This document shows positions 1-64,000 of a stretch of DNA of 64,000 bases, piece after piece. Location of the stretch: assembly GCA_044440125.1 (NCBI GenBank), contig JBITAJ010000012.1, forward strand, positions 128,001-192,000, read 5' to 3'. The translations under genes and the position numbers were made by a program. Below the pieces are notes generated by a model. That model was not told where the DNA came from and searched no databases. It saw nothing but the letters and a program-made list of their open reading frames with translations. The first letter of the stretch is position 1. Each line of letters begins with the position of its first letter. The stretch is from Sedimentisphaeraceae bacterium JB056. GTDB lineage: Bacteria; Planctomycetota; Phycisphaerae; Sedimentisphaerales; Sedimentisphaeraceae.

Positions 1-581
1 CCGATCAGGTGTTGAAGCTTGTTGACAAGGATGATGTTTGCATATTCGCAGGAAGCATACCTGAAGGTAATTTCAGTGATGACATTGTGTCTTTATTCTG
101 GGATTGCCGTCAAAAGGAGGCGATGATTATTCTCGACAGTTCTGGAAGTATGTTCAACCGGCTGGTTGAAACCGGTCAGGTTTCTGTGATCGCTCCCAAT
201 ACTCAGGAACTTGAGGAGCTTATAGACAGCAATGTGAAAGAGGAGCCTTCGGCGATAGCGCGAGCCGGTAAGAAACTTCTCGATAAAGTTGATATGATAC
301 TTGTAAGCATGGGAGCATTGGGGTCGGTGCTTGTAAATAAGGAAGGCTACTGGCATACTGAGCTTGTCGGTGTTCCAATGCCTGTTAAAAAGACTGTTGG
401 CTGCGGCGACAATCTACTCGGCGGTTTTGTTTCCGGGCTTCACGAAGACAGCGATCCGGGCTATGCTTTGGAAAAGGCCGTAAGAATTGCCACAGGATTT
501 GCATACGGTCTTTGCGATACTCATGAATTCTGGGAGCTTGAGGAAAAGGTTCACACCGAAACTTCCTTTTATAAATTTTAA
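1..581 (+). CDS. PfkB/ribokinase-family sugar kinase (1-phosphofructokinase-like), 5'-truncated by window edge
   Basis: Motifs AGSIP, ILDSSG, PNTQEL, VSMGALG and C-terminal TVGCGD (PfkB GxGD anion hole). Confidence 0.85.
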   Translation, partial: DQVLKLVDKDDVCIFAGSIPEGNFSDDIVSLFWDCRQKEAMIILDSSGSMFNRLVETGQVSVIAPNTQELEELIDSNVKEEPSAIARAGKKLLDKVDMILVSMGALGSVLVNKEGYWHTELVGVPMPVKKTVGCGDNLLGGFVSGLHEDSDPGYALEKAVRIATGFAYGLCDTHEFWELEEKVHTETSFYKF

Positions 582-592
582 GATTTTACAGA

Positions 593-1393
593 ATGCGTAT
601 AATGATAAACTTTTTAAGACAATTGATTGCTCTGCCTCTGGTGGTTCTAAGAGATTTGCTTTCCATTATTCCGATATACAATAAATTGGAAGTGATGCGG
701 TGGATATGCATAGTTACCGATCAGGCAGATGATGCGCTCGCTTATATTTCCGGTCTTGTCAATGCGTACGGCGTTGAACAGTTCAAGGAGCCGGCTTTTG
801 AGCAGATGAAGAAATACAAGGATGCCCGTTTTGCGTTGGCTTTGGGAATGGGCTATTATAATTCCAATAAACTTGATTCTGCAAAAGAATGCGTTGATAT
901 TGCCGAGCAGTGCGGCTGCAAAAATCTACATGAGCTTTTGATGCTGAAGTTTTTGCTTGCCGGCAATTCAGACAAAAATACCAAAGAACAAATCATTGAG
1001 CAGATTATAAACTCAACGAATCTTGGTGCTGAATGCTCGCAGTTTGCCTGGACATTCAAATGCTGGTCGCTTCTGGAAAATCGCAAATTTGAAGAGGCTT
1101 CGGTTGTTGCCGACAGGATTCTTGAGATACAGGAAAACGCAATCGCTATCCTTGTGAAATGGGCTACGACCTTCGAGCGAAATCCGATAGCTGCCAGAGA
1201 TTATTTTGATAAGGCAAAGGCTGCCTGGAAGTTTCCGCATTTTGAGGCATCAGTTGCTCAGGGGTGGTTTCTTCTCGGTAATATGGAGGCGGCGGTTGAG
1301 TATCTGCGGATTGCCCAGCGTGATGGATTCCGACCCGATAGCGATGATGCTATTTTCGAAGAGATAATGAACAGCGAAGAATATAAGAAGTAG
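593..1393 (+). CDS. Hypothetical helical-repeat (TPR-like) protein
   Basis: 266 aa ORF, Ala/Leu/Tyr helical pattern (LGMGYYNSNKLDSAKECV, AQGWFLLGNMEAAVEYL). Confidence 0.55.
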   Translation: MRIMINFLRQLIALPLVVLRDLLSIIPIYNKLEVMRWICIVTDQADDALAYISGLVNAYGVEQFKEPAFEQMKKYKDARFALALGMGYYNSNKLDSAKECVDIAEQCGCKNLHELLMLKFLLAGNSDKNTKEQIIEQIINSTNLGAECSQFAWTFKCWSLLENRKFEEASVVADRILEIQENAIAILVKWATTFERNPIAARDYFDKAKAAWKFPHFEASVAQGWFLLGNMEAAVEYLRIAQRDGFRPDSDDAIFEEIMNSEEYKK

Positions 1394-1423
1394 TTTGGGC
1401 AAAGCCTGCTTAGGAGATGACAT

Positions 1424-2455
1424 ATGAAAGCGATGAAACTTACAGGTATCAGGCAGATAGAGATGATGGATGTGCCTGATGTTGAGATAAAGAATGATAC
1501 GGATGTATTGGTGCAGCTCAAAGCGGTTGGCGTTTGCGGTTCGGATGTGCATTATTATAATACCGGCAGGATAGGTTCGCAGGTTGTGGAGTTTCCGTTT
1601 GCTGTCGGTCATGAGTGCGCTGGTGTTGTGGCAGGCGTTGGAAGCAAAGTAACAGGGCTTAAGGCTGGCGACAGGATTGCTGTTGATCCTGCGGTGAGCT
1701 GCTGGGAATGCGATCAGTGCAAATCGGGAAGGCATCACACTTGCCGTAAGCTCTTGTTTTTGGGATGTCCCGGGCAGATTGAAGGGTGCCTCAGCGAGTA
1801 TATCGTGATGCCGCAGGAGAGCTGTTACAAGATTAAGGATTCGATGAGCTTTCAGCAGGCGGCGATTTCTGAACCGCTGGCGATTGGTGTTTACGCGGTG
1901 AAGAAATCTATACCGATGCAGGATGCGAAGATTGGTATTCTGGGAAGCGGGCCGATTGGACTTAGCGTGCTGCTGCCGGCGAAGATGCAGGGCGTGGGGA
2001 AGGTTTATGTGACCGATAAGATTGATTCTCGGCTGGATGTGGCGAAAAAATGCGGGGCTGATTGGTGCGGTAATCCCGACAGCAGCGATATCGTGGCTGA
2101 TATCACGGCCAAAGAGCCGCTGCTTCTTGATGTGGTATTTGAATGCTGCGGACAGCAGGATGCACTTGATCAGGCGATAGAGCTTTTGAAGCCGGGCGGC
2201 AAGCTCATTATGATCGGGATTCCGGAGGTTGACAGGGTATCTTTCTCGATAGACAAGCTTAGACGCAAGGAGATCTGTATACAGAATATAAGAAGGCAGG
2301 TTGGCTGCGTGCAGGATGCTCTGGATATGATAGACAACGGTCTGGATGTGGATATGATGGCGACTCACCATTTTACCTTCGAACAGACAAAAGATGCATT
2401 CGATTTAGTAGCCGCATATAAAGACGGCGTAGTGAAAGCAATGATTGAGTTTTAA
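1424..2455 (+). CDS. Zinc-dependent medium-chain alcohol dehydrogenase (sorbitol/L-iditol dehydrogenase-like)
   Basis: GVCGSD, GHECAG, structural Zn CxxCxxCx7C, GSGPIG; RBS AGGAG. Confidence 0.9.
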   Translation: MKAMKLTGIRQIEMMDVPDVEIKNDTDVLVQLKAVGVCGSDVHYYNTGRIGSQVVEFPFAVGHECAGVVAGVGSKVTGLKAGDRIAVDPAVSCWECDQCKSGRHHTCRKLLFLGCPGQIEGCLSEYIVMPQESCYKIKDSMSFQQAAISEPLAIGVYAVKKSIPMQDAKIGILGSGPIGLSVLLPAKMQGVGKVYVTDKIDSRLDVAKKCGADWCGNPDSSDIVADITAKEPLLLDVVFECCGQQDALDQAIELLKPGGKLIMIGIPEVDRVSFSIDKLRRKEICIQNIRRQVGCVQDALDMIDNGLDVDMMATHHFTFEQTKDAFDLVAAYKDGVVKAMIEF

Positions 2456-2482
2456 AAGAGGATATTTTGACGAGGAGTTGAT

Positions 2483-2623
2483 ATGAAGATTTTAATCAAT
2501 ATTGGTTTTGGTCTGTTTGTCTTTTTATTTTTACTTGGTCTTGGCAATTCAAAGCTGTTAACTCCCGCAAGTATTTTGGGTGGAAGCTCACTGATTGCAT
2601 TGGCTATACATAATAAGAAGTGA
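2483..2623 (+). CDS. Small hydrophobic protein, 46 aa (not in ORF track)
   Basis: GAGGAG RBS then ATG; MKILINIGFGLFVFLFLLGLGNSKLLTPASILGGSSLIALAIHNKK, two hydrophobic stretches. Confidence 0.5.
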   Translation: MKILINIGFGLFVFLFLLGLGNSKLLTPASILGGSSLIALAIHNKK

Positions 2624-2647
2624 TAAGTGAAAGATATGTATTTTAAC

Positions 2648-2829
2648 GCCCCGAAAGGGGCATAACAATATAGGCATGGGTATCGCCCATGTTTTGGTTT
2701 TGAAGATGATGTCCTTCTCTCTCCTGCCCTTGTCCGCCGCCGGCGGACAAGGGCAGGAGAGAGGATTATGTGGTGGTGCTTGAATCCTACGGCGTTGCCG
2801 TAGGCTATGTTGTTTTTGCCTTACAGGCA
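2648..2829. repeat. REP/REPIN-like nested inverted-repeat element
   Basis: Left arm gccccgaaaggggc-ataacaatatag-gcatgggtatcgcccatg; inverted right arm cctacggcgttgccgtagg-ctatgttgtttt-tgccttacaggca; central perfect 22-bp hairpin at 2717-2763. Confidence 0.75.
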
Positions 2830-2856
2830 AAGTGATTGTTTTATATTTATAAATGA

Positions 2857-3936
2857 ATGATATTTATTAAGGTTTTGGAGAAAGAAGTGAAATTTTCCGC
2901 AAAGTGTTTTTTGTTACTGCTATTTTGTCCAGTATTGTTTGGTGCTGATACTGCATCTGATACACAAAAGAACGATGATTCCGATTCGAAGAAAACCGCA
3001 GTTGTTGCCGATGACCATCAATCCTGGGAAGAGGGAAGGGTTCATGTTGAGGGGACTCATGTATCAATAGTACCACCTGAAGGGTTTGAAGTTACAGACG
3101 GCTTTAAAGGTTTCGTGATGCGTGAAAAAACAGCGTCAATAGTTGTTATTGAAATGACTGAATCATATTCAAAGTTTGTAGAAGAGTTTAAAAAAGAAAG
3201 TTTGGAGAATAGAAGTTTCCATTTAATAAGCCAACAAAATGTTAAAATAGATGGTAAGGAAGCTTTGCTTTTCAAGCTTGAGCAAGAAATTGATGAGATT
3301 GTATACAATAAGCATGTTTTGATATATGGAACAGAGACTATTATATCAATGGTTTGTGCTATATACCCAGCTAAATATGAAGGTTCGTTTTCGGAGTTGA
3401 TGAAGGAAAGTATTCTAACTGTACGGTATTATGAGCTATCCGAGGAAGAGGCTGAGCAGTCTATATCATTTTCCATCAGAGAATATGATGATTTCAAGGT
3501 TGTATCTGAAATGTCTGATACAATAGCTTACTCTATTAATGGTGAGGCGGCAGAGGCTTCTGATGAGCCAGTATTTCTTGCGTCAAAATCCTTATCAATT
3601 GATATTTCTCTTACTCTTGATGACAGAAAGCCGTTTGCAATAAAGAGGCTGAAACTGCTTAAACATCTTGATAATATTGTTGTTATATCGAGCTCGCCGA
3701 TAACAGTAGATGGGCTTAGTGGGTATAAAATCATGGCGAAAGGCAAGAGTATTGATGATTCATTACCGATTTCGGTCTATTTTGTAATGCTTTTTGATGA
3801 TGATTGCTATTACGCTATGGTAGGAGAGGTTGGGTCAAGTCTTCGAGGTAAATATTTTCCATCTTTTAAAAGAATGATTCGGTCTTTTAAGGTGAAGAGT
3901 GACGAGACATCTTCTCAACGTTCTGGCCGCAGATGA
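2857..3936 (+). CDS. Secreted hypothetical protein (probable start GTG 2887), two internally similar alpha/beta halves
   Basis: Signal-peptide-like CFLLLLFCPVLFG; paired motifs KIDGKEA/TVDGLSG and SILTVR/MIRSFK. Confidence 0.55.
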   Translation: MIFIKVLEKEVKFSAKCFLLLLFCPVLFGADTASDTQKNDDSDSKKTAVVADDHQSWEEGRVHVEGTHVSIVPPEGFEVTDGFKGFVMREKTASIVVIEMTESYSKFVEEFKKESLENRSFHLISQQNVKIDGKEALLFKLEQEIDEIVYNKHVLIYGTETIISMVCAIYPAKYEGSFSELMKESILTVRYYELSEEEAEQSISFSIREYDDFKVVSEMSDTIAYSINGEAAEASDEPVFLASKSLSIDISLTLDDRKPFAIKRLKLLKHLDNIVVISSSPITVDGLSGYKIMAKGKSIDDSLPISVYFVMLFDDDCYYAMVGEVGSSLRGKYFPSFKRMIRSFKVKSDETSSQRSGRR

Positions 3937-3974
3937 TTGTGTTTAATTCTAACTCAAGAGTGACAGATGTTTTT

Positions 3975-4829
3975 TCAGCCCTGGCAGAGGTGAGCTAACT
4001 CGCAGTTTTTGCAGTAGTCGCAGCTTGTGCCGTTGCAGCTTTCCACTATGCCGACACGGCTAAGACAGAAGTCGTATCTTACCGGATCTTCGGGGCATAT
4101 CTCGGCGAATCTTCGGGTTACTTCTACTGCGGTTTTCAAGTTGACGGTTTTCTTGTTGTGGAAACCGATGATGCGAGAAAGACGCGCGAGGTGAGTATCC
4201 ATAGGCACGATAAGCTTCGAGGCAGGAATGCTTTTCCAAACGCCCGGGTCGACTTCGTCGTCTCTCACCATCCAGCGGAGGAACATATTGAGCCGTTTGC
4301 ATGGACTGCCGCCGCTTGGTGAGCTGAGCAGATATTTTACCGCTTTCGATTGCGGCAGGAGCGGGTTGGCATCTATGTGCTTGAATAGAAAATCGCAGAA
4401 GCCGCCGAGTGCTGGCAATACGTTTTCATCATCGGGGCTATATGAGGCGAGCAGACAGTTTTCGATTGTGCCGTACTTTTTCAACATATCTTTCATTGCT
4501 TCGATCAGCAGGATGATGTCGTGCTCATCATTGAAGCGGTGTTTGAAACCGGTCAGCAGTTTACGGTCTTTCTTTTTGAAATTGATAACGAACTCTCGCG
4601 GCGAGTCTCCCATTACGCCGAGCAGTTTTCTTACCGATGCCTGTATCTGAGCAACGCGGCCGTAAGCCAGTGATGTTGCAAGAAGTCCGACCACTTCACG
4701 GTCAGCCGTTGTGTCGTAATCAAAAACGAACATAAGCGGGTCGCTGCCGATATACTCACTGCGATTGTATTTCAAATATAAAGCTTCAAGCTGATCTTTT
4801 AGGTTTTTCATAATGTTTTTGTCTGACAT
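3975..4829 (-). CDS. TIGR02757/DUF2400 family protein (HhH-GPD-like)
   Basis: SDPL, LAYGRV, SPCKRLNMFLRWMVR, VDPGVW, PMDTH, PEDPVRYDF. Confidence 0.88.
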   Translation of the reverse strand: MSDKNIMKNLKDQLEALYLKYNRSEYIGSDPLMFVFDYDTTADREVVGLLATSLAYGRVAQIQASVRKLLGVMGDSPREFVINFKKKDRKLLTGFKHRFNDEHDIILLIEAMKDMLKKYGTIENCLLASYSPDDENVLPALGGFCDFLFKHIDANPLLPQSKAVKYLLSSPSGGSPCKRLNMFLRWMVRDDEVDPGVWKSIPASKLIVPMDTHLARLSRIIGFHNKKTVNLKTAVEVTRRFAEICPEDPVRYDFCLSRVGIVESCNGTSCDYCKNCELAHLCQG

Positions 4830-4856
4830 GTCTGACTCCTCGGACGAGTCGGACGT
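4821..4856. repeat. Tandem 9-mer repeats (GTCnGACnn)
   Basis: gtctgacat gtctgactc ctcggacga gtcggacgt. Confidence 0.7.
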
Positions 4857-4858
4857 GG

Positions 4859-5456
4859 TTACTCTTTTCGTTTTGCGTATTTTCTCTTATTATACAGTCT
4901 TTCAGTAAAACCGCCAGTGTTCATAAAATCTTCTTCAAGACGTTTGATCTGTTTGCCGAGCAGGTAGCTTGCCTGATTAATTAGACACAGTATCGCATTT
5001 GCGGCAATTTCCGGCTGGCATACTTTTATGAATTCACACAAATCATTCAAGCCTGTTAGTTGAGGTTTGTTATCGTTTCTGGAAGGAAGGTTTATTTTAT
5101 CTTCTTGCAGTCGTTTTCTCATTGTTTGAGATTTCAAATCATCCTTATCCCATATACAGAAATTTCGTTGTCGCAGAAAATCTTCATAGTCAAGAAGCAG
5201 CTCTTCAAGACTTGCCCTTGCAACGTTGGTCAGTGTAATTTCTATTTTTTTTGCTTGTTGCACTTGCCGCACTTCCTTCTGCTATATTCTGAACTCCGCT
5301 TCGTGCTGCCTGCACCATCTGGTCAGTCATTCTTCTTTCAGTTATGAATCTGTTACAGAATACAACCGTAGCGTCATAACAAACTCGTGCAATTTGAAAG
5401 CTTCTAAGTTTTCTGTAGCCGCCATGCGGAAATACCACTCTTTCATTCTTCTCCAT
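4859..5456 (-). pseudogene. Four-helix-bundle suffix-domain protein (TIGR02436/TIGR04258-like), split by one extra A in an A8 run
   Basis: N-part GGYRKLRSF...DQMVQAARSGVQNIAEGS...ATSKK and C-part LTNVARASLEELLLDYEDFLRQR...GGFTERLY lie in different frames; T8 at 5245-5252; A7 would restore SKK-IEITLTNV. Confidence 0.85.
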
Positions 5457-5660
5457 CTCAACCTCCGTTAAAAAAAGTCCGACTTGTCAGATATGTCAGA
5501 CAGGTCGGAGAATAGTTTTTTATTTCTCCAATGGTTAATGTTGTGGTGATTTTAGATTGAGTTTCCTTGTCCTTCTCCATTTAAAACCTTCCTCAAAAAA
5601 AGTCCGACTTGTCATTTAAGTCTGACAAGTCGGATGATAGATTTTTATTTTCCAAATGGT
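5448..5660. repeat. Imperfect direct duplication (~88 bp, copies 5448-5535 and 5572-5660), each with GTCnGAC 9-mer repeats
   Basis: Identical 20-mer aaaaaaagtccgacttgtca at 5470-5489 and 5595-5614; shared cttctccat and cca(a)atggt ends. Confidence 0.8.
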
Positions 5661-6805
5661 GAGAGTTCTCGCAGCCTTGTAATAATCGGCGGCATCTCCT
5701 TTATCACTTTGTCTACTTCTGCCTCTGTTGTGTACATGCTTAGGCTGAATCTGATTGAGCCGTGCGCTGCCGTGAACGGTACGCCCATTGCCCTGAGCAC
5801 ATGGCTTGGCTCAAGCGAGCCGCTGGTGCATGCGCTGCCGCTGCTTGCGCAGATTCCGAAGCGATCGAGCATGAGCAGGATTGCTTCACCTTCGATAAAC
5901 TCAAAGCTGATATTGGCTGTGTTGGGCAGGCGGTTGTCAGGGTCGCCGTTGAGCATTGCATTCGGGCAACTGGTCATGAGGGCTTGCTGAAGCTTGTCGC
6001 GAAGTGCCTTGACCTTGGTGTTTTCCAGTTCAATGTGCTGCTTTGCCAGTTCGCACGCTTTGCCAAGTCCGATGATGGCGGGGGCGTTCTCAGTGCCGGC
6101 GCGTCGTCCGCCTTCCTGATGTCCACCGGTCATGTACGGATGAAGCATTGTGCCTTTTCGAATATAAAGTACGCCGATTCCTTTTGGAGCGTGAAGTTTG
6201 TGGCCGGATATACTGAGAAGGTCAATATTGCTGCCCTCAAGGCTTATTGGAATTTTGCCCACAGCCTGCACGGCATCGGTATGGAAAGTGGCTCCATTTT
6301 CCTTTGACAGTCTGGCAACCTCATCGATTGGAAAGATTGTTCCCGTTTCGTTGTTGGCCCACATCATCGTTACAAGTGCTGTCTCTTCATCGATGGCGTC
6401 TTTGAACTCGTCCATATCAAGACGACCGTTTTCATCAACACCTATTTCTACGACTTGGTATCCGTGGGGAGCCATTGCCCTGCACGTAGTAAGTACTGCC
6501 GGGTGTTCAACTCGTGTGGTTATCAGTTTGCGTTTAGCGGGGTTGGCCGATAATGTGCCTTTGATGGCCCAGTTGTCGCTTTCGGTGCCGCCGCTTGTGA
6601 AGAAAATCTCCGAAGGGTCGCAGTTAAGCAGTGCTGCTACTTTTTCACGCGCATTGCGAAGCTTGGTGCTTACCTGCCCGCCGAAATTGTGCATGCTTGA
6701 GGCGTTGCCGTAAAATTCGCCGAAGTACGGCATCATTTCTTCTATAACTTCATCGGCAACCCTTGTAGTTGCATTATTGTCGAGATAAATCGTGTCCATT
6801 GGCAT
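5645..6805 (-). CDS. nifS: Cysteine desulfurase NifS/IscS
   Basis: YLDNNATT, FTSGGTESDN, HTDAVQ, SGHKLHAPKG (PLP Lys), SSGSACTSGSLEPSHVL; adjacent to nifU. Confidence 0.93.
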   Translation of the reverse strand: MPMDTIYLDNNATTRVADEVIEEMMPYFGEFYGNASSMHNFGGQVSTKLRNAREKVAALLNCDPSEIFFTSGGTESDNWAIKGTLSANPAKRKLITTRVEHPAVLTTCRAMAPHGYQVVEIGVDENGRLDMDEFKDAIDEETALVTMMWANNETGTIFPIDEVARLSKENGATFHTDAVQAVGKIPISLEGSNIDLLSISGHKLHAPKGIGVLYIRKGTMLHPYMTGGHQEGGRRAGTENAPAIIGLGKACELAKQHIELENTKVKALRDKLQQALMTSCPNAMLNGDPDNRLPNTANISFEFIEGEAILLMLDRFGICASSGSACTSGSLEPSHVLRAMGVPFTAAHGSIRFSLSMYTTEAEVDKVIKEMPPIITRLRELSPFGK

Positions 6806-6840
6806 TTCTCTCTTTCTTTATGCCGCTTTTGCGATATAAA

Positions 6841-7689
6841 TTATTTCTCCTCGGTTACAGTGATCTTGTCACTTACGTATTCCCTGAGCTTTGCCTGGAC
6901 GACATCTCTGAGTGTAAGTTCTGCCATCTTGCAGTTGGCACACATCCCGCGGAATGCAACCACTACCTCGTCACCGATTATATCTATGAGATCGATGTCG
7001 CCGCCGTCGGCCTTAAGTGCCGGACGAACCTGCTCATCGATAACTTCCTGTATGAGCTGTATTTTCTGTATATTGGTGAGTTTTGCCGGACGTTTTACAA
7101 CCGGTTTGTGCTCAACCTTGGCTTTTTCGCCCTGAACCTGCTCGATTATTTTTTCAATTTCATGGAAACATCCGCCGCAGCCGCCGCCGGCCTTGCAGTA
7201 GTTGGTTACTTCCTCTACTGTTGTCAGGTCGTTTTCACGTACAACGGTTTCGATTTCCTTGTCTGTGAGGCCAAAGCACTTGCAAACAACTTCGCCTTCA
7301 AGCTTATGTACGGTTGTAGAACCTGTGCGGTAATTCTCAATCGCGGCTTCGAGTGCCTCTTTACCCATTACTGAGCAGTGCATTTTCTGGTCCGGCAGGC
7401 CGCCAAGGAAATCCGCGATGTCCTTATTATTTACTTTTTCAGCTTCTTCAAGAGTCATTCCCTTGATCATTTCAGTCAGTGCGGAGCTTGATGCGATGGC
7501 TGAGGCACATCCGAATGTCTGGAATTTGACATCTTCGATACGTTTGTCGGCATCAAGTTTGAATGTCAGTTTGAGTGCGTCGCCGCAAGCCAGCGACCCA
7601 ACTTCCCCGACACCGTCAGGGTCTTTAACTTCGCCAACATTTCGAGGGTTGATGAAGTGATCTTTAACTTTCTCTGTATAATCCCACAT
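6841..7689 (-). CDS. nifU: Fe-S cluster assembly scaffold NifU (IscU + BFD-like + Nfu domains)
   Basis: MWDYTEKVKDHFINPRNVG, ACGD, FGCASAIAS, KMHCSVMG, VCKCFG, GGGCGGC, DGGD, GMCANC. Confidence 0.93.
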   Translation of the reverse strand: MWDYTEKVKDHFINPRNVGEVKDPDGVGEVGSLACGDALKLTFKLDADKRIEDVKFQTFGCASAIASSSALTEMIKGMTLEEAEKVNNKDIADFLGGLPDQKMHCSVMGKEALEAAIENYRTGSTTVHKLEGEVVCKCFGLTDKEIETVVRENDLTTVEEVTNYCKAGGGCGGCFHEIEKIIEQVQGEKAKVEHKPVVKRPAKLTNIQKIQLIQEVIDEQVRPALKADGGDIDLIDIIGDEVVVAFRGMCANCKMAELTLRDVVQAKLREYVSDKITVTEEK

Positions 7690-7845
7690 AAAATTCCTCG
7701 CTTTCAATTAAGCGGTTATTTCAAAAGTATTTAACTCGCCAATAAGGCTACTACAAATTACTACTCACATTATAAGGATTTTGTTTGCCGGTAAAAGGCT
7801 AAAATCTACATCAGTTGTGTTGAGATCGTACCGAAAAGAAAATAC

Positions 7846-7874
7846 TTGACATTTTTTTATGATGTTGTTAGTAT
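7846..7874 (+). promoter_or_regulatory. Sigma70-type promoter for tetR
   Basis: TTGACA (7846-7851), 17-nt spacer, extended -10 TG-t-TAGTAT (7866-7874). Confidence 0.65.
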
Positions 7875-7882
7875 TTACTTAC
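7867..7882. promoter_or_regulatory. Putative TetR operator 1
   Basis: GTTAGTATTTACTTAC, 14/16 match to the perfect palindrome at 8483; overlaps the -10 box. Confidence 0.65.
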
Positions 7883-7903
7883 AGTTTATTTGTGAGGATA
7901 ATT

Positions 7904-8482
7904 ATGGGTAATACCAAAGAACAAAAACGTGAAAATTTACTTCCGCTGCTTTCGGCAAAATTTGCAGAGGTTGGATTCAGGCGGGCAACAACCGCACAAT
8001 TAGCAAAATCATGCGGTGTTCAGGAGACAATTCTGTATAGGCTCTGGCCGGGCAAAAAAGAAATGTTTGTAGACTCAATAGATTATATAACAGAGAACTT
8101 GATATCTGTCTGGCAAAATGAGGCAGGTAAGTATCAATCACTGGCAGAATCACTGAAAAACCTGCTTAATTATGAATCAGAGCACTTTGGAGAGCTTGGA
8201 AATTACATAATAATCTTCTCCGGACTCAATGACGCTGACGATCCTGATATAAAAGGAGCACTGAGCAGGATGTATTTCAGGATACATTCTTTTCTTGTAG
8301 AACTTATCACTAAATACAGGGTTGCGGCGGGTAAGAGTGATAATATTGATGTCGCAATGCAGGTCTGGTCGCTTATCGGTCTTGGCACAATGATAACCAT
8401 TACAAAACGTCTTGGGCTGCTTAGTGACGCTGACAGACAGCGGCTTATGAATCAGATGGGCGGCTTTATGCTTGGTCTTTAA
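7904..8482 (+). CDS. TetR/AcrR family transcriptional regulator
   Basis: FAEVGFRRATTAQLAKSCGVQETILYRLWPGKKEMF HTH; RBS GAGGA before ATG 7904. Confidence 0.9.
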   Translation: MGNTKEQKRENLLPLLSAKFAEVGFRRATTAQLAKSCGVQETILYRLWPGKKEMFVDSIDYITENLISVWQNEAGKYQSLAESLKNLLNYESEHFGELGNYIIIFSGLNDADDPDIKGALSRMYFRIHSFLVELITKYRVAAGKSDNIDVAMQVWSLIGLGTMITITKRLGLLSDADRQRLMNQMGGFMLGL

Positions 8483-8498
8483 GTTAGTATATACTAAC
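8483..8498. promoter_or_regulatory. Putative TetR operator 2
   Basis: Perfect 16-bp palindrome GTTAGTATATACTAAC between tetR stop and UbiA gene. Confidence 0.7.
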
Positions 8499-8533
8499 AA
8501 TATGTAGCGTTAGGTTTATTGAGGAATTGAGAT

Positions 8534-9499
8534 ATGGTTAAGTTTATCAAAGCGTATATAAAATCAATGAGACTCTATTATGCCTTCGTAACCGGTATAT
8601 CGGGATGGGTTGGGCTTTCTTTCTATAAGTTTCTTTATCCAGAGGATTTAACAGTTGCAAGGACTCTGCTGATACTTGGGCTTTTGTTTTTAAGTTGGGG
8701 GATAAACCAGATCGTCAATGATTATCTGGGGCTTAAGGAAGACAGGATAAACGCTCCAAATCGCCCAATGGTTACCGGTGAACTTAAACCACTGCCGGCA
8801 ATGATAGTTACGTGTATTTTGCTGCTTTGTATGATGGTGATATCGTGGATGCTTAATCCATGGTCGCTTATTCCTGCCTTAGCTGGTATTCTGCTCAATG
8901 TGGTTTATGAGTATTCCAAGGCATGGGGACTTACCGCCAATATTGTATTTGGCGTCATGATTTCAATGTGTACTGCATACGGATTTCTTGCCGGTGGCAA
9001 AATGCCAGATCCTTTGTTTACTACCAATCGAATATCAGGGTTAGTATTAATAGCTATAATTAATGGACTTATGACGTATTATACGTATTTCAAAGACCAT
9101 TATGGCGACAAAATGGCGGGCAAGAAGACTTTTATTGTCCGGTATGGGGTGAATGTTGGGCGGTATGTAGGTATCTTTGGTGCGTTTGTCTCCGCGATAG
9201 CGTTGTTGTTCTTCATAACTATAAACTGGCTGCCTGTGGAGACCATTCTTTATAAGGAAACGTTCGTTTTTTGCTGTATAGTGACGTTTTTTCTGCAATG
9301 CCGTACCGCACAGCTTTATTTTTCCTATCCAGAAGGTGAGCGGGCATATTTCAGTCTTGTTACAAACATAAGGGCATGCGTTGCCGGTCAAACCGCTCTT
9401 ATCGCAATATTCAACCAGACTCTCGCCCTTTATCTACTTGTCGCAAGTTATATTCTTATCGGTGTGTTTTTTGAACAGTATAAGGATGCCAAATCATGA
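8534..9499 (+). CDS. UbiA-family membrane prenyltransferase
   Basis: Multiple TM segments; NQIVNDYLGLKEDRINAPNRP and KDHYGDKMAGKKT motifs. Confidence 0.85.
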   Translation: MVKFIKAYIKSMRLYYAFVTGISGWVGLSFYKFLYPEDLTVARTLLILGLLFLSWGINQIVNDYLGLKEDRINAPNRPMVTGELKPLPAMIVTCILLLCMMVISWMLNPWSLIPALAGILLNVVYEYSKAWGLTANIVFGVMISMCTAYGFLAGGKMPDPLFTTNRISGLVLIAIINGLMTYYTYFKDHYGDKMAGKKTFIVRYGVNVGRYVGIFGAFVSAIALLFFITINWLPVETILYKETFVFCCIVTFFLQCRTAQLYFSYPEGERAYFSLVTNIRACVAGQTALIAIFNQTLALYLLVASYILIGVFFEQYKDAKS

Positions 9500-10764
9500 G
9501 ATACGTAACCGGTATATCAAAACTTCTGCTTTACATACGGATTGCCGTGGATGTTGCGATTCGATATATGTTCAGGATGAATCCTGTTCAATATGTGGTA
9601 TTTCTCCGCAGGGCATCAATATTGCTTTGCTGTTTCTGGCACAACAAAACGGTTAAGATGGCTAATGGTTATAAGCTCCAGCTTTATCTGCCGGCATATC
9701 CTTCAAAGGCGTTTTTCTATACGATAGATTCAAAATTGCTCCGCAAAAATCCAGGACCTGCGACAGTGGTTTACTCAATGACTAAGGCATGCAATTATAA
9801 ATGTCCGCATTGTTATCAAAGGTGTGATCAGGGAATTGATATGAGTGAGCAGGTGCTTGCCGAGACAGCGAGAAAAATTCATGAAGCTGGTGTTTCAATG
9901 TTTGATATTGAAGGGGGTGAGCCGTTTTTGAGATTTGAGAGGCTCAAAAAGATTTTTACTGTTCTTGATGAAGAAAGTGAGATATGGGTAAATACTCACG
10001 GCGGAGATGTGGCGGCGGCTCAGCTTAAGGAACTAAAGAGCATGGGGCTTTTAGGATTGATGGTTTCAATACATTCACCTCAGGAAAATCTACATGATGA
10101 ATTTACCGGCATTCCGGGTTCGTTCAAAAATGCTTGCCGGACGATAAAGATTGCCAGAGAGCTTGGACTTGCGGTAACTATTAACAGTGTGCTTTCCGCA
10201 GAGCAAATCGAGAGCGGCTTGCTTGATGATTTGATGGAGCTTGCTAAAAGTTTGGATTGCGATTTTGTTCAGTTGATTCATCCCAAGCCTTCTGGGTTGT
10301 GGCTATCGTGCGAAAAGCAGATACATCAAAGCGGTGAAGTTGTAAAAGCGGCGAGAGAAAAACACAAGCAATATAATTCACATAGCTTTAAAGATTATCC
10401 GGTTTTGATGGCGCAGGTTTTTGAAGAGGATGCTGATTGTCTGGGGTGTACTGCCGGAGGTGTCGACAGATTTTATGTTAATGCTGCCGGTGAAGTTCAG
10501 CCTTGTGAATTTTTGAATATATCTTTTGGGAATGTCAATGAGGAGAGTTTTGAAAAAATATTCGACAGGATGCGAAGTTGTTTTTCTGTGCCGTGCAGTC
10601 AGTGGCTTTGTTGTAGTAAGTCGCAGGAGATCGCTGCGATGATTGAAAAGTATCAGCCGGGTTCTACTCCGCTCAAGTGGCAATATACAAAAGAGCTTGT
10701 GAAAGATTGGAACAGAGGAGAGCCGACAAAACTTTACGGGAGATTGGGAGTGTATCAAAAATGA
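9496..10764 (+). CDS. Radical SAM protein with C-terminal SPASM/Twitch-like domain
   Basis: CNYKCPHC, EGGEPF, CLGCTAGG...YVNAAGEVQPCEF; ATGA overlap with UbiA. Confidence 0.9.
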   Translation: MRYVTGISKLLLYIRIAVDVAIRYMFRMNPVQYVVFLRRASILLCCFWHNKTVKMANGYKLQLYLPAYPSKAFFYTIDSKLLRKNPGPATVVYSMTKACNYKCPHCYQRCDQGIDMSEQVLAETARKIHEAGVSMFDIEGGEPFLRFERLKKIFTVLDEESEIWVNTHGGDVAAAQLKELKSMGLLGLMVSIHSPQENLHDEFTGIPGSFKNACRTIKIARELGLAVTINSVLSAEQIESGLLDDLMELAKSLDCDFVQLIHPKPSGLWLSCEKQIHQSGEVVKAAREKHKQYNSHSFKDYPVLMAQVFEEDADCLGCTAGGVDRFYVNAAGEVQPCEFLNISFGNVNEESFEKIFDRMRSCFSVPCSQWLCCSKSQEIAAMIEKYQPGSTPLKWQYTKELVKDWNRGEPTKLYGRLGVYQK

Positions 10765-11660
10765 TTCTTGTGATGTGTCCAAAAGCAAGATCTGGAAAAG
10801 GCAAAAAACTTTGGAGCAGCTGGCTCAAGATTTTTGATTCAGCAAACGCTGAATACAAAACGGTTGAAACTGAATACAGCGGTCATGCTTTTGAAATTGC
10901 CAGAGAGGCAGACGATACAGTAGTTGCCGCAGGCGGCGATGGCACAATCAATGAAGTGATCAACGGGGTGATGAAATCTTCCCGCGAAAAAGAGATGGGG
11001 ATTCTTTATTGCGGCACGAGCCCTGATTTTTGCCGTTTCCATAAAATACCAATACAGCCAAAGCAGGCCGCCGAAGCGTTGCTGAAAAAGAAAGAACGTT
11101 TGATTGATGTTGCAGAGATAGAATATACAAAAAACGGATTGAAAGAAAATGCTTTTTTCGGTTGCAGCTGCAACATTGGTATGGGAGCGATGGTTGCGGA
11201 ATTTGCTAATAAGTATCGCAAGTTTTTAGGTGATACCTGCGGGACGCTTTGGGGTGTGTTGCTTGCAGTGATGAAAAACAAAATGGTTGATGTTGAACTT
11301 ACCATTGATAATGAAAAAAAGAAATTGCCGCGATGCAATCATATTGTTATTTTGAAAAATCCGTTTATTGCTTCAGGTTTGAAATTGAATGTTGACATAA
11401 AACCTGATGATGGGCTTGGTGTTGTCATTGCGATAAATGATAAAAATAAATTACAGTTGCTCTCTATGCTACCTGGATTTTATAATGGTAATATCATAAA
11501 CGATAAAACAGTTTTGGTTCGTAAGTTTAAAAGTATTGATGTAAAGCCTGTGAACGGGATGATGGATGTAGAGTTTGACGGTGATCCTAAAGGGATGCTT
11601 CCTGTTAGAGTTGAGATTGTCAGCAACGCAATGAAATTAATAGGTGTAGAAGATGCGTGA
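10761..11660 (+). CDS. Diacylglycerol/sphingosine kinase family lipid kinase (YegS/BmrU-like)
   Basis: AAGGDGTINEVING, CGTSPDF (GTxNDF variant), FDGD; ATGA overlap at 10761. Confidence 0.85.
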   Translation: MILVMCPKARSGKGKKLWSSWLKIFDSANAEYKTVETEYSGHAFEIAREADDTVVAAGGDGTINEVINGVMKSSREKEMGILYCGTSPDFCRFHKIPIQPKQAAEALLKKKERLIDVAEIEYTKNGLKENAFFGCSCNIGMGAMVAEFANKYRKFLGDTCGTLWGVLLAVMKNKMVDVELTIDNEKKKLPRCNHIVILKNPFIASGLKLNVDIKPDDGLGVVIAINDKNKLQLLSMLPGFYNGNIINDKTVLVRKFKSIDVKPVNGMMDVEFDGDPKGMLPVRVEIVSNAMKLIGVEDA

Positions 11661-12606
11661 AGAAAATTTTATTGAAGATGTGATCAGCCGTTTTGAAAGA
11701 AGCAGTCAGCAGAAAAATAAACCGTTTACCTGCGATGCCGAGATTGTTGAAATCTCAGGAAAGTTCTGGGCTGTTACGGTTGATGAGTTTTCGCCGCAGG
11801 AAGATTTGTTTTTTGATACTGATGCGTATCTGCTTGGACAGAATCTCGCAACCGCGACTTTAAGTGATTTGTTTGCGTGCGGAGCTAAACCGCAATTCTT
11901 TCTGCATTCTGTTGTTGCCGGTGAAAAAATGGAGTCAGCTTTTTTTGATGGTTTAAATGATGTTCTTGAGCAGTGCGGGTGTTTCCTGCTTGGCGGTGAT
12001 ACCGGCGGTGGAGAATATTTCAGATACACCGCAATTGCGATGGGGCAAATAGAGAACGAAAAAATTATCAGTAGAGTGATGCCTTGCGATGAACAATTGC
12101 TTTGGATAACAGGCAGTGTTGGTGATGCGAATTTATCAGCCTTTTCTCAAAAATCAATGCCGCAGTTTGAATTGCGAATTGAAGAGTCTGAATTTATTGC
12201 GGCAAATGCGGCAAGTTGTATTGATACGAGCGGCGGTTTGATTGATGCGTTGTGGATGTTGAAAAAAGTTAATCCTGATATGAGATTTGAGATAGATGCG
12301 GATATGATTCCATTTGATATCAAGGTGAAGGAATTCTGCAAGGCAGCGGGATTGCCCCCGATGGCTTTTGCTTTTGGAGGTGCGGGAGAGTATGAGTTGT
12401 TGTTTACAACGCCTTACTCTGTGAAGCCGCCGTTTGCCGCAACGTGCATTGGTCGTTGCTGCAGCGATCAGGAAAGCGGTATATATATAAAGACTGATGA
12501 TAAGTCGAGAAGGATAAAAGATGCTCCGCCGTGCGGTCGTGAAATTAAAGATAAGGATGCGTATGTGAAAAAAATATTGGAGCAGGTTAATGACATCATC
12601 TGTTGA
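11653..12606 (+). CDS. Divergent ThiL/AIR-synthase (PurM) family kinase
   Basis: CDAE, VTVD, LSDLFACGAKP, LLGGDT, ITGSVG, CIDTSGGL, GGAGEYELLFT. Confidence 0.75.
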   Translation: MREENFIEDVISRFERSSQQKNKPFTCDAEIVEISGKFWAVTVDEFSPQEDLFFDTDAYLLGQNLATATLSDLFACGAKPQFFLHSVVAGEKMESAFFDGLNDVLEQCGCFLLGGDTGGGEYFRYTAIAMGQIENEKIISRVMPCDEQLLWITGSVGDANLSAFSQKSMPQFELRIEESEFIAANAASCIDTSGGLIDALWMLKKVNPDMRFEIDADMIPFDIKVKEFCKAAGLPPMAFAFGGAGEYELLFTTPYSVKPPFAATCIGRCCSDQESGIYIKTDDKSRRIKDAPPCGREIKDKDAYVKKILEQVNDIIC

Positions 12607-13810
12607 ACATAAAATCTTTTCTCCTCTTAAATTGAAGAATATAACTTTGCCAAATCGTTTTGTCCGTTCGGCAACTTATGAAGGTATGTCGGATTCCAAT
12701 GGTGTTGTGAATAAAAAGATTGGAGAGCTTTACGGCAAGCTTGCTCAAGGAGGAGTTGGGACAATAATAACCGGTTTCTGTTTTGTTTCAAAACAGGGAC
12801 GCGCTATGCAGCTATCGCAGGCAGGTCTCTATAATCAGCAGACAATGAATGCCTGGAAACAAGCATTAGAAATTTTTAGAGAATTCAGGACAGATACAAA
12901 AATATTCGCGCAGCTTGCCCATACGGGAAGGCAGACACTTTCTTCTGTTACAGGATGTGCAGTTGTTGGAGCTGGAAATAAAAAGAGCTTATACTTTCGT
13001 GAGAAGACACGAAAGCTTGATGCTGATGAAGTTCAATCCATTGTTAAAGAATTTGCCGACTCAGCGTTAATGGCAAAGCTGGCAGGTTTCGATGGTGTGC
13101 AACTTCATGGTGCGCACGGCTATCTGATTCATCAGTTTCTTTCACCCGAAACAAACAGGCGAAATGATAAATGGAAAGACGGGAGTTTGTTTCTGCTAAA
13201 TATCATAGAAAAAATAAAAAGCAAATGTGGTGACGATTTTCCTGTGCTTGTGAAATTAAGCTGGGCAGACGACAGGCAACTGAAGATTGATGATACCATA
13301 AAGACGGTAAGAAAAATCGAACAGCTTGTTGACGCCGTTGAGATAAGTTATGGCACAATGGATTTTGCGATGAATATTTTCAGGGGTTCGTGTCCGGTTG
13401 AAGTTGCTTTTAAAATTAATCCGATATTCAAAAATATGAGCTGGTTTTCAAAAGGTCTCTGGAAATATTTTATTGCTCCGCAATATTTGAAAAGATTAAA
13501 ACCTTTTACAGAAAATTACAATCTTGCTGCCGCGATGAAGATAAAAGAAAATACAAATGCTGAAGTTTTTTCTGTTGGCGGTTTTAGAAAATTAAGTTCG
13601 ATGAAGAATGCGATAGACAGAGGCATTTCTGCTGTCTCTCTTTGCAGGCCTTTTATATGTGAACATGATTTGATTCATAAATTCAGGAATGGTTCTGCCG
13701 ATAAATCAAAATGTATTAATTGCAATCTTTGTGCAGTACATTGCGATGGAGATTTATCATCGTCGACTTTACGATTGAATACAAAATGTTATTATCAAAA
13801 TAAAGATTAA
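12590..13810 (+). CDS. NADH:flavin oxidoreductase (old yellow enzyme family)
   Basis: NRFVRSAT, QLAHTGRQ, AGFDGVQLHGAHGYLIHQFLSP, C-terminal CINCNLC. Confidence 0.9.
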   Translation: MTSSVEHKIFSPLKLKNITLPNRFVRSATYEGMSDSNGVVNKKIGELYGKLAQGGVGTIITGFCFVSKQGRAMQLSQAGLYNQQTMNAWKQALEIFREFRTDTKIFAQLAHTGRQTLSSVTGCAVVGAGNKKSLYFREKTRKLDADEVQSIVKEFADSALMAKLAGFDGVQLHGAHGYLIHQFLSPETNRRNDKWKDGSLFLLNIIEKIKSKCGDDFPVLVKLSWADDRQLKIDDTIKTVRKIEQLVDAVEISYGTMDFAMNIFRGSCPVEVAFKINPIFKNMSWFSKGLWKYFIAPQYLKRLKPFTENYNLAAAMKIKENTNAEVFSVGGFRKLSSMKNAIDRGISAVSLCRPFICEHDLIHKFRNGSADKSKCINCNLCAVHCDGDLSSSTLRLNTKCYYQNKD

Positions 13811-13830
13811 TAAATTGAGGTAATGGGGAC

Positions 13831-15081
13831 ATGACTGTAGTGGTGAAAAAAAAGTTTGAGGATTTCGTGAATACGAAAAATCAGGATGTTTTCAGTAAGG
13901 CGTTCGAACTCAATGCTTATCTTCAGGAGAATCCTGAGAAGATGTTGTCGGGGCTTGGTCTTAAAATGCAGGGTCCGGCAGCGCCCAATACTGTTCTGCT
14001 TGACGATGCTGAGCATGAAGTGATAATGCTTGGCTCGAATTCATATCTGAATCTTACAACTCATCCCGATGTAGTGGCAGCATCAAAAGCTGCTTGCGAA
14101 AAATATGGTTATGGTATGGGTGCAGTGTCGCTTTATGCCGGAATCACAGAACTGCACCGTGAGCTTGAAATCGCAATCGCAGACTTTTACAGTACCGAAG
14201 ATGCGATTGTCTTTCCTTCCGGTTATGGAACTAATATAGGGGTTATCTCGGCGATATGTAATCACGATGATATTATAATCAATGATTCGGCAAATCACTC
14301 TTCAATTTTTGATGGCTCGGTTCTCTCCGGTGCAACGCTGAAAATTTATCTGCACAGGGATATGAAAAAACTTGAGCATGTATTGTCTCGAATCGATCGG
14401 AAAGGTCGCGGCGTACTGATTATAACCGATGGCGTTTTTTCAATGCATGGTGATCTTGCACCGCTTGATGAAATTGTTTCTCTTGCGGAAAAATATGATG
14501 CCAGAGTTATGGTTGATGATGCGCATGGAATTGGGATTGTCGGCCCCGGAGGTCGCGGCACTGCGGCGGCTTTTGGCGTGCGTGATAAGATTGATTTGAA
14601 TATTGGAATGCTTAGCAAAGCACCGGGAGGCCTTGGCGGTTTCTGTGCGGCTAAAAAAGAAATCGTCGATTATCTGCGCCTGTACGCAAGGTCATATTTT
14701 TTCTCCACAGCTCTTCCTGCTCCGATAGTTGCCGGTCTCTTGGAAGTGTTCAAGTTGCTGAAGGCAAATGCTGCCGGCCGTAATCAGTTGTGGGATAATA
14801 TTAATTATCTTAAAAGTAGACTGATTGCCGCCGGTTTCAATACCGGTGAGAGTGCATCGGGAATAATACCGATTATTGTAGGTGATGAGGTTGCCTTGGC
14901 AGGATTCCATCGCGACCTTATAGATAATGGTGTGTATACAAATATTGTAAGTTATCCTGCTCTTCGGCGTAAAGAGTCAAGAGTCAGGTTGTGTGTGATG
15001 AGTTCGCTCACAACTCAGCAGATGAATAAGGCTTTGAGTGTAATAATGCAGGCGGGGAAAAAATGGCAGATAATAAAATAG
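13831..15081 (+). CDS. Alpha-oxoamine synthase (serine palmitoyltransferase/KBL/BioF family, PLP)
   Basis: MLGSNSYLNL, SGYGTNIG, NHSSIFDG, DGVFSMHGD, DDAHGIG, LSKAPGGLGGF, FFSTALP. Confidence 0.85.
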   Translation: MTVVVKKKFEDFVNTKNQDVFSKAFELNAYLQENPEKMLSGLGLKMQGPAAPNTVLLDDAEHEVIMLGSNSYLNLTTHPDVVAASKAACEKYGYGMGAVSLYAGITELHRELEIAIADFYSTEDAIVFPSGYGTNIGVISAICNHDDIIINDSANHSSIFDGSVLSGATLKIYLHRDMKKLEHVLSRIDRKGRGVLIITDGVFSMHGDLAPLDEIVSLAEKYDARVMVDDAHGIGIVGPGGRGTAAAFGVRDKIDLNIGMLSKAPGGLGGFCAAKKEIVDYLRLYARSYFFSTALPAPIVAGLLEVFKLLKANAAGRNQLWDNINYLKSRLIAAGFNTGESASGIIPIIVGDEVALAGFHRDLIDNGVYTNIVSYPALRRKESRVRLCVMSSLTTQQMNKALSVIMQAGKKWQIIK

Positions 15082-16058
15082 CTCTCATAACCGGAGCCGC
15101 AGGGTTTATCGGTTTGCATACTGTTAAGAGGTTTGTATCTGAAGGCTGGTTTGTTTATGCCGTGATTCATCGCAGGCAAAGCAGCAGGCTTGATGAACTC
15201 CAGCATCAGGGAAAGGTTTTGATCTTCAAATCAGATGTTACGGATTTTGAAGAGTTGAAACAGCTTTTCGAAAAATTGCCGGAGAAAATATCAGCGGTCG
15301 TTCATTGTGCCGGACGAGCAAGCGATATTGGACGGGCTAAAGAATTCAGGACAACTAATTTTGATTCGGTTCGTTATCTTGGCGAGCTTGTCAGTAGTTA
15401 CGATATACCGAGATTTGTTTTCGTATCAACAACCGATGTCTATGGTATGAGAGATTTTCACGGTGAGGATGAGTCGCAGCTTGATTACGCAGCCAGGCCT
15501 ATCAATAATTATCCTAAATACAAAATCTTGGCTGAAAAGTGTATAAAGGATAACATGGCGCCAGAGAAATGGTGCATATTGCGACCGGCGGCTGTTTGGG
15601 GATGCGATGATCCTACGATGACCAAACGTCTGCGCGATTTTTTTGCTTCATCACCCTTTATTATTCATTTCGGTAAATGGAAGGGACAAAACAGATGGCC
15701 GGCGGTTCATGTAGACTCCGTAGCAGATGCCTGTTATCTGGGAGCAGTTGCCGATGAGGCGGCAGGTGAGGAGATAAATGTCATTGATACGGAAAAAATC
15801 AGCGTTGATCAATTCTATAGGCGAATTATTAAGCAGTATTTCCCTGACAAGAAGTTTTACAAAATCTGCTTGCCTTTCTGGGTTGGCTGGTGCGCTGGTG
15901 CAGTTGTGAGCGGTATATCAAATTTATTCAATTTATCTACTCCGATAGCTGATCCATCCCTATATGCCGCATATTCTGTGAGCAGTAATCTTGATTTCAG
16001 CGGTCAAAAACTCTTGAGAATTAAAAAACGTTACGAAAATCGCAGAAATGCGCATTAA
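15063..16058 (+). CDS. Extended SDR, NAD-dependent epimerase/3-beta-HSD-like reductase
   Basis: TGAAGFIG, HCAG, VST, YPKYK (YxxxK), LRPAAVWG. Confidence 0.88.
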   Translation: MADNKIALITGAAGFIGLHTVKRFVSEGWFVYAVIHRRQSSRLDELQHQGKVLIFKSDVTDFEELKQLFEKLPEKISAVVHCAGRASDIGRAKEFRTTNFDSVRYLGELVSSYDIPRFVFVSTTDVYGMRDFHGEDESQLDYAARPINNYPKYKILAEKCIKDNMAPEKWCILRPAAVWGCDDPTMTKRLRDFFASSPFIIHFGKWKGQNRWPAVHVDSVADACYLGAVADEAAGEEINVIDTEKISVDQFYRRIIKQYFPDKKFYKICLPFWVGWCAGAVVSGISNLFNLSTPIADPSLYAAYSVSSNLDFSGQKLLRIKKRYENRRNAH

Positions 16059-16059
16059 A

Positions 16060-16092
16060 AAGGCTTTGAAAGCATTATGCTCTCAAAGCCTT
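16060..16092. terminator. Hairpin between convergent SDR and ferredoxin genes
   Basis: aaggctttga...tcaaagcctt inverted repeat. Confidence 0.6.
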
Positions 16093-16115
16093 GATGTTTT
16101 AAACTTATCTCTGGA

Positions 16116-16286
16116 CTATTCCATAGAGATAGCTTCAACTGGACACTCATCAACGCAAGCGCCACAGTCTACACATGTATCGGCATCGATAACTGCTTTG
16201 TCGTCCATAGAAATTGCTTCGCAAGGACAAGCGTCTACGCAAGCACCGCAACCTGTGCATGTTTCTGCATCTACTACTGCTGCCAT
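16116..16286 (-). CDS. 2[4Fe-4S] clostridial-type ferredoxin, 56 aa (not in ORF track)
   Basis: MAAVVDAETCTGCGACVDACPCEAISMDDKAVIDADTCVDCGACVDECPVEAISME; two CxxCxxCxxxCP; RBS GAAAGGA. Confidence 0.95.
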   Translation of the reverse strand: MAAVVDAETCTGCGACVDACPCEAISMDDKAVIDADTCVDCGACVDECPVEAISME

Positions 16287-16843
16287 AATAAATTTCCTTT
16301 CAAAAAAAGAATCATTCCATAAGGTTACATACTTTAAAATAAAAATTACTAACGTGATATATATAAAGAAATAGGCGATTATTCCAGTAAAAAATTGAGA
16401 ATTTAGTAAAAAAATGCACAGTTTTTGCCGGGGGGCTTAAGAGGTCTCGAAAGTTGAAAGCCATGACTAACAATTGTGTTTGCTTGTAACATTTATAAGT
16501 GGTTTACATAGCTCATTTAATAAAAATCCCAGATTTACATGAAACTGAATTTTAAGGGTTTAAGGTGCTTCATTTTTTTGATTTAAATTGTTACTTGAGA
16601 AATCATAAAATTGCAATGGATTATTGTGGTATTCATTCATTCGGAGTGGTCTGATATTATTTGCTTAATGTAAGCCGTACGCTGAAAAATGTACGAATAT
16701 GATATTTTGATTTTTTTGAAGGAATTGAGAACTTTTGAAATATTGGATTGAAATAAAGTTTTTTGTAAATTCTTAAATCATTCTTTAGGCGTTGTTTAAG
16801 GCTTGTTTTGTTAGGTTTTTGTTCGGGAAATATAAAATAAATC

Positions 16844-16872
16844 TTGAATCGATTCAGCTGTGGTGATAAAAT
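16844..16872 (+). promoter_or_regulatory. Sigma70-type promoter for the phage-like module
   Basis: TTGAAT (16844-16849), 17-nt spacer, extended -10 TG-a-TAAAAT. Confidence 0.6.
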
Positions 16873-16922
16873 TTGTTAGATAAATATATAACTTTTGGAT
16901 TTGTTAATTATTTATCTAACAA
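16873..16922. promoter_or_regulatory. Perfect 14-bp inverted repeat between promoter and RBS
   Basis: TTGTTAGATAAATA (16873-16886), 22-nt spacer, TATTTATCTAACAA (16909-16922). Confidence 0.6.
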
Positions 16923-16936
16923 GGAAAGGAGCGATA

Positions 16937-17380
16937 ATGTCCCGATTTAATGAGAATACGTGTTGTGGGGTCCAGAAGCATGCAGTTGTGGCTTGTCGTG
17001 ATGATATTGACCTTATCAGAATGCGTGCGGAGAGTGTTTTCAGCGGCAAACGGCTTGCAATGATCCGTCTTTATTTTGATCGCGGAGCGACATGCCGTGA
17101 AATTGCACAGATAGCTGGCAAGAGTGAGGGGCAGATATGCCGGATAATCAATTCACTTGTGAGGAGATTGAAAGATAGTGACTGCCTGTTTTTTCTGCGG
17201 CATCGGCAGCTTTTTTCAGTTTCCGAGCAGAAAATACTCTACTCAACACTTTTTGATGCTTTGAGTTATAGAAAAGCAGCAGCCAGGCACAGGTGCAGCA
17301 TTTACAAAGTGAGGAAAGCTGTTGAGAAGCTTGGTCGTCTTAAGAAAATAGATATATCAGGAGGATTTAATGGAGATTGA
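16937..17380 (+). CDS. Double-HTH protein (sigma-70 region 4-like)
   Basis: RLYFDRGATCREIAQIAGKSEGQICR and second HTH ALSYRKAAARHRCSIYKVRK; RBS AAGGA. Confidence 0.7.
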   Translation: MSRFNENTCCGVQKHAVVACRDDIDLIRMRAESVFSGKRLAMIRLYFDRGATCREIAQIAGKSEGQICRIINSLVRRLKDSDCLFFLRHRQLFSVSEQKILYSTLFDALSYRKAAARHRCSIYKVRKAVEKLGRLKKIDISGGFNGD

Positions 17381-18029
17381 CATACAAAAGCGAGTGATGC
17401 CGCGGATAAAACTTACACCGAATATTCGGTCCATGATGCGAATTTTTTCACTGACAACTGACGATTTGAAAAGACCGCTGATTGATCTGAGCGTGAGTTT
17501 TGATCTGAAACCGGGTGAGATTTACTTTATAACCGGTCCCAGTGGATGTGGTAAAAGCTTGTTATTAAGGGAGATGAGGCGGGCGATACCATCAGATGAA
17601 AGAATAGATATTAATGATTTGCCGTTATCTGCTGTTACTACCATGATCGATTGCTTCAAAAGTGCACCTCTTGGTTTGCGGGCTTTGTCGAGGATGGGGC
17701 TTTCGGATGTATCTGCTATGCTGCTTCCGCCGGCGATTCTCAGCGAAGGGCAGAAATATCGCTACAGACTTGCAAAGGCGATAAGCTCCGGCAAACAGAT
17801 TATTATCGCTGATGAATTTTGCTCTACACTTGACAAGGTTACGGCTGGTTTACTGTGTCTCAAGCTTCGCCGCATTGCCGACAGGACTGGTAAAATATTC
17901 ATTCTTGCCGGTCATAGCCGTGGGCTGTTGCCTGATTTGATGCCCGATTGTGTCTTGCAGGTGCATTCCAACAGTGAGATTATCAAGCTTAAGCGTATTG
18001 ACCAGACAGATATGTATGAGAGGGCGTGA
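17370..18029 (+). CDS. ABC-type ATPase (COG2401 ATPase moiety, no transporter partner)
   Basis: GPSGCGKS, signature LSEGQKYR, Walker B IIIADEF. Confidence 0.8.
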   Translation: MEIDIQKRVMPRIKLTPNIRSMMRIFSLTTDDLKRPLIDLSVSFDLKPGEIYFITGPSGCGKSLLLREMRRAIPSDERIDINDLPLSAVTTMIDCFKSAPLGLRALSRMGLSDVSAMLLPPAILSEGQKYRYRLAKAISSGKQIIIADEFCSTLDKVTAGLLCLKLRRIADRTGKIFILAGHSRGLLPDLMPDCVLQVHSNSEIIKLKRIDQTDMYERA

Positions 18030-18733
18030 TGTGCGGTATTGGGAATATTCTAAAAGAAGCTTATATTGAGCAGGTAACGAAGGCCGACTATCAACCATTT
18101 GCTTGTTTTCATTATCGAAAAGGGCGTTTGCCGGTTGTGGACAAGGTGTTTGCGTTGGTGTTACCGGAATTTGGACGGATTGCCATTGTGGTCTACTCCT
18201 TTCCGCCTTGCCACTTACTTGCCAGACGTATGGCTTTGGGTGATTGGTTGCCGCGATTAGATCGCTCATCAATGATGCGGTTTATAAATGCCAATATTCG
18301 CTCAATATCGAGGGTTGTGGTTGTGCCTGAGTTTCGGGGGATTTCGGCGGCATCTTTGCTTATTAGCAACAGTTTGGATAGGCTATGTGTGCCGCTTATT
18401 GAATCGGTAGCGGCTATGGGCGAGTTTAACAGCTTTTTTGAGAAGGCGGGGTTTGTCAAGTCTACTGCGCCTGTCAGTGACAGGTGCCGGAATATGGCTA
18501 ACATATTGCGAGAAAATGGTTTAGGTGGTGATATGCTCTTTGATGCGGATTTGGCATTGAGGTATATCAATACGCTGAGCGATAAGCAAAAACCGCGTAT
18601 ATGGCATGAGATAGACCGCTTTATTGGAGCTTATGGCAGGAAAAGATTGCTTTCCGATAAGCGGCAACGGGTGAATATTGTTTTGTCGAGACTTAACGGT
18701 TCTGGGACATATTTCTACAAATTTTGCAATTAA
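18026..18733 (+). CDS. GNAT-fold acyltransferase (COG2401 acetyltransferase moiety, Mom-like)
   Basis: FHYR, ISRVVVVPEFRGISAA (acetyl-CoA motif A), AAMGEFNSFFEKAGF; GTGA overlap with ATPase. Confidence 0.75.
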   Translation: MMCGIGNILKEAYIEQVTKADYQPFACFHYRKGRLPVVDKVFALVLPEFGRIAIVVYSFPPCHLLARRMALGDWLPRLDRSSMMRFINANIRSISRVVVVPEFRGISAASLLISNSLDRLCVPLIESVAAMGEFNSFFEKAGFVKSTAPVSDRCRNMANILRENGLGGDMLFDADLALRYINTLSDKQKPRIWHEIDRFIGAYGRKRLLSDKRQRVNIVLSRLNGSGTYFYKFCN

Positions 18734-18842
18734 TTTAAAACTATCAGAGCTTCCCATATGAGGAAGCATATAAAACGCATAGAGTTTGCTGCCGGCTTAC
18801 TGACGTGCACGGCTCTGAAAGCTTATTAAAGAGGGAGAGAAG

Positions 18843-19238
18843 ATGGCTAAGATAAGTAAAAAGCAGAGGGATTTTCTGGACTGTATAATTGACAGCCGGA
18901 TAGAGGTTGAGGCGGCGATGGAGCAGCTTGGCATCAGCAGCGACACGATTTGTCGTTGGTTTTCAATGGAAGCGTTTACTCAGGAAATCACGCGCCGCAT
19001 TGATGTGATAACCAGACGTGCTGATATGATTATTTCGCAAAACAGGCTTCTTGCCGCCAAACGGCTTGTGAAGCTGACGAATTGTGAGAAGGAGGAGACT
19101 GCGAGAAAGGCGTGTCTTGATATACTGGAGCTTACCGCGGCGGGAAAGGTAGAGGAGAATCAGGGCACAATGCCGCAGATATCACAGCAGACCGCCGCAA
19201 AACTGCTGGAAATACTCGCAAACGAAAAGCAAATGTAA
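18843..19238 (+). CDS. Phage-type HTH protein, possible terminase small subunit
   Basis: N-terminal HTH (KKQRDFL...AAMEQLGISSDTICRW) followed by helical AAKRLVKL...ARKACLDIL. Confidence 0.55.
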   Translation: MAKISKKQRDFLDCIIDSRIEVEAAMEQLGISSDTICRWFSMEAFTQEITRRIDVITRRADMIISQNRLLAAKRLVKLTNCEKEETARKACLDILELTAAGKVEENQGTMPQISQQTAAKLLEILANEKQM

Positions 19239-19353
19239 AGAAGAAAGCTTTATTTTGTCTGTGGTGGTTTCATTTTTTCATAAAAACAGTAAAATATCTA
19301 CAGTTTAGTTGGCATTAAAGATATTTATAACGATAAGTTTGAAAGGTTAGAGA

Positions 19354-19782
19354 ATGAAGATTGCTATAGCATCAGATCACGCGGGTTTTGATTACAAAGA
19401 AGCGGTTAAGGCATTTTTGCTCGAAAAAGGCTACGAAGTAGAAGACTTCGGCACATATTCTAAGGATTCCTGCGACTATCCTGATTTTATTTTTCCAGCG
19501 GCACGCGCGGTTGCTGAAGGCAAGTGCGAGAGGGGTATTGTATTCGGCGGCAGCGGCAACGGCGAAGCTATCGCGGCTAACAAGATCAAGGGTGTACGCT
19601 GCGGGCTTGCATGGGACTTGCGTTCAGCACGTCTTTGCCGTGAGCACAATGATGCGAATGTACTGTCAATGGGGCAGAGAATGTTAGCGGTAGAAGAAAT
19701 GCTCGAAATTACTGAGCTCTGGCTCAACACGGATTACGAAGGCGGCCGCCATCAGAAGAGAATTGATAAGCTCGATATCTGA
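19354..19782 (+). CDS. rpiB: Ribose-5-phosphate isomerase B
   Basis: IASDHAG, DYPDF, GGSGNGEAIAANK, HNDANVL, GGRHQKRI. Confidence 0.93.
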   Translation: MKIAIASDHAGFDYKEAVKAFLLEKGYEVEDFGTYSKDSCDYPDFIFPAARAVAEGKCERGIVFGGSGNGEAIAANKIKGVRCGLAWDLRSARLCREHNDANVLSMGQRMLAVEEMLEITELWLNTDYEGGRHQKRIDKLDI

Positions 19783-19812
19783 CAGTTATCAGTAAACAGT
19801 TATCAATTATCA
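19783..19812 (+). repeat. Tandem heptamers (CAGTTAT family), left flank
   Basis: cagttat cagtaaa cagttat caattat ca. Confidence 0.75.
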
Positions 19813-19856
19813 TAGGCTCTCGCCGTTTGCAGAGATAGAAATTATAGGAGGAGAAA

Positions 19857-20255
19857 TTGAATAACGGAATTGACAGCAAAGTTTATAAGTTGGCGTGTAA
19901 GTTTTCGATAAAAATAGTTAAGCAATGTCGAATCTTACGTGACGAAAAAGAATTTGTTCTTTCAACTCAACTGCTTAAGAGTGGCACTTCAATAGGCGCA
20001 AATATTGCAGAAGCCAACGGTGCTATATCTATGGCTGATTTTTCGGCTAAGATATCAATTTCGTATAAGGAAGCTTTGGAAACAAAGTACTGGCTCGATC
20101 TTTTGAAGGATACTGATACAATAGGTCTTGAATGTTATGATGAGCTATTTCGATCCGTTGATGAAATTGCGAAAATTTTGTATTCCATATTGAAGACGAC
20201 AAGAAATATAAATCCTGAGAAAAAATCTGATATTGCAGATGGCGATAGCCGATAA
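19857..20255 (+). CDS. Four-helix-bundle protein (TIGR02436 / 23S rRNA IVP-like)
   Basis: KEFVLSTQLLKSGTSIGANIAEA...DFSAKISISYKEALETKYWLDLL; RBS AGGAGG, TTG start. Confidence 0.9.
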   Translation: MNNGIDSKVYKLACKFSIKIVKQCRILRDEKEFVLSTQLLKSGTSIGANIAEANGAISMADFSAKISISYKEALETKYWLDLLKDTDTIGLECYDELFRSVDEIAKILYSILKTTRNINPEKKSDIADGDSR

Positions 20256-20280
20256 CTGTTAACTGATAATTGATAACTGA
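20251..20280 (-). repeat. Tandem heptamers, right flank, inverted relative to the left flank
   Basis: gataact gttaact gataatt gataact ga (reverse complement of CAGTTAT units). Confidence 0.75.
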
Positions 20281-20297
20281 ATTTGGAGGAGAAAATC

Positions 20298-21761
20298 ATG
20301 TCTATTTCTGCGGCCAGTTTGCGCGCGGCGGGTGGGGTTTATCGTGCGCTTCGTAAAATCAAACCTCAAACAAAAGAGCAGTTGCTCAATTATGTAAAGG
20401 TATTTTTAGGTGTCAGCGTGCCTGATCAGGTAGTTTGTTCGGGGCATAGCTCACCGGCGGATTATCTTTGGCATGCTTTCAACTGTGATGATGATGCGTC
20501 CGTTTCAAACGGAGATTGTGTTGTGTGGGCAAACCGCGGCGGCGGCAAAACTATGATGGCGGCGGTTGCCACTCTTCTTGATTGTCTATTCAAAGATGCT
20601 GCGCAGGTTCGTATACTTGCAGGCTCTTTCGATCAGGCTTCCAGGATGTATGAGTATCTTGTGAAGTTTGTCTCTGATGGTTTTGAGGATAAGCTTGCCG
20701 AGCCGATTAAAAAAAGCGGTATGTCTTTTGTCAACGGCTCGAAAGTTGAAGTGCTCACGCAATCTGCAAAGAGTGTTCGCGGGTGTCATATTCATAAGCT
20801 GAGATGTGATGAAGTGGAGATGTTTGATACGGAAGTTTTCGAGGCGGCGCAATTCATAACACAATCGACTGACGGCAAAAAAGCCGCGATGGAAATTGCT
20901 TCAACAATGCACAGGCCGTATGGTTTGATGCAGGATGTTGTTGCCGGTGCTAAAGAAAATTCTGTGCCGATATTCAAATGGTGTCTGTGGGAAGTTATTG
21001 AAAAATGCACGCAGCAGAGTTGTTCGCGATGTCCTTTGAATGATGATTGTCGCGGCCGTGCAAAACATGCCGATGGCTACTATAGGATTGATGATGCAAT
21101 AAGTCAGATGCGGCGTTCAAGTCGACAGAGCTGGCAGGCGGAAGTTTTGTGTGAGCGTCCGCTTAATGATAAGCTTGTGTTCTCTGATTTCGAAAGAACG
21201 GTTCATGTTAAGCCGGTAGAGTTTGATATTCGTTTGCCGCTTTATCGCACGATCGATTTTGGTTTTGTCAATCCGTTTGTCTGTCTATGGATACAGGTTG
21301 ATGGAAGCGGGGTGGTGCGTGTGTTGCGGGAGTATCAGCAGAGCCGCATGACAATACTTGCCAACACCGAAAAAATAATTTCGATAACGCCGTGCGATGA
21401 AGCTTGCGTTGCCGCGACATTTTGCGATCCCGCAGGCAATCAGCATAGCGATATTACAGGCACAAACTGTGTGCAGGAAATGCGCCGTGCGGGAGTTCGT
21501 GTGAGAAGCTGTAAGAGCGGCATACTTGAAGGTATTGAAAAAATACGCAAAGCTCTTAAAGACGGCTTCGGCAATTCACGAATTGTCATAGACCCCAAAT
21601 GCACAAATCTTATAAAGTCGCTTGAGACGTATCACTATCCCGACAACTCTCCATCAGAGCTGCCGGTAAAAGACGGCATAAGCGATCATCACATAGATGC
21701 TCTGCGATACTTCTTTGTTAATTATGAAAAAAATACAAAGGTCATTCAGCGACGGTATTGA
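20298..21761 (+). CDS. Phage terminase large subunit-like protein
   Basis: Walker A ANRGGGKT, Walker B LRCDE, motif III AST, nuclease motifs IDFGFVNP, CDPAG, DHHIDALRY; RBS GGAGGAG. Confidence 0.85.
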   Translation: MSISAASLRAAGGVYRALRKIKPQTKEQLLNYVKVFLGVSVPDQVVCSGHSSPADYLWHAFNCDDDASVSNGDCVVWANRGGGKTMMAAVATLLDCLFKDAAQVRILAGSFDQASRMYEYLVKFVSDGFEDKLAEPIKKSGMSFVNGSKVEVLTQSAKSVRGCHIHKLRCDEVEMFDTEVFEAAQFITQSTDGKKAAMEIASTMHRPYGLMQDVVAGAKENSVPIFKWCLWEVIEKCTQQSCSRCPLNDDCRGRAKHADGYYRIDDAISQMRRSSRQSWQAEVLCERPLNDKLVFSDFERTVHVKPVEFDIRLPLYRTIDFGFVNPFVCLWIQVDGSGVVRVLREYQQSRMTILANTEKIISITPCDEACVAATFCDPAGNQHSDITGTNCVQEMRRAGVRVRSCKSGILEGIEKIRKALKDGFGNSRIVIDPKCTNLIKSLETYHYPDNSPSELPVKDGISDHHIDALRYFFVNYEKNTKVIQRRY

Positions 21762-22476
21762 GTTGCTGCAATTTCTTTTTCTTGTGTTTTGTAATTAATG
21801 TTACCGATAGAATGATAATACCGGCAACTATAAAGCAGATTACTCCTATTGCTTTGGGCAGTAGGGAGTATAATTGTTCCATGCCGCAGGCTTGATAACG
21901 GGTTGTCAGTTTCTGCGGGGTAGCGGTGAGTTTTTCACAGCCTTTAGTTACGTTGATTTTGAACTGATATTGGCCTTCCGCGATTGGGAAAAAGCGGATA
22001 AGCATTATGTAGCTGCCTGAGCTTTCGTTATGTAAGGTGTAATCTGCAGAGGAATCTCCGCTGATGTATATTTCGCCGTCAGGTTTTAGAATTTGCCATG
22101 AGTATTCCAACTCTTCAAGCAGAGTTTCCCGTGAGAGAAGTTTGCTATCCAATTCAGGAATAAACAAATCGATTGTCTGCGAGTGAGATACGGAAAGATG
22201 CTGGATGAATTCGCTTTCGTATTCGCCTGGTTTAGAAAAGTCAACTTCTATATCCATTGCCGACTTGGGCAGGTTTGTCTTTATGTGGTCTTTGATTCTA
22301 AATCCTTCGATCAGACAATAAGTACCAAAGCCAATAAGCCCTGTGGCTATGATACAAAAAAATATTCTGAATATAGGTGGTAGTTTCTTTATCTTATTTT
22401 TGATTGATGCTGATTTGCTCATAAAATCCGATGGGTCAGGACTGAGGCATTTCTCTGCCTTCTTTTCATTTGACAT
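21742..22476 (-). CDS. Hypothetical membrane protein, two TM segments flanking a soluble domain
   Basis: IFFCIIATGLIGFGTYCLI and IGVICFIVAGIIILSVTLI; RBS GGAGAGG. Confidence 0.65.
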   Translation of the reverse strand: MSNEKKAEKCLSPDPSDFMSKSASIKNKIKKLPPIFRIFFCIIATGLIGFGTYCLIEGFRIKDHIKTNLPKSAMDIEVDFSKPGEYESEFIQHLSVSHSQTIDLFIPELDSKLLSRETLLEELEYSWQILKPDGEIYISGDSSADYTLHNESSGSYIMLIRFFPIAEGQYQFKINVTKGCEKLTATPQKLTTRYQACGMEQLYSLLPKAIGVICFIVAGIIILSVTLITKHKKKKLQQLNTVAE

Positions 22477-22502
22477 TTCCCTCTCCTTGCATTATGAAAT
22501 TT

Positions 22503-22530
22503 GTAGAGACGCGATTAATCGCGTCTCTAC
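22503..22530. repeat. REP palindrome (GTAG family)
   Basis: Perfect 28-bp palindrome GTAGAGACGCGATTAATCGCGTCTCTAC. Confidence 0.8.
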
Positions 22531-22541
22531 TGTCTGGCTGT

Positions 22542-23558
22542 TTAGTTATCCTTAATTTCGAAGATTAGTTCGAAATCTTTTTTCTCGTGAGGCTTCAGGA
22601 TTGTAAGGCAGTCTTGTTCTCTTGCTGCTTTTTGTCCTATTGGGAAATTAGTTCCCGGTTCGATACCTGTAACATATTCGCCGCGTCCCCAGTGCTGCCA
22701 GTTTGTGAGGCATGGCAGTTGAGTGTTCTTGAATTTCAGTTGTGCGGTGATGCCGAGTTTTGGATTTTTAATTCCCGCGGTGCAAAGCCCATCGCTTCCG
22801 GCCTTTGGTGTTATGAATCCGCACGCTTCGCCGAAGCCGTTGTGTTTCTCCTGCGGCGCGCAGCATTTTTTATAATCGTTGCTGTCGTTGAAAATGTCAT
22901 TGTCTCCATCGCCGCCGCGTGATTTCACATCGCCATCATAAAACAGTTCGCATCCTTCGTCTACCAATGGCCATCCGAAGTTACAATGGTAGAGCAGCAT
23001 AAGCGGGGCATCGGTATTGCCGGCGTTACAGACTCTGTCATTGATTTGTATTTTTGACTGTCCGGCAAACGCGGTGATGGTCCGTTTGAGTTTGAGATTA
23101 GGACCAAAGAGAGAGCTTTCCTTGATCGTGGCTGTGATTTTCATTGTTGGCTGGTCATCGCAAAGACACGGCTGTATGACAGACTCAAGCTCTGCCGGAA
23201 GATTGCTGTATTTTCCGTGCAGACCGTGGCCTTCTTCGGGGCCGCCAAAATGTGACAATCCGCATGTTGTTACAAGCCCGCCGCTGAAATTGCTCAGCCA
23301 ATGCAAGCCTTCACCAATATCACGACGCGGTGCACTTAAACCCACATGGCTGAGCCACGCCAGTGAGTAAGGCCCGTAGAATGCGTCAACGATATCAAGC
23401 CCGCGATCTATCGCTACCTTGAATCGCAGTCCTGAGCCTGTGTTTACCCATGCGATGCGTGAGCCTCTTGCGTTTCCGTTGTCTGCGGTGTATGTTTCGA
23501 TGCCGCAGAGCTGGTTGTGGTTGATTATTTTACCCTTAAATTCGCTTAGCAAATCCAT
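22542..23558 (-). CDS. Aldose 1-epimerase-like protein (DUF4432)
   Basis: NTGSGLRF, DRGLDI, GGLVTTCGL, GLHG, LYHCNFGWPL, YVTGIEPGT. Confidence 0.85.
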   Translation of the reverse strand: MDLLSEFKGKIINHNQLCGIETYTADNGNARGSRIAWVNTGSGLRFKVAIDRGLDIVDAFYGPYSLAWLSHVGLSAPRRDIGEGLHWLSNFSGGLVTTCGLSHFGGPEEGHGLHGKYSNLPAELESVIQPCLCDDQPTMKITATIKESSLFGPNLKLKRTITAFAGQSKIQINDRVCNAGNTDAPLMLLYHCNFGWPLVDEGCELFYDGDVKSRGGDGDNDIFNDSNDYKKCCAPQEKHNGFGEACGFITPKAGSDGLCTAGIKNPKLGITAQLKFKNTQLPCLTNWQHWGRGEYVTGIEPGTNFPIGQKAAREQDCLTILKPHEKKDFELIFEIKDN

Positions 23559-23841
23559 TATGCTGCTCCTTATTAAAGCCGTACAGGTTAAAAAACAGTT
23601 TTTAGTTCGTAGTTCGTAGAGAGTAGAAAATATGGCAAAGCCAACGTTAAATTATTTATAAATATTAAAATATAATAATACTTGGATAAACAGTTGCTGT
23701 CCAGATAAATTTTACAGGGCAAGGGGTTTATTTAAGCATTTGGCAATACTGATATTAAGGATTTTACTTGTTTATTCTGTCGTTTGTTTTTGTACAATAC
23801 TTACTGTCAGTACAGATAATCTATAATTAAAAGGAGAAAAA

Positions 23842-24849
23842 ATGGACTATAGGCCACTTGGAAGAACAGGAGTAAAGGTAAGTTCTTTGTGTCTTGGCTG
23901 CATGAACTTTGGCGGCAAGACCAATATGGAAGATTCATCCGAAATAATGGATCATGCGATTGACAGCGGGATAAATTTCTTTGATACCGCTAATGTTTAC
24001 AGTCGCGGCGAAAGTGAAAAGACTGTCGGTGCGGCTCTCAAGGCCAACGGCAAGCGTGATAAGATTGTTTTGGCGACTAAGGTTCACGGCAAAATGGATG
24101 ACGATGATGTAAATGCTCAGGGCAACAACCGCAGGCATATAATTCAGCAGTGCGAAGCCTCGTTAAAACGGCTAAAGACTGATTGGATAGACCTTTATCA
24201 GATTCACAGGCCTGACAGTACTATACCGATAGATGAGACGTTGCGTGCTCTGGACGATTTGATCCGTGCCGGCAAGGTGCGATATGTCGGAACCAGTACT
24301 TTCGCTGCGTGGCAGATGGTAAAGGCTCACTGGATTGCCAAAGAGCTGGGGCTCAACCGTTTTATCTGTGAGCAGCCGCCTTATAATCTGCTCGATCGCC
24401 GTATAGAGAGGGAGCTTATACCGATGGCCATCAGTTTCGGTATGGCGATTATACCATGGTCACCGCTTGCAAGTGGTTTTCTCACAGGGAAATACAAACG
24501 AAACGAGGATAGGCCCGAGGGATCAAGGCTAAAGACGAACAAATTCCACGAGGATTGTTTCGAGGACCGATGTTTTGATGTTGTGGAGGAAGTTGAAAAG
24601 ATGGCCAAGGAAAAAGGCTGCACTCCGAGTCAGCTGAGTCTTGCATGGTGCGTTGGCCAGCCGGGTGTCACCAGCCCGATAATCGGACCTCGTACTATGG
24701 AGCAGCTTAAGGATAATCTTGGTGCTCTTGATGTTGAGCTGGATTCTGAATATTTGGCAAGGCTTGATAAGATCAGCGAGCCGGGGCACGGCAGTGCCAG
24801 GTTCTACGAGGCGGATTTTGGGCCTGAAAAATTTGTCGGTTTGTTATAA
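23842..24849 (+). CDS. Aldo/keto reductase
   Basis: LGRTGVKVS, INFFDTANVY, LATK, IDLYQIH, PWSPLASG. Confidence 0.92.
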   Translation: MDYRPLGRTGVKVSSLCLGCMNFGGKTNMEDSSEIMDHAIDSGINFFDTANVYSRGESEKTVGAALKANGKRDKIVLATKVHGKMDDDDVNAQGNNRRHIIQQCEASLKRLKTDWIDLYQIHRPDSTIPIDETLRALDDLIRAGKVRYVGTSTFAAWQMVKAHWIAKELGLNRFICEQPPYNLLDRRIERELIPMAISFGMAIIPWSPLASGFLTGKYKRNEDRPEGSRLKTNKFHEDCFEDRCFDVVEEVEKMAKEKGCTPSQLSLAWCVGQPGVTSPIIGPRTMEQLKDNLGALDVELDSEYLARLDKISEPGHGSARFYEADFGPEKFVGLL

Positions 24850-24867
24850 GCTGGATTTAATATAAAG

Positions 24868-24905
24868 AAAAAGGAAGCGGTATATTGTTTCCCGCTTCCT
24901 TTTTT
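24868..24905. terminator. Bidirectional intrinsic terminator
   Basis: aaaaaggaagcgg...ccgcttcctttttt between convergent genes. Confidence 0.75.
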
Positions 24906-24913
24906 ATTGATTT

Positions 24914-26188
24914 TTAGTTTTTCAAAAAGCTTTTGTAGTATTCATCTACATTTACGACTTTGCCTTCTACCCTTGCTTTTTCAGCGGCAAATGCTGCGAT
25001 GTGACTATGCATCGCGGAACCGATTTTTGATCCGCTTTGTGATGTGAAGTCGTCGTAGAAGTCGTGCATCAGGCCGTAGTCTCCTCCGCCGTGATGTCCG
25101 TAACCTTCTTCATTGTCTATTTTTATGTTGATTCTTTCGATGTCTCTGGTGAGGTGGTCGCGAATCATGATATCTGCGTCTGTGCTTAGTTTTTCGATTG
25201 CCCAGCCGTAAAGAGTACCCTTTGTTCCGAGTATTTGGAGCTGGCGACCATAATTGAATGCACTCATTGTAAATGTTCCGGTTGCGCCGCTTTCAAACTC
25301 AAAGCTGAGTACCTGGTGGTCAACGGCAGTGTTGTCGCATTTGAATGCGCAGCGACCCCATTTGCTTTCCTTGAGCCATTTATCGATCTCGGAATCAGTC
25401 ATTTTGTCGCCATTAGGCAACAGATATGTCAGCCATTCCTTGTTCTTTGTTTTGTATGTTTGTGCATCATAGAGACAGCTTTCGCTTGCCGGGCATCCGT
25501 CAATACATCTTTCGGGAGAGTTCTCCGGTGCGTGTGCCTTGTCAAAGTATGAGATACGTCCGAAGCTTGCTATGTTTTCGAATTTACTTGATGTGAGCCA
25601 GTGCAGTATATCCATGTCGTGGCATGATTTGGCAACGATCATTGGCGTGCTGTCTTCCGTTACTGCCCAGTGTCCGCGTACGAATGAGTGACTTTGATGC
25701 CACGGGTCAACGCCTTCGACCGCGCTTATTGATACTATTTCGCCAAGGCGGCCAGAATCAATAATCTCTTTTACCTTCTTGTAGAAAGGTGTGTATCTCA
25801 ATACGTAGCAGATAGTTACGCTTTTGTTGAGCTTCTCGGCGGTTTGCTGTATCGATATTATCTTCTCGATAGTGTCGGCAGCTGGTTTTTCAAGGATGAT
25901 GTCGTATCCTTTTTCCATTGCCTCAATACATGGCTCGTAATGGTAGTTGTCCTGCGTGCCGATTATCATTACATCGGCAAGTTTGTCGCAGGCGAGTATT
26001 TCCTTGTCGCTTTTGAATAACTGGAAGTCCGGATTGTCAGATACGGCCTTGATTTTCTCGGCCTTTTCAGTTATCGGGTCGGCAGCGGCGGTTATCTCGT
26101 ATCTGTCCTTCATCATCGCTGCTACTGATGTGTAAGTCTGTGCGCGCGGGCCACAACCAATAGCAGCCAGCCTTATTTTCTTTTCCAT
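24914..26188 (-). CDS. Gfo/Idh/MocA family oxidoreductase
   Basis: IGCGPR, ILEKP, VLRYTPF, HSFVRGHW, AKSCHDMD, GHHGGGD. Confidence 0.9.
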   Translation of the reverse strand: MEKKIRLAAIGCGPRAQTYTSVAAMMKDRYEITAAADPITEKAEKIKAVSDNPDFQLFKSDKEILACDKLADVMIIGTQDNYHYEPCIEAMEKGYDIILEKPAADTIEKIISIQQTAEKLNKSVTICYVLRYTPFYKKVKEIIDSGRLGEIVSISAVEGVDPWHQSHSFVRGHWAVTEDSTPMIVAKSCHDMDILHWLTSSKFENIASFGRISYFDKAHAPENSPERCIDGCPASESCLYDAQTYKTKNKEWLTYLLPNGDKMTDSEIDKWLKESKWGRCAFKCDNTAVDHQVLSFEFESGATGTFTMSAFNYGRQLQILGTKGTLYGWAIEKLSTDADIMIRDHLTRDIERINIKIDNEEGYGHHGGGDYGLMHDFYDDFTSQSGSKIGSAMHSHIAAFAAEKARVEGKVVNVDEYYKSFLKN

Positions 26189-26356
26189 AATTTCATCACC
26201 CTTTTCAAATCTGTATAAGAAATTTCATCCTGTATGCATCAAAAGTCTTTATAGCTTTAATAATTCTACAGTCAAGCAGTAATTTATAAAAAATTGAAGA
26301 CTTATTGCTTTATATTCTTGCTATATTGAAAGTTAAGTGATATTTTAGTGATAATA

Positions 26357-26451
26357 ATTACTGTAATATTACCGCGGCCTGTGTATTTTTTGACGTTTTG
26401 GGCGATATTTTAGTAAAAAGTACTTGACTATTACTGTAATAATGCTATAAA
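26357..26451 (+). promoter_or_regulatory. Promoter and duplicated operator of gntR-like gene
   Basis: Palindrome ATTAC-T-GTAAT at 26357-26367 and 26430-26440; the second copy lies between TTGACT (26424) and TG-c-TATAAA (26443-26451). Confidence 0.65.
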
Positions 26452-26482
26452 TAATATATATAGAGTAATAAAAGGGTTATTT

Positions 26483-27676
26483 ATGTTTGAACAACTTACT
26501 ATAGACAGATGCTCAGGTAAACCGGTCAGTTCGCAGATCGCTCATTTTGTGAAACAGCAAATCGCGAACAACGAGCTTTCTCCGGGCGACAAATTCCCCA
26601 CCACTCAGGAGTTTGTTAAGAACATAGGTGTTGGACCGCACACAGTCAGGCAGGCTATGAAGGCTCTTGAAAAAGAAGGTCTTGTTCGATGTACCCCTCG
26701 CCTTGGAACGGTTGTATGTGAAAAGGCATATAATATTGTCAGCAATAATACAGATGATGCTGTTATTGTTGATACCGTTGTTACGCCTAAGTTCAGGCGA
26801 ATTGGTGTTCTGGGACTTTTTCAAAAAGTTACCAATGGCGGTATGAGGTATTGTGTTGAAACCGCCGAAGGTATAACATCCGAATGCGAGCGTCTTGGTG
26901 TAACTGCCATAATCCTTCCGAATAAACTGCAGAATATGAAAGCCCAAGAGATCTATCAGGAGCTTATGGGGCTTGGATGTGAAGGTTTGATATGGATGTA
27001 TACAGAGCGGCCTGATGATCCAATCCTGTTTGACTACCTTAATGAGAAGGGTATAAAGATCATATTCAAGCGTAGAAGTCAGGCCAATGACGGAAGACCT
27101 TGTATTGATGCTGATTATGAGACTGCCGGTTACAAGACCGGGCAGTATTTTCATGAGAACGGGATTAAGGACCTGCTTGTATTCAGCCACTTTGATTTCA
27201 ACACAGCGGATGCCGGTATTAAACTGCAAAGCTGCCCTACAATGCTTAAAAGCGGCCTTTTGCGGGCTTATGAGCACAATTATCTTGAGCCTAATATCGA
27301 GGTGAATGTCCATATCAATGAGGACACAGATACAAGCAAGCGTATATACAGCAAGCTGTGTCAGATACCCGATACAACAGGTGTTATATTCACTAATGGT
27401 TATCAGCTGCTTAACTATCTTTCTCATAATGGCTTACAGGGTTATGAGCTCCTGAGGACATTCAAAATCGTTGCGGTTAGCAACCTTACTATCAATTATC
27501 AACTGCGTCCGTTTGTCAACGGGCTTGATCTTATGGTCCTTGTAGACAATTTCAAGGAATCAGGAAAACTCATCGTCGGTAATCTCATAGGTATGCTTGA
27601 GGGTTACTTTGACAGCGGTGCTACAACTCTTACCGGCGTCGATTTCAGTTCATTTGAAGATTCATTCAAAAATTAA
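26483..27676 (+). CDS. GntR-family regulator with LacI/sugar-binding-like C-terminal domain
   Basis: wHTH LSPGDKFPTT...TVRQAMKALEKEGLV...PRLGTVV; C-terminal alpha/beta domain (PCIDADYETAG). Confidence 0.85.
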   Translation: MFEQLTIDRCSGKPVSSQIAHFVKQQIANNELSPGDKFPTTQEFVKNIGVGPHTVRQAMKALEKEGLVRCTPRLGTVVCEKAYNIVSNNTDDAVIVDTVVTPKFRRIGVLGLFQKVTNGGMRYCVETAEGITSECERLGVTAIILPNKLQNMKAQEIYQELMGLGCEGLIWMYTERPDDPILFDYLNEKGIKIIFKRRSQANDGRPCIDADYETAGYKTGQYFHENGIKDLLVFSHFDFNTADAGIKLQSCPTMLKSGLLRAYEHNYLEPNIEVNVHINEDTDTSKRIYSKLCQIPDTTGVIFTNGYQLLNYLSHNGLQGYELLRTFKIVAVSNLTINYQLRPFVNGLDLMVLVDNFKESGKLIVGNLIGMLEGYFDSGATTLTGVDFSSFEDSFKN

Positions 27677-27703
27677 AAGAAAATTTATAATAGGAGATTT
27701 GTT

Positions 27704-28546
27704 ATGAATAGTAAAAAAGCCTTTACATTGATAGAACTTCTTGTGGTCATCTCAATCATAGCGGTACTTATGGCAATAATGATGCCGGCACTTGGTAAAG
27801 TGAGGCAGCAGGCTGTAGGATTAATCGGAAGAACACAGTTAAAAGATATGGGTACTATGGTTAACCTATATATGGCTGAAAATGATGGCAGAATGGTTTC
27901 AAATTGCTATGAGCCTATGTCCAATGGTACGGGGCGCTGGACAGTTAGACTTGCTGCATATTATGAGAGGAATGACAGCAGTGCAGGCGATCACAATAGA
28001 TACAACACTGATATATTTTATTGCCCAATTGAGTGGAAAAAAAGACTTAAGAATCCTGAAGTGCAGGGTGAAGAAGGGGTTTTCAGTGAGCCGGATAGAG
28101 GATTTTATTATCAAATTAATAGTTATATCACTGACAACGGCAGGATAAACAACTCAGAGAAAACTCTATTGCGGGCTAAATTTGGTAAAAGTGATCAATG
28201 GAAAGATCCTGCAACCTTGCCGATGTTCCATGATACCAACAGCACAGCTGACTTTGCACCTTTACCACAGTGGCCTCTGGATGCTCCGATGTATCCGAAT
28301 CAGACTCTTCTGCAGTATGGCTGGGATCCAGCGGCATCAAGAAGTCCGAAGATCAATCGGTTTGGCCCTGCGGCAAATCATGGACGTGGAATTAACTATC
28401 TTTTTGCTGATGGACATGCTGATATGACAATGTGGCCTTATGCCGATACAATAGATGCACCAGAGGACGCGGATTATTATAATAAATACTGGCATCCACT
28501 CAGAAATACAAAAATTGCTACATATGAACGTGTAAATGTTAATTGA
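27704..28546 (+). CDS. Prepilin-type N-terminal cleavage protein with H-X9-DG C-terminal motif (DUF1559-like)
   Basis: KKAFTLIELLVVISIIAVLMAIMMPAL; FYCP; NHGRGINYLFADGH. Confidence 0.9.
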   Translation: MNSKKAFTLIELLVVISIIAVLMAIMMPALGKVRQQAVGLIGRTQLKDMGTMVNLYMAENDGRMVSNCYEPMSNGTGRWTVRLAAYYERNDSSAGDHNRYNTDIFYCPIEWKKRLKNPEVQGEEGVFSEPDRGFYYQINSYITDNGRINNSEKTLLRAKFGKSDQWKDPATLPMFHDTNSTADFAPLPQWPLDAPMYPNQTLLQYGWDPAASRSPKINRFGPAANHGRGINYLFADGHADMTMWPYADTIDAPEDADYYNKYWHPLRNTKIATYERVNVN

Positions 28547-28606
28547 CAGTTTGAAATTAAAATCGTGAATTAAAGATAAATTCTATTATTTTTCAAGGAG
28601 CTATTT

Positions 28607-31042
28607 ATGAAGAAGTTATCGATTTTATTGTTATTGGCTTATTGCGGCGTGAGTGCTGCCTCAATTGCCTTGCCTAATATTGACAGTGAAGGCACTAACG
28701 CATTATGGAACATGAATGCGGTAAGAAGTGACAAGTACGTTGATGATGATGACAGTGCTAACGCAGACAGAGATGCTACATTGCTTCTTGCGCCTAATCC
28801 AGCTTCAACATCGGGTGGTCCAGCATTGACCGATCCTTCTGTTGCCGGGATAGGCTATCCTGCGGGTAATCCTGCTTATGGTAATTGTCTTTACCTGAAC
28901 GGTACTACAGCTTATTGTGCAATAGGCAACGCAAACCTTTCTCTCGATCCAACCGACCTTAGGATTGAGGGCTGGTTTAAGGCTGATGCGGCTGTTGATG
29001 GACAGATGCTGTTTGACCGTTGGAATCAGATAATGATTTGGAGCTATGCTACCAAGCTGGTAGTGTGGGTAGATGGTGCAAGCAATGATGTTGTTTATCC
29101 TGCCGGCACAGTTCCTACAGACTGGACACATTTTTCAGTAGAAGTATTGGGCACTGATGTGGCCGTTTATATCAATGACGAGCTTATCAGTTCTATAACT
29201 ATGACAAATACTCTTGGCGTTCCGAGTAAGACAACAACTTTTGTTGGTCAAAGGTACAACGGAAGCCAGAAATTTGCGGGTTATATTGATGATTTCAGAA
29301 TTTCCAAGGCGAGTGCTCCGGATGTAGTTCCTGAATGGGCAGCACCTTATATTGATGAAACCGGTACTGTTTCGGCTCTTTATCACTTTGATGCTTTAGC
29401 AGACCCTAATGTAGTGGGTAATACTGATGAACTTCTACCTGATGATGATAGTGACAATCCTGACCGTGATGCCGATATGTTCGTTTACAGCGGCGGAACA
29501 AGATTAGCTGTTGGCGAAAGTGGCGGACCTGCTCTGATTGACCCTGTTGCAGAGGGTATCGGTTATCCTCTTGGCGATGCTTCTTTTGGCAATTGTGCTA
29601 AATTTGATGATCCTGTTCTTGTAGAGGCCGATACGTTTAGAGCCAGCCATTCGGATGTAGTGTTTGATTCATCAAACGTTGCGATTGAATGCTGGGTTCG
29701 TCCTGCTGATGATTTAATTGCTCTACCTGGTGACGGCGTAGTTTATAACTACTATATACTTGACCGTTGGGGTGAGATAGATTTGAAAATAATGCAGTTG
29801 GGAGATGGAAGCTTCCAGTTCCAGGCAATGGTTTGGGATGCTAATGGTGCGGTGAATTATCTTACAGTACCTTACGCTAATATTGGCCTTGATCCGAGTG
29901 ATTGGGCACACATGAGATTCGAGAACTATTTGGGTGAAGCCAAGCTTTACATAAACGGTTCCGTTGCAGCGTCTACAACGCTTGACACGACTTCCCTTGG
30001 AACAGTCATTAAGACAACAACCATAATCGGTGCAAGATACAATCCTAAAGAATACTTCTGGGGTTATATTGATGAGATGAAGATAAGCCAGGCTGTTTAC
30101 AGTGTTGGCTGCGGCGCATGGGGCTATGCTGCCGGCGACCTTGATGCTGACTGTGTTGTCGGTGTTTCCGATCTTGATATTATAGCGGCTCAGTGGCTTG
30201 CTGATGTAACTACTCCATCGGATGTTGACGGTGTTGACAGTGGTATTTATGATGATTATGCATCATACAATATTCCAATGGCCAGCTCTACGCCAACAAT
30301 TGACGGTACTCTATCTGCCGGTGAGTGGGCAGATGCCAAAGAGATTTATCTTGCAATGCCAGAGCTTACTACATCTCCTAATGTTGGCGGTTTCAAGTAT
30401 GACATACCTGAGCATGCTGATTTCAGTGGTTACTACTATATGAAGTGGGATGCTGCAAATCTTTATGTAGGTATAAGCATTATTGATGAGGCGCTTGTAT
30501 TTGATGCCGGTTATCCTGATGACCATGCGACGCTCGCATTCAATCTGAATAATATGGCAGGTGCGGTACAGGCTGATGTTGCCTTCTATAATATGTACCG
30601 CGATTACTTCGGTGACAGCCAGGTAGTGAACGCAGGTGGTTTCAATGCCGCATTCAATCCTGATAACGCGGTTGTTGCAAGTGCAGCTTCTGCTACCGGA
30701 TGGACTTTCGAAGCGGCCTTCAAGTGGAGCGACTTCGGTTATACTCCAACAGTAGGCGATACTCACGGCACTGCAATCATGATCTGCGACAACGATGTTG
30801 CTGATGGTGAAAGGGACACATTCCTCTTTGATTCAGGCAGTGGAGACACTAACGTCTTGGTTACTCCTTCACTCTACAGGACTGCTACTCTTACAAGCGG
30901 ACTTGTATGCGGCGACAACGGTTATCTTGCTGAAGACTTGAACACTGATTGTGACGTAACTCTGCTTGATTATGCAGTAATGGCAGATCAGTGGCTTGTA
31001 TGTACAACACCAGGTGCTGAAGGTTGTATTGATGCCCGCTGA
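28607..31042 (+). CDS. Secreted acidic protein: 2x LamG/ConA-like + dockerin-like + CBM9-like + dockerin-like
   Basis: Signal peptide; FAGYIDDFRIS and FWGYIDEMKIS; PTIDGTLSAGEWADA...MKWDAANLY...WTFEAAFKW; GDLDADCVV...AQWL and EDLNTDCDV...DQWL. Confidence 0.75.
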   Translation: MKKLSILLLLAYCGVSAASIALPNIDSEGTNALWNMNAVRSDKYVDDDDSANADRDATLLLAPNPASTSGGPALTDPSVAGIGYPAGNPAYGNCLYLNGTTAYCAIGNANLSLDPTDLRIEGWFKADAAVDGQMLFDRWNQIMIWSYATKLVVWVDGASNDVVYPAGTVPTDWTHFSVEVLGTDVAVYINDELISSITMTNTLGVPSKTTTFVGQRYNGSQKFAGYIDDFRISKASAPDVVPEWAAPYIDETGTVSALYHFDALADPNVVGNTDELLPDDDSDNPDRDADMFVYSGGTRLAVGESGGPALIDPVAEGIGYPLGDASFGNCAKFDDPVLVEADTFRASHSDVVFDSSNVAIECWVRPADDLIALPGDGVVYNYYILDRWGEIDLKIMQLGDGSFQFQAMVWDANGAVNYLTVPYANIGLDPSDWAHMRFENYLGEAKLYINGSVAASTTLDTTSLGTVIKTTTIIGARYNPKEYFWGYIDEMKISQAVYSVGCGAWGYAAGDLDADCVVGVSDLDIIAAQWLADVTTPSDVDGVDSGIYDDYASYNIPMASSTPTIDGTLSAGEWADAKEIYLAMPELTTSPNVGGFKYDIPEHADFSGYYYMKWDAANLYVGISIIDEALVFDAGYPDDHATLAFNLNNMAGAVQADVAFYNMYRDYFGDSQVVNAGGFNAAFNPDNAVVASAASATGWTFEAAFKWSDFGYTPTVGDTHGTAIMICDNDVADGERDTFLFDSGSGDTNVLVTPSLYRTATLTSGLVCGDNGYLAEDLNTDCDVTLLDYAVMADQWLVCTTPGAEGCIDAR

Positions 31043-31076
31043 TTACGATCAGAATAAATAACTTTGAATCTTTTAA

Positions 31077-31104
31077 GGGGGGCAGATTTACGGGTCTGTC
31101 CCCC
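31077..31104 (+). terminator. GC-rich hairpin (attenuator or mRNA stabiliser; weak U-tract)
   Basis: ggggggcagat...gtctgtccccc. Confidence 0.45.
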
Positions 31105-31144
31105 ATTATTACATAAAGTGTCATATTGGCTCTATGGATAAAAC

Positions 31145-33124
31145 ATGAGATTAACAGTTCTTATATATATTCTTCTAATTGCCTCGTTGGGGTGGTGCCT
31201 GAGTGATCAGGATATAGCGGAGATAACCTCCGGTTTTGAAGCAAGACGTGATTCTATGCTTGCTTCACAGGTTGCCAGTCCATATCCATCGATTGACAGT
31301 TTTGTGTGGAATAGACAAGATTTTGCGCTTTCTGCTTTGTATCTTAATACGCAGTTGTCTGAGGCTAATCAGGCTATAATAGATGCCTGTAATTATCTTA
31401 AAGATAATCCGACCGAATATGATGTCGACTTTCATTGGAGAGGCAATCTCTTTTACAGGATATATAAATATTTCTATCATGACAGCGAGTATTTCCCCGG
31501 CAGACTGACAACGGCCGCAGAAGAAGCTATTTATGATATATTCTGGAACTGGGCGAAATACAAGAGTGTATTGTCCGATGCTGATTATTCGCAAAGTCAG
31601 ACATGGTACACATGGGGCAGCGAAAATCATGATGCTATGAGAAAGTCGACAAGTTACAGTGCTGCTGATATATTGAAAGATGCACCTGCTTATCAGAACC
31701 TCGCATTTGATGACGGCTCTACGGCAGCGCAGCAATATGAGGCATGGAACGCATACTTCAAGGAATATTTGAGGGAAAGGGCAAAGAAGGGATTGCTTAT
31801 AGAAGTTGGTTCCCATACCTATTCAAAATATACTTTGCAGGGCTGGTACAACTTTTATGATTTTGCTCCTGATGCCGAGCTTAGGAAACTTGCCGGAATG
31901 TCACTTGATCTCTGGTGGGCAGATTGGGCTCAGGATCAGATTGGAGGCGTTCGCGGGGGTGGTAAGAGCCGTATATATCAGGATGCTGATGAATTAGCAC
32001 GTGATGACAGTGCCTACAGTATGTGCTGGTATTATCTCAATATTGGTACGGCAAGCAATAAACATCCTGGAATGATGTGTTTGGCGACCAGTGGCTACAG
32101 ATTGCCGCCGGTTGTTATAGATATTGCTCTTGATGTTGCCGGAAGAGGAACATATGAAACGTATTCAAGAAGGCCCGGTTTGAATCTGATTCCAAGGCCC
32201 GAAGGAGTTGCGACTGATACAAATGTGCTCGACCCTGATTACGGCGGAATTTTAAGATACACCTATGCAACGCCGGAGTATGTGATCGGAACAAGTATGC
32301 TGGAAAACAGGCCGCAGGAGGATTGGACGGGTATAAGCTGTCAGAATCGCTGGCATGGTATTATATTCAGCATAGATAAGGATGCGAGGATTTTCCCGCA
32401 ATGTGAGGGGCTCCCTCTTGATTATGCCAAGACATACAATCAGCAGTGGTCGGTTCAGAATAAGTCGACCCTGATCGCACAGAAGCTTAGAACCAGCAGC
32501 CATACCGGTGATATGAGGGTTTATTTTTCCGGTGGTTCCAATATGATAATTTACGAAGAAGATGGATGGGTTTTCGGAAGGCTTACAAATGCCTTTGCCG
32601 CAGTCCGTCCGGCATGGGGTACTTACAGTTGGGATGATGCAAATTGGATCCGTTTCAGTGACCCATACGCTCCGGCGATAATAGAGGTTGCCCCAAGCTC
32701 TGATTTTTCAAACGTATTCAGTCTGTTCAAGGCAGAGGTTAAGTCTCACGTTCCGGTTGTTTCTAATGATGTGTTGACTTATGAGGGTTTGGGTGGTTCG
32801 GGAACTTTTACTTTTTACACTAATTCGACGCAATTGCCAGAGATTAACGGCCAGACAATAGACCTTCAACCTGAGTTTACATTCAGCAGTCCGTTCATTG
32901 CGGAAGAATTTGACAGTGGTTTGGTTACTATAAAGAAGGGCAGCAGAGAAGCTGTTTTTAACTTTGATCTTGCAGCAACAGGTTTTTGCGGCGAGTGGGG
33001 ATATTTTGGTTTTGACATTAATAAAGACTGCGTTGTCGATCTATTGGATTATTCCTTGCTGGCGACGCAATGGGCACAGTGTTCGCATCCGGCTTGGGCC
33101 GGTTGTGTAAATCCTGAGAATTGA
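31145..33124 (+). CDS. SENH-family paralog 1 (secreted, putative lyase-like) + C-terminal dockerin-like module
   Basis: Signal peptide; WGSENH; RAKKGLLIEVGSHTY; GVRGGGKSR; FDINKDCVV...TQW. Confidence 0.7.
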   Translation: MRLTVLIYILLIASLGWCLSDQDIAEITSGFEARRDSMLASQVASPYPSIDSFVWNRQDFALSALYLNTQLSEANQAIIDACNYLKDNPTEYDVDFHWRGNLFYRIYKYFYHDSEYFPGRLTTAAEEAIYDIFWNWAKYKSVLSDADYSQSQTWYTWGSENHDAMRKSTSYSAADILKDAPAYQNLAFDDGSTAAQQYEAWNAYFKEYLRERAKKGLLIEVGSHTYSKYTLQGWYNFYDFAPDAELRKLAGMSLDLWWADWAQDQIGGVRGGGKSRIYQDADELARDDSAYSMCWYYLNIGTASNKHPGMMCLATSGYRLPPVVIDIALDVAGRGTYETYSRRPGLNLIPRPEGVATDTNVLDPDYGGILRYTYATPEYVIGTSMLENRPQEDWTGISCQNRWHGIIFSIDKDARIFPQCEGLPLDYAKTYNQQWSVQNKSTLIAQKLRTSSHTGDMRVYFSGGSNMIIYEEDGWVFGRLTNAFAAVRPAWGTYSWDDANWIRFSDPYAPAIIEVAPSSDFSNVFSLFKAEVKSHVPVVSNDVLTYEGLGGSGTFTFYTNSTQLPEINGQTIDLQPEFTFSSPFIAEEFDSGLVTIKKGSREAVFNFDLAATGFCGEWGYFGFDINKDCVVDLLDYSLLATQWAQCSHPAWAGCVNPEN

Positions 33125-33141
33125 TCTTTTTTGGAGATGAT

Positions 33142-35841
33142 ATGAAATTAGTATTGACTCTTTTATCTGTTACAATAATAAGCTCTTCGCTTTTTGCTCT
33201 TACTGACCAGGAGCTTAATGCGGTGCTCGATGGATTTGAAGCCAGACGTGATTCGATGCTTTCTTCACAGGTTTCAAGTCCGTATCCTTCAACCAATTAT
33301 CCTGAAGACGAAAATGTTGGCGGGTATGTTTGGAACAGGCAGGGATTTGCTCTTTCGGCATTGTATCTCAATACGCAATTAGCAGAGGCTAATCAGGCCA
33401 TAATCGATGCATGTAATGCGGAAAAAAATGAGCCCGCTGTTTACGATGAGAGTTTTCACTGGCGCGGGAATGTGTATTACAGGATATATAAATATTTCAA
33501 CAGCAATAGTGACTATTTCCCCGGCAGACTGACGCCGGCTGCAGAAGCGGCTATATGCGACATATTCTGGAACTGGGCGAAATATAAATCAGTACTGACT
33601 GATGCGGATTATTCACAGACAGATACGTGGCTTTACTGGGGCAGTGAAAACCACGATGCTATGCGTAAGAGCAGTTGTTGGAGTGCGGCGGATATCTTGA
33701 AAGATGTTCCTGCTTATCAGAATCTTACCTTTGATGACGGCGGCACTGCTGCACAACATTATGATGCCTGGACAGCATACTTTAAGAAGTATCTTACCGA
33801 GCGAGGTAAGAAGGGTTTACTTTTAGAGCTTGGCTCGCATACCTATCCCAAATATACGGTTCAGGGCTGGTATAATTTTTACGATTTTGCCGGCGATGAA
33901 GATCTAAGTATTCTTAGCGGTAAGTTACTTGATGCATGGTGGGCCGATTATGCACTTAATCAGTTTAACGGTGTTCGCGGCGGTGCAAAGATGAGGGTTT
34001 ATCAGGATGTCGCAACTTCAGGTCTTTCTGATGGAGCTCTTGGCATGTGCTGGTATTATCTTGATATCGGTACTGCGAAAAGCCGCCATCCTGGCGTGAT
34101 GTGTCTGGCAACAAGTGCTTACAGGCTTCCGCTTGTCGTGATGGATATTGCTCTGGATGTTGATGGCAGAGGAACTTATGAAAGCTATGAACGTCGTCAG
34201 GGTTTGCGCGATCAGTCAAAAGAAGATGATATTGAGGAAATAGGCATTGATGCTGAAACTCCGGGTATATTAACCTATGCATATCACAAACCTGAGTTTA
34301 TTTTAGGCAGCGGTATGTGGAATAAACTTCCAATGGATAGCTGGTCTCCTGTGAGCGCTCAGAACAGATGGGTTGGTGCAATCTTTTCCGTAGATGTAAA
34401 CGCGAGAATATTTCCTCAATGTGTTGGGCTTGTCAACGATAAGACATACAACCAGTATTGGAATGTTCAAAATAAAGGCACGCTCATAACCCAGAAACTT
34501 ACTACAAGCACTCAATCTGGAGATATGCGGGTCTATTTCTCCGGCGGCTCAAATATGATAATTTATGAAGAGGATGGCTGGATATTCGGAAGGCTTACAA
34601 ATGCTTTTGCCGCGGTTCGTCCTGCCTGGGGAACATACAGCTGGGATGATGCGAACTGGATCAGATTCAGCGATCCATATGCTCCGGTTATTATGGAAGT
34701 TGCGGCAAGCTCTGATTTTTCAAACGTATTCAGTCTGTTCAAGGCAGAGGTTAAGACGCATGTTCCAACAGTTGATGCTAATGGTGTTCTTACGTATACG
34801 GGGCTACTTGATTCGGGAACTTTTACATTCTACACTCAATCAACGGATCTGCCTGAAATAAACGGCCAGCCTGTGGACCTTGCACCTTCAAAGACTTTCA
34901 ACAGTCCGTTTATGAATGAAGACTGGGATAGCGGTATTATAAATGTTACAAAAGACGATAGAAGCTTGACGATTGATCTCAACTACGATCAAGAGGTTAC
35001 CTGTCAGCCGGTAACATACGACCTTAATGATGATTGTCTTGTTGATAGCGGCGACTTGGAAATTCTTGCCGCAAATTGGCTCGAGGATATTTCTTTCGAA
35101 CCGGTGCAGCAGTCTTTCGTTGATAGTAGCGGAGTTTTAGGGTTATGGCATCTTGAAGCAATAACTCCCGATAGCACTCAGGATTTCTTCAATGATGATG
35201 ATTCTGCCAACTCAGGTAGAAACAACGATTTGGGTATATGGGCAGGCGGTGCTCCTTATGTGAGTGTTATTAATGACGGCAAGTTTGGAAATGCCGTTGA
35301 TATCAATTACAGCGCAGACAGTGTATACCTTCTTTTAGCAGGTAACTGGGATCCGCTTGATACGACGTTTGCTTTCCGCGGATGGATAAGGCTTGGCGAT
35401 GAAGGAGATACGGGCGGATATCTTGCCCACGTTTATGACAGGGTTTATTTATACTGTAATACTACGACGCTTACGTTTAATGTTACAGATGGCGTTGATA
35501 ACGTAATGATAACTGCTGCCCTCGATGATGTTTCCCAGTGGCAATATGTTGAAGCGATTTATACGGCAACAGATATAACGTTAAAAACGAATATTGAAAC
35601 TGTCACTGATGCCTCTATCGGTCCGATATCAGTTAGGCCCGATAAACTCGGTTTCTATATTGGAAGTAGAAAAAATGCAAATAGATTTGTCGGACAGATG
35701 GATGAGATAAGAATCTCAACGGCTGATGAAATCGCTTGTGATGATTTTGCTGTGTTGACAGGTGATTTGAATATTGATTGTCAGGTTGACAATGGTGATC
35801 TGTCTGTGATTGCGCAGCATTGGCTTGAAATCGTTGAGTAA
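33142..35841 (+). CDS. SENH-family paralog 2 + dockerin-like/LamG/dockerin-like tail
   Basis: RBS GGAG, ATG 33142; WGSENH; RGKKGLLLELGSHTY; YDLNDDCLV; FVGQMDEIRIS; GDLNIDCQV. Confidence 0.7.
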   Translation: MKLVLTLLSVTIISSSLFALTDQELNAVLDGFEARRDSMLSSQVSSPYPSTNYPEDENVGGYVWNRQGFALSALYLNTQLAEANQAIIDACNAEKNEPAVYDESFHWRGNVYYRIYKYFNSNSDYFPGRLTPAAEAAICDIFWNWAKYKSVLTDADYSQTDTWLYWGSENHDAMRKSSCWSAADILKDVPAYQNLTFDDGGTAAQHYDAWTAYFKKYLTERGKKGLLLELGSHTYPKYTVQGWYNFYDFAGDEDLSILSGKLLDAWWADYALNQFNGVRGGAKMRVYQDVATSGLSDGALGMCWYYLDIGTAKSRHPGVMCLATSAYRLPLVVMDIALDVDGRGTYESYERRQGLRDQSKEDDIEEIGIDAETPGILTYAYHKPEFILGSGMWNKLPMDSWSPVSAQNRWVGAIFSVDVNARIFPQCVGLVNDKTYNQYWNVQNKGTLITQKLTTSTQSGDMRVYFSGGSNMIIYEEDGWIFGRLTNAFAAVRPAWGTYSWDDANWIRFSDPYAPVIMEVAASSDFSNVFSLFKAEVKTHVPTVDANGVLTYTGLLDSGTFTFYTQSTDLPEINGQPVDLAPSKTFNSPFMNEDWDSGIINVTKDDRSLTIDLNYDQEVTCQPVTYDLNDDCLVDSGDLEILAANWLEDISFEPVQQSFVDSSGVLGLWHLEAITPDSTQDFFNDDDSANSGRNNDLGIWAGGAPYVSVINDGKFGNAVDINYSADSVYLLLAGNWDPLDTTFAFRGWIRLGDEGDTGGYLAHVYDRVYLYCNTTTLTFNVTDGVDNVMITAALDDVSQWQYVEAIYTATDITLKTNIETVTDASIGPISVRPDKLGFYIGSRKNANRFVGQMDEIRISTADEIACDDFAVLTGDLNIDCQVDNGDLSVIAQHWLEIVE

Positions 35842-35860
35842 AGATATTTAGGAGTAGGAT

Positions 35861-37303
35861 TTGATGACCAGGACTTTTTTTTTGAAAGCCTTTTTGATTC
35901 TTTTCGTTTGTGGATTGACTGTTGCTGATATTAAGCTGCCTTCTGTGATAGGCAATAATATGGTTCTTCAGCAAAACAGTGATGCTTCTATCTGGGGATG
36001 GGGCAATGCCGGTGAGAAGGTGACTGTCGCCGGAAGTTGGCATAAAAAGATTTATTCAGCGATTGCTGACGAAGATGGCAAGTGGTCTGTTAAAGTTCTG
36101 ACTCCGAAAGCCGGCGGGCCTTACACACTGACAGTAAAAGGTGATAATCTAATCACTTTGAAAAATATTATGATCGGTGAGGTTTGGCTTTGCGGCGGAC
36201 AGTCTAATATGGCCATGACTTTTTACAGAGAGAAAAAGGCAGGCGATAAAACTATTGTTTACAAGATTGATAATCATGAGCAGGAACGTCTGGCAGCGGA
36301 TTATCCAGATATCAGAGTTTTACGTGCAAAAGCTAATCCCTGGCATTCAGAGACGCCGGTTGATGATGTGAGAGGTTCATGGCAGGTATGTGCTCCTGAT
36401 ATGGCGGAGAATATGCCGGCAGTGCCGTATTTTTTTGGCCGCGAGCTGCATAAAAAGCTTGATGTCCCTGTCGGGTTGATTGTAAACGCCGTACCGGCGA
36501 CCCGTGTTGAGCCATGGACTAACGCGGCAGGTTTTGATTCAGTACCGGAGCTTAAATCGATAGCCTCCGAGCTTAAAAAAGAAGACACTGTGCTTAAAGA
36601 CAAACCGGGTGTTCTTTACAATACCCTGGTTCATCCATTGGTCCCTTATGCGATTCGCGGAGCCATTTGGTATCAGGGTGAATCAAATCTTGGCGATCAC
36701 ATGATCTATTACCACAAGATGAGGGCGTTGATAAACGGCTGGCGAAAGGTCTGGGGACAGGGCGATTTCCCTTTCTATTTTGTGCAATTGGCGCCATGCG
36801 GCGGATTCTATGAAGATATGCAGTTGCCTAAATTGTGGGAAGCACAGGCAGCGGCACTTGATATAAAGAACACGGGTATGGCACTCAATAGCGATCTTAG
36901 CGATTTAGATTTGCATCCCGCTAATAAACAGGATGTAGGCAAACGACTGGCACAGTTGGCATTGGCTAAAAATTACGGTGTCAAAGGTATTGTTTATGAT
37001 GGACCTAGTTATAGATCAATGGAGGTTCAGGATAATAAAATTCGTATCAGCTTTAATAATGCCGGGGGCCCGCTTCAATCGAGAGACGGCAGGCCGCTGG
37101 ACTGGTTTACTATAGCAGGTGATGATAAAGTTTTTATTCCTGCTAAGGCAAAAATTGACGATGATGGAGTGGTGGTTTACAACGAAAAGATTACTCGACC
37201 GGTTGCCGTTCGTTTTGGTTGGAAAAAAGAAGCGCAGCCTAATCTGATGAATGCAGAAGGTTTGCCGGCTTATCCGTTCCGCACTGATGACTGGTCGTTA
37301 TAA
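35861..37303 (+). CDS. Sialate O-acetylesterase-like SGNH esterase
   Basis: NMVLQQ, GEVWLCGGQSNM, GAIWYQGESN, FYFVQLA, DLHPANK, PFRTDDW. Confidence 0.9.
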   Translation: MMTRTFFLKAFLILFVCGLTVADIKLPSVIGNNMVLQQNSDASIWGWGNAGEKVTVAGSWHKKIYSAIADEDGKWSVKVLTPKAGGPYTLTVKGDNLITLKNIMIGEVWLCGGQSNMAMTFYREKKAGDKTIVYKIDNHEQERLAADYPDIRVLRAKANPWHSETPVDDVRGSWQVCAPDMAENMPAVPYFFGRELHKKLDVPVGLIVNAVPATRVEPWTNAAGFDSVPELKSIASELKKEDTVLKDKPGVLYNTLVHPLVPYAIRGAIWYQGESNLGDHMIYYHKMRALINGWRKVWGQGDFPFYFVQLAPCGGFYEDMQLPKLWEAQAAALDIKNTGMALNSDLSDLDLHPANKQDVGKRLAQLALAKNYGVKGIVYDGPSYRSMEVQDNKIRISFNNAGGPLQSRDGRPLDWFTIAGDDKVFIPAKAKIDDDGVVVYNEKITRPVAVRFGWKKEAQPNLMNAEGLPAYPFRTDDWSL

Positions 37304-37383
37304 AAATAGATTTATTTTAGCATCTTGTTTAAGAGTTGATAGTTAGTGTAGTTATGCTTTAAAGCTAATAACAGGGAGATATT

Positions 37384-37497
37384 ATGCGTAAGTTTTTGGT
37401 CCTTTCATCTATTTTGATTTCAATAAACGTTTTTGCTGTCAGCGATAAGGAAATTAATTCACTCAAAGAATTGGTTAAAATATTAAATGCATACTAA
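37384..37497 (+). pseudogene. 37-aa remnant: signal peptide plus first residues of a SENH-family paralog
   Basis: RBS GGGAG; MRKFLVLSSILISINVFA-VSDKEINSLKE resembles FA-LTDQELNAVLDGF and GA-LNDEKIKALKDGF. Confidence 0.45.
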
Positions 37498-37556
37498 TTT
37501 GGTTGCATGTGTGTTTTATTGGTTGATTAATATCTTAAAATCATGAAAGTGAGAAA

Positions 37557-39155
37557 ATGTGCAGGGTTAAAGTAATTATTACGGTAATTTCTATGTTATT
37601 AACCGAATTTGTAATTGGAAGTACTATTGTCAGGGACTCGAATGTTTATGAAACACTCTCTCCGATACGCCAGGGTATAAAAGGTGTAACACCTTTCTGG
37701 AATGAATATGCCTTTCGATTTATTTATGTTCCGTCATTCAATTTTGAACCTGTTGATGGCGCTATAAAATATAAGTTTACTGCTACAGCTACAGATGGGG
37801 AAATGTATGAATTCTGTGCTCAACGTCCTGATGCACTGCTTACTCCGATATGGTTAGAACTTCCGATAGACCAGATAAAATTGAAGGTTGAAGCGATTGA
37901 TGCTGATGGCAAGATTATTTCTTTGGCAGGTGAGAGGGTGTTTGAGAAAGCTGCCCCCTATAATGGACCCTATAGGCAAGAGAAATATGACTATTCCAAA
38001 AGTGCCAGAAGGGCTATGGATGAATTCTTTAAGCTTGATATTGTAAAAGACTGGGGTAATACGGGTAAGCCATCGCCTGAGTATCAATACCGAAACAGGT
38101 ATGCGGCCAAAATGATGAGTGCTGTTGTTGATGGCGCAGCGCTTTATGCAAGTATGGAACCCAAGCCCGCTAATATTGATGAAGTCTTAAATATTGGTAA
38201 AGCAGCAGCAGATTATCTGCTCTCAATCCATTATCCTTCCGGCTCCCCGGTTGAAAATTTTCCGCCGACATACTACGGTATGGAAAAGGAAGGACACATG
38301 GATGTTAATAATTGTATGATTACAGAGGCAGCGAATGCAGGTCGTGCCTATCTTGATTTGTATAAAGCGACAGGTCTAAAAAAGTATCTTGAGGCCGGGC
38401 ATAAAATTGCGGATACCTACAAGAAATTGCAGCTTGCAAATGGAACGTGGTATCTTGTTGTTGATATAAAAACAGGCGAGCCTATTTTTAATAATTACGC
38501 CAACCCGCAGAGTATTATCAATTTTCTTGATGTTCTTATAAAAGATTACGGGCGTGATGATTTGGTTAGGGTTGTTAATAAAGCGGTCAAATGGACAATA
38601 GCTAATCCATGTAAGACATTCAACTGGCAGAATCAGTTTGAGGATATGGTGCCGGAGAAAGCGTATAAAAATTTATCCCGTGGCGAGGCGACAAGCTTTG
38701 CGCAGTGGCTCTTGCAAAATGCGGCAAAAGACCCTGTGTATATCGAGATGGCTAAAGAGATCATAATGTATTCCGAAGACCAGTTTGTTGTATGGTCAAA
38801 TCCGCCGATCAATACAAATAGACAAACTGAATATGTTTTGTTCCCTGCCGAATATTATTCAACGGACAAATGGATCATGCCTTGTGTTTGTGAGCAGTAT
38901 TTGTTTTGGCAGCCTGTTAATGCAAGTTCAGTAAGTATGATATCTGCTTACAGAAGTGCTTATGAACTTACCGGCGAAGAAATTTATATGGCAAAAGCTA
39001 AAGATTTGGCTGATTCAATAGTGTATGCTCAGGAAGAATATCACAGTGGCCGTTATCTTACATATCTTACGTCTGTTGAAAGGGATTACTGGATGAACTG
39101 TACTGTTGTATCTGCACGTGTAATGTATGCTTTTGGTGAGTTTGTTAAGAGATAA
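37557..39155 (+). CDS. Secreted hypothetical protein, probable (alpha/alpha)-barrel carbohydrate-active fold
   Basis: Signal-like N-terminus; repeated helical units AYLDLYKATGLKKYLEAGHKIAD, LQLANGTW, AYELTGEEIYMAKAKDLAD. Confidence 0.6.
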   Translation: MCRVKVIITVISMLLTEFVIGSTIVRDSNVYETLSPIRQGIKGVTPFWNEYAFRFIYVPSFNFEPVDGAIKYKFTATATDGEMYEFCAQRPDALLTPIWLELPIDQIKLKVEAIDADGKIISLAGERVFEKAAPYNGPYRQEKYDYSKSARRAMDEFFKLDIVKDWGNTGKPSPEYQYRNRYAAKMMSAVVDGAALYASMEPKPANIDEVLNIGKAAADYLLSIHYPSGSPVENFPPTYYGMEKEGHMDVNNCMITEAANAGRAYLDLYKATGLKKYLEAGHKIADTYKKLQLANGTWYLVVDIKTGEPIFNNYANPQSIINFLDVLIKDYGRDDLVRVVNKAVKWTIANPCKTFNWQNQFEDMVPEKAYKNLSRGEATSFAQWLLQNAAKDPVYIEMAKEIIMYSEDQFVVWSNPPINTNRQTEYVLFPAEYYSTDKWIMPCVCEQYLFWQPVNASSVSMISAYRSAYELTGEEIYMAKAKDLADSIVYAQEEYHSGRYLTYLTSVERDYWMNCTVVSARVMYAFGEFVKR

Positions 39156-39187
39156 AATTTATGTAAATAGGATCAGAAAGTATTATT

Positions 39188-42100
39188 GTGTGTATCAAAT
39201 TAGTTTTAGGTATGTTGTTGTTTTCAGCTGGATGGGTATATTCTTTTACGGCTCAGGAGTTGATTGAAATAAGAGATGGCTTTAACGCTCGTCGTGATGC
39301 GGCAATGGAACAAATGCGTGGTGAACCTTTGGTTATTGCTAAAAAGCTGCCTCCTCTCTCGCCGGGGCGAGGCCCATACACACGCAGCTTTGCCTGGTCG
39401 ATCACTGATTTCGCGATGAAGTCGTTATGGCTCAATGATCAGGTTGATACTGCCAACGAAGCACTCAAAACTTATAGTGAGTATTATATAAGCGACAAGA
39501 TCGGTCGCAATGACCGTGACAGTTTTTATTGGGCATCGGACTGTATTTGCAGAATCGTTGAGTTTTACGGACGTAACGGCTCGATAGCTCCGGGACGGCT
39601 TACGGCTGACACTGAAGATGCGATCCTTGATATGATGTGGCAGTATGCCAGAGAAAACTCAAAGGTTGATTCACTTGATGAGGTTTACGATGTGTACGCA
39701 AAGTGGGATTGGGGCAAAATGGGTGACGTGCCGTTGCCGGCGTCAGCAAATGTTGAACGTTCGAAAACATGGGATGTCATTGAATCTGAAAATCATCATA
39801 TGATGAAGCTTTCAACCCTGTGGCACTTTTCCAAACTATTGAGCAAATCAACTAAGTATCAGAAATTGAAATACGATGATGGGTTTGTAGCAGACGAACA
39901 TTATGCCGCATGGACTGAGTATGCGAAGGAATATTGCATCCAGAGGGCAAAGAAGGGTCTGTTTGTTGAAATGGCTGATGAAGGCTACAATGCGCAAACG
40001 CTCAAATTTCTTTACAACTATTATGACTTTGCCGATGATAAGGATTTGAGCAAGGTTGCCGGTAATCTGCTTACACTTTACTATGCCTCGTGGGCACAGG
40101 AGCAGATAGACGGAGTACGCGGCGGTGGTAAGAGCCGTATGTACGGCAAGAAAGACCACAGAGGTACGGGTCGCATAGGTGAATACATGTGGTTTTATGC
40201 GTCGATGGGTGAGCAACCGAAGGTTTCAGCGGAATTTTTCACTGTTATTACCAGCAGTTACAGGTTGCCGCTTATTGTTATAGATTTGGTATTGGATGTT
40301 CAGGGTAGGGGCGATTATGAGTTGTGGGAACGGCCTTTGGGACTTGCCAGGGATGGTTTTTATACCAATCCGCACTACAAGCTGCGAACTGATTATGGCG
40401 GTATCGTCCGTTACAGCTACTGTACCCCGGATTTTATAATGGGTCTGCCTATGGTCGAAGCAAGGCCGTTTGAGGACTGGGTGCTGATAAGCAGTCAAAG
40501 CCGTTGGCAGGGTGTTATTTTTGAAGGTGATCAGCTTGCGAGGATCTATCCGCAATGCAAACCTGATGATGGCAGTGTTTCGTTCAATCAGCAGTGGGGT
40601 GTGCAGAAGAAGGGAACCATGATCACGCAGCGATTGAGTGAGTCAATGGCTAAAGGTGCCGGTGCAATGCGGGTATGGTTTGGAAGCGATGGTTTAAGCG
40701 AACCTGTGGAAAATGACGGCTGGGCATTCTCGCAGTCTAAAGGTGCTTATGCCGCAGTTCGCCCTGCACGCGGAGGGTATTCATGGCAGCCATCTGATGT
40801 TTTACCTATAAAAGGGCGATGGATGACATTGGCTGATACCTTCTCTCCTGTTATAATTGAGGTTGCACAAAGAAGCGATTTTGCCGATTACAACGCGTTT
40901 CAAACGGCGGTAAAAGCACTGCCTTTACTTTGGAAGGGTGAGCAGCTCAACTTTACAGGTCTTGGCGGCCATACGTTTACTTTTTATGCCGATTACTCAC
41001 ATAGCCCAAAGATCGACGGCAAGCAGGTTGATTATGCACCTGAAAACGTTTTTAAGAGTCCATTCATTAATTCCAAATGGGATAGCGGAATCGTTACAAT
41101 AACAAAAGAGGGCAGAGAGCTTGTTCTTGATTTTGTCGATACTACCGGCGCTCTCAATGATGAAAAGATCAAGGCTTTGAAAGATGGTTTCGATGCAAGA
41201 AGCAAGAGTGTGCTTGAAAGTCAGGTGGCTTCGCCTTATCCGGGTATTGACACTTTTGTCTGGAACAAACAGGATTTTGCTCTTTCGGCATTGATGCTCA
41301 ATACAAGGCTTGACGATGCCAACAGGGCAGTAATTGAAGCTTGTGATTATATCCTCGAAAATGAAAAATGTCCTGTGGAGTGCAGTCTGCATTGGAATAT
41401 AAATTTGTTTTTCAGAATCTATGAATATTTCAATGCTGAAAGTTCGCATTATCCGGGCAGACTAAGCTCTGAAGCAGAGAAAAAAATAATCGATGTTATG
41501 TGGTTCTGGCTTGAGAGCAATTCGAAGATTTCCGATGCGGATATTGCAAATTATAAGACATGGCGGATATGGGGAAGTGAAAATCATGATGGGATGAAGA
41601 ATACCTCAAATTGGTCGGCGGCTAAAGTGCTTTCGCGTTTGCCGCAGTATCGTGATAAGAAATGCAAGGACGGCAAGAGTGTTGAAAAGCATTACGCCGT
41701 TTGGACGGATTACTTCAAGGAATATCTCAGGGAACGGGCCATAAGAGGCGGGCTTATTGAGGATGGAGCTCATTCGTATTCAAAGTATACGCTTCAGGGC
41801 TGGTATAACTTCTATGACTTCGCCGATGATCCGGTACTTCAAAAACGTGCTGAATATTCGCTTGATCTTTGGTGGACTTGCTGGGCTCTTGAACAGATTG
41901 AAGGGTTAAGGGGGTCTGCAAAGTCGCGTACTTACCATGATGCCTTGCAGCCATTCAGGGATAATGCCTATGGGATGTGCTGGTTCTATTTTGGTATTGG
42001 TACTCCAAGAAGCAAGCATCCGGGAATTATGTGTTTGGCCGCAAGTGAATATAAGCCTGCCGATATTATATATGATATCGCTTTGGATATCGACGGCAGA

Positions 42101-42919
42101 GGTGAATATGAATTTTATACGAGGAAGCTTGGTCGTGTGAGCGTGCCCGTTGAGGTTGATGGACACAATCCGATTTATATTTTTGATACCGATAAAGGCG
42201 GGCTTGTAAAATATACTTATGTCTGTCAGGATTTTGTGATGGGTAGCTTTCTGCAGAAAAAATTGAATCATGATACAGATTGGGCCTGGATAAGCGATCA
42301 GAATCGCTGGAGCGGGGTTGTGTTTAAGGGAGGTAAAGATGCGGCGGTTATTCCTTCATGTGATGCGATGAGAAGTAATAACCGTACTAATTACAATCAG
42401 TATATTGGTGTGCAGAAAAATGGTGCAATGTTGGTTCGCAAGATATTTGAAGGTTCTGTTGCTGTAGGTGATATGCGTGTCTATTTTGGAAACGATATGA
42501 ATGCGAGGCTGTTTAATGATACGTTTGTCGCAGCATCATGTGAGAATGGTTATGTCTTTGCAAAACCAGCATGGGGAAAGCTCGAGATGGTTGATGATAA
42601 CTGGTATCGGATGAGTGACTCCAAGTCGCCGCTGATTATAGAGGCTACAGGTAAAGAGGGTTCGATGGAAGAGTTTGTCAGAAAAGCTGCCGCTTCTAAT
42701 GTTGTTGTTGATAAGGATAAAACAAAAGCTGTGTACAAAACTTTTGATGGACACAAACTTTGTCTTTATTTTGATGATAAGCTTTCGGAAATCGATGATA
42801 AGCCAATTGAATTATACCCTGACTTTACATACAAAAGCCCTTATCTAAATTCAAAATGGGGCGATGGGAAAATAGTTATTCAAAAAGGTGAAAGAAAAAA
42901 GATATTAGATTTCAATTAA
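39188..42919 (+). CDS. SENH-family paralog 3, tandem two-domain fusion
   Basis: IESENH and WGSENH; both full motif sets; junction LVLDF-VDTTGA-LNDEKIK near 41120-41175. Confidence 0.72.
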   Translation: MCIKLVLGMLLFSAGWVYSFTAQELIEIRDGFNARRDAAMEQMRGEPLVIAKKLPPLSPGRGPYTRSFAWSITDFAMKSLWLNDQVDTANEALKTYSEYYISDKIGRNDRDSFYWASDCICRIVEFYGRNGSIAPGRLTADTEDAILDMMWQYARENSKVDSLDEVYDVYAKWDWGKMGDVPLPASANVERSKTWDVIESENHHMMKLSTLWHFSKLLSKSTKYQKLKYDDGFVADEHYAAWTEYAKEYCIQRAKKGLFVEMADEGYNAQTLKFLYNYYDFADDKDLSKVAGNLLTLYYASWAQEQIDGVRGGGKSRMYGKKDHRGTGRIGEYMWFYASMGEQPKVSAEFFTVITSSYRLPLIVIDLVLDVQGRGDYELWERPLGLARDGFYTNPHYKLRTDYGGIVRYSYCTPDFIMGLPMVEARPFEDWVLISSQSRWQGVIFEGDQLARIYPQCKPDDGSVSFNQQWGVQKKGTMITQRLSESMAKGAGAMRVWFGSDGLSEPVENDGWAFSQSKGAYAAVRPARGGYSWQPSDVLPIKGRWMTLADTFSPVIIEVAQRSDFADYNAFQTAVKALPLLWKGEQLNFTGLGGHTFTFYADYSHSPKIDGKQVDYAPENVFKSPFINSKWDSGIVTITKEGRELVLDFVDTTGALNDEKIKALKDGFDARSKSVLESQVASPYPGIDTFVWNKQDFALSALMLNTRLDDANRAVIEACDYILENEKCPVECSLHWNINLFFRIYEYFNAESSHYPGRLSSEAEKKIIDVMWFWLESNSKISDADIANYKTWRIWGSENHDGMKNTSNWSAAKVLSRLPQYRDKKCKDGKSVEKHYAVWTDYFKEYLRERAIRGGLIEDGAHSYSKYTLQGWYNFYDFADDPVLQKRAEYSLDLWWTCWALEQIEGLRGSAKSRTYHDALQPFRDNAYGMCWFYFGIGTPRSKHPGIMCLAASEYKPADIIYDIALDIDGRGEYEFYTRKLGRVSVPVEVDGHNPIYIFDTDKGGLVKYTYVCQDFVMGSFLQKKLNHDTDWAWISDQNRWSGVVFKGGKDAAVIPSCDAMRSNNRTNYNQYIGVQKNGAMLVRKIFEGSVAVGDMRVYFGNDMNARLFNDTFVAASCENGYVFAKPAWGKLEMVDDNWYRMSDSKSPLIIEATGKEGSMEEFVRKAAASNVVVDKDKTKAVYKTFDGHKLCLYFDDKLSEIDDKPIELYPDFTYKSPYLNSKWGDGKIVIQKGERKKILDFN

Positions 42920-42936
42920 TGTGATTGTTGAATATT

Positions 42937-44670
42937 ATGCAAAGACGTAATTTTATAAAATTGATGGCCGGTACTGCTTTTTTAGGAGCGGGCGGATGCA
43001 GCATGAATCTTGGCAGAGAAGATGGGGCCGTTCGTAACAGACCGAATGTGATCTTGTTTTTGACTGACGATCAGGGCTACAGTGATGTTGGTTTCAATGG
43101 CAACAAGATTGTGAAGACACCGAACATCGATAAGTTCGCTTCGCAAGGAACTGTATTTGATCGTTGTTATGTATGCCCTGTTTGTTCACCGACTCGCGCG
43201 AGTCTTATGACCGGCCGTTATCATTTCAGGACCGGTGTCCTCGATACGCAGGGGGGCGTCTCAATGCTCAAGCCAGGTGAGGTTACCATTGCCGAAGCCT
43301 TGAAAAGTGCGGGTTACAAAACCGGCATGTTCGGCAAATGGCACCTGGGGGATAACTGTCCTACACGTCCGATAGATCAGGGATTCGATCATTCGCTTAC
43401 TCATGTTGGCGGAATGATCGGCGCTCCTTACAACCCGCTTGATGCCAACAGTTATTTCGAACCCGTCTTGCTTGAAGATGGCATCGAAAAGAAATTCAGT
43501 GGTTACTGTTGTGATATTTTTGCCGATGCGGCGATAGATTTTATTGATGCAAATAAAAATGACCCTTTCTTTATTTATCTTGCACCAAATACGCCGCACC
43601 ATCCATTGACGGTTCCGGAAAAATATGCTGAGCCTTACAAAAAAGCAGGGCTCAGTGAGGAAACCTCTCGTTTTTACGGCATGATTACCAATATTGATGA
43701 TAATTTCAAAAAGCTGACTGATAAGCTTAAGTCGTTGAATATTCTTGATAACACCGTGATAATCTTTCTTGGTGACAACGGTACTTCGAGTCTGCATAAG
43801 CAGGATGATCTCTGGGAATGCGGTCTGCGTGGCCGTAAGACATACGTGTATGAAAACGGTATTCGCGTGCCTATGTTTATTTGTATGTCAAATAATATGA
43901 AAGCAGGGCTGAGGGTAAATGATATTTGTGACGGCATAGATATCATGCCTACGATACTCGACCTTTGCGATGTTCAGAAGCCGGCAAAAGTGAATTTTGA
44001 CGGCATAACCCTTGCCCCATTTATAAGAGACGACAAGGCTAAGCTGCCTGATCGAAATGTTTATATTCAGTGGCACAGGGGGGCTAAGCCTGACAAATAC
44101 CGTAACTTCGCGGTCATAACAGATAAGTATAAGCTTGTTCAAAGCGGGGGACGAGCCGGTCTTGATTTTGATGCTTCAGAGATAAAATACGAACTTTATG
44201 ATATTAAGGAAGATCCTTTCGAGAAAAATGACATCTCGGACGAGCACCCACATATTGTTGCCCGGCTAAAGAGTGATTACGATAGATGGTATGAAAGTGT
44301 GGTTGCCGCAAGCAATTTTACTCCGACAAGAATTTTTATTGGCAGTGAATGTGAAAATCCCGTAATGCTTACCCGTCAGGACTGGCAGGGCGGCGGGCTC
44401 TTTGACGGCGATTACGGCTTTTACGACCTTGATATTAAAACTTCCGGAGATTATCGGATAACCTGCCGACTTACCGATATGCTTCACGAAACGCATACTG
44501 TAACATTGAAAATAGACGATCAGGTATATAAGAAAGATATCCTATATGCTGAATCCCAGTGCCGTTTTGATAGTATTGAGTTGCAAGAGGGCCCGGCGAG
44601 TCTTGAAGCCTGGGTTGATATGGATGGCAAAAAGTATGGTTTCAGGTTTATAACTATAGAGAAACTTTAA
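42937..44670 (+). CDS. Formylglycine-dependent (S1) sulfatase, Tat/lipoprotein signal
   Basis: QRRNFIK...AGGC; TDDQG; CSPTR; GKWHLG; PHHP; GDNG. Confidence 0.92.
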   Translation: MQRRNFIKLMAGTAFLGAGGCSMNLGREDGAVRNRPNVILFLTDDQGYSDVGFNGNKIVKTPNIDKFASQGTVFDRCYVCPVCSPTRASLMTGRYHFRTGVLDTQGGVSMLKPGEVTIAEALKSAGYKTGMFGKWHLGDNCPTRPIDQGFDHSLTHVGGMIGAPYNPLDANSYFEPVLLEDGIEKKFSGYCCDIFADAAIDFIDANKNDPFFIYLAPNTPHHPLTVPEKYAEPYKKAGLSEETSRFYGMITNIDDNFKKLTDKLKSLNILDNTVIIFLGDNGTSSLHKQDDLWECGLRGRKTYVYENGIRVPMFICMSNNMKAGLRVNDICDGIDIMPTILDLCDVQKPAKVNFDGITLAPFIRDDKAKLPDRNVYIQWHRGAKPDKYRNFAVITDKYKLVQSGGRAGLDFDASEIKYELYDIKEDPFEKNDISDEHPHIVARLKSDYDRWYESVVAASNFTPTRIFIGSECENPVMLTRQDWQGGGLFDGDYGFYDLDIKTSGDYRITCRLTDMLHETHTVTLKIDDQVYKKDILYAESQCRFDSIELQEGPASLEAWVDMDGKKYGFRFITIEKL

Positions 44671-44736
44671 GTTATGAAAAAGGGATATACGGAAAATTGA
44701 TTTAACGGAATTTGAAAAAAATTGCAGAGGAAGTTT

Positions 44737-46632
44737 ATGAAACTATATTTATCAAATATTTCAACCGCATTAGCGTTGGTTTTCGTTTTATCACTGAATG
44801 TATCGGCAGTTGAGAAAAAAAGACTTGATCAATACGAGGCGGTTGTCTTTTCGGGATATTATAAAACCGCGGAACAATTCGAGGCTTTTGCCGTGGAGGC
44901 AAAGGAATTGGGTGCCACTCATGTGATTATCAGTTCCGGTTTGCCATTGGGAATGTGGAAGTATGATACCCCGGGTGATCCATACCCGGCGTGGCTGGAG
45001 CACCAGGTAGGGCTTTTAGAAATATTTCCACCGCAGGCGATTCGTGAGCATATTCCCCAATCACGGACACAGGCTCTCCAGTGCGAGTTAAAAAGTCGCA
45101 GTGAGATACTTCGTCGTCTTGGGCTGCGAGCGATGTTCGGCAACAATGAGCCCCAAGTCGTGCCGGAGGGCATTTTCGAGGATCATCCGTTATGGCGAGG
45201 CCCTCGGGTTGACCATACACTTCGTTCACGGGTGCCTCGTTTTGCGATGAACGTAGATAACCCGGATGTTCTTGCCTTGTATAGAGAGGCGGCGGAAAAA
45301 CTTATTGCCAACTATCCTGAAATCGATCTTTACAGGTTAGTTACTACTGATGCCGGTTCCGGGTTTGACTGGAGTCCGGGGTTGTATCCCGGCATTAACG
45401 GCAACACCCTGTATAAGGATCGTCCAATGTTCGATCGAGTCAACGGCTTTTTACAGGCATTGCGGTCGGGTGCCCGTGCAAGCGGAGGCAGCCTGGATAT
45501 CAATGTTGTTCCCATTAAGCCATATTCATGGATGATACCAAGCTTTGAGAATTACTCGCAGTATGCCTTGCGTTTCGATGAAGGGCTGGCGATGGCAAAT
45601 CTTGAAGGCTCTGATGCTTCGCCGTTCATGTCAAATGCTGGGATTTCGTGGAATTGGAATTTCTTTTTCCCTGTGGCAGGTTTAGAGCAGCCCGTATCTG
45701 TGTTGCGTCAATTGGTCTCCGCCGCTGACAGCCTGGCACCGCGGCTGATGATGACGCTCGACCCCTGGACCGGAGATTTGTATCCGACGCTTTTTGAGCG
45801 TTTCTGGAAGGAGCCTGCAAAGAACGAAATTGAACAATTGGAGTTGCTGCGTGAAATAGCTGCCCGGCGTGTTGGCGATAAACACGCCGACAATCTGTTA
45901 AAAGTGTGGCTGGCAACCGACGATGCTCTCAAAAGCGCGAGCGTCTTGAAGATTCACATGCCGCTGATGACCGGAGGCGTGCACCAGCGTTGGCTGATAA
46001 GGCCTCTGGTGCCTATGCCTGAGCTTTTAACACCTCAGGAAACGCGATATTACGACCAGTATGTTTTTCAGGCATTGGATGAGGGCCATGCCGCAAATTA
46101 CGCTGATCTGCAGGCTACGCAGGTTTATGGCGGCTGGGAAGGTAAGTTTTTCGTTGAGCAGATCACTTTCAATGTTAATAATGATCTAAATCGTGCCCGC
46201 AAATATCTGGCTCCGATCATTGAAGATCTTTCAGGGCCGATGAAAAAGAACTACCAATTGCTGGATCTTCGTCTGCAAGCGGCTAACTGCATTGTTAATA
46301 ACGTGCGGCATTTCGCAAGCTACCAGGGACAATTGGATCGCGTTAAAGATTTGCAGATAAAACCCCAGTACCATCCGGTACTGGGCACACAAAGCAATTG
46401 GGATAGAACTCTCATTATGAACACGGCACGCGAGGAGCTTGACAATACCGCTCTTTTGATCGACATTCTGCAACGAACCTCAGAGACGGTCATTATTACT
46501 GCTGAAACACCTGAAGAAGAACGTATTCGGATGTTAGGCCCTGAATTGATCTGGCAACTGCAAAAAAAGTTAAAGATCATGAATTCGCACTGGAATGATT
46601 ACGATCGCATCTTCACCCGACCCAATCCATAG
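44737..46632 (+). CDS. Secreted hypothetical protein, family B paralog 1 (homolog of 54110)
   Basis: Signal peptide; AKELGATH, GDPYPAW, NEPQ, RGPRVD, TTDAGSGFDWSPGLYPG, C-terminal PNP. Confidence 0.65.
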   Translation: MKLYLSNISTALALVFVLSLNVSAVEKKRLDQYEAVVFSGYYKTAEQFEAFAVEAKELGATHVIISSGLPLGMWKYDTPGDPYPAWLEHQVGLLEIFPPQAIREHIPQSRTQALQCELKSRSEILRRLGLRAMFGNNEPQVVPEGIFEDHPLWRGPRVDHTLRSRVPRFAMNVDNPDVLALYREAAEKLIANYPEIDLYRLVTTDAGSGFDWSPGLYPGINGNTLYKDRPMFDRVNGFLQALRSGARASGGSLDINVVPIKPYSWMIPSFENYSQYALRFDEGLAMANLEGSDASPFMSNAGISWNWNFFFPVAGLEQPVSVLRQLVSAADSLAPRLMMTLDPWTGDLYPTLFERFWKEPAKNEIEQLELLREIAARRVGDKHADNLLKVWLATDDALKSASVLKIHMPLMTGGVHQRWLIRPLVPMPELLTPQETRYYDQYVFQALDEGHAANYADLQATQVYGGWEGKFFVEQITFNVNNDLNRARKYLAPIIEDLSGPMKKNYQLLDLRLQAANCIVNNVRHFASYQGQLDRVKDLQIKPQYHPVLGTQSNWDRTLIMNTAREELDNTALLIDILQRTSETVIITAETPEEERIRMLGPELIWQLQKKLKIMNSHWNDYDRIFTRPNP

Positions 46633-46677
46633 GGTTTGATTTGCTCCATCAATAAAAGTGGAAGATTTGATAAGAAA

Positions 46678-46809
46678 ATGAGTTTAGAAAGGTTTTTGAG
46701 TAGATTTGACCAGATAGCATTTCCAACGGGAGAGACAAAGCTTGAGTCTTGGGTGGATATGGGCAGAAATAGATATTGTCTCAGGTTTATTGAAATAGAA
46801 AAATTATAG
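46678..46809 (+). pseudogene. Remnant of a sulfatase 3' end
   Basis: SRFDQIAFPTGETKLESWVDMGRNRYCLRFIEIEKL* aligns without gaps to sulfatase end CRFDSIELQEGPASLEAWVDMDGKKYGFRFITIEKL*. Confidence 0.8.
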
Positions 46810-46825
46810 TTATAAGGATTATATA

Positions 46826-49483
46826 ATGAAGAGAGCGTTAATGATTTTGATGATAGGATTATGTTTTGTTGTTACATGTTTGAATGCGGCAGAAGTTAAA
46901 TATCTGGATTGTTATGAAGAAGAGGCTCGTCTTTTTGGTGTCGCTGATTTGCAGAATAATATAGATATCGATCTGGAAAAGCGGCTTCAGGCGCCTTATT
47001 ATTTTGTCGCCGGGCATAAGAGTTATAAAACACCTGGTTTCGAATATGATTATTGCGATAAGCAAAATGGTGATTTCAGTGTAACCTTTAATCCGGCGGA
47101 ATCTTCGAATTCACCCAGATTTGGCTTTATGACAAATCTTTGGGGACATTACTATCCGCTTGATGAGAATTTCAGCCTGAAGTTTTATTTGAAAACCGAG
47201 AATATTACGGATGCTCAGAATAGCTGGAAGGTTCGATTTGTTGATGCCGATGATAATACTGCGGTATCTGTTTTGAATGATACTGACACTAAAGGACAGT
47301 GGAAAGAATTCATATTGCCTCTCAATGAATTGGAAAAAGAAGGGTCTTTTGATTTTAAAGCGATAAAGTTATGCGAGTTTGAGACAGCAGAGTTTCCGAA
47401 GAATGCTTTATTGAAATTTGATTTTGTGCATTTTGCAGATAACAAGGGTGTTGTTATCGGTATTACCGACAAGACCATCGACCAGCGAATATTTGAGCAG
47501 AAGGCTACAAAGGACATTCGTATACAAAAGGCTTTCGCTGTATCGGCAAAGAAAGCTCATCAACCGGTAATAAGTGCTTTTGCGATGCTTTATCTGGGTG
47601 AGAATCTGGAGAAGGCTAATCAAATTCTGCGTGAAGATTGTTTGGGAGAGGGACAAGGTAATCCATGGGATTTATTACGTACCCCACTCTATTGCAGGTC
47701 GTATTTGCTGTTTTCGAGTCGTTGCGGTAAATTCTCCGGCCGTCTTGAGAAAGAAACCGAGAAGGTGCTTCTGGATACAATCTGGAATCGTACAAAAATC
47801 AAGAACGATATTTATTGGGCGCGTCAAAGTACATGGTATCTTGACGGCAGTGAAAATCATGACCTGAATGCAAAAGCATCTAACCTTGTTTCTTCCTTTA
47901 TCTTTATGAACGAGCCGGAGTATAAGGATCGTGTCTATCCCGATTACGGTTTTGGCGGCGGCTATCATTACGGCCATGCCGGATATTACGGCAAGGGAGT
48001 CGATATTGAATCACGACACGGCGGCGGCAGGGCAAACCTTTCAGATGGAAAAGAATATACGGCCAAAGACCATTACAAGGCGTGGCTTGGCTTTATGAAG
48101 GAATATTTCCGTGAGCGTGCTAAGTATGGATTCTTTGTGGAAAATTCCTCATGTATTTACAGCAAGCATACAATGAATATGATTGATCTGGTTTATGCAT
48201 ATTCGGGTGATGATGAGTTGAGAAGCATTGTTGATGATTTTATGACACTCTATTGGGCGGATTGGGTTCAGACCGGTATTGCCGGCATATCGGGTGGTCC
48301 AAAGACAAGGCATCACAAAAGTGTTGGCAGTTATGGGGCTAATAAGGGGATGGTCGGTTTTTATCTTGGCGGACCGGCTGATGGCGGCATATGGGGCTAT
48401 TGGAATAATATCAACGGTTATGAAATGCCCGAAGTGGTTCAGATGATGGCACTCGATAGAGAGGGTATGGGGAGATTTGTTTACCGCAGCCGGGGGATTG
48501 GCGAAGCGCAGCCAAATCAGCCGCGACCTATGGGTACAGAGCGAACACTTGTGATTAAGCCGGAATCGAAATTTCTTAAATATTCTTATGTAACACCTCT
48601 ATATACTTTGTCAACACAAATGGATCATCCGTGGGCTGTTCATTCTCATTTGAGTAAGGCGGCTCGCTGGCATGGAATGACTGTAACCGAGGATGCAAAT
48701 GCCAGAGTCGTACCTGTTGTATTACCGATTGAACCTGATTTTAATGGTAAAACAAAACTTTACGGCATGGACGGAATGTATAAAACTGTGCAGGATAAGA
48801 ATACTCTTATAGTTCAGAGAAGCCGGTCGTTTTCGGAGGTTAATCCCGATTGGTATCCGCTTTATAAGCAGCGTACAGATCAGGGTATTTATGTAGGCAG
48901 TGCATGGGATGAAAAAGAAGAAAATGGCGGCTGGATATTCCTGCGAAAGGGAGATGTGTATGCTGCAGTACGGGTTGTGCTTCGTGATGCGGATTATGAA
49001 GAAAAGAAAAAGCTTAAAACCACCGGTACTCAGGTAACTTTCCATCACCCTGAAGATGATGCAAAGGTGAAGCTCTCTGATAAGGCTTACAGTTGGAGTG
49101 ATAATCAGGAGATTATTGTACTCAATGATCGTTATTCTCCGGTTATTATTCAGGCTGGGGACCAGGATCACTATGGAAGTTTTGAAACATTTATGACAGA
49201 TATTCAAAATGCTCCTATCGCGTTGTATAAAACTGTTGTGCCGACATTCAATATCCTTGCATTCACTTCACCGGAAGAAGGTGCTCCGGAGATGGTATTC
49301 AATGCGGCAAACAATGAAATACCTATGCTTGACGGTGAGTATATCAGCTATGAGCTGCCCAAGACTTTTGACAGCCCATATATTCAGTCAGAGTTTAGGA
49401 GCGGGAAGATTGATATTGAATATGACGGTGAAAAACTTAATCTTGATTTTTCTGACGGTCCGTGGTGGGCTTTCTGGAAATGA
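46826..49483 (+). CDS. SENH-family paralog 4 (QMDHP subgroup) with N-terminal beta-sandwich/CBM-like domain
   Basis: DGSENH; RAKYGFFVENSSCIY; QMDHPWAVHSHLS; N-domain GQWKEFILPL. Confidence 0.7.
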   Translation: MKRALMILMIGLCFVVTCLNAAEVKYLDCYEEEARLFGVADLQNNIDIDLEKRLQAPYYFVAGHKSYKTPGFEYDYCDKQNGDFSVTFNPAESSNSPRFGFMTNLWGHYYPLDENFSLKFYLKTENITDAQNSWKVRFVDADDNTAVSVLNDTDTKGQWKEFILPLNELEKEGSFDFKAIKLCEFETAEFPKNALLKFDFVHFADNKGVVIGITDKTIDQRIFEQKATKDIRIQKAFAVSAKKAHQPVISAFAMLYLGENLEKANQILREDCLGEGQGNPWDLLRTPLYCRSYLLFSSRCGKFSGRLEKETEKVLLDTIWNRTKIKNDIYWARQSTWYLDGSENHDLNAKASNLVSSFIFMNEPEYKDRVYPDYGFGGGYHYGHAGYYGKGVDIESRHGGGRANLSDGKEYTAKDHYKAWLGFMKEYFRERAKYGFFVENSSCIYSKHTMNMIDLVYAYSGDDELRSIVDDFMTLYWADWVQTGIAGISGGPKTRHHKSVGSYGANKGMVGFYLGGPADGGIWGYWNNINGYEMPEVVQMMALDREGMGRFVYRSRGIGEAQPNQPRPMGTERTLVIKPESKFLKYSYVTPLYTLSTQMDHPWAVHSHLSKAARWHGMTVTEDANARVVPVVLPIEPDFNGKTKLYGMDGMYKTVQDKNTLIVQRSRSFSEVNPDWYPLYKQRTDQGIYVGSAWDEKEENGGWIFLRKGDVYAAVRVVLRDADYEEKKKLKTTGTQVTFHHPEDDAKVKLSDKAYSWSDNQEIIVLNDRYSPVIIQAGDQDHYGSFETFMTDIQNAPIALYKTVVPTFNILAFTSPEEGAPEMVFNAANNEIPMLDGEYISYELPKTFDSPYIQSEFRSGKIDIEYDGEKLNLDFSDGPWWAFWK

Positions 49484-49530
49484 AAATATTAAATAAGTTA
49501 ATTGGAATTATATTTATTCGGAGTTATGGA

Positions 49531-52137
49531 ATGAAACTTACATCGATTATGATTTTATTGGCAATTTTGGTTATTACCCAATTGGGATTTTCTGCAGAGC
49601 GTGTAGACTTTTGGGCAGAGGAATTGGCAATGTTCGGCTCTGCGCCGCAAGGTCAGCTTATTACCTCAAAACTTGGGGGCAATATTATCGATAAGAAAGC
49701 CAATAAAGCGATTGCCATAGACACTACTGATAAACGCAATGGTGATTTCAGTATGTGTTTCAATGCTTTCATGGCTGCCGGTCATAATCAGGTTGGTTTT
49801 TATTGCGGAAAATATCAGGATAATTGGCCAATCAACAACAGTTGGTCGCTCCATCTGTTCCTTAAGGCAGAAATGAAGAAGACAGAATTTAATCCTTTTC
49901 TGGTTTTGATAGATTCGACAGGTAGAAAGGCGAGATTGATACTTAATGACTTTGCAGCAGATGGAAAGTGGCATGAGCTTACTGTTGCTTTCAGAGACTT
50001 TATAGGCGAAAGAGGTTTTGACTCATCAAAGATCAAGATGATTGTTTTACAGGATGAGTTTACCAAAGATGTTAAAGTGTGGTTCGATGATGTTTATTTT
50101 GTTAGTTCGGCGGGTGAAATTCTTGGCGTAACAGATAAAAGCATTGAGCAGAGAATGTCTGAGGCCGAAGCTAATCGTCAGAAACGAATTCAGGAAGCTT
50201 ATGAGTATGGTGCTGTAAAGGGCGTGAAGATGTGGTACGTTCAGTTTTTTGCACAGCTTTATCTCGGTGAGAATCTTGACTCAATCAACAAGGAATTGCT
50301 GGAAGTACTTTCTTCAGAAGAACCGGAAGTCCGCAGAGCTTATGGACATGATAACTTTTGGGATTTGGCTGTCAATAACACATTGATCAAGATTTATTAT
50401 GCTTTTGGTGACAAGGGCATTGTTTTTCCCGGCAGATTGTATCCGAAAACTCAAAATGCACTTCTGGAGCTTCTTTGGTATCGTACTGCAGATAAGAATG
50501 ATATTGCCGTGGCTCGCCAGAGTACATGGTGGATGGCAGGCAGCGAGAATCATGATCTGAGTTTTAAGATGAGCTGTTATCTCACTTCTCAGATATTCAA
50601 GAACGAGCCGGAATTTGCCAATCGAATTTATCCCGACGCAGGGCATGGCGCAGGCAGCGGTTACTGGTTTCATAGAATTGACGGAAAGGCTTTTCATGGA
50701 TATGATGCAAGGGCCGACCTTGCAGACGGAAAAGAATATAATGCCCAAGACCACTACAATGAGTGGGTAAGATTCTTTATTGAATATTTCAGTGAACGTG
50801 CCAAACGCGGATTCTTTCTTGAGACACACTCGCCTACTTATATGAAATACACAGGATCTTTTATTTTCAGTATATATAATTTTTCGGAAGATAAAATCCT
50901 CAAGCAGCAGGCTCATAAGTTTCTTGATCTGATGATGGCAAACTGGGCACAGGATCAGTTCAATGGAGCCAGAGGCGGAGCAAAAACCCGCGTTAAGGCA
51001 AGTCATTATGCTACCAATGGTACAAGTGATTCTTTTTATGCGTTATCTGAATTTCTGCTTGGCGGCGATGGGAAAGGCATGGCAAGTGCGGCATTCAGCT
51101 TTGTTCCTTTAAGTGATTACAGGCTGCCTAAGGCAATTTGGAAGATGGCACTCGACCGTGAGTCGCTGGGCTGCTTTGCTTACATTTCACGCAAGCCCGG
51201 TGAAGAAGAAAATGTCTGGCCAAGGCCGCTTGGGCTGGAGCGTTCACTGATGTGTGATACCCATTCAAGACTTCTGCGATATAGTTGGATAACGCCGGAT
51301 TATATTATGGGTACCCAGATGGATCATCCCGGTGCGGTTCACAGTCATTTGTCCTGTCAGGCAAGATGGGAGGGTATAAGCTTCTCGACAAATCCGAATA
51401 TTAAGATATTCCCGCGTGGTATTGAAGAGCAGCCGGGTGGAAAATGGAAAATGACTACCCGTTTTTACAGAAGCGTTCAGGATAAGAGGGTTTTGATAAC
51501 TCAGCAGAACAGAAGCTGGTTTGTTATGCATCCAGATTGGTTCCCGGGTAAGAGTATGGACAGTGAGCCTTTTGGTGTGCATATTGGTAAAGGACATGAT
51601 AAGCTCATCGAAAAAGACGGCTGGATATTCATTCAGCAGGGCAATGCTTATGTCGCTATAAGAGTTATTCTTGATAAGAAGGTTGACCTGCAGAATGAGC
51701 AAGATGTTGAGTGGTATAAAAAAACTGAGGCTTTGGTTGCAGAGCTTGATGATGATTCTTATCACTGGAATAAAGATCATACAATAATTATGTTTACCGA
51801 CAGGTTCAGCCCCGTTATATTTGAGACCGCCCGCAAGGCTGATTATCCAACGCTCGAAGATTTCCAGGCTGACATTCTCGATAATCCGATCAAGCTTCAA
51901 AATACTGTAGTGCCGGAGTGGTACACTCTTACCTATACCGGCTGCGGCGACGGTGCAAAAGAGATATATTTCAATGCGGCCAATTCGGAAATACCTATGG
52001 TTGGCGGCGAGCGAATTGATTACTCATATCCAATGACATTTGACAGCCCGTATTTGAAATCGAAATACAACAGCGGAAAGGTCTTTATTAATTGCGGCGA
52101 TGATTCACTTGAACTTGATTTTAACTGTAAACCATAG
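49531..52137 (+). CDS. SENH-family paralog 5 (QMDHP subgroup) with N-terminal CBM-like domain
   Basis: AGSENH; RAKRGFFLETHSPTY; QMDHPGAVHSHLS; N-domain DGKWHELTVAF...VWFDDVYF. Confidence 0.7.
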   Translation: MKLTSIMILLAILVITQLGFSAERVDFWAEELAMFGSAPQGQLITSKLGGNIIDKKANKAIAIDTTDKRNGDFSMCFNAFMAAGHNQVGFYCGKYQDNWPINNSWSLHLFLKAEMKKTEFNPFLVLIDSTGRKARLILNDFAADGKWHELTVAFRDFIGERGFDSSKIKMIVLQDEFTKDVKVWFDDVYFVSSAGEILGVTDKSIEQRMSEAEANRQKRIQEAYEYGAVKGVKMWYVQFFAQLYLGENLDSINKELLEVLSSEEPEVRRAYGHDNFWDLAVNNTLIKIYYAFGDKGIVFPGRLYPKTQNALLELLWYRTADKNDIAVARQSTWWMAGSENHDLSFKMSCYLTSQIFKNEPEFANRIYPDAGHGAGSGYWFHRIDGKAFHGYDARADLADGKEYNAQDHYNEWVRFFIEYFSERAKRGFFLETHSPTYMKYTGSFIFSIYNFSEDKILKQQAHKFLDLMMANWAQDQFNGARGGAKTRVKASHYATNGTSDSFYALSEFLLGGDGKGMASAAFSFVPLSDYRLPKAIWKMALDRESLGCFAYISRKPGEEENVWPRPLGLERSLMCDTHSRLLRYSWITPDYIMGTQMDHPGAVHSHLSCQARWEGISFSTNPNIKIFPRGIEEQPGGKWKMTTRFYRSVQDKRVLITQQNRSWFVMHPDWFPGKSMDSEPFGVHIGKGHDKLIEKDGWIFIQQGNAYVAIRVILDKKVDLQNEQDVEWYKKTEALVAELDDDSYHWNKDHTIIMFTDRFSPVIFETARKADYPTLEDFQADILDNPIKLQNTVVPEWYTLTYTGCGDGAKEIYFNAANSEIPMVGGERIDYSYPMTFDSPYLKSKYNSGKVFINCGDDSLELDFNCKP

Positions 52138-52237
52138 CCTTGGAAGGATATATGTGATCAAAAAATCATAAGAAATTATTATAGTAAAAGAAAATCACGG
52201 TGAAATTGAATATGCTTTTATTAAGAGGTAAATAAAA

Positions 52238-54106
52238 TTGAAAAAAACAGCCTTATTAATGGTAGTAATAACCGCGATTATTGGCTTTAATGCCTTTGCC
52301 GCAAATGTTGAAGTCGGTGATTCGTTAGAGCAGAAAGCCGCTCGGGCGATTGCTGAGACCGAAATGCGTCAAGAGTCCATTATGCGTCAGCAACTTCGCA
52401 AGCCTTTCCCTAAAACTGGCTTGTGGAAATACGAATGGCAGGCTATGGCAAATTATCATTTCAACGAAGACACAGCCAAGGCAGATGCAGAGCTTCTTCA
52501 GCAGGCTGAAGAAACACGAGGCAAGATCGGTCCGGGCTTCCACTGGCATGCTTATTTGCTTTCTCGCATATACATGTTGTATTCTTCAAATAGTGAGTAT
52601 TATCCGGGAAGGATGAGCAAAGCCGCCCAGGAAGCTGTTTTGTCTATGATATATGAATGGACACAGAGCAAGCACGAAGAAGTTTCTAAACAAATGACTG
52701 ACCCGCAATGGATATGGCGTTACTGGGGCAGCGAAAATCATCATTTACAGTTTTATGTGAGTGCGTGGAGTGCTGTTCATGTTCTAAAGGATGCACCTGG
52801 TTATGAAGACAAAACGACTACTGACGGGGTCTCATGGCAGGAAATGGCTGGTCTGCTTGATGAATATTTCAAGAATTTTCTAAGCCAGCGTGCCATGAAA
52901 GGTCTGTTTCTGGAAGTTGAGTCTCCCGGTTATGAAAAATATTCACTCAACACTATATTCAATCTTTATGATTTTGCCGATGATCCTGAACTCAAGGAGC
53001 TTACTGATAAATTTTTGAATTTGTACTATGCTGATTGGGCCGTGGAACAGTTAAATGGTATGTATGGCGGCTCATGTCATCGTGCTTACAGCAGTCTGGA
53101 AAAGACCGAAAGCTTTGGGTATATCTCATTTGGCCTGGGAAAAATGGATGTGCATCCGGGACGCATGTCGCCGGCGACAACCTCCTGGCGACCGAATCCT
53201 TTGGTCGCACAGCTTGCTTTGGCACAGGCCGATCGCGGTATCTATGAATCAATCTCCAGACGCCCCGGAAAAGTTGACAAAGCAGGTCAGGAAAACGCGG
53301 TAGATCCCGATGGTGGAGATTTGCTAAAGTACACTTATATGACACCTGATTTCATGATGGGTATTAGTATGAATTCAGCAGAAGCGGCTTTTGTCGGGGT
53401 TAGCGCCCAGAACCGCAGAAATTACATCACTTTGTTCGATTCAGCAGGACCAAAGACAATTTCCACCATGCGTCCACAGCCCAGTCGTGGAAGTGTTTAC
53501 AATACAGAGTGGGGAGTACAGGACAAAGGTGTGATGATATTGCAGGCACGCAAACATGCCAAAGGTCAGAAAATATATTTTCCCAATGCACTAAAACGTT
53601 CTCAGCTAAGAGGCTGGATATTTATTGAAACTTCTCAGGCTTATGGAGCGATCAAGGTTGTAGATGGAAAAGTTAAAATACGTAAACCTCAACTTGAAGA
53701 TTTTCGTGATAGAAAGGGTGATGTAAATGCCGGTATATTTATTGTACTTGAGAAATTTGAGTCTCCTATAATCTTCGAAGTTGTTGCTAAAGATAAATAT
53801 AAATCAATGAATGATTTCAAAAAGCAGATTTTGAGTAATTATCTTAGATTTAAAGATAACGAGCTTAATTATGAAAGCGCTGCTTATAAAAATAAGCTGA
53901 CTTTGTTTGCCGATTATTCAAGACCGCCAATGCTCAATGGTAAAGCAATTGATTTGAACCCGGATTTTGTCTACAAATCTCCATTTATCAATGCCAAATT
54001 TGGAGAAGGCAAAGTAAGCATCAAGTACGGTGAAAATGAATTGTCTCTGGATTTTCAAATAGAAAAATCTCAGAAGATAATTGATGATTTTATGAAAGAA
54101 CGATAG
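52238..54106 (+). CDS. SENH-family paralog 6
   Basis: TTG start with RBS GAGG; signal peptide; WGSENH; RAMKGLFLEVESPGY; YDFADD. Confidence 0.7.
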   Translation: MKKTALLMVVITAIIGFNAFAANVEVGDSLEQKAARAIAETEMRQESIMRQQLRKPFPKTGLWKYEWQAMANYHFNEDTAKADAELLQQAEETRGKIGPGFHWHAYLLSRIYMLYSSNSEYYPGRMSKAAQEAVLSMIYEWTQSKHEEVSKQMTDPQWIWRYWGSENHHLQFYVSAWSAVHVLKDAPGYEDKTTTDGVSWQEMAGLLDEYFKNFLSQRAMKGLFLEVESPGYEKYSLNTIFNLYDFADDPELKELTDKFLNLYYADWAVEQLNGMYGGSCHRAYSSLEKTESFGYISFGLGKMDVHPGRMSPATTSWRPNPLVAQLALAQADRGIYESISRRPGKVDKAGQENAVDPDGGDLLKYTYMTPDFMMGISMNSAEAAFVGVSAQNRRNYITLFDSAGPKTISTMRPQPSRGSVYNTEWGVQDKGVMILQARKHAKGQKIYFPNALKRSQLRGWIFIETSQAYGAIKVVDGKVKIRKPQLEDFRDRKGDVNAGIFIVLEKFESPIIFEVVAKDKYKSMNDFKKQILSNYLRFKDNELNYESAAYKNKLTLFADYSRPPMLNGKAIDLNPDFVYKSPFINAKFGEGKVSIKYGENELSLDFQIEKSQKIIDDFMKER

Positions 54107-54109
54107 GAA

Positions 54110-55924
54110 ATGAACACAAAGATAAAAAGACTTTTTTCTTTTGGATGTCCTTCTTTAGAGGCATTTGAAAAGAATGCGCGGCGAGCAAAGGAGCTTGGTG
54201 CGACACATATTCTGATTACAGAGAATCTTCCGCCGTCTATGTGGCAGTACGAAGAGACCGGCGATCCTTATACCGCGTGGTTTGTCAATAATCCGGGGCT
54301 GCTGAAAATATTTCCGCCGCAGATTTTGAAGCCTTTTGTCAATGTTGAATATGCCGACAGAGTTGCCGGTATGCTTAAAGAGCGGTGTGAGGTGTTGCGT
54401 AAGCTGGGACTTAAAGGGCACTGGTTCTCAAATGAGCCTCAAGTTTTACCGGAAAGTTTTTTTGTTGAGTATCCGCACCTGCGAGGACCGAGAGTAGATC
54501 AGTCCAATCGTGCACGAATGGCTCATTTTGCACCTTGTGCAGGTCAAAAGCAGGTGCTTGATATGTATAATGAATCTGTGAAGCTGCTTTTGAAGCAATG
54601 TCCTGAGATAGAGATATTTTATTTTCTTACTACAGACTCTGGTTCTGGGTTCTGTTGGGCGCCTGCTCTGTATCCGGGCAAAAACGGCAGGACCGAATGT
54701 AAATCTATACCGATTGAAGAACGGGTGGCCGGTTTCCTTTTGAATATGCGAAATGCTGCTCAGCAGGTTGATAAGTATATTGAAGTTGATATTGTTGAAG
54801 TTGCCGCCCGATCATGGATGCTTCCTACATTCGAGAACCCGATGGCTATAGTAAAAAGATTGCCTGAAGGGTTAGCGGTTAATCATCTTGAAGGGCCTGA
54901 TGGAAAGCGTTTTATAAGTAAGGACCGCGAACCCGTATGGTGGAATGTTTTCAGTCCTGTAGTGGGAATAGCGAGGCCGTTTGATTTCATACGAAAGTGT
55001 GTTGAGGAGAGGAAAAATGAATCTCAGCGATGTGTGCATACTATAAATGATATTGAAAACACTGATTTCTGTTTTGATTTGCTTGAGGCATACTTCAGGA
55101 AACAGCCTGAAACTGATTTCGAGATCATGACTTTGCTGCGTCAAGCTGCGGCAGATATTGGCGGCGAAGGCCAGGCTGATAAGATTCTTTCTTTGTGGAT
55201 GGCCATAGACGATATCGAGAAATATCTGGGTACGCTTGATTTCGGTCATCTGTTTATAATGACCACTCTGCTGACTCGCTGGCTTACAAGGCCGCTTATT
55301 CCATTTCCCGAGGAGCTGCCTGAAGAGCAGAAGCAGTATTATAGTAAATATATACTTCAGGCTAAGGCGCAAGAGCAGGCTGATAATCTCCTTGATATTC
55401 AGGCGATGGATATGTTCAAGGGTTGGGGGGCAATGCTGATAGTTCAAAATGTTCTGGAAAAGGTTGAGGCGAAGATAAAGTCGGCACAGACTATTTCGTG
55501 TGAACTTGCCGAGAAATCTGATTCGAATTCAGAACAATGGAAGTTGTTGAATCTAAAGCTTGATGTATTGACTTGCCTTGTAAGGAATGTGAATAATGTT
55601 GTGAGGTATCAGGCTCATCTTGACAGAGTAAAGCCTGCTGTTGAGGAAAATCCGGTCGATCAAAATCCACCCCTTGGTACGCAAGGCAGTTGGGATTATG
55701 AGGATATGACGAATATCGCCCGTTCTGAAATAGATAATGTGATACATCTCAAATCTTTGCTTGAAAGTACGGATCAGCCTCTGATAGATTTTGCTGAAAT
55801 TCCAGAAAATGAGAATGTTCTTCGTTTCGGGCCTGAGCTGAAGTCGCACTTAAAGCTTAAGGTTGATATTATGAACGAGCATTGGCAGGATTATAAGCGT
55901 CTATTCGTAACTCCGAATCCATGA
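54110..55924 (+). CDS. Hypothetical protein, family B paralog 2, no signal peptide
   Basis: AKELGATH, GDPYTAW, NEPQ, RGPRVD, TTDSGSGFCWAPALYPG, C-terminal PNP. Confidence 0.65.
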   Translation: MNTKIKRLFSFGCPSLEAFEKNARRAKELGATHILITENLPPSMWQYEETGDPYTAWFVNNPGLLKIFPPQILKPFVNVEYADRVAGMLKERCEVLRKLGLKGHWFSNEPQVLPESFFVEYPHLRGPRVDQSNRARMAHFAPCAGQKQVLDMYNESVKLLLKQCPEIEIFYFLTTDSGSGFCWAPALYPGKNGRTECKSIPIEERVAGFLLNMRNAAQQVDKYIEVDIVEVAARSWMLPTFENPMAIVKRLPEGLAVNHLEGPDGKRFISKDREPVWWNVFSPVVGIARPFDFIRKCVEERKNESQRCVHTINDIENTDFCFDLLEAYFRKQPETDFEIMTLLRQAAADIGGEGQADKILSLWMAIDDIEKYLGTLDFGHLFIMTTLLTRWLTRPLIPFPEELPEEQKQYYSKYILQAKAQEQADNLLDIQAMDMFKGWGAMLIVQNVLEKVEAKIKSAQTISCELAEKSDSNSEQWKLLNLKLDVLTCLVRNVNNVVRYQAHLDRVKPAVEENPVDQNPPLGTQGSWDYEDMTNIARSEIDNVIHLKSLLESTDQPLIDFAEIPENENVLRFGPELKSHLKLKVDIMNEHWQDYKRLFVTPNP

Positions 55925-55958
55925 TTTTTATAATATGATTTAATGATAAAGCTATATT

Positions 55959-57797
55959 ATGATTAAGAAAATACTAAATTCTATTCTGTTCGTGTATCTT
56001 AGTTTGGTTTGCGTTCAATCATTGAAGGCAGATTATCAAGAGCAGTGTGATATGTTTTTTCAGCTTCAAAAAGGTAAGCCTTTTGCGGCAGGAAAAATTC
56101 TTTATGATTGGCGCGATCGCGGAGATTTTACCAGACATTACGGCCAGAGCGTTGTCGTGTTTGCCATGAAGTCGTTCTATCTCGATCAGGATATTGAGCA
56201 GGCGAACAATGAGCTTGTCAAACTCTGCAATTATCATATTGAGCGTCCGCAAACATTTTACGAGATACACAGCTTCCCATCTTTCAGTCAGGCTTTGATA
56301 AGACTGTGCAAACTCTATGGACCCGGCGGAAGCGGGCAGATGTCAGATGAGGCTTATGAGATAATACAGCAGACAATGTGGCTTTGGCTTAACGAAAAAT
56401 CGGATATATCCGAGGCTGAATATGAAAAGTCAAAGACTCTTGTTGTGCGCGATTCGGAAAACCATCACGCTCAGCATTTTTCAACGTGCTGGGGATTTGC
56501 GATGGTTCTCAAGGATAGCGATGAATATAAGAGTCGTAAGCTTAAGGATGGTCTTACGGTTTCGCAGCATTTTGAGAAGTGGAGTGCGTATATAAGCGAA
56601 TATCTGCTGCAGCGAGGCCGCAAGGGTATGCTTGTCGAGATCGCCAGTCCTTCCTATGCAGCGGCAACATTAAAAGCAGTGTATTATGTTTATGATTTTG
56701 CCGAAGAGCCTGTCCTCAAACGAAGAGCAAGTAATTATCTTTCGCTTTACTGGGCTCTCTGGGCACAGGAACAGCTTGACGGTGTTCGCGGTGGTGGAAA
56801 GACAAGAAGTTATGCTAAGTCATCTTTCCGCGGCGAAGATTTCATAAGACGAGCGGCATGGTTTTATTTCGGTATAGGCGATAAGCCTTTCATTCACTCT
56901 ACGATGCTTTGTTTTGCAACGAGTTCATGGGTTATGCCGCAGATTATAGTTGATATTGCCATGGGTTCGAAAGATTACGGCAGTTATGAGATAATTCAAC
57001 GACGTATGGGGCTTGTCGAGAAAGGTTTCAACGAACCGCCTTTATACAAGCTTAGAGGTGATAACGGTGGAATACTCAGGTACAGCTATGTTACCTCTGA
57101 TTACATTCTTGGGTCTCTTATGACAGATGCTTTGCCTAATGAGAGCTGGGCCGCTATAAGCAGTCAGAACCGCTGGCAGGGCGTAATATTTGCTTCTGAT
57201 GTTGATGCGAGAATCTATCCTCATTGTAAAGTTCTTGGTGACAGCAGCTACAATCAATACTGGTCGGTTCAAAGTAAAGGCACGCTTATTACCCAAAAAC
57301 TTGAAACGAGCAAGCATACCGGCGATATGATGGTATGGTTCTCTTCTGCAGGGATCAATGAACCCGTTTATAAAGGTGGCTGGATATTCGCAGATGCAGG
57401 AAAAAGCTGGGCAGGCGTGAAAGTAATTGACGGCAAGTTTTCATGGAGGAAACAGGACAAACCCGTTGAAGGACGTTGGCTGATATTGGAAAACGAATAT
57501 TCGCCTATTATTATGGAGACTGCCGGAAAAGAAAAATTTGACAGCTTTACGGATTTTATTAATGCTGTGATCAGGTCTGGTATTAAGTATAAAGATGACG
57601 TGCTTGTATATGAAAGTATTTACGGTGATGAACTGACTTTCTACAGTGATTATTCATCACGGCCAAAGATCAATGATATTGAGGTGAATTATACTCCAAA
57701 ATTTGTATACGACAGTCCTTTTGTGAAGTCTGTTTATGACAGCGGTGTTGTTGTTATTAAAAACAGTGGTGAATCTGTGGTTCTTGATTTTAATTGA
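55959..57797 (+). CDS. SENH-family paralog 7
   Basis: RDSENH; RGRKGMLVEIASPSY; GVRGGGKTR; SSQNRWQG. Confidence 0.7.
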   Translation: MIKKILNSILFVYLSLVCVQSLKADYQEQCDMFFQLQKGKPFAAGKILYDWRDRGDFTRHYGQSVVVFAMKSFYLDQDIEQANNELVKLCNYHIERPQTFYEIHSFPSFSQALIRLCKLYGPGGSGQMSDEAYEIIQQTMWLWLNEKSDISEAEYEKSKTLVVRDSENHHAQHFSTCWGFAMVLKDSDEYKSRKLKDGLTVSQHFEKWSAYISEYLLQRGRKGMLVEIASPSYAAATLKAVYYVYDFAEEPVLKRRASNYLSLYWALWAQEQLDGVRGGGKTRSYAKSSFRGEDFIRRAAWFYFGIGDKPFIHSTMLCFATSSWVMPQIIVDIAMGSKDYGSYEIIQRRMGLVEKGFNEPPLYKLRGDNGGILRYSYVTSDYILGSLMTDALPNESWAAISSQNRWQGVIFASDVDARIYPHCKVLGDSSYNQYWSVQSKGTLITQKLETSKHTGDMMVWFSSAGINEPVYKGGWIFADAGKSWAGVKVIDGKFSWRKQDKPVEGRWLILENEYSPIIMETAGKEKFDSFTDFINAVIRSGIKYKDDVLVYESIYGDELTFYSDYSSRPKINDIEVNYTPKFVYDSPFVKSVYDSGVVVIKNSGESVVLDFN

Positions 57798-57810
57798 GGT
57801 TAGGTTTTTT

Positions 57811-59892
57811 ATGAAAAAGACAGTTTACTTAGTGGTACTTTTCTGTATATCTTTAGTTTTTGCCGGTAATTTTGATAATCCGATTCAGGATTTGGATTTT
57901 ACTTATTCACAAGAGGCTATTCAGGCTCTGATGCAGCAAGCAGAGGAGACTAAGCCTGATCGCATCAAAGATGCATTTGAAAATACCACCGGCGAAGGAT
58001 TGAGGGAGGGTATGTGCCCGTATTTCGCCGCTCTTTGGCTTGGCAATGACCTTGACAAGGTGAATGCGAGATTGCTGGAATTATACACTACCGAGGATAC
58101 TGACCTTCAGGAAAAATACAGGCTCAATGATCCGTGGTGTCTGGCAGCTAACCAGCAACTTTATCATATGTATTATGCTTTCGGCAGCAAGGGAAATGTT
58201 GCCCCGGGACGTTTATATCCGGAAACGGAGAAGGCGGTGCTTGAGTTTTTGTGGAATCGGCTCAAATACAAAAATGATATTCATCTGGCAAGGCAAAGTA
58301 CATGGTGGATGATAGGTAGCGAAAATCATGATTTGGTTTCTAAGGTGAGCAGTTTAATATCGTCGCAGATTTTTATGAACGAGCCGGACTACAAAGACCG
58401 CATCTATCCCGACCTTGGGACAGGAGGCGGTCATGCTTACTGGTTCCATCATATGTATGCCAAGGAACGCATTAAGGGCCCTGAGGGACGTGCTGATTAC
58501 AAAGATGGTAAAGAGTATACGGCGGCCGATCATTATAATGCGTGGATTAATTATTTTGATGAGTATTTTACAGAGAGGGCGAAGAAGGGATTCTTTCTTG
58601 AGGTTGCATCTCCCGGATATATGGCGGTTAGCGTTTCTTACCTGACCGATATCTATGATCTTTGCGAAGATAAAAAGCTGACAGACAAGGCAGAGAAGTT
58701 TCTTGATCTTGTCTGGGCGGATTGGTCGCAGGATCAGCTTAACGGCGTACGCGGCGGCGGCAAGACCCGTGCAAGCGGACATAATCGCGGCGACCGATGG
58801 GCCGATTCTATGTATAAGATGTCGCGGTTTTATTTTGGCGGTGAAGGTAATTCGGGAACTCATTTCTTCACGCAGCTTCTAAGCAGTTATGAGCTTAAAC
58901 CGATTATCTGGAAGATTGCCTTCGATCGGGAGGGGTTAGGTGAGTTTGAATATATATCCCGAAAGCCCGGTGAGGAGGAGAATGTGTGGCCAAGGCCTCT
59001 GGGAGCTGAACGCACTATGCTGTGCGATACTGAGTCTCGTTTTGTTCGTTACAGTTGGGTGACGCCTGACTATATCATTGGATGCCAGATGGACCATCCC
59101 GCGGCAGTTCACAGTCATTTGAGTTGTCAGGCTCGCTGGCAGGGTGTCATATTCAAAGGAGAAAACGGTCCGAGAGTTTTTCCGACGGCTCTGAAGAAAG
59201 ATGATGATGGCTGCTGGGCTGAAGATACAAGCGGCTACAGCAGGGTTGTGCAGGATAGAAATGTGATGCTGGTTCAGCAGGCTCGCAATTTTGTTCAGGT
59301 GAACCCTGATTGGTTCCCGGGGAAATCAAAATATAATTTTGACTATGGTGTGAGTTTTTACGAAGATCTCGACAATGTGGTTGAGAAGGACGGCTGGATA
59401 TTTGTTGAACATGGAGATGCTTATCTGGCGGTAAGAGTGGTTGTTGGAGAATATTCACAAGGCTGGAGGATATTGAAAGATGATGCTACACCGGGGCTTA
59501 CAAGTGAACTTGTTGAAGACAGTTATCAATGGAGCAAGGATAGGAATTTTATTCATATTAAGGATAATTATGCCGGTATGATTTTTGAAACGTCCCGACG
59601 TGAGCATCACAAAAGTCTTGATGCATTTATTTCCGACATACTTGATAATCCTTTATCTCTTGATAAGACCGTCGTTCCTGGTTGGCATATTCTTCGTTAT
59701 CGTGGTTGCGGCGAAGATGCAAAAGAGATTTATTTCAACCTGGCCAATAATGAGATGCCGATGGTTGACGGCGAAAGAATTGATTATTCTCCAGAGATGC
59801 TTTTTGACAGTCCATATATGAAGTCAGTATACAATAGCGGTGTTATAGAGGTTGTCAAAGGCGGTAAGAAGATGCTTTTGAATTTTAATTAA
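57811..59892 (+). CDS. SENH-family paralog 8 (QMDHP subgroup, no N-terminal CBM-like domain)
   Basis: IGSENH; RAKKGFFLEVASPGY; QMDHPAAVHSHLS. Confidence 0.7.
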   Translation: MKKTVYLVVLFCISLVFAGNFDNPIQDLDFTYSQEAIQALMQQAEETKPDRIKDAFENTTGEGLREGMCPYFAALWLGNDLDKVNARLLELYTTEDTDLQEKYRLNDPWCLAANQQLYHMYYAFGSKGNVAPGRLYPETEKAVLEFLWNRLKYKNDIHLARQSTWWMIGSENHDLVSKVSSLISSQIFMNEPDYKDRIYPDLGTGGGHAYWFHHMYAKERIKGPEGRADYKDGKEYTAADHYNAWINYFDEYFTERAKKGFFLEVASPGYMAVSVSYLTDIYDLCEDKKLTDKAEKFLDLVWADWSQDQLNGVRGGGKTRASGHNRGDRWADSMYKMSRFYFGGEGNSGTHFFTQLLSSYELKPIIWKIAFDREGLGEFEYISRKPGEEENVWPRPLGAERTMLCDTESRFVRYSWVTPDYIIGCQMDHPAAVHSHLSCQARWQGVIFKGENGPRVFPTALKKDDDGCWAEDTSGYSRVVQDRNVMLVQQARNFVQVNPDWFPGKSKYNFDYGVSFYEDLDNVVEKDGWIFVEHGDAYLAVRVVVGEYSQGWRILKDDATPGLTSELVEDSYQWSKDRNFIHIKDNYAGMIFETSRREHHKSLDAFISDILDNPLSLDKTVVPGWHILRYRGCGEDAKEIYFNLANNEMPMVDGERIDYSPEMLFDSPYMKSVYNSGVIEVVKGGKKMLLNFN

Positions 59893-60000
59893 AGTTTCCA
59901 AAATAAGGATGGAGGTGAAAAATGACATAACTTAGTTTTGTGAAAGGTGCGGTTCGTTTAAAAGTAGTAATGATTTATTGTTTTAAGTGAGGTTAGAGTA

Positions 60001-63000
60001 ATGAAAAAAATTGTTATCTCTGTAATGTTGATGTTTGTTATTACTTTATTGGTGAATGCTGATATTGTTGATGACCGAAGTGATGATGTGTTGTCGGGAT
60101 ACATAAACGATCCATGGCCAGACCCGAATTCTACAACAGACGGTGAAAAGCTCTGGGGCAGAGCCGGGTATGCATTGGCGTGTCTGTATATGAATACTGA
60201 TACTGCAAAAGCCAATGACTACATCGATTGGATTCATGACAATTATAATGTGGCCACAGGTACGGATATTGGTTTTGACAGTTATTTCAAGATGCCTATG
60301 CTCTGGCGTTTGTATCTGGATCCAACAACAAATGCAAGGCTGACATCTACGAGTATTGACGACATAGAAGAAATGATGTGGAGATGGGTTTACAGCAGGA
60401 GTACTGTTGCCGATGCACAGGACAGTGTTTGGCGGATTCAGGATAGTGAAAATCATGATGCCGTGCAAAAATCCTGTTATCTCCTGGCATGTCAGGCTTT
60501 GATTGATGCCGGTTCACCTTATGGCCCGAGTGTTACTTTGGATGATGGCAATACTCTTCAAGAACATTATGATGCCTGGGTAAAATACTGGTTTGAATAT
60601 TTCCGCCAGCGTGTCAGAGATGGTTTGTCTTGTGAGATAGCTTCTCCGGGTTATGCAAAATATACCTTAGCGTGTTACTATAATATATATGATCTTACTG
60701 ATAATACTGCGCTTGCATATATGGCTGAAGATATGCTGACGGTTTACTGGGCCGATGCCGCAAGTGATTTTCTGCCTGCGACAGGTCTGCGTGGTGGGGC
60801 TGAGACAAGGGCGTACAAAGACGCTTTGAGTAATGGCAGTGATTCGGTTCAGGATCTGGTATATTGTTATGACTGGCATGATAATGTGCCTGATAATGTC
60901 CATCCTTATCTGCTTACGTCTATAGCTTCTTCATATCGTAATCCTGCGATTGTAGACCTTATTGCTTCTGACAGAACTAAAGAACCTTATATCCACACCA
61001 CGCGTCGTTTTGGTCGCGGAGGTAATTGGGTAAACAACGAATACACTGTTACATTTGATACCGATCAGGCATCCAATATGTCTCGTCAGACTTATGTCGA
61101 TCGGGACTACGTTATGGGTACTCTGTCGCTTGATACTTCTGATGGGTATATCGCTCTTGTCGATCAGAACCGCATGATGGGAGTATTTTTTGCTGCAGAT
61201 GCTGATGACCGAATTGCCATTCATGGTAAAGGTACTTATGACAGCGGGCGAACCGGTATGACCGAAATTCACGGTGTTTGCGGCGATCAGTGCATGATTG
61301 TTGCTCGTGACAGCGGGGCGTATAATAGTGACGGCACAAGAATTTTCCTCTCTGACGGCGAGCTTGAAGATAATATTGTATCTGATTCGGGTTGGATATT
61401 TACCAAGACAGGTCCTTACGGAGCAGACGGCAGGTATTTTGTTCCTGACGATAACTCTGCTGACAAAAGCCGTGAAAATAATTTACTGCTTGGAACCAGT
61501 ACTTCAAGCTTCAGCGGTACAGAACCTGCAATAACCGCAGCCAATACCGGTTATGACAGTACGGGCAGCGCACTGGATTTTGATGGTACTGACGATCTTG
61601 CTTATTCTTCGAAAGGTTGGGCGGGGCACGATTCTGTTGAGATAGACCTTTATTTCAATGCTGATGTTGACAATCTTGGTACTCAGCTTCTTGTCAATGC
61701 TATAAGCACATGGCAGGTTGCGATCAATTATGATGATGTCTCTTTCACTGTATGGACTGATCTTTCTGCACGTACGCTTTCTATTGCCGATGTCGTTTCT
61801 ACAGGCACATGGCAGCATCTCGTTGCAAGCATTGATGCCAGCGGTAATATGAGTCTGGCTGTTGATACCAGTTCCACAAGTGGCAGCGGTGATACTCTTA
61901 AACAGCAGTCAAAAGATATCGTTCTTGGTAATAAACCCGGGACTACCAGATGGCTTAACGGTAAACTCGATGCAGTTGAGATTTCTGTGCCGAGCAGCAG
62001 TGAAGTGCTTTCATGTTGGCAGATGGACAGTGAAGAGTGCCGTGATGTTTATTGCGGTATAAAGATTGCCAATGGTTCCTATACTTCCACGGCGGTAGCG
62101 GCAGGTGTGATGCTTGATCTTTCTGATATGTGGTCCCCGATTATTGTTCAGATGGGACTTGCTGAAGATTATGCGAGCTATACAGCGTTCAAAAATTCCG
62201 TAAAGGCTAACTATGTCGATTATTCAAGCGGCAGGGTTGAGTATTTTTCTGAGAATTATGATAAGTATCGTTTCTGGTCAAACAGTACTACACTGCCGCA
62301 GATTAATGATGCTGATGTTGAGCTCAATCCTACAAAGACATATGATGGTCCGTATCTGTCAGCTTATCACGGCAGTGATGTCGTAACTATCAGTCATCCC
62401 GATGCAAGTGATCTTACTATTGACATGAACTATCATTCAAGTCCGGCGTGGGATGATTACAAGACCGTTGCTTTGTGGCATATGGACATTAGTGTAAGCG
62501 GTGAAGTTATTGATGATGATCTCGAAAATTCAGGAAGAAATAACGATCTTCCTCTGACAGGCGCATCTATTACGACAGGTGATGGCGGTTATTTCGATGA
62601 GGCGTTGAGCTTTGATGGTGTTAATGACGAAGCCTCTGTTACCGGAGCATGGATCGGTGCAGAAGAATTCCAGGCGGATATGTGGATATATCCTACAGAT
62701 GGAGACGGTTCAAATATTGTACTGCAAGCCAGAAATGTATGGTCTATTGGTATTGGAAACGGCAAGCTTTCTCTGACAACATGGAACAGCAACAGCACTG
62801 CTACTGCATTGGCATGGTCAACGAATATTACTTACAATACGTGGCATCGTGTTATTGCTTCCTGTGATGCCGATGGTAATCGCAAACTGACATTGGATGG
62901 TGTAACTATAACTGATAATGCCGGTGCAGGATTGGTTACAGATTCTGCTGCGATTGATATGGGCAATAAACCTGGATATTCACGTTATTATGATGGCAAG

Positions 63001-63681
63001 ATTGATGATGTGAAGATAACGGTTCCCCAGATTACTGCTGCTGATGATACGCCCGCAGAATTTGCTGATGATGGTATTACCATTGGTTTGTGGCATTTTG
63101 ATACTTACTATACTGATGGTGATGTTTATTATCCTGATGATGACAGCGAAAATTCCGGACGTGACAATGATGTTCATGAATACAGCAGTGCTGCTTCATA
63201 TATAAGTCAGGTCTCTGGTGGTTTTGACGGGACTGGTTACGGCTTGCAGTTGGATTATTCTGCAACAGACATATATATGCTTCTGGCCGATAATTGGCCT
63301 GCTGCTGCCGACACTTTCATGTATCAGGGTTGGATAAAGCTCGGATCAGGTGATGGCGGTTATCTTGCTCATATTTATGATCAGGTATGGCTGCATTGCT
63401 ACGAAAGCACGGGCCAGATTACTTTCCAGGTTGATCCTGACACAACCGACAGCACTGACACGGTGAGTATAACAGCGGATATCAGTTCAACTACGGATTG
63501 GCAGTTTATAGAAGCCATTTATGATGGTGATCAGATCATTCTTAAAACCGAGGTGGAAACCGTTGTTTCTGCCGGAACCGGTGTGATAGTTCCTGATCGC
63601 TGCAATGTTTATATAGGCAGTCGAAAAAACAAAAATCGTTTTGTAGGATGTATGGATGAAGTAAAACTTTCTGCACCTTAA
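60001..63681 (+). CDS. SENH-family paralog 9 with three LamG-like domains, one inserted internally
   Basis: QDSENH; RVRDGLSCEIASPGY; LDFDGTDD...GKLDAVEIS; LSFDGVND...GKIDDVKIT; FVGCMDEVKLS. Confidence 0.7.
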   Translation: MKKIVISVMLMFVITLLVNADIVDDRSDDVLSGYINDPWPDPNSTTDGEKLWGRAGYALACLYMNTDTAKANDYIDWIHDNYNVATGTDIGFDSYFKMPMLWRLYLDPTTNARLTSTSIDDIEEMMWRWVYSRSTVADAQDSVWRIQDSENHDAVQKSCYLLACQALIDAGSPYGPSVTLDDGNTLQEHYDAWVKYWFEYFRQRVRDGLSCEIASPGYAKYTLACYYNIYDLTDNTALAYMAEDMLTVYWADAASDFLPATGLRGGAETRAYKDALSNGSDSVQDLVYCYDWHDNVPDNVHPYLLTSIASSYRNPAIVDLIASDRTKEPYIHTTRRFGRGGNWVNNEYTVTFDTDQASNMSRQTYVDRDYVMGTLSLDTSDGYIALVDQNRMMGVFFAADADDRIAIHGKGTYDSGRTGMTEIHGVCGDQCMIVARDSGAYNSDGTRIFLSDGELEDNIVSDSGWIFTKTGPYGADGRYFVPDDNSADKSRENNLLLGTSTSSFSGTEPAITAANTGYDSTGSALDFDGTDDLAYSSKGWAGHDSVEIDLYFNADVDNLGTQLLVNAISTWQVAINYDDVSFTVWTDLSARTLSIADVVSTGTWQHLVASIDASGNMSLAVDTSSTSGSGDTLKQQSKDIVLGNKPGTTRWLNGKLDAVEISVPSSSEVLSCWQMDSEECRDVYCGIKIANGSYTSTAVAAGVMLDLSDMWSPIIVQMGLAEDYASYTAFKNSVKANYVDYSSGRVEYFSENYDKYRFWSNSTTLPQINDADVELNPTKTYDGPYLSAYHGSDVVTISHPDASDLTIDMNYHSSPAWDDYKTVALWHMDISVSGEVIDDDLENSGRNNDLPLTGASITTGDGGYFDEALSFDGVNDEASVTGAWIGAEEFQADMWIYPTDGDGSNIVLQARNVWSIGIGNGKLSLTTWNSNSTATALAWSTNITYNTWHRVIASCDADGNRKLTLDGVTITDNAGAGLVTDSAAIDMGNKPGYSRYYDGKIDDVKITVPQITAADDTPAEFADDGITIGLWHFDTYYTDGDVYYPDDDSENSGRDNDVHEYSSAASYISQVSGGFDGTGYGLQLDYSATDIYMLLADNWPAAADTFMYQGWIKLGSGDGGYLAHIYDQVWLHCYESTGQITFQVDPDTTDSTDTVSITADISSTTDWQFIEAIYDGDQIILKTEVETVVSAGTGVIVPDRCNVYIGSRKNKNRFVGCMDEVKLSAP

Positions 63682-63702
63682 TAAATGATTTCAATAATGA
63701 AA

Positions 63703-63741
63703 GAAGCTGGGCTTAGTTCAAACTTAAGCTCAGCTTCCTTT
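63703..63741 (+). terminator. Intrinsic terminator after the paralog array
   Basis: gaagctgggctta...taagctcagcttc followed by cttt. Confidence 0.6.
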
Positions 63742-63883
63742 CGTCTATGGCAATATTAAGCTTAAAGTCTGTTTATTTGGGTAATTATAGCTACAGTTGT
63801 CTCTTAAAGATCTGTTTTTGGCCGAATTGTGCTTGTTGTTATAGCTACAATATGCTATATTGAAAATAAATAAGGACTTTGTT

Positions 63884-64000
63884 ATGAATGACACAATGAC
63901 TGAAAATCACAGAACCGAGAGCTCCCGCGACAGAATTGCCAACTATATCCGCGGAAAGATACATTCAAAAGAGTTTGCGCCCGGAGATAAATTACCTACT
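63884..64000 (+). CDS. GntR-family regulator, 3'-truncated by window edge (not in ORF track)
   Basis: RBS TAAGGA; MNDTMTENHRTESSRDRIANYIRGKIHSKEFAPGDKLPT matches the wHTH start of the 26483 GntR. Confidence 0.75.
   Translation, partial: MNDTMTENHRTESSRDRIANYIRGKIHSKEFAPGDKLPT

Follow-up and report, generated by a model that had tools for sequence, protein, structure and literature searches.

A conserved seven-gene bacterial cassette that may build an undescribed membrane lipid on a sphingoid-type amino alcohol

Introduction

What would a bacterium make with a UbiA-family transferase, a radical SAM enzyme, a lipid kinase, a ThiL-like protein, an OYE-fold flavin reductase, an alpha-oxoamine synthase (AOS) and an SDR, all encoded side by side? 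The question is raised by a locus of Sedimentisphaeraceae bacterium JB056, which lies in the 64,000-nucleotide stretch of DNA that was analysed as a whole (the window). A sequence-only reading had proposed that these genes form one undescribed sphingolipid or amino-lipid pathway. We found no paper on the seven-gene cassette in the literature, and no described pathway matches it. The bacterial sphingolipid core, as set out in PMC11334938, consists of Spt, CerR and bCerS, together with ceramide or dihydrosphingosine kinases of the DAGK family; the main text of that paper does not contain the words UbiA, radical SAM or kinase. PMC9045371 describes DhSphK1 as the P. gingivalis dihydrosphingosine kinase.

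Results

Operon layout and upstream control region

Seven enzyme ORFs occupy positions 8534-16058 of the window on one strand, in the order UbiA, radical SAM, kinase, ThiL-like, OYE, AOS and SDR, and a TetR-family gene precedes them.

7846..7874, + strand: sigma-70-like promoter, best match 5' of tetR (TTGACA-17-TAGTAT, TG extension, 10/12 positions)
7859..8482, + strand: TetR-family regulator gene, likely true start ATG at 7905 (TetR_N, E 2.7e-08)
7868..7881, + strand: near copy of the 14-bp palindrome with 2 mismatches, overlapping the -10 hexamer of the tetR promoter
8484..8497, no strand assigned: perfect 14-bp palindrome TTAGTATATACTAA, candidate TetR operator, between the tetR stop and the ubiA start
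8534-9499, + strand: UbiA gene (Pfam UbiA family)
9496-10764, + strand: radical SAM gene (Pfam Radical_SAM plus SPASM part)
10761..11660, + strand: lipid kinase gene (Pfam DAGK_cat plus YegS_C)
11653-12606, + strand: ThiL-like gene (Pfam AIRS)
12590-13810, + strand: OYE gene (Pfam Oxidored_FMN)
13831-15081, + strand: AOS gene (Pfam Aminotran_1_2)
15063-16058, + strand: SDR gene (Pfam Epimerase fold)

The ORF and Pfam check bore out the seven co-oriented genes and the overlaps at five of six junctions that the sequence-only reading had described. Neighbouring genes overlap by 4 nt (ATGA) at both the UbiA/radical SAM and radical SAM/kinase junctions, by 8 nt at kinase/ThiL-like, by 17 nt at ThiL-like/OYE and by 19 nt at AOS/SDR; a 20-nt gap between the OYE and AOS genes is the sole non-overlapping junction. 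The conserved start of the kinase is the ATG at 10761 (the mechanical ORF opens at GTG 10677), and it is this start that gives the ATGA overlap with the radical SAM stop.

The tetR gene ends at 8482 and ubiA begins at 8534, which confirms the claimed regulator gene upstream of the operon. The further claim that the operon is under TetR stands in part: tetR lies directly 5' of it, but the arrangement is lineage-specific, with TetR homologues 5' of the cassette at only two of 80 related loci (L018 and L026). The palindrome at 8484-8497, of which this is the sole exact copy within the window, may be bound by TetR, and in the host genome a TetR repressor probably gates the operon through it. The near copy is a possible site of autoregulation, a suggestion that takes its weight from position and not from match count (allowing up to 3 mismatches, the count is 5, where chance would give 2.95). 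Sigma-70-like matches are not enriched over the region (27 found, 23.5 expected), and the tetR promoter is a lead only.

Conservation and sister architectures

Using the ThiL-like profile, we fetched 80 loci from the genome collection. All seven genes are present at 31 of them, every one collinear with the window, and seven more lack only the OYE gene; 25 are partial, mostly cut by contig ends, and the remaining 17 are ordinary ThiL loci with none of the other cassette genes. The grouping is thus far beyond chance, and the possibility that the genes are not co-conserved elsewhere can be set aside. The carriers are uncultured, mostly anaerobic bacteria of many phyla, with an Elusimicrobium posterum strain (L065) as a carrier in culture, and the catalytic motifs are intact in all seven families. 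Because 334 flanking ORFs fell into 307 clusters, the cassette has no conserved neighbour and is self-contained. The OYE gene is accessory, since it is missing from seven otherwise complete loci. With the ThiL-like protein as query, the cassette was detected in 2 of 401 host-phylum genomes sampled and in 2 of 61 relatives, the host genome being included in both.

Among 79 metagenome loci, 35 have the window order, 27 have a second order with the same families, one (L176) has a third architecture and 16 are too short to class. Beyond these families, 27 loci of the second architecture encode a FabF-type ketoacyl synthase and at least 5 an ACP. L176 has a classical SDR and a radical SAM protein of another subfamily in place of the window types, and keeps the AOS, kinase, ThiL-like and UbiA genes. 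The kinase and ThiL-like genes adjoin in window-type and second-type loci; in L176 the AOS gene lies between them. At a Myxococcia locus an acyl-AMP ligase gene adjoins the radical SAM gene. The observation that the operon holds no ACP or ceramide synthase is therefore right about the missing ACP here, but a sister architecture carries an ACP together with a ketoacyl synthase.

Alpha-oxoamine synthase and SDR

The AOS is a PLP-dependent enzyme (PF00155, E 1.4e-47) with an N-terminal extension of about 60 aa, in which the PLP lysine and DxAH motif are kept. It scores below the cut-offs of the Kbl models NF005394 and TIGR01822 (373 vs 460 and 318 vs 493), of the BioF model TIGR00858 (332 vs 426) and of the SPT models NF047600, NF047599 and NF047603 (333 vs 640, 311 vs 500 and 272 vs 670). 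In a phylogeny, 50 of 52 cassette AOS sequences group in a single clade (SH-aLRT 100), to which Kbl, BioF and ALAS do not belong, and the Kbl references have a clade to themselves (SH-aLRT 100). Two SPT-type references join the cassette clade, a weak link (SH-aLRT 86) on long branches from a quick search. The tree mixes phyla, placing Desulfovibrio with Planctomycetia and Alphaproteobacteria with Elusimicrobium and Gastranaerophilales. A loop arginine present in all AOS references (GSRxLNG, SVRFICG) is replaced by serine or proline in all three cassette AOS types.

The host genome encodes no AOS other than that of the cassette, and in it no BioB or BioA (best 88 vs 225 and 245 vs 405) and no Tdh (best 238 vs 458) scored over cut-off. 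In other carrier genomes, Kbl (695 and 665 bits) and BioF (439 bits) are encoded by genes of their own. Kbl is excluded as an identity by the sub-threshold scores, the separate clade and the lack of a Tdh over cut-off; BioF is excluded by its own sub-threshold score, its place outside the cassette clade, the lack of BioA and BioB over cut-off and the carriers that have their own BioF. Phylogeny and genome context thus speak against the AOS gene at 13831 being KBL or BioF. The GSNSYL motif, which had been taken as typical of bacterial SPTs, is not diagnostic: a reference BioF has SSNSYL and a Sphingomonas SPT has GTYNYM.

The adjoining SDR (PF01370, E 1.1e-26; 3Beta_HSD, E 4.5e-17) keeps the TGAxGFIG and YPxxK motifs and has a hydrophobic C-terminal segment at residues 268-286. 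Its best NCBIfam matches after GalE, all weak, are the lipid reductase OleD and HpnA. This extended (epimerase-fold) SDR is probably a keto-reductase. Among solved structures at E up to 1e-05, SDR-type threonine dehydrogenases gave no match to it.

Lipid kinase and ThiL-like protein

The lipid kinase has both expected domains (DAGK_cat, E 4e-25; YegS_C, E 2.2e-17) and a GGDGT motif that is invariant across cassette orthologs, with a score below the TIGR00147 (YegS/BmrU/DgkB) cut-off (98.6 vs 118.65). By profile search, DgkB (2qv7, E 4.7e-35) is its nearest relative of solved structure, and sphingosine kinase 1 aligns over the N-terminal part only (E 5e-08). Alongside this DgkB/YegS-like kinase, the hydrophobic tail of the SDR and the polytopic UbiA protein also speak for a lipid.

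ThiL is the nearest family of the PurM-fold gene (E 6e-31 vs 1.8e-09 for SelD) and shares its Mg/ATP aspartates (TIGR01379; PDB 5cc8, 3c9r). The cassette gene differs in lying always beside the lipid kinase and UbiA genes, not beside thiamine genes. It is not the thiamine-phosphate kinase of the genome: it scores 107.6 or 105.3 bits against a TIGR01379 cut-off of 184.15, and a real ThiL, at G000:C15:271611-272459, scores above it with 223.4 bits. The gene at 11653 is therefore not the only true ThiL of the genome. Signatures defined as residues conserved in 17 ordinary ThiL sequences (GGDT, DxSDG and GGDDYEL) are altered in the cassette family to GGDxG, DTSGG and GGAGEYEL. D28, D44, D72, D116, D191 and S193 are common to both families, so that metal/ATP aspartates are retained; one ThiL metal-site aspartate is lost. 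By sequence, the protein is an ATP-utilising paralogue of ThiL within the PurM superfamily. ThiL turns a phosphate monoester into a diphosphate. The superfamily also carries out ATP-driven cyclisation or dehydration (PurM, HypE), and because of this other chemistry and the lost aspartate, a role as second kinase is drawn by analogy.

UbiA transferase

The UbiA protein (PF01040, E 4e-24, 85.7 bits vs a cut-off of 34.2) has several hydrophobic segments and is polytopic; both marks of the superfamily, two Asp-rich diphosphate/Mg motifs and a polytopic membrane fold, are present. With an ortholog profile, its best solved relative is DGGGP synthase (6m31, E 2.6e-21), followed by chlorophyll synthase (E 9e-11) and 4-HB octaprenyltransferase (E 3e-4). 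The motifs NDYxGLxEDRINAPxRP and YFKDxxGDxxxGK are kept across cassette orthologs and align to NDIFDIEIDRINKPSRP and FEDMEGDKKEG of DGGGPS, with glycine in place of the middle aspartate of the first Asp-rich motif in the cassette family.

Profile comparison thus places the cassette UbiA closest to archaeal DGGGP synthase among solved structures, with near-identical motifs DRINxPxRP and (F/Y)xDxEGDKKxG. DGGGP synthase proper is rejected by its scores, which are below the NF009521 and NF009522 cut-offs (54 vs 296 and 51 vs 353). DGGGPS uses an ordinary prenyl diphosphate as donor and a lipid phosphate as acceptor, putting a second hydrophobic chain on a one-tailed lipid phosphate. The cassette is unlike it in having no linked GGGP synthase or G1P dehydrogenase, and its acceptor would be an amino-alcohol lipid where that of DGGGPS is a glycerol ether.

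Radical SAM enzyme and OYE reductase

The radical SAM protein (PF04055, E 3.8e-19; SPASM, E 1.5e-05) carries a helical extension at its N terminus and an auxiliary-cluster domain of twitch-like (partial SPASM) type. Cassette orthologs keep CxxxCxxC and Cx13Gx4C without variation; the SPASM CxxCx5Cx3C motif was looked for in them and is absent, and the protein looks more like a twitch enzyme, with one auxiliary cluster, than a full SPASM enzyme. In a Foldseek search its AF2 model (pLDDT 91.4) resembles both SPASM and twitch enzymes (SkfB, BlsE, SuiB, viperin and MoaA, TM about 0.5). The matches are generic only, a point against the biosynthetic scheme considered below.

The OYE-fold FMN reductase (PF00724, E 2.8e-46, profile positions 1-245) has 406 aa and spans only the first ~264 of the 642-645 positions of FadH/BaiCD-type models. 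A conserved CxxCxxCxxxC...C motif forms a C-terminal cysteine cluster, which is probably a [4Fe-4S] site. The protein shares the barrel and the cysteine cluster with Fe-S OYE-fold flavoenzymes of the 2,4-dienoyl-CoA reductase/BaiCD type, but lacks their C-terminal FAD/NAD(P)H domains. OYE enzymes reduce activated alkenes; that a simple route through the cassette does not supply such an alkene also counts against the scheme.

Discussion

On balance, we lean towards reading the operon as a self-contained biosynthetic cassette for an undescribed membrane lipid, most likely a phospholipid, built on a sphingoid-type amino alcohol. The collinear loci in genomes and metagenomes support the earlier proposal of one coherent pathway whose genes are conserved together and which appears to be undescribed. 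Sister loci with a ketoacyl synthase and ACP, or with an acyl-AMP ligase, speak for an acyl-lipid substrate. That much of the proposal holds, but its product, a hybrid prenyl/ether-sphingoid or cross-linked lipid, is conjecture.

Product and step order are deduced from the enzyme families. The AOS would join a small amino acid to an acyl thioester by condensation, the ketone of the resulting 2-amino-3-keto lipid would be reduced by the SDR to give an amino alcohol, and the DAGK-type kinase would phosphorylate a lipid hydroxyl. A second phosphate may come from the ThiL-like enzyme, which would thereby convert the monoester to a diphosphate. The DGGGP-synthase-like UbiA may then perform a membrane coupling that supplies the second hydrophobic part of the lipid, a step that would stand where ceramide synthase does in ordinary sphingolipid synthesis. 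In one version, UbiA would act as DGGGPS does on GGGP and use a prenyl diphosphate to alkylate the phosphorylated amino alcohol; in the other, its donor would be the diphosphate product of the two kinases. Each option has a cost for the scheme: an ordinary prenyl diphosphate would leave the cassette diphosphate without a consumer, and with the kinase product UbiA would have to act on a saturated sphingoid carbon, which is non-allylic and unusual as a donor. Oxygen-independent tailoring may fall to the twitch-type radical SAM enzyme and to the Fe-S flavin reductase, the second of which is dispensable.

The cassette resembles the bacterial sphingolipid core in that its AOS adjoins an epimerase-fold reductase, its DAGK-family kinase is of a kind able to act on a long-chain base and its sister architectures have a dedicated ACP. 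It differs in lacking a linked ceramide synthase, with no acyltransferase domain in the seven genes and no conserved flanking gene, in an AOS that falls below three SPT cut-offs and in its own clade, and in the additional ThiL-like, UbiA, radical SAM and OYE proteins. In plants and cyanobacteria, the phytol kinase VTE5 and the phytyl-phosphate kinase VTE6 act before chlorophyll synthase or homogentisate phytyltransferase. The logic is alike, from alcohol to monophosphate to diphosphate to a UbiA-family transferase, but the cassette kinases have DAGK and PurM folds, families apparently unrelated to VTE5 and VTE6, and the operon also encodes an AOS, a reductase and a radical SAM enzyme.

A less probable reading, but one we take seriously, is that the two kinases carry the very amino alcohol made by the AOS and SDR from hydroxyl to phosphate to diphosphate, and that UbiA takes this diphosphate as its donor, with transfer to an outside acceptor or within the molecule, as in UbiA-type cyclases. 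The adjoining kinase and ThiL-like genes of window-type and second-type loci fit this, as does ThiL being by far the nearest family of the PurM-fold gene; UbiA is the sole diphosphate-using family, the cassette has no conserved neighbours, and each core enzyme would gain a consumer. Against it, the diphosphates that UbiA enzymes ionise are allylic or anomeric; a saturated sphingoid carbon, being neither, is a poor donor. A 2-enoyl thioester or a later double bond could make the 3-hydroxyl allylic and able to ionise, but the only enzyme tied to an enone or alkene, the OYE, is missing from the seven otherwise complete loci. In its motifs, moreover, UbiA nearly coincides with DGGGPS, an enzyme that takes a plain prenyl diphosphate as donor. 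The product might instead be a specialised small metabolite and not a bulk membrane lipid, for example a signal, or an alkaloid-like compound bearing a prenyl group: AOS condensation on a 3-oxoacyl-ACP could give an alkyl-pyrroline or alkyl-pyrrole that is later prenylated. The ketoacyl synthase, ACP, AOS and reductase of the second architecture follow the logic of alkylpyrrole formation in prodiginine pathways, and the patchy cross-phylum spread (with phyla mixed in the AOS tree), the rarity within the host phylum and the probable TetR control of the host copy point the same way. We nevertheless consider it unlikely: the two kinases would have no obvious role, the cassette has no conserved neighbour of exporter, NRPS/PKS or resistance type, and a strict order of seven families, kept through many phyla, is more suggestive of a primary-type lipid module.

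Salvage or catabolism of environmental lipids is more doubtful still. Either the two kinases would re-activate an isoprenoid alcohol (phytol or geranylgeraniol), as plant VTE5/VTE6 do, or the SDR and AOS would run in reverse and cleave a sphingoid base to an amino acid and acyl-CoA, as Tdh/Kbl act on threonine. It would fit that the reaction of Kbl-type AOS enzymes can run both ways, that catabolic operons are often gated by TetR regulators, that UbiA has chlorophyll synthase, a user of phytyl or geranylgeranyl diphosphate, among its relatives, and that the cassette contains no prenyl diphosphate synthase. However, the ketoacyl synthase and ACP of the sister architectures are biosynthetic parts, the radical SAM enzyme and UbiA transferase would have no role in a simple cleavage, and the SDR is unlike SDR-type threonine dehydrogenases. 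That the genes are chance neighbours with housekeeping roles (ThiL, Kbl/BioF, a sugar epimerase and a quinone prenyltransferase) is barely credible. Family-level names alone, and the status of the cluster AOS as the only one in the genome, would allow it, but it is contradicted by NCBIfam scores that are all under curated cut-offs, by a true ThiL elsewhere in a genome with no BioA, BioB or Tdh over cut-off, and by the collinearity of all 31 complete loci across phyla, against which the 17 ordinary ThiL loci have no partner genes.

We therefore retain the membrane-lipid reading as the preferred one. Because it is rare in the host phylum, the cassette is best viewed as accessory, and such a distribution fits a specialised lipid or a secondary metabolite equally well.

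The operon and its gene families

The cassette is a run of seven + strand genes of about 7.5 kb, to which the following domains were assigned.

Genes of the cassette (all on the + strand; families from Pfam)
8534–9499, UbiA
9496–10764, Radical_SAM with a partial SPASM part (radical SAM enzyme, rSAM)
start ATG 10761 (mechanical ORF from 10677; start placed by ortholog alignment), DAGK_cat and YegS_C kinase
11653–12606, AIRS (ThiL-like)
12590–13810, Oxidored_FMN (old-yellow-enzyme reductase, OYE)
13831–15081, Aminotran_1_2 (alpha-oxoamine synthase, AOS)
15063–16058, epimerase-fold SDR

Five of the six junctions overlap and two of these are of the ATGA type, the same layout that the sequence-only reading had described. 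With the start at 10761, the kinase gene overlaps the rSAM stop codon as ATGA, and the OYE and AOS genes are separated by a gap of 20 nt. Gene fusions were sought among the long ORFs but all candidates were start-codon over-extensions.

The cassette is conserved in distantly related bacteria

Scanning the genome collection with the single ThiL-like protein as query found no relative, but a profile scan succeeded. A ThiL-like profile (A1) recovered 80 loci from one-genome-per-species contigs, and these were searched with the window's proteins using tblastn. The sequence-only reading had proposed checking whether the genes are kept together elsewhere, and they are: all seven are present in 31 of the 80 loci, with the order and strand of the window in every case (31/31). 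Seven further loci are missing OYE only, with no space left for it, and 25 are partial, mostly truncated by contig ends. The other 17 are ordinary ThiL loci, mostly from Proteobacteria, without any of the other six genes, and provide a built-in negative control for the gene grouping.

Carriers are assigned to Planctomycetota, Verrucomicrobiota (including Victivallales, Lentisphaeria, and Kiritimatiellia), Elusimicrobiota, Armatimonadota, Zixibacteria, Sumerlaeia, and Gastranaerophilales, together with one Desulfovibrio MAG and two assemblies of gut Alphaproteobacteria. One carrier, Elusimicrobium posterum (locus L065), is listed under a strain name with its genome complete. The distribution of the cassette is rare and patchy. 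Orthologs of the ThiL-like gene were found in two of 61 relatives and in two of 401 genomes sampled from the host phylum (the window's genome is counted in both), and the family is small, with 269 representatives at E ≤1e-30 among 1.84 billion proteins.

An AOS phylogeny was reconstructed with a quick IQ-TREE analysis, using references labelled by their NCBIfam scores. Phyla are intermixed in this tree, which points to horizontal transfer. One Alphaproteobacteria assembly has the cassette twice, in nearly identical form and on separate contigs (L067 and L069), and the AOS sequences of both group with their counterparts from E. posterum and from one MAG each of Gastranaerophilales and Lentisphaerales. 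This grouping crosses phyla, which again suggests transfer.

Six functions recur in other gene orders

A second profile (A3), representing more distant ThiL-like proteins, recovered 79 metagenome loci, which were sorted using HMMs of the seven families. The window's gene order was found in 35 of them, and 16 were too short for classing. A second order, UbiA-OYE-AOS-kinase-ThiL-like-X-SDR-rSAM, which also exists in a rotated form, was found in 27 loci. X is a FabF-type ketoacyl synthase, found in 27 loci, and at least five loci of this type have a 96-aa acyl carrier protein (ACP) gene before the AOS gene, a lower bound as the ORF limit of 90 aa hides most ACPs. The second type has an AOS that is no ortholog of the window's and groups with a Myxococcia AOS near Kbl. 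A Myxococcia contig encodes a kinase, a ThiL-like protein, an rSAM, and an acyl-AMP ligase.

A third type is represented by a single locus (L176, 7995–14420), which encodes a ThiL-like protein, AOS, kinase, UbiA, a classical adh_short SDR, and an rSAM with a Radical_SAM_N2 domain. The reductase and rSAM roles are filled here by types unrelated to those of the window, the rSAM belonging to another subfamily. Six functions (AOS, keto-reductase, DAGK-type kinase, ThiL-like enzyme, UbiA, and rSAM) therefore recur through gene shuffling and non-orthologous replacement, which is strong evidence that they form one pathway. OYE, the ketoacyl synthase, and ACP are accessories.

The enzymes score below the cut-offs of characterised families

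The AOS scores below every NCBIfam cut-off, including those for Kbl (373 against 460), BioF (332 against 426), and three SPT families (333 against 640, 311 against 500, and 272 against 670). Its closest solved structures are about equally close (Escherichia coli Kbl, 264 bits; Sphingobacterium SPT, 252 bits). In the AOS tree, 50 of the 52 cassette sequences form one clade on a long stem (SH-aLRT 100). Kbl, BioF, and ALAS lie apart from this clade, and its link to two neighbouring SPT-type references is loose (SH-aLRT 86). The phylogenetic comparison with Kbl and BioF suggested by the sequence-only reading thus places the cassette AOS outside both. Besides the cassette, separate genes for Kbl and for BioF or a BioF-like protein are present in carrier genomes from Desulfovibrio and Sedimentisphaerales, and an Elusimicrobium carrier genome has a Kbl-family gene. 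In the window's genome, the cassette AOS is the only AOS, and no BioB, BioA, or Tdh was found over cut-off. We rejected a Kbl/Tdh function because of the low score, the separate clade, and the lack of a Tdh over cut-off, and a BioF function because of its score, the separate clade, and the lack of BioA or BioB over cut-off.

An arginine in the GxxR/SxxxG loop (AOS residues ~97–106) is present in all Kbl, BioF, SPT, and ALAS references used but is replaced by serine or proline in all three cassette-linked AOS types. In ALAS, this loop lines the acyl pocket. The substitution may signal that another acyl substrate is used.

The ThiL-like protein scores 105–108 bits against a ThiL cut-off of 184. 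It shares the metal/ATP aspartates with the 17 ordinary ThiL sequences, but its GGDT, DxSDG, and GGDDYEL signatures are altered. The sequence-only reading had raised the possibility that this gene is the genome's only true ThiL, but a real ThiL is encoded on another contig (C15); together with the score and the altered signatures, this led us to reject a true ThiL assignment. A second ThiL-family match in the genome (contig C22) is HypE in a hyp/NiFe-hydrogenase cluster and is not related to the cassette. That locus (L130, G000:C22:238000-257000) encodes HypF, B, A, E, and D, a maturation protease, the large subunit of a NiFe hydrogenase, and two copies of the small subunit; the host is an anaerobe that metabolises hydrogen.

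The nearest solved relative of UbiA, found with an ortholog profile, is the archaeal digeranylgeranylglyceryl phosphate synthase (DGGGPS; E 2.6e-21), followed by chlorophyll synthase (E 9e-11). Both Asp-rich motifs match DGGGPS nearly letter for letter, with one Asp-to-Gly change. In profile searches, the kinase is DgkB/YegS-like (E 4.7e-35), and sphingosine kinase 1 aligns with it at the N-terminus only. The rSAM has invariant CxxxCxxC and Cx13Gx4C motifs but lacks the latter half of the SPASM motif, making the domain twitch-like. Its AF2 model, which is of high confidence (pLDDT 91.4), has generic fold neighbours (SkfB, BlsE, SuiB, viperin, MoaA, and anSME, TM ~0.5), with no solved lipid-acting rSAM enzyme among the matches listed, and its relatives in the protein atlas are generic SPASM/twitch proteins only. 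OYE combines an FMN barrel with a conserved CxxCxxCxxxC...C cluster and has no NAD(P)H domain, and the SDR has an intact Rossmann motif and YxxxK and a C-terminal hydrophobic segment. The cassette proteins stay below the curated cut-offs for ThiL, Kbl, BioF, SPT, and DGGGPS; judged from sequence comparison, the cassette resembles parts of these systems in its predicted working and, by these scores, belongs to none of them.

Predicted regulation and genomic surroundings

Features flanking the cassette
5645–7707, − strand, NifS (632 bits) and NifU (378 bits), both over cut-off, divergent from tetR
7868–7881, palindrome copy with two mismatches, overlapping the −10 hexamer of the site 5' of tetR that most resembles a promoter, candidate TetR operator
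8484–8497, perfect 14-bp palindrome between tetR and ubiA, candidate TetR operator
16116–16286, − strand, 56-aa ferredoxin with two CxxCxxCxxxCP motifs, convergent with the operon end
20283–21761, ORF encoding a terminase RNaseH-like domain (E 2.6e-06), with small family-less ORFs before it

The tetR gene ends at 8482, upstream of ubiA. A repeat-finder search of 7700–8560 reported no inverted repeats, and the contiguous palindrome was spotted by eye on reading the sequence. The pair of palindromes fits control of a single tetR-to-SDR transcript by TetR, with predicted binding at both. Among the 80 loci, TetR recurs in only two (tblastn).

NifS and NifU make Fe-S clusters, which rSAM and OYE need. 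We rejected the ferredoxin as a dedicated electron donor, as it has two distant matches in 142 loci and is not conserved beside the cassette. The + strand ORF at 16048–16374 was also discarded as an antisense shadow of the ferredoxin gene, having no family and no relatives. An HTH protein, an ABC ATPase, and the phage terminase-like gene lie further downstream; the last, ~4 kb from the operon, may mark a prophage remnant. NifU/NifS, the ferredoxin, the HTH protein, the ABC ATPase, and the terminase-like gene do not accompany the cassette in other loci. The 334 ORFs flanking the cassette fall into 307 sequence clusters, and therefore no other gene is conserved around it.

A proposed lipid pathway and its alternatives

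The known bacterial sphingolipid route consists of Spt, bCerS, and CerR, and Spt-like genes are present in 1271 of 5069 Black Sea MAGs, including 138 Planctomycetota and 22 Verrucomicrobiota (PMC11334938). The main text of that paper does not mention UbiA, radical SAM, a kinase, or a gene cluster. A bacterial dihydrosphingosine kinase is also on record, and its reported similarity to eukaryotic sphingosine kinase is high (PMC9045371). The cassette has in common with this chemistry the pairing of an AOS with a reductase and a DAGK-family kinase, but differs from the Spt/bCerS/CerR route in having no N-acyltransferase and four extra families. No published description of the gene set was found in the literature searched on the gene set or its carriers.

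Going by enzyme family, AOS would condense an amino acid with an acyl thioester to a 2-amino-3-keto lipid, the SDR would reduce the ketone to an amino alcohol, and the DAGK-type kinase would place a phosphate on a lipid hydroxyl. By analogy with ThiL, the PurM-fold enzyme would convert a phosphate monoester to a diphosphate. UbiA would couple two lipid parts at the membrane, and rSAM and OYE would carry out tailoring without oxygen. We lean towards this scheme in its general form, an undescribed amino-alcohol lipid that UbiA joins, and give about equal weight to two versions of the coupling. UbiA may act like DGGGPS, with the phosphorylated amino alcohol as acceptor and an ordinary prenyl diphosphate as donor; it would then stand in for the missing ceramide synthase, and the kinase-made diphosphate would have no consumer in the cassette. 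Alternatively, as the sequence-only reading proposed, the kinase relay may make the UbiA donor, which would give each enzyme a consumer but need an ionisable (allylic) carbon, supplied only if a double bond is present. That reading's observation of the seven genes is confirmed, and its undescribed amino-lipid pathway is supported in part, with its specific chemistry a candidate scheme.

A more detailed proposal, which we hold less likely than not, is a new class of bacterial membrane lipid that would combine sphingolipid with archaeal-type chemistry. A DGGGPS-like enzyme would attach the second tail to a sphingoid amino-alcohol (di)phosphate by alkylation and not N-acylation, a hitherto undescribed relay of a DAGK-fold enzyme and then a ThiL-derived lipid-phosphate kinase would activate the lipid, and oxygen-independent radical chemistry would finish it. 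It is unlikely that the product is instead a specialised small metabolite. The ketoacyl synthase, ACP, and acyl-AMP ligase of the sister loci suggest an acyl-thioester lipid as the substrate and a biosynthetic, not degradative, direction, and we consider a salvage or catabolic pathway quite improbable. That these are ordinary housekeeping genes is barely credible.

Implications

With E. posterum listed as a named, fully sequenced strain and a cassette of just ~7.5 kb, the pathway question is directly testable. If the general proposal is correct, anaerobic bacteria of many phyla would have in common an uncharacterised lipid pathway, a new route to two-tailed lipids in which a UbiA enzyme replaces ceramide synthase and a relative of thiamine kinases has gained a new enzymatic function. 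If the product is a hybrid lipid, the ThiL-like family would be the first PurM-fold lipid monophosphate kinase. The pathway would be a possible source of orphan lipids in anoxic waters and sediments and would be relevant to the extent of overlap between bacterial and archaeal lipid chemistries.

Follow-up and report, generated by a model that had tools for sequence, protein, structure and literature searches.

Positions 16937-21761 of the window (the whole stretch of 64,000 nucleotides analysed, Sedimentisphaeraceae bacterium JB056, GCA_044440125.1 JBITAJ010000012.1:128001-192000) in our judgement probably hold the packaging arm of a head system of ancient phage descent, inherited vertically and kept under selection in Phycisphaerae. 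The analysis showed what the genes are, that their catalytic residues are intact, that inheritance is vertical and selection purifying, and that they are distributed together with head genes; as read from sequence, the gene set makes a good candidate for a gene-transfer-agent (GTA)-like particle not described so far, and a literature search gave no published description of this system. The seven co-oriented ORFs (+) of the original prediction were all present and intact, free of frameshifts as it had stated, in the order HTH, ABC-type ATPase, GNAT-like, TerS-like, rpiB, four-helix-bundle cassette, large terminase (TerL). The features of the locus are:

16844..16872 (+), promoter-like site, TTGAAT, 17-nt spacer, TAAAAT with TG extension; consensus match only
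16873..16922 (no strand), inverted repeat, 20-nt arms, 90% complementary, 10 nt apart; repeat search and sequence reading
16937..17380 (+), HTH DNA-binding protein, 147 aa from ATG; Sigma70_r4 1.1e-6, HTH_23 5e-6
17370..18029 (+), ABC-type (non-transporter) ATPase; ABC_tran 3.4e-14, phrog_293 2e-26, phrog_11143 6e-20
18026..18733 (+), GNAT-like protein, 235 aa; phrog_886 6e-13
18843..19238 (+), putative TerS, 131 aa; phrog_2538 8e-8 (residues 3-121), phrog_24579 6e-5
19354..19782 (+), RpiB, sugar-phosphate isomerase; PF02502 6.9e-58
19857..20255 (+), four-helix-bundle protein; TIGR02436 7e-28 / PF05635
20283..21761 (+), TerL, packaging ATPase and RNase-H-like nuclease; phrog_2 3.6e-22
21747..21768 (+), terminator-like hairpin at the TerL end; consensus scan only

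Both flanks of the module consist of ordinary host genes, and module and flanks are alike in GC content and GC skew. The stated lack of integrase, portal, capsid, tail and lysis genes near the module was confirmed: profile searches of the 13 ORFs at 15063-26188 gave none of these families, a Pfam-only scan of 31 further window ORFs gave none either, and tyrosine integrase had no match on contig C12 or C1. A functional temperate prophage is recognized by integrase, replication, lysis and tail modules within one contiguous genome; no such genome was found.

TerL: Terminase_6C scored 28 bits (cut-off 22.6) and Terminase_6N 21.2 bits, slightly below its cut-off of 22; a PDB profile was matched at 8e-7. 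The ATPase motifs are NRGGGKT (Walker A) and LRCDE (Walker B); G88, K89 and T90, D176 and E177, and the nuclease residues D325/D382/D472 were invariant across 31 order-level TerL sequences. In a 45-row alignment no row lacked K89, and every row spanning the nuclease domain had the nuclease aspartates; the D-E of Walker B was lost in 2 rows only (one IMG/VR contig and the f64 row). The top Foldseek matches of the TerL model (pLDDT 67) were all TerLs (D6E, E 4e-20; T4 gp17; HK97; Sf6), and the predicted structure was superposed on the P22 nuclease domain with TMt 0.76; ASCE ATPase, three-acid nuclease and TerL fold, the marks of a Terminase_6-type TerL, were all found. The solved TerLs (Thermus phage D6E 5oe8/5oe9, T4 gp17, HK97, Sf6 gp2) have the same ATPase and RNase-H-like fold at 10-16% identity, the model used being of moderate quality; unlike them, the window TerL carries an N-terminal extension of ~75 residues and a cysteine-rich linker. 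It also has a clade-specific cysteine cluster, CX4CX2CX5C (residues 242-256, nt 21006-21050), which none of the 9 outgroup phage TerLs of the 45-row alignment shares.

A small terminase is expected to be a short protein encoded beside TerL, with an HTH at its N-terminus, a helical oligomerisation region in the middle and a match to a known family. The putative TerS matched no Pfam TerS family; HTH_23 was matched weakly at residues 17-40 (E 0.0085, below cut-off), and an N-terminal HTH is probable. An orthologue was found in 13 of 21 loci, and the position 5' of TerL was kept in 31 of 59. The ABC-type ATPase is of phage origin: identity to SSU5-like phage-plasmid proteins was 33% over 86-89% of its length, and these homologues are encoded 5' of the terminase. 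The 235-aa ORF that follows gave no Pfam match; of its Atlas structure neighbours (TM 0.75-0.86) only some carry Acetyltransf_1, carriers of this domain were also among its Atlas feature neighbours, and fused ABC_tran+Acetyltransf_1 proteins are for the most part from Uroviricota. Motif A of GNAT proteins, which binds acyl-CoA, reads R/Q-x-x-G-x-G/A; the alignment of the GNAT-like proteins contains a motif-A-like R-x-x-G-x-A stretch (consensus RGLGLA, window copy RGISAA). Alignment and Atlas neighbours suggest that the ATPase has a putative GNAT-like partner with the acyl-CoA N-acyltransferase fold.

The same module content and order were found in SSU5-like phage-plasmids (pJN2-26; SSU5 of Salmonella) and in Rhizobium phages (V1VFA-S and those of the RHEph10 group). 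In pJN2-26 (Klebsiella) and V1VFA-S (Rhizobium) the genes run ParB, ParB, ATPase, (small genes), acyltransferase-like, (small gene), HTH/TerS, TerL, SPP1-type portal and one gene, followed in pJN2-26 by a putative major capsid protein (MCP); in Rhizobium phages the GNAT-like homologue lies between ATPase and terminase. In 6 of 21 relatives' loci the GNAT-like gene and TerS are separated by a ParB-like ORF, which is missing from the window's genome. These phages are complete mobile genomes of ~100-120 kb, whereas the module here stands alone among host genes; TerL is 21% identical to theirs over its full length and is set off from them by a long branch and the added four-cysteine cluster, and the HTH and TerS proteins have no detectable similarity to their counterparts. 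The nesting of the terminase among active phages, which had been named as evidence against domestication, was not observed: among 50,697 phage records of INPHARED the best TerL match was partial, with 23-31% identity, and none covered at least 80% of the query; the best IMG/VR matches (36-45% identity) were on 3 short contigs outside the Phycisphaerae core clade. None of the 80 IMG/VR loci kept held an ABC, GNAT or TerS homologue, and 1 held a 25%-identical MCP.

Structural genes elsewhere in the genome, as had been foreseen, were located on contig C1:

G000:C1:18323-19888, portal; PF05133 3.8e-20, phrog_64 8e-26
G000:C1:20015-20419, scaffold-like ORF
G000:C1:20553-21704, MCP, SU10-type; PF17236 3.3e-86, phrog_1328 2e-80

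They are accompanied by two small genes. Of the proposed search for portal, capsid and tail genes the first two parts succeeded and the third did not: the window's genome gave no match to tail, tape-measure or sheath families (Phage_sheath_1, PhageMin_Tail; few families searched), and no lysis gene was identified. The TerL locus and the head genes are on separate contigs, by contig geometry at least ~154 kb apart; in complete genomes the TerL-MCP distance was 0.98 Mb (G001) and 0.69 Mb (G003). In G054, G038 and G028 the MCP, portal, GNAT-like, TerS and TerL genes stand in similar order on one contig, spanning 46-66 kb with other genes interspersed. A 221-aa ORF 3' of the MCP, kept in 21 of 21 head loci, has viral look-alikes and gives a weak lead to Mu Gp36; in 10 of 21 relatives an extra block of 8 ORFs comes after the head genes, which gave no family match and was not found in the window's genome by tblastn.

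Head and packaging genes next to a tail search that gave nothing would also suit an immobilised capsid-forming satellite-like system, in which DNA-filled heads would be made by the host on phage infection and fitted with the tails of the phage, the effect being phage interference or spread of host DNA. The capsid-forming phage-inducible chromosomal islands (cf-PICIs) have capsid, portal and terminase genes of their own and no tail genes, and their heads take the tails of an infecting phage; they are mobile, encode integrase and replication functions and are patchily distributed. The 221-aa ORF fits a head-completion protein with a tail docking site. Against this, integrase, replication and att features were missing, and the system here, unlike cf-PICIs, is not mobile: it has one copy, a tree that follows taxonomy as under vertical inheritance, and genes dispersed over at least 150 kb; no helper phage is known, and the extra block of the relatives may encode neck or tail parts belonging to the system itself. 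We hold this reading to be quite unlikely.

Within the order, portal was found in 50 of 61 genomes and MCP (62-71% identical) in 51 of 61; in the class, at a match threshold of E 1e-30, MCP was found in 162 of 301. The head genes are conserved as well as TerL is, and in most families of the class they occur or are missing along with it. A hand tally of the 301 class genomes gave TerL and MCP in 157, TerL only in 26, MCP only in 5 and neither in 113; families f111, f116, f118, f120, f121 and f122 had 0 of 51 for TerL and MCP alike. TerL without this MCP was found in f113 (3/3 vs 0/3), f119 (2/2 vs 0/2) and the complete genome G061, and 7 genomes of the order have TerL without portal and MCP, among them G036 (97% complete, 20 contigs). 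These exceptions favour a host function without capsid, in which TerL nuclease-ATPase, TerS, ATPase and GNAT-like protein would process DNA (in defence or repair, for example) and the link to head genes would be a mere leftover of common ancestry; so do the clade-specific four-cysteine cluster of TerL and weak PADLOC matches of the ABC protein (mad3 2.3e-11, ATPase-Toprim 1.7e-8). The PADLOC matches, however, reflect the generic ABC ATPase fold, and TerL, TerS and the GNAT-like protein gave none; many of the absences fall in fragmented MAGs, TerL and MCP occur together in the 157 genomes noted above, and families without one lack the other. To our knowledge, TerS is known only from capsid packaging, and it is retained here with dN/dS 0.10. 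A capsid-independent function is on this evidence unlikely.

Patchy, strain-specific presence, which had been expected if the locus were not domesticated, was not what the distribution gave: TerL, of which the window's genome has one copy, was detected within the order in all 8 families sampled, 38 of 41 genera and 57 of 61 genomes. At class level 183 of 301 genomes have it, and a family mostly carries it throughout or not at all (e.g. f10 13/13, f11 5/5, f118 0/18, f120 0/12). Absences should be read with caution, most of the genomes being MAGs. Entire families in the class do without the system, and it is therefore not essential.

Agreement of the terminase tree with the species tree and dN/dS well below 1, both anticipated for a domesticated locus, were borne out. 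On the 29-row TerL tree 7 changes, as few as can be, suffice to explain the 8 GTDB family labels (label shuffles: mean 18.5 changes, as low as 7 in 0 of 200); the window's family f1 is one clade with 96% support, and monophyly of f7 was not rejected (p-AU 0.39). The 45-row tree places the window TerL apart from two other f1 rows (98% branch), in conflict with the 29-row tree; with this caveat, the sequences indicate that the module was vertically inherited. For the congeneric pair G003/G005 (dS 0.68-0.91, unsaturated) dN/dS was 0.093 (TerL), 0.101 (TerS), 0.101 (GNAT-like), 0.143 (HTH) and 0.166 (ABC), with 0.075 for RpiB as comparison; for TerL in G039/G043 it was 0.099. The values thus lie at ~0.1 for the five phage-derived genes.

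A prophage remnant, decaying or cryptic, or a repeatedly integrating temperate phage family, either of them with no host function, would account for genes clearly of phage origin, for the ParB-like gene and the extra head-locus block missing from the window's genome and for the lack of the system in whole families of the class. It is very improbable in view of the seven intact ORFs, dN/dS of 0.09-0.17 at unsaturated dS, the single copy, the family-congruent tree and the presence in most genomes of the order, host genes interleaved at the same places across families, and the lack of any orthologue of order-level identity in the INPHARED records or IMG/VR. Long-term domestication, as first proposed, is supported by the single-copy TerL and its wide presence in order and class, the taxonomy-congruent tree, dN/dS of ~0.1, the lack of a close relative in phage collections and a gene order shared with the pre-terminase module of SSU5-like and Rhizobium phages.

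Among the closest known systems are the RcGTA-type GTAs of Alphaproteobacteria, which are viriforms; Kogay et al. 2022 (PMC9662315) describe them as tailed-phage genes at several loci, under vertical long-term inheritance and purifying selection. Common to RcGTA and the system here are TerS, TerL, portal and HK97-class capsid genes and the absence of integrase and replication genes. The SU10-type MCP, SPP1-type portal and SSU5-like pre-terminase module differ from RcGTA and make an origin independent of it likely. Further differences are the additional ABC-type ATPase, GNAT-like and HTH genes, all of them conserved, the different phylum, tail and lysis genes not found here, and a system known here from genes alone. 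TerS here seems to keep its HTH; the small terminase gp1 of RcGTA is without one, and this absence has been put forward as the reason why DNA is packaged at random (PMC6854486). As TerS apparently keeps the HTH, packaging may be site-directed. Of the features of a GTA or viriform, particle genes from a tailed phage (TerS, TerL, portal, scaffold-like, MCP) and vertical transmission within a cellular genome were found; a tailed virion-like particle and a means of release were not, few families having been searched. Viriforms, according to PMC9662315, moreover encapsidate at most part of their own gene set, and their particles hold host DNA and deliver it to recipients, with induction in a subpopulation.

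On the favoured reading the system is split and GTA-like and may be tail-less. Its ancestor would have been a tailed phage with a late region of ParB-like, ABC-type ATPase, GNAT-like, TerS, TerL, SPP1-type portal, scaffold and capsid genes. After chromosomal fixation, host genes (rpiB, four-helix-bundle cassette) would have been inserted between the module genes, and the head genes would have drifted off, here to another contig. Some signal would turn the module on from its own promoter region, with the HTH protein and the palindrome 16873-16922 as candidate switch; TerS would bind DNA and recruit TerL, which would dock at the procapsid portal, its nuclease cutting the DNA and its ATPase pumping DNA until the head is full. 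With the genes spread over at least ~154 kb and replication, integration, tail and lysis genes not found, the particle would probably not carry its own genes as a unit and most likely would hold host DNA, as a GTA-like viriform, possibly without tail. Co-expression, particle formation, cargo, and particle release and uptake are what we infer.

Upstream, a hairpin at 16060-16092 marks the end of the gene preceding the module, and the promoter-like site sits in the 560-bp AT-rich spacer 5' of the module; the consensus scan found 19 such sites vs 13.8 expected. The inverted repeat lies between this site and the HTH start codon and is, from its sequence, a candidate operator or 5' leader hairpin. 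The ATG of the HTH gene carries a GGAAAGGAG ribosome-binding site; an alternative start, TTG at 16895, gives 161 aa. The HTH resembles sigma-70 region 4, the protein is a candidate regulator of the module, and its orthologue was found immediately 5' of the ATPase gene in 12 of 21 loci.

RpiB is a host gene inserted between TerS and TerL; 7 of 21 loci have it at this place, and 19 of 59 within 6 kb 5' of TerL. Of the original description of an interleaved housekeeping gene, the insertion held; the housekeeping status is unproven, this rpiB being one of two RpiB paralogues of the window's genome, in which RpiA had no match. The four-helix-bundle cassette is a lineage-specific insertion: none of 59 other species had it 5' of TerL, and a relative ~96% identical has 533 unrelated letters in its place.

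In the 4.54 Mb assembly of this genome (99.8% complete), seven ORFs lie between 16937 and 21761 of the window, all on the + strand and with gaps that are short or overlapping; the co-oriented module of the original prediction was thus borne out, with the following family matches.

Genes of the terminase module, in order
HTH protein: ATG 16937, + strand; Sigma70_r4 (1.1e-6); good ribosome-binding site at that ATG
ABC-type ATPase: + strand, 219 aa, without membrane partner; ABC_tran (3.4e-14), phrog_293 (2e-26)
GNAT-like protein: + strand, 235 aa; GNAT motif-A-like stretch in the alignment, no Pfam match
Small terminase (TerS): + strand, 131 aa; phrog_2538 (8e-8)
RpiB: + strand; PF02502 (6.9e-58)
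Four-helix-bundle protein: + strand; TIGR02436 (7e-28)
Large terminase (TerL): + strand, 492 aa; phrog_2 (3.6e-22), Terminase_6C above the cut-off, Terminase_6N just under it

The ATPase and nuclease motifs claimed for TerL were found: 31 relatives show no variation in Walker A, Walker B or the three nuclease aspartates; in a 45-row alignment that extends to real phages, every row spanning the domain concerned keeps the Walker A lysine and the nuclease aspartates, and Walker B deviates in 2 rows. The structure model of TerL is moderate (pLDDT 67, pTM 0.49); solved large terminases were the top matches, D6E first (E 4e-20), then T4 gp17, HK97 and Sf6. NCBIfam and PADLOC gave no specific match for TerL, TerS or the GNAT-like protein; Atlas neighbours of the last are GNAT-like, and some are fused ABC_tran+Acetyltransf_1 proteins, mostly from Uroviricota. 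The base composition of the module is not distinct from its surroundings, and the remainder of the window holds genes of host metabolism and polysaccharide use. Seven consecutive large ORFs (604–891 aa) at 44722–59892 (+), among Laminin_G_3 and sulfatase genes, were without Pfam match at E 1e-5.

The window's genome has one copy of TerL, and an orthologue (48–61% identity) was found in 57 of the 61 genomes of the order, spread over 38 of the 41 genera and each of the 8 families sampled; the genomes without a match, four in all, are 86–90% complete. A profile search of a class sample returned TerL in 183/301 genomes, family by family: rich were the window's order (43/43) and families f10 (13/13), f11 (5/5), f109 (35/42), f114 (35/43) and f110 (19/22); poor were f111 (0/12), f116 (0/7), f118 (0/18), f120 (0/12), f112 (11/44) and f12 (1/10). 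The patchy, strain-specific presence that would have spoken against the original prediction was not seen. In a phylum sample (401 genomes) few strong matches lay beyond the class, with none in most families. Two TerL peptide patterns had 399 carriers among 185,579 species (one genome per species); the best 80 of these were all MAGs, labelled Planctomycetota, Phycisphaerae, Sedimentisphaerales, or with submitter labels such as Pirellulales.

A TerL tree was built from the 27 genomes (of 57 positives) with extracted loci and two phage outgroups. For each of families f1 (that of the window), f2, f3, f5 and f8 a single branch separates its members from the other rows; placing the eight family labels takes seven changes, which is the minimum (shuffled mean 18.5; 0/200 shuffles as low), and the one scattered family, f7, does not have its monophyly rejected (p-AU 0.39). 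In a wider tree of 45 rows the planctomycete clade has 100% support and is well separated from other phage TerLs; here the window's TerL stands apart from the other two f1 rows (98%), in conflict with the 27-genome tree. The window's RpiB and major capsid protein (MCP, see below) likewise show no greater closeness to f1 relatives than to the rest, which points to long branches, rather than transfer, behind the displaced TerL. For two congeneric pairs with unsaturated dS the TerL dN/dS was 0.093 and 0.099; TerS gave 0.101, GNAT-like 0.101, HTH 0.143 and ATPase 0.166, vs 0.075 for RpiB; TerL pairs with dS above 1 gave 0.06–0.18, which is less reliable. A dN/dS well below 1, a tree congruent with taxonomy at the level of family labels (27 genomes) and presence in 57/61 genomes of the order support the long-term domestication that had been proposed.

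The structural genes placed elsewhere in the genome by the original prediction were located on a 32-kb contig (C1), between glycogen-metabolism and pseudopilin genes (G000:C1:18323-23112 of the window's genome).

Genes of the head locus
G000:C1:18323-19888: SPP1-type portal; PF05133 (3.8e-20), phrog_64 (8e-26)
C1: scaffold-like ORF, 134 aa; PF06810 (2.7e-5, under the cut-off)
G000:C1:20553-21704: SU10-type MCP; PF17236 (3.3e-86), phrog_1328 (2e-80)
C1: ORFs of 221 and 202 aa; no Pfam or PHROGs family

The HK97-type portal (PF04860) and capsid (PF05065) were tried and gave no match in this genome. Portal and MCP occur as single copies in 50/61 and 51/61 genomes of the order, the MCP at 62–71% identity; portal, scaffold, MCP and the 221-aa ORF are common to 21/21 head loci (20 relatives and the window's genome). 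The 221-aa ORF has viral look-alikes and a weak lead to Mu Gp36. An extra block of about eight ORFs, one of ~610 aa and the whole without family match, is carried by 10/21 head loci; tblastn did not find it in the window's own genome. In one relative's head locus (L126), 10 of 11 downstream ORFs were without PHROGs or Pfam match; one ORF had a weak PHROG match (E 0.0038, unknown function), and two Pfam Ig-like matches fell below threshold.

The MCP was found in 162/301 class genomes. Counted by hand, both TerL and MCP were present in 157 genomes, TerL only in 26, MCP only in 5 and neither in 113, a tally that serves as description and not as test, related genomes not being independent. The 26 include all sampled members of f113 and f119 and the complete genome G061, for which no SU10-type MCP matched at E 1e-5 (phylum search) or 1e-30 (class search); G061 and the two families, whose TerL is intact, may have retained the motor once the capsid was lost or replaced. 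The genomes with TerL only speak for one of the two main alternatives, namely that the terminase module has a capsid-independent role, since TerL is kept there without the SU10-type MCP; the 157 genomes with both speak against it. In the phylum sample the MCP was matched at 46–51% identity in f64 (17 genomes listed) and f47, where TerL matches weakly and in the nuclease domain only; the head system seems to extend outside the class, paired there with a terminase that is different or evolves fast. Tail and lysis genes were not found in the window's own genome among the few families searched, and the second main alternative is a satellite-like mode in which tails are borrowed. With both alternatives in hand, we consider it fairly probable that the module is the packaging arm of a host-kept, GTA-like (gene transfer agent) head system.

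Among 50,697 phage records (INPHARED) the best TerL matches had 23–31% identity, each spanning less than 80% of the protein. In IMG/VR a single-protein TerL scan was without match; an alignment-based scan returned as best matches three short contigs (36–45%) outside the Phycisphaerae core clade. The window's TerL is thus not nested among active phages. Homologues of ATPase, GNAT-like protein and TerS were present in none of the 80 IMG/VR loci kept. On two IMG/VR contigs (L038, L039) a 304-aa ORF corresponds to the TerL ATPase domain alone (45%), with a nuclease-like segment (32%) ~2.2 kb upstream; as read from these contigs, TerL is split or rearranged.

The ATPase shares 33% identity, across 86–89% of its length, with proteins from SSU5-like phage-plasmids and from phages of Rhizobium, Pseudomonas and Stenotrophomonas; for the GNAT-like protein, matches are to proteins from Rhizobium phages. 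Klebsiella phage pJN2-26 and Rhizobium phage V1VFA-S are annotated with two ParB-like genes first, then the ATPase and small genes; next come an 'acyl-CoA N-acyltransferase domain' protein or its homologue, a single small gene, an HTH DNA-binding protein and TerL, and after these an SPP1-type portal and one further gene, with a putative MCP next in pJN2-26. In content and order the module therefore corresponds to the pre-terminase/packaging region of a real phage. A ParB-like ORF (PF02195 7.7e-9) lies between the GNAT-like gene and TerS in 6/21 relatives' loci; no homologue was found in the window's own genome (tblastn). HTH and TerS proteins gave no BLASTP alignment with their positional counterparts in V1VFA-S.

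Dispersal was followed in 21 terminase loci (20 chosen for long contigs, and the window). TerL was present in 21, TerS in 13, HTH, ATPase and GNAT-like genes in 12 each and RpiB in 7. In five genomes with TerL standing alone the GNAT-like gene was elsewhere in 5/5 and TerS in 3/5; both share a contig with TerL in G038, G028 and G054, as does the GNAT-like gene in G039, and in G051 that gene is on another contig. In the former three, all parts stand in similar order along 46–66 kb of a single contig, interspersed with other genes (G054:C47, G038:C1, G028:C12). TerL and head genes are 0.98 Mb and 0.69 Mb apart in two complete genomes (G001 and G003, respectively) and on different contigs in the window's genome, at least ~154 kb apart by contig geometry. 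The arrangement resembles a prophage late region taken apart in steps.

As predicted, rpiB sits between TerS and TerL; its description as a housekeeping gene stays unproven, with two RpiB paralogues (42.6% identical) and no match to RpiA in the window's genome. The gene has this position in 7/21 loci (three families) and lies <=6 kb upstream of TerL in 19/59 species with enough flank, so the insertion is old or recurrent. The four-helix-bundle cassette was present in 0/59 other loci and is private to the window's lineage. Contigs of a ~96% identical relative have 533 unrelated letters in place of this cassette (19778–20286) and 1,446 extra letters between TerS and rpiB (19239–19334); the gaps of the module are evidently insertion sites. 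In the same relative the C-terminal part of the GNAT-like gene (18453–18823) and the middle of TerS (18887–19068) have also diverged.

The gene upstream of the module ends in a hairpin (16060–16092), after which a 560-bp AT-rich spacer follows with two candidate elements.

Elements before the HTH gene
16844–16872: promoter-like site, within the AT-rich spacer
16873–16922: inverted repeat, 20-nt arms, 90% complementary, 10 nt apart, just before the HTH start codon; candidate operator

The spacer may be the regulated promoter of the module itself, with the HTH protein as candidate regulator; TerS and TerL would then load procapsids made from the unlinked head operon. An Rfam scan of 15900–22600 was without match at E 0.01, a tandem-repeat search gave nothing relevant, and no LexA/CI-type repressor was seen beside the module, the 13 ORFs at 15063–26188 having neither an S24 nor a CI family match. 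A 108-aa ORF at 16048–16374 was rejected as probably not a gene: it is of low complexity with an internal repeat, is without family match, and overlaps the end of the epimerase gene and the hairpin.

A CX4CX2CX5C cluster (residues 242–256; window 21006–21050) lies in the TerL linker between the ATPase and nuclease domains. All planctomycete rows but 2 of the 45-row alignment carry it, as do 3 related IMG/VR contigs; none of the 9 outgroup phage rows does. The spacing of the last three cysteines (CX2CX5C) resembles that of the iron-sulfur 'staple' of AddB/Cas4-type nucleases.

RcGTA, an alphaproteobacterial GTA, differs in several respects: the module has the conserved ATPase/GNAT-like pair, its TerL bears the cysteine cluster, and RcGTA has tail and lysis genes of the kind not found here. 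RcGTA gp1 is without N-terminal HTH, which TerS of the module seems to keep; in PMC6854486 this lack is proposed to explain random packaging. PMC9638019 describes a tentative similarity of the RcGTA activator GafA to sigma-factor DNA-binding domains, comparable with the Sigma70_r4 match of the HTH protein by analogy only.

Tailed phages are known to have been turned independently into host-owned particles just a few times, two of these cases lying outside the classified types. Those classified comprise, in PMC9662315, two alphaproteobacterial GTA types and a spirochete one. A full-text search, with most subscription journals outside its coverage, found no paper that describes a GTA, or the domestication of a capsid or terminase, for Phycisphaerae or Planctomycetota.

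Distribution, trees, dN/dS and head genes together uphold the domesticated, GTA-like origin proposed from the sequence: this is probably a phage domesticated into a host-owned particle system, with GTA function itself a candidate. Against a simple GTA stand the tail that was not found, TerL without MCP in 26 class genomes, and whole families without the system. A broader combined reading is offered tentatively, as rather unlikely to hold in all its parts: Phycisphaerae, and some other Planctomycetota lineages with orthologous MCP, would have kept a split head-packaging machine from a time earlier than the split of the class into families, and it would depart from the GTAs known so far in three respects: the tail would be absent or borrowed; a site-specific TerS would lead to packaging of defined chromosome stretches and not of random DNA; and the metal (possibly iron-sulfur) cluster of TerL and the ATPase/acyltransferase pair would tie packaging to cell state. 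If true, the system would form a new viriform class and have a biology of its own.

A further domestication, fixed across much of a Planctomycetota class and frequent in MAGs from sediment and anaerobic digesters, would extend the range of such systems and bear on gene movement in a phylum with few genetic tools. The loci offer a natural series of stages in which a prophage breaks up into scattered host genes, explain 'orphan' terminase and capsid genes wrongly called prophages in these genomes, and give a handle on the conserved ATPase/acyltransferase pair that real phages carry beside terminase, for the role of which no description was found.

In many f110 genomes (e.g. G477, G483, G489, G501) the TerL match is in three separate pieces, and in several class members (e.g. 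G663, G681, G547) the TerL open frame is 600–858 aa vs about 490; possible causes are inteins, insertions or N-terminal fusions.

What the first reader, a model, noticed from the sequence alone, without database searches (positions are those of the whole stretch)
31145..63681. Array of nine genes (ten domains) of an unassigned SENH enzyme family: probable new polysaccharide-lyase-like family
Seen: all ten ~600-aa domains keep S-E-N-H, R-x3-G-x3-E-x5-Y, a G-x-x-G-(G/S)-x3-R motif and a later Arg (mostly QxRW). They also share GW(I/V/A)F in most copies and a terminal SP(Y/F)-like motif, with a helical N-half and beta-rich C-half. All genes have signal-peptide-like N-termini. Established: (alpha/alpha)-toroid + beta-sandwich lyases (heparinase II/III, PL12/15/17/21) use an Asn-His pair to neutralise the uronate and a Tyr after a conserved Glu as catalyst. 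Neighbours are a sulfatase and an O-acetylesterase. Inference: a diversified enzyme set for one complex sulfated, acetylated acidic glycan; I recognise no classical GH or PL in the locus.
Basis: partly seen in the sequence, partly recalled or inferred. Interest (0 to 1): 0.85.

Follow-up and report, generated by a model that had tools for sequence, protein, structure and literature searches.

The report
Unclassified lyase-like enzyme family array
Nine neighbouring genes encode ten copies of a large, so far unnamed family of secreted enzymes whose predicted shape matches the bacterial lyases that cut acidic sugar chains, so they probably form a new lyase family for breaking down sulfated glycans.

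Summary
Nine genes (ten domains) at 31145-63681 share invariant SENH, R-x3-G-x3-E-x5-Y and G-x2-G-(G/S)-x3-R, plus a later Arg.

The family has no match in Pfam, NCBIfam or PDB sequences. It is large: 2488 clusters at 50% identity with E<=1e-3.

Asn-His and Tyr sit in the same order as the clan's published neutraliser and Tyr, at a somewhat longer spacing. Profile-profile alignment is not significant. The clan's beta-sandwich His is missing. Residue geometry could not be measured.

Neighbours in 54 loci from other genomes are mostly sulfatases and acetyl-esterases, with some rhamnosidases.

Most likely these are uronate lyases of a new family with a variant active site, acting on sulfated, acetylated glycans. 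Hydrolase or epimerase activity is not excluded. A second unnamed family in the locus has a GH138-like fold.

The parts
26483..27676 (+). GntR-type regulator with a periplasmic-binding-protein-like sensor domain. It is the probable regulator of the locus.
   Evidence: PF00392 E 4.5e-14 and PF00532 E 1e-6. The same head (GntR, N_methyl, LamG3/CBM9) recurs just after the window.
27704..28546 (+). Protein with a prepilin-type N-terminal methylation motif.
   Evidence: PF07963 E 9e-8. A paralogue occupies the same position in L009.
28607..31042 (+). Secreted protein with two LamG_3 modules, a CBM9 module and a dockerin-like C-terminus. It is probably a glycan-binding protein.
   Evidence: PF13385 E 9e-23 and PF06452 E 4e-9.
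31145..33124 (+). SENH-family gene 1 (659 aa), with a dockerin-like tail. SENH at nt 31619-31630, Tyr at 31820.
   Evidence: (E 3e-228).
33121..35841 (+). SENH-family gene 2 (906 aa; likelier start at 33142), followed by LamG_3 and dockerin-like modules. SENH at nt 33643-33654.
35861..37303 (+). SASA-type carbohydrate acetylesterase.
   Evidence: PF03629 E 2.2e-16.
37557..39155 (+). 532-aa protein of unknown family. Not resolved.
   Evidence: Only a sub-threshold GH47 stretch in Pfam. No NCBIfam match. No meaningful PDB sequence hit.
39188..41143 (+). SENH-family gene 3, first domain. SENH at nt 39785-39796.
   Evidence: The nearest relative is the first domain of P0121, which carries the same two-domain fusion.
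41144..42919 (+). SENH-family gene 3, second domain. SENH at nt 41576-41587.
   Evidence: (E 9e-161).
42925..44670 (+). Sulfatase (S1-type formylglycine sulfatase family).
   Evidence: PF00884 E 4.9e-58 and PF16347 E 1.7e-18.
44722..46632 (+). First copy of a second unnamed family ('T family', 636 aa). It is probably a TIM-barrel glycosidase.
   Evidence: No Pfam or NCBIfam match. It is 38% identical to 54110-55924. The fold evidence comes from its paralogue.
46826..49483 (+). SENH-family gene 4 (885 aa), with an extra N-terminal module of about 200 aa and an insertion of about 35 aa between SENH and Tyr. SENH at nt 47849-47860.
49462..52137 (+). SENH-family gene 5 (891 aa; likelier start at 49531), same subfamily as gene 4. 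SENH at nt 50542-50553.
52238..54106 (+). SENH-family gene 6 (622 aa). SENH at nt 52730-52741.
54110..55924 (+). Second copy of the T family (604 aa). The AF2 model resembles GH138, GH84, GH20 and GH67 glycosidases.
   Evidence: AF2 pLDDT 86.6, pTM 0.89. Foldseek best match is the GH138 enzyme BP0997 (6hzg), E 8e-9, TM 0.51. 650 homologues, all unnamed.
55959..57797 (+). SENH-family gene 7 (612 aa), the plain single-domain copy that was modelled. SENH at nt 56454-56465, Tyr233 at 56655-56657, Arg283 at 56805-56807, Arg405 at 57171-57173.
57736..59892 (+). SENH-family gene 8 (718 aa; likelier start at 57811), same subfamily as genes 4 and 5. SENH at nt 58318-58329.
60001..63681 (+). SENH-family gene 9 (1226 aa). 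A LamG-like module is inserted in the beta-sandwich, and two further LamG_3 modules sit at the C-terminus. SENH at nt 60445-60456.
   Evidence: PF13385, three stretches. The profile match is split into aa 57-470 and 679-809.

Best explanation
The nine genes encode secreted members of a large, unnamed enzyme family. Structurally the family belongs to the two-domain (alpha/alpha)-toroid plus antiparallel beta-sandwich superfamily, which holds polysaccharide lyases PL8/12/15/17/21/23/33/35/39/40 and dermatan-sulfate epimerase.

The most likely activity is beta-elimination at uronic-acid residues. In that scheme Asn168-His169 (numbering of the 612-aa copy) neutralise the C6 carboxylate. Tyr233 abstracts or donates the proton. 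Arg283, and Arg405/Gln438 from the beta-sandwich, hold the substrate or stabilise the enolate. They would stand in for the beta-sandwich histidine of the known families, which is missing here.

The nine genes represent old, separately conserved subfamilies. Each probably handles a different linkage or decoration of sulfated, O-acetylated, probably rhamnose- and uronate-containing glycans. They would work together with the locus's sulfatase, acetylesterase, lectin-like proteins and two GH138-like putative glycosidases.

Shown: family membership, conservation, predicted fold, lack of annotation, gene neighbourhoods. Inferred: catalytic roles, lyase chemistry, substrate.
For: Fold:
- The AF2 model has pLDDT 89.1 and pTM 0.91, with helices to about residue 335 and strands after that.
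- Foldseek against the PDB gave 62 matches at E<=1e-3. The top ones are DS-epimerase 1, heparinase III, PL35, PL15, PL39, PL8, PL17 and PL33 (prob 1.0, E 6e-7 and weaker).
- In an exhaustive comparison with 48,161 chains, the 13 best rows are all lyases of this clan or DS-epimerase, each spanning both domains.

Conservation over 282 domains:
- Asn168 278 of 282, Tyr233 281, Glu227 280, Arg283 280.
- Gly278/279 276/280, Gln438 275, Ser166 273, Glu167 274.
- His169 265, Arg405 266.

Collinearity with the known catalytic pattern:
- Published neutraliser-to-Tyr pairs are N240/Y294 (PL12), N192/Y246 (PL35), N336-H337/Y390 (PL15), N186-H187/Y239 (PL39) and N201/Y258 (PL17) (PMC12088678 Table 4, passages seen).
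- DS-epimerase uses His205/Tyr261 (PMC8006597, passages seen).
- In this family the pair is N168-H169/Y233, with spacing 65.
- The genome's own heparinase-III-like proteins align to 4mmh/5jmd through GNH and DG-x3-E-x4-YH.
- A permissive hhalign puts SENH on that GGNH, and G223/E227/Y233 on that G/E/Y.
- SENH and Tyr233 each lie at the N-terminal end of a helix, two helices apart (H167-184 and H231-247). In a toroid that places them on the same face.

Context:
- All nine genes start with a hydrophobic, signal-peptide-like stretch.
- Fusion partners elsewhere are LamG, CBM96, Big_5, a T9SS tail, PATR, DUF1961 and GDSL esterase.
- In 54 loci from other genomes, sulfatases form the commonest neighbour cluster (33 ORFs in 15 loci). 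GFO/IDH/MocA follows (6 loci), then DUF1961 (5 and 4), SASA esterase (4), GH106 rhamnosidase (3) and PcRGLX-type lyase (3). RhaT and CE15 each occur in 2 loci.
- SusC/SusD head a three-copy array in a Paludibacter MAG.
- The genome holds 72 sulfatase matches.

Old subfamilies:
- The window copies are scattered over the family tree. The tree needs 7 changes of the 'window' label, against a shuffled mean of 7.5.
- Most copies have a closer relative in another organism than in the window.
Against: - No sequence-level link to any lyase family. There is no Pfam hit at E<=0.01. hhalign against the genome's own heparinase-III-like proteins gives Prob 3.1% (27 against 13 sequences) and 0.5% (282 against 30). 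The residue correspondence therefore comes from an alignment without statistical support.
- The beta-sandwich His of the Tyr/His/Asn triad is absent. No column in residues 340-612 has His in 25% or more of the sequences.
- His169 is Leu, Ile, Arg, Ser or Lys in 17 of 282 domains.
- Unsaturated-uronyl hydrolases (GH88/GH105), the usual partners of endo-lyases, are nearly absent. There are 4 weak partial matches in the genome, none on this contig. One appeared among 236 neighbour ORFs sent to Pfam, in one locus of the 52 annotated.
- Two invariant glutamates (E167, E227) could equally serve a hydrolase.
- No coordinates were available, so no distances were measured.
- There is no biochemical evidence of any kind.
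Confidence: 0.6

Rival explanations
1. The family consists of glycoside hydrolases built on the same toroid-plus-sandwich scaffold. Two invariant carboxylates (for example Glu167 and Glu227, or Asp197) would act as acid and base. The substrates need not contain uronic acid; they could be sulfated rhamnose- or fucose-rich glycans.
For: - Glu167 (274 of 282), Glu227 (280 of 282) and Asp197 (256 of 282) are conserved.
- GH88/GH105 partners are almost absent.
- The beta-sandwich His is missing.
- Neighbours include rhamnosidases, and sulfatases outnumber every other neighbour class.
Against: - In the exhaustive search, every match that covers both domains is a lyase or the related epimerase. No hydrolase covers both domains.
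- A Glu a few residues before the Tyr is also present in the lyases: E-x4-Y in PL12 and Glu242/Tyr246 in PL35. Glu227 therefore does not argue for hydrolysis.
- Asn-His plus Tyr plus Arg is the lyase pattern.
Confidence: 0.2
2. The proteins are polymer-level uronate C5-epimerases, like dermatan-sulfate epimerase. They would remodel glycans or prepare them for other enzymes rather than cut them.
For: - It uses His205/Tyr261 plus a second Tyr.
- The paper argues that small active-site changes turn a lyase into an epimerase (PMC8006597, passages seen).
Against: - Nine to twenty-five secreted copies, placed in catabolic loci with sulfatases, esterases, SusC/SusD and rhamnosidases, fit degradation and not modification.
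- There is no match to DUF4962 or any other Pfam family.
- Lyase structures score as well or better.
Confidence: 0.07
3. The family is real but not new. It may already be a CAZy family, or be described in a paper, while having no model yet in Pfam or NCBIfam and no structure in the PDB.
For: - dbCAN/CAZy could not be queried.
- Word searches cannot find a family that has no name.
- Several recent PL and GH families were founded on biochemistry alone (my recollection).
Against: - There is no hit in Pfam-A (models to 2025), NCBIfam release 20 (June 2026) or PDB sequences of 2026, by phmmer or by profile.
- Of the 120 best homologues listed, every one that carries a name is 'hypothetical', except one named for its fused GDSL esterase.
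- The Atlas's 30 nearest clusters have no common Pfam family.
Confidence: 0.12
4. Non-catalytic glycan-binding or structural surface proteins.
For: - One paralogue elsewhere on the contig (C12:233148-234998) has lost SENH, Glu227, Tyr233 and Arg283.
- Many copies carry lectin-like modules.
Against: Near-invariance of a small set of polar residues (Asn, Tyr, Glu, Arg, Gln) across 282 domains that are otherwise only 20-50% identical is the signature of an active site.
Confidence: 0.03

Closest known systems
PL12 heparinase III (B. thetaiotaomicron BT4657, 5jmf/5jmd; P. heparinus HepC, 4mmh/4mmi; 4fnv)
   Same: - Asn-His at the start of a toroid helix.
- A Gly-x3-Glu-x4/5-Tyr motif further on.
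- Published catalytic residues are Asn240, Tyr294 and His424.
   Different: - 4-8% identity, and no Pfam Hepar_II_III match.
- hhalign is not significant.
- Asn-to-Tyr spacing is 65 (97-101 in one subfamily) against 54.
- There is no counterpart of His424.
- Arg283, Arg405 and Gln438 are invariant here.
- The genome has about 30 true PL12-like genes that form a separate family.
PL35 glycosaminoglycan lyases (GAGase II 8khv, GAGase VII 8khw; chondroitinase 9o3q)
   Same: - Same two-domain build.
- Asn192/Tyr246 with Glu242 four residues before the Tyr.
   Different: - 7-10% identity.
- The triad His401 has no equivalent here.
- The substrates of PL35 are animal GAGs. The contexts here point to sulfated, acetylated, rhamnose-associated glycans.
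PL15/PL17/PL39 exo- and oligo-uronate lyases (Atu3025 3a0o, exoHep 6lja, Alg17c 4nei, Dp0100 6jp4)
   Same: - An adjacent Asn-His pair (N336-H337, N186-H187), with Tyr about 53 residues later.
- Exo-acting lyases do not need GH88/GH105 partners (my knowledge). That would fit the scarcity of those partners here.
   Different: - No sequence match.
- Their beta-sandwich His (H555, H413, H405) is missing here.
PL8 chondroitin AC / hyaluronate / xanthan lyases (1cb8/1hm2, 1rwa, 1j0m)
   Same: - All catalytic residues lie in or near the toroid, without a beta-sandwich His.
- The PL8 set is Asn, His and Tyr plus an Arg about 54 residues after the Tyr (the Arg is my recollection). Tyr233 to Arg283 here is 50 residues.
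   Different: - No Lyase_8 Pfam match.
- In PL8 the His lies 9 residues before the Tyr, not next to the Asn.
Human dermatan-sulfate epimerase 1 (6hzn)
   Same: - His205/Tyr261 chemistry on the uronate C5.
   Different: It is an epimerase of a eukaryotic biosynthetic pathway. It matches DUF4962, which these proteins do not.

Membership tests
Heparinase II/III-type lyases (PL12/15/17/21/35/39) | N-terminal (alpha/alpha)n toroid followed by a C-terminal antiparallel beta-sandwich. | tested here: met
   [not shown]
Heparinase II/III-type lyases (PL12/15/17/21/35/39) | Sequence match to the family models (Hepar_II_III_N/C, Alginate_lyase, DUF4962) or to solved members. | tested here: not met
   No Pfam family at E<=0.01 for any of the nine genes. 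PDB phmmer and profile searches gave nothing. The iterated HMM of the genome's own PL12-like genes does not pick them up. hhalign Prob 3.1% and 0.5%.
Heparinase II/III-type lyases (PL12/15/17/21/35/39) | Asn (often Asn-His) neutraliser and a catalytic Tyr about 53-57 residues later, facing one cleft. | tested here: inconclusive
   Asn168-His169 and Tyr233 are conserved in 278, 265 and 281 of 282 domains. Their order matches the published residues, but the spacing is longer: 65, or 97-101 in one subfamily. They align to GNH and Tyr only in a non-significant alignment. No coordinates were available to measure the cleft.
Heparinase II/III-type lyases (PL12/15/17/21/35/39) | Catalytic His contributed by the beta-sandwich domain (His424, His401, His555, His413, His406, His405). 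| tested here: not met
   No alignment column in residues 340-612 has His in 25% or more of the 282 domains. The conserved polar residues there are Ser401, Gln403, Arg405 and Gln438.
Heparinase II/III-type lyases (PL12/15/17/21/35/39) | Beta-elimination producing 4,5-unsaturated uronate ends. | not testable with these tools
   Needs an enzyme assay.
PL8 lyases | Asn/His/Tyr (plus Arg) active site within the toroid domain, and a Lyase_8 sequence match. | tested here: inconclusive
   [not shown]
Dermatan-sulfate epimerase family | DUF4962 N-domain and a His/Tyr/Tyr triad with a metal site. | tested here: not met
   No DUF4962 match. The fold is similar. The H-x-H metal-site pattern of the beta-sandwich is absent.
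GH138 (for the second family, 44722-46632 and 54110-55924) | TIM-barrel catalytic domain with helical C-terminal domain, and sequence membership. | tested here: inconclusive
   Foldseek best match is 6hzg at E 8e-9, TM 0.51, 10-11% identity. There is no Pfam, NCBIfam or PDB sequence match.

The most novel reading that the evidence does not exclude
The SENH proteins would found a new polysaccharide-lyase family, numbering thousands of sequences in Verrucomicrobiota, Lentisphaerota, Planctomycetota, Kiritimatiellota, Bacteroidota and gut or rumen Bacillota. The family would have re-invented the active site of the heparinase/chondroitinase clan: Asn-His and Tyr are kept, and the beta-sandwich histidine base is replaced by arginine and glutamine.

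Together with a second new GH138-like family, sulfatases and acetylesterases, it would form the missing machinery for a class of sulfated, acetylated rhamnose/uronate glycans. Candidates are algal or cyanobacterial exopolymers, and pectin-like side chains in guts. No degradation pathway for these is known to me.

The nine subfamilies in one operon-like array would then map one enzyme to each linkage of a single very complex polymer.
Probability: 0.4. Interest if true: 0.78.

Novelty: new variant of a known kind. Interest (0 to 1): 0.62.

Why it matters
Sulfated algal and microbial glycans are a large carbon pool, and the enzymes that break them down are mostly unknown. This family is big: 2488 clusters at 50% identity. 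It is entirely unannotated and sits in polysaccharide-utilisation loci in both aquatic and gut bacteria.

If it is a lyase family, it adds a new CAZy family with a variant catalytic set to a well-studied clan. It would turn many 'hypothetical proteins' in PVC-group genomes into annotatable enzymes. It would also offer nine ready-made subfamilies for mapping the structure of an unknown substrate. The plain 612-aa copy is a convenient first target for expression.

Tried and rejected
- **Sequence searches of the SENH proteins.** Pfam, NCBIfam and PDB (phmmer and profile) gave nothing.
- **Profile-profile comparison.** hhalign against the genome's own heparinase-III-like genes was not significant with a shallow or a deep alignment. 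The global mode gave nothing. I use the permissive alignment only as a pointer.
- **Model coordinates.** I looked for them in the script box, to measure distances between SENH, Tyr and Arg. None are provided.
- **Paper searches.** (PL43-PL48 as words, which returned almost only unrelated hits; DUF1961, one irrelevant paper) found no description of the family. One search failed on a term format and was re-sent.
- **GH88/GH105 as a test of lyase function.** There were only 4 weak partial matches in the genome. One appeared among the 236 neighbour ORFs annotated. This does not support endo-lyase action, but it is compatible with exo-lyases.
- **Recent local gene amplification.** Rejected. Pairwise identity is 21-65% and the copies are scattered in the tree.
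- **Vertical inheritance of the expansion.** Not supported. Only 3 of 20 related genomes (one genus) have the family, with 2-3 matches each, against 28 matches here. 0 of 20 have the T family.
- **Rows left out.**
  - The ninth gene is not in the 282-domain alignment, because its domain is split by an insert.
  - Only domains covering more than 450 profile positions were kept.
  - The tree used 110 of 139 representative domains plus 23 own rows.
  - Loci L044 and L052 were dropped from neighbour annotation, because my ORF picker kept a long opposite-strand ORF over the match.
  - Singleton neighbour ORFs under 200 aa were not annotated.
  - In one search, 38 of 61 long representatives were scanned.

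Full report
**What is there**

The window is contig C12:128001-192000 of a 4.54-Mb genome in 33 contigs. Between 26.5 kb and the end of the window, every long ORF lies on the + strand. Gaps between them range from -62 to 253 bases.

After a GntR-type regulator, a prepilin-motif protein and a LamG3/CBM9 protein, there are nine genes of one family. One of them, 39188-42919, holds two copies. Interspersed are a SASA-type acetylesterase, a sulfatase, a 532-aa unknown, and two genes of a second unnamed family.

- SENH, R-x3-G-x3-E-x5-Y and G-x2-G-(G/S)-x3-R are in 10 of 10 domains.
- A later Arg is in 10 of 10.
- GW(I/V/A)F is in 9 of 10.
- A terminal (S/G)P(Y/F) is in 10 of 10.

The domains are only 21-65% identical, yet each matches a family profile at E 1e-72 or better.

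**The family is large and unnamed**

- None of the nine proteins matches a Pfam catalytic family at E<=0.01. Only LamG_3 modules and a weak dockerin stretch are found.
- The six SENH proteins tested against NCBIfam match nothing at E<=0.1.
- The PDB holds no sequence relative, by phmmer or by a 27-sequence profile.
- A word-indexed search found 756 relatives. Of the 120 listed, every one that carries a name is 'hypothetical', except one named after a fused GDSL esterase. Ten of the 120 carry DUF1961 and two carry GDSL domains.
- An exhaustive profile search of 1.84 billion representatives found 2488 clusters at E<=1e-3, 1492 at E<=1e-10 and 694 at E<=1e-30.
- The protein Atlas's 30 nearest clusters have no common Pfam family and are mostly from Verrucomicrobiota.
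- Named genomes with a copy include Opitutae and other Verrucomicrobiota, Lentisphaerae/Victivallales, Planctomycetota, Kiritimatiellae, Paludibacter/Bacteroidales, Armatimonadota, Ignavibacteriales, and rumen or gut Bacillota.

**Fold**

The model was built from an alignment of 27 sequences. AlphaFold2 gave a confident model of the 612-aa copy (pLDDT 89.1, pTM 0.91). It is helical to about residue 335 and beta-stranded after that.

- Foldseek against the PDB returned 62 matches at E<=1e-3. They are led by human dermatan-sulfate epimerase 1, heparinase III, a PL35 chondroitinase, the PL15 exo-heparinase, and PL39, PL8, PL17 and PL33 lyases, at 7-12% identity.
- An independent comparison with 48,161 chains gave the same picture. 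The 13 best rows are all lyases of this clan or the epimerase, and each spans both domains.

The scores are middling, and the tool warns about helical folds. The two-domain coverage and the uniformity of the list make the fold assignment sound.

**Active-site reading**

Over 282 domains from many organisms, the most conserved residues are:
- Tyr233 (281), Glu227 (280), Arg283 (280), Gly279 (280)
- Asn168 (278), Gly278 (276), Gln438 (275)
- Glu167 (274), Ser166 (273)
- Arg405 (266), Arg219 (266), His169 (265)

A recent PL35 paper tabulates the clan's catalytic residues (PMC12088678, Table 4 and passages seen):

| Family | Residues |
|---|---|
| PL12 | Asn240 / Tyr294 / His424 |
| PL35 | Asn192 / Tyr246 / His401 |
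| PL15 exo-heparinase | Asn336-His337 / Tyr390 / His555 |
| PL39 | Asn186-His187 / Tyr239 / His405 |
| PL17 | Asn201 / Tyr258 / His413 |
| PL8 | Asn183 / His233 / Tyr242 |

DS-epimerase uses His205/Tyr261/Tyr473 (PMC8006597, passages seen).

The SENH family has Asn168-His169 and Tyr233 in the same order. The spacing is 65, against 53-57 in PL12/15/17/35/39. It is 97-101 in the subfamily with an insertion.

The genome's own heparinase-III-like proteins align to 4mmh and 5jmd through GNH and DG-x3-E-x4-YH. By my count along that alignment, these are Asn240 and Tyr294. A permissive hhalign places SENH on GGNH, and Gly223/Glu227/Tyr233 on that Gly/Glu/Tyr.

In the model, SENH lies at the N-terminal end of helix 167-184 and Tyr233 lies at the N-terminal end of helix 231-247, two helices apart. 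In a toroid those ends lie on the same face. This is inference from topology.

**What speaks against a simple membership**

- The hhalign results are not significant: Prob 3.1% with E 0.014, and Prob 0.5% with E 0.12. An iterated HMM of the genome's roughly 30 PL12-like genes never picks up a SENH protein.
- The beta-sandwich histidine of the clan's triad is missing. No column in residues 340-612 has His in 25% or more of the sequences. The conserved polar residues there are Ser401, Gln403, Arg405 and Gln438.
- His169 is replaced in 17 of 282 domains.

The pattern Asn, His, Tyr plus an invariant Arg 50 residues after the Tyr resembles PL8, where no sandwich His is used. The PL8 Arg is my recollection. 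I therefore read the family as a separate branch of the clan with a variant catalytic set.

**Context and substrate**

The genome is rich in sulfatases, with 72 matches. It has 25 ORFs (26 domains) of the SENH family. Twelve of them are on this contig.

Directly after the window the head module repeats: GntR, prepilin-motif protein and LamG3/CBM9. It is followed by another SENH gene, a GH43 and another SENH gene.

I then examined 54 loci from other genomes, which yielded 424 ORFs, 70 of them SENH. The neighbour clusters were:

| Neighbour | Loci |
|---|---|
| Sulfatases (33 ORFs) | 15 |
| GFO/IDH/MocA oxidoreductases | 6 |
| DUF1961 (two clusters) | 5 and 4 |
| SASA(+GDSL) esterases | 4 |
| GH106 alpha-L-rhamnosidase | 3 |
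| PcRGLX-type lyase | 3 |
| GH28+GH16 | 3 |
| RhaT | 2 |
| CE15 glucuronoyl esterase | 2 |

Arrays of three or four copies occur elsewhere:
- With SusC/SusD in a Paludibacter MAG.
- With GH106, esterases and sulfatases in Pirellulales and Chthoniobacter MAGs.
- With the second unnamed family in a Puniceicoccaceae and a Bacteroidales MAG.

Further singleton neighbours add GDSL, SASA and AXE1 esterases, a PL10-like protein and a 3-keto-disaccharide-hydrolase domain. GH88 appears only once among all 236 ORFs sent to Pfam. The genome itself has only four weak GH88/GH105 fragments.

Fusion partners in long relatives are lectin or display modules: LamG, CBM96, Big_5, PATR, a T9SS tail, DUF1961 and a GH115 C-domain.

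The picture is of secreted catabolic enzymes for sulfated, O-acetylated glycans, often linked with rhamnose metabolism. That the substrate contains uronic acid is inferred from the fold and from the second family.

**The second family**

The genes 44722-46632 and 54110-55924 are 38% identical. They have 650 unnamed relatives and no Pfam, NCBIfam or PDB sequence match.

The AF2 model (pLDDT 86.6) is closest to the GH138 enzyme BP0997, which targets rhamnogalacturonan II (E 8e-9, TM 0.51). GH84, GH20, GH67 alpha-glucuronidase and GH89 follow. The Atlas gave the same lead.

GH138 and GH67 act on alpha-linked uronic acids (my knowledge). This fits, but does not prove, a uronate-containing substrate.

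**History of the array**

In a FastTree of 133 domains, the window copies are scattered. The tree needs 7 changes of the 'window' label, against a shuffled mean of 7.5. Most copies have a closer relative in another organism than in the window. The two-domain fusion is also found in P0121.

Only 3 of 20 related genomes, all of one genus, have the family, with 2-3 matches each. None of the 20 has the second family.

The array is therefore a collection of old subfamilies, and the large set is particular to this lineage among those searched.

**Verdict**

It is plausible but unproven on chemistry.

My estimates are:
- About 0.6 for uronate lyases with a variant active site.
- 0.2 for hydrolases.
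- Under 0.1 for epimerases.
- Separately, about 0.12 that a CAZy family already covers these proteins.

It is a new variant of a known kind. It is of solid interest to carbohydrate enzymology and marine or gut glycan turnover, but it is not a new principle.

Noticed in passing
window 44722-46632 and 54110-55924: Two genes of a second unnamed family (650 relatives, all hypothetical). The AF2 model is closest to GH138 (6hzg, TM 0.51), then GH84, GH20 and GH67. This is probably a new TIM-barrel glycosidase family. It co-occurs with SENH arrays in 2 of 54 foreign loci (L055, L061).
   Followed up: partly
window 37557-39155: A 532-aa protein with a signal-like N-terminus and no family. Pfam shows only a sub-threshold GH47 stretch, NCBIfam shows nothing, and there is no PDB sequence match.
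   Followed up: partly
window 26483-31042 and L009:61-5327: The same three-gene head (GntR regulator with a sugar-binding-like domain, prepilin-methylation-motif protein, large LamG3+CBM9 protein) precedes both this array and the next one just past the window. It looks like a repeated locus design of this organism.
   Followed up: partly
window 30900-31042, 32980-33124, 35000-35100, 35740-35841: Short dockerin-like Asp/Asn-rich motifs (weak Dockerin_1 hit, E 0.006) sit at the C-termini of the LamG/CBM9 protein and of SENH genes 1 and 2. This hints at anchoring or assembly of these enzymes.
   Followed up: no
window 60001-63681: In the ninth SENH gene a LamG-like module of about 200 aa is inserted inside the beta-sandwich domain. 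The profile match is split into aa 57-470 and 679-809.
   Followed up: partly
G000 C12:233148-234998 (outside the window): A divergent paralogue has lost SENH, Glu227, Tyr233 and Arg283. It may be a non-catalytic member. Paralogues on C3 have Ile or Arg in place of His169.
   Followed up: partly
whole genome G000: The genome holds 28 matches to Hepar_II_III_C, corresponding to about 30 heparinase-III-like ORFs. Several lie next to SENH genes on C3, C21 and C22. It also holds 72 sulfatase matches in 4.5 Mb, but only four weak GH88/GH105 fragments.
   Followed up: partly
window 7859-16058: A TetR regulator is followed by a UbiA prenyltransferase, a radical-SAM/SPASM enzyme, a diacylglycerol-kinase-like protein, an AIR-synthase-related protein, an old-yellow-enzyme-type reductase, an aminotransferase and an NAD epimerase. 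This is an unexplained small biosynthetic cluster.
   Followed up: no
window 16895-21761: A sigma-70 region-4/HTH protein, an ABC-type ATPase fragment and an ORF with a terminase large-subunit nuclease domain (PF17289, E 2.6e-6). This may be a remnant of a prophage or another mobile element.
   Followed up: no
window 46826-47450 and 49531-50150: SENH genes 4 and 5 (and relatives on C3, C28 and C12:200835) carry an extra N-terminal module of about 200 aa with no Pfam match.
   Followed up: no
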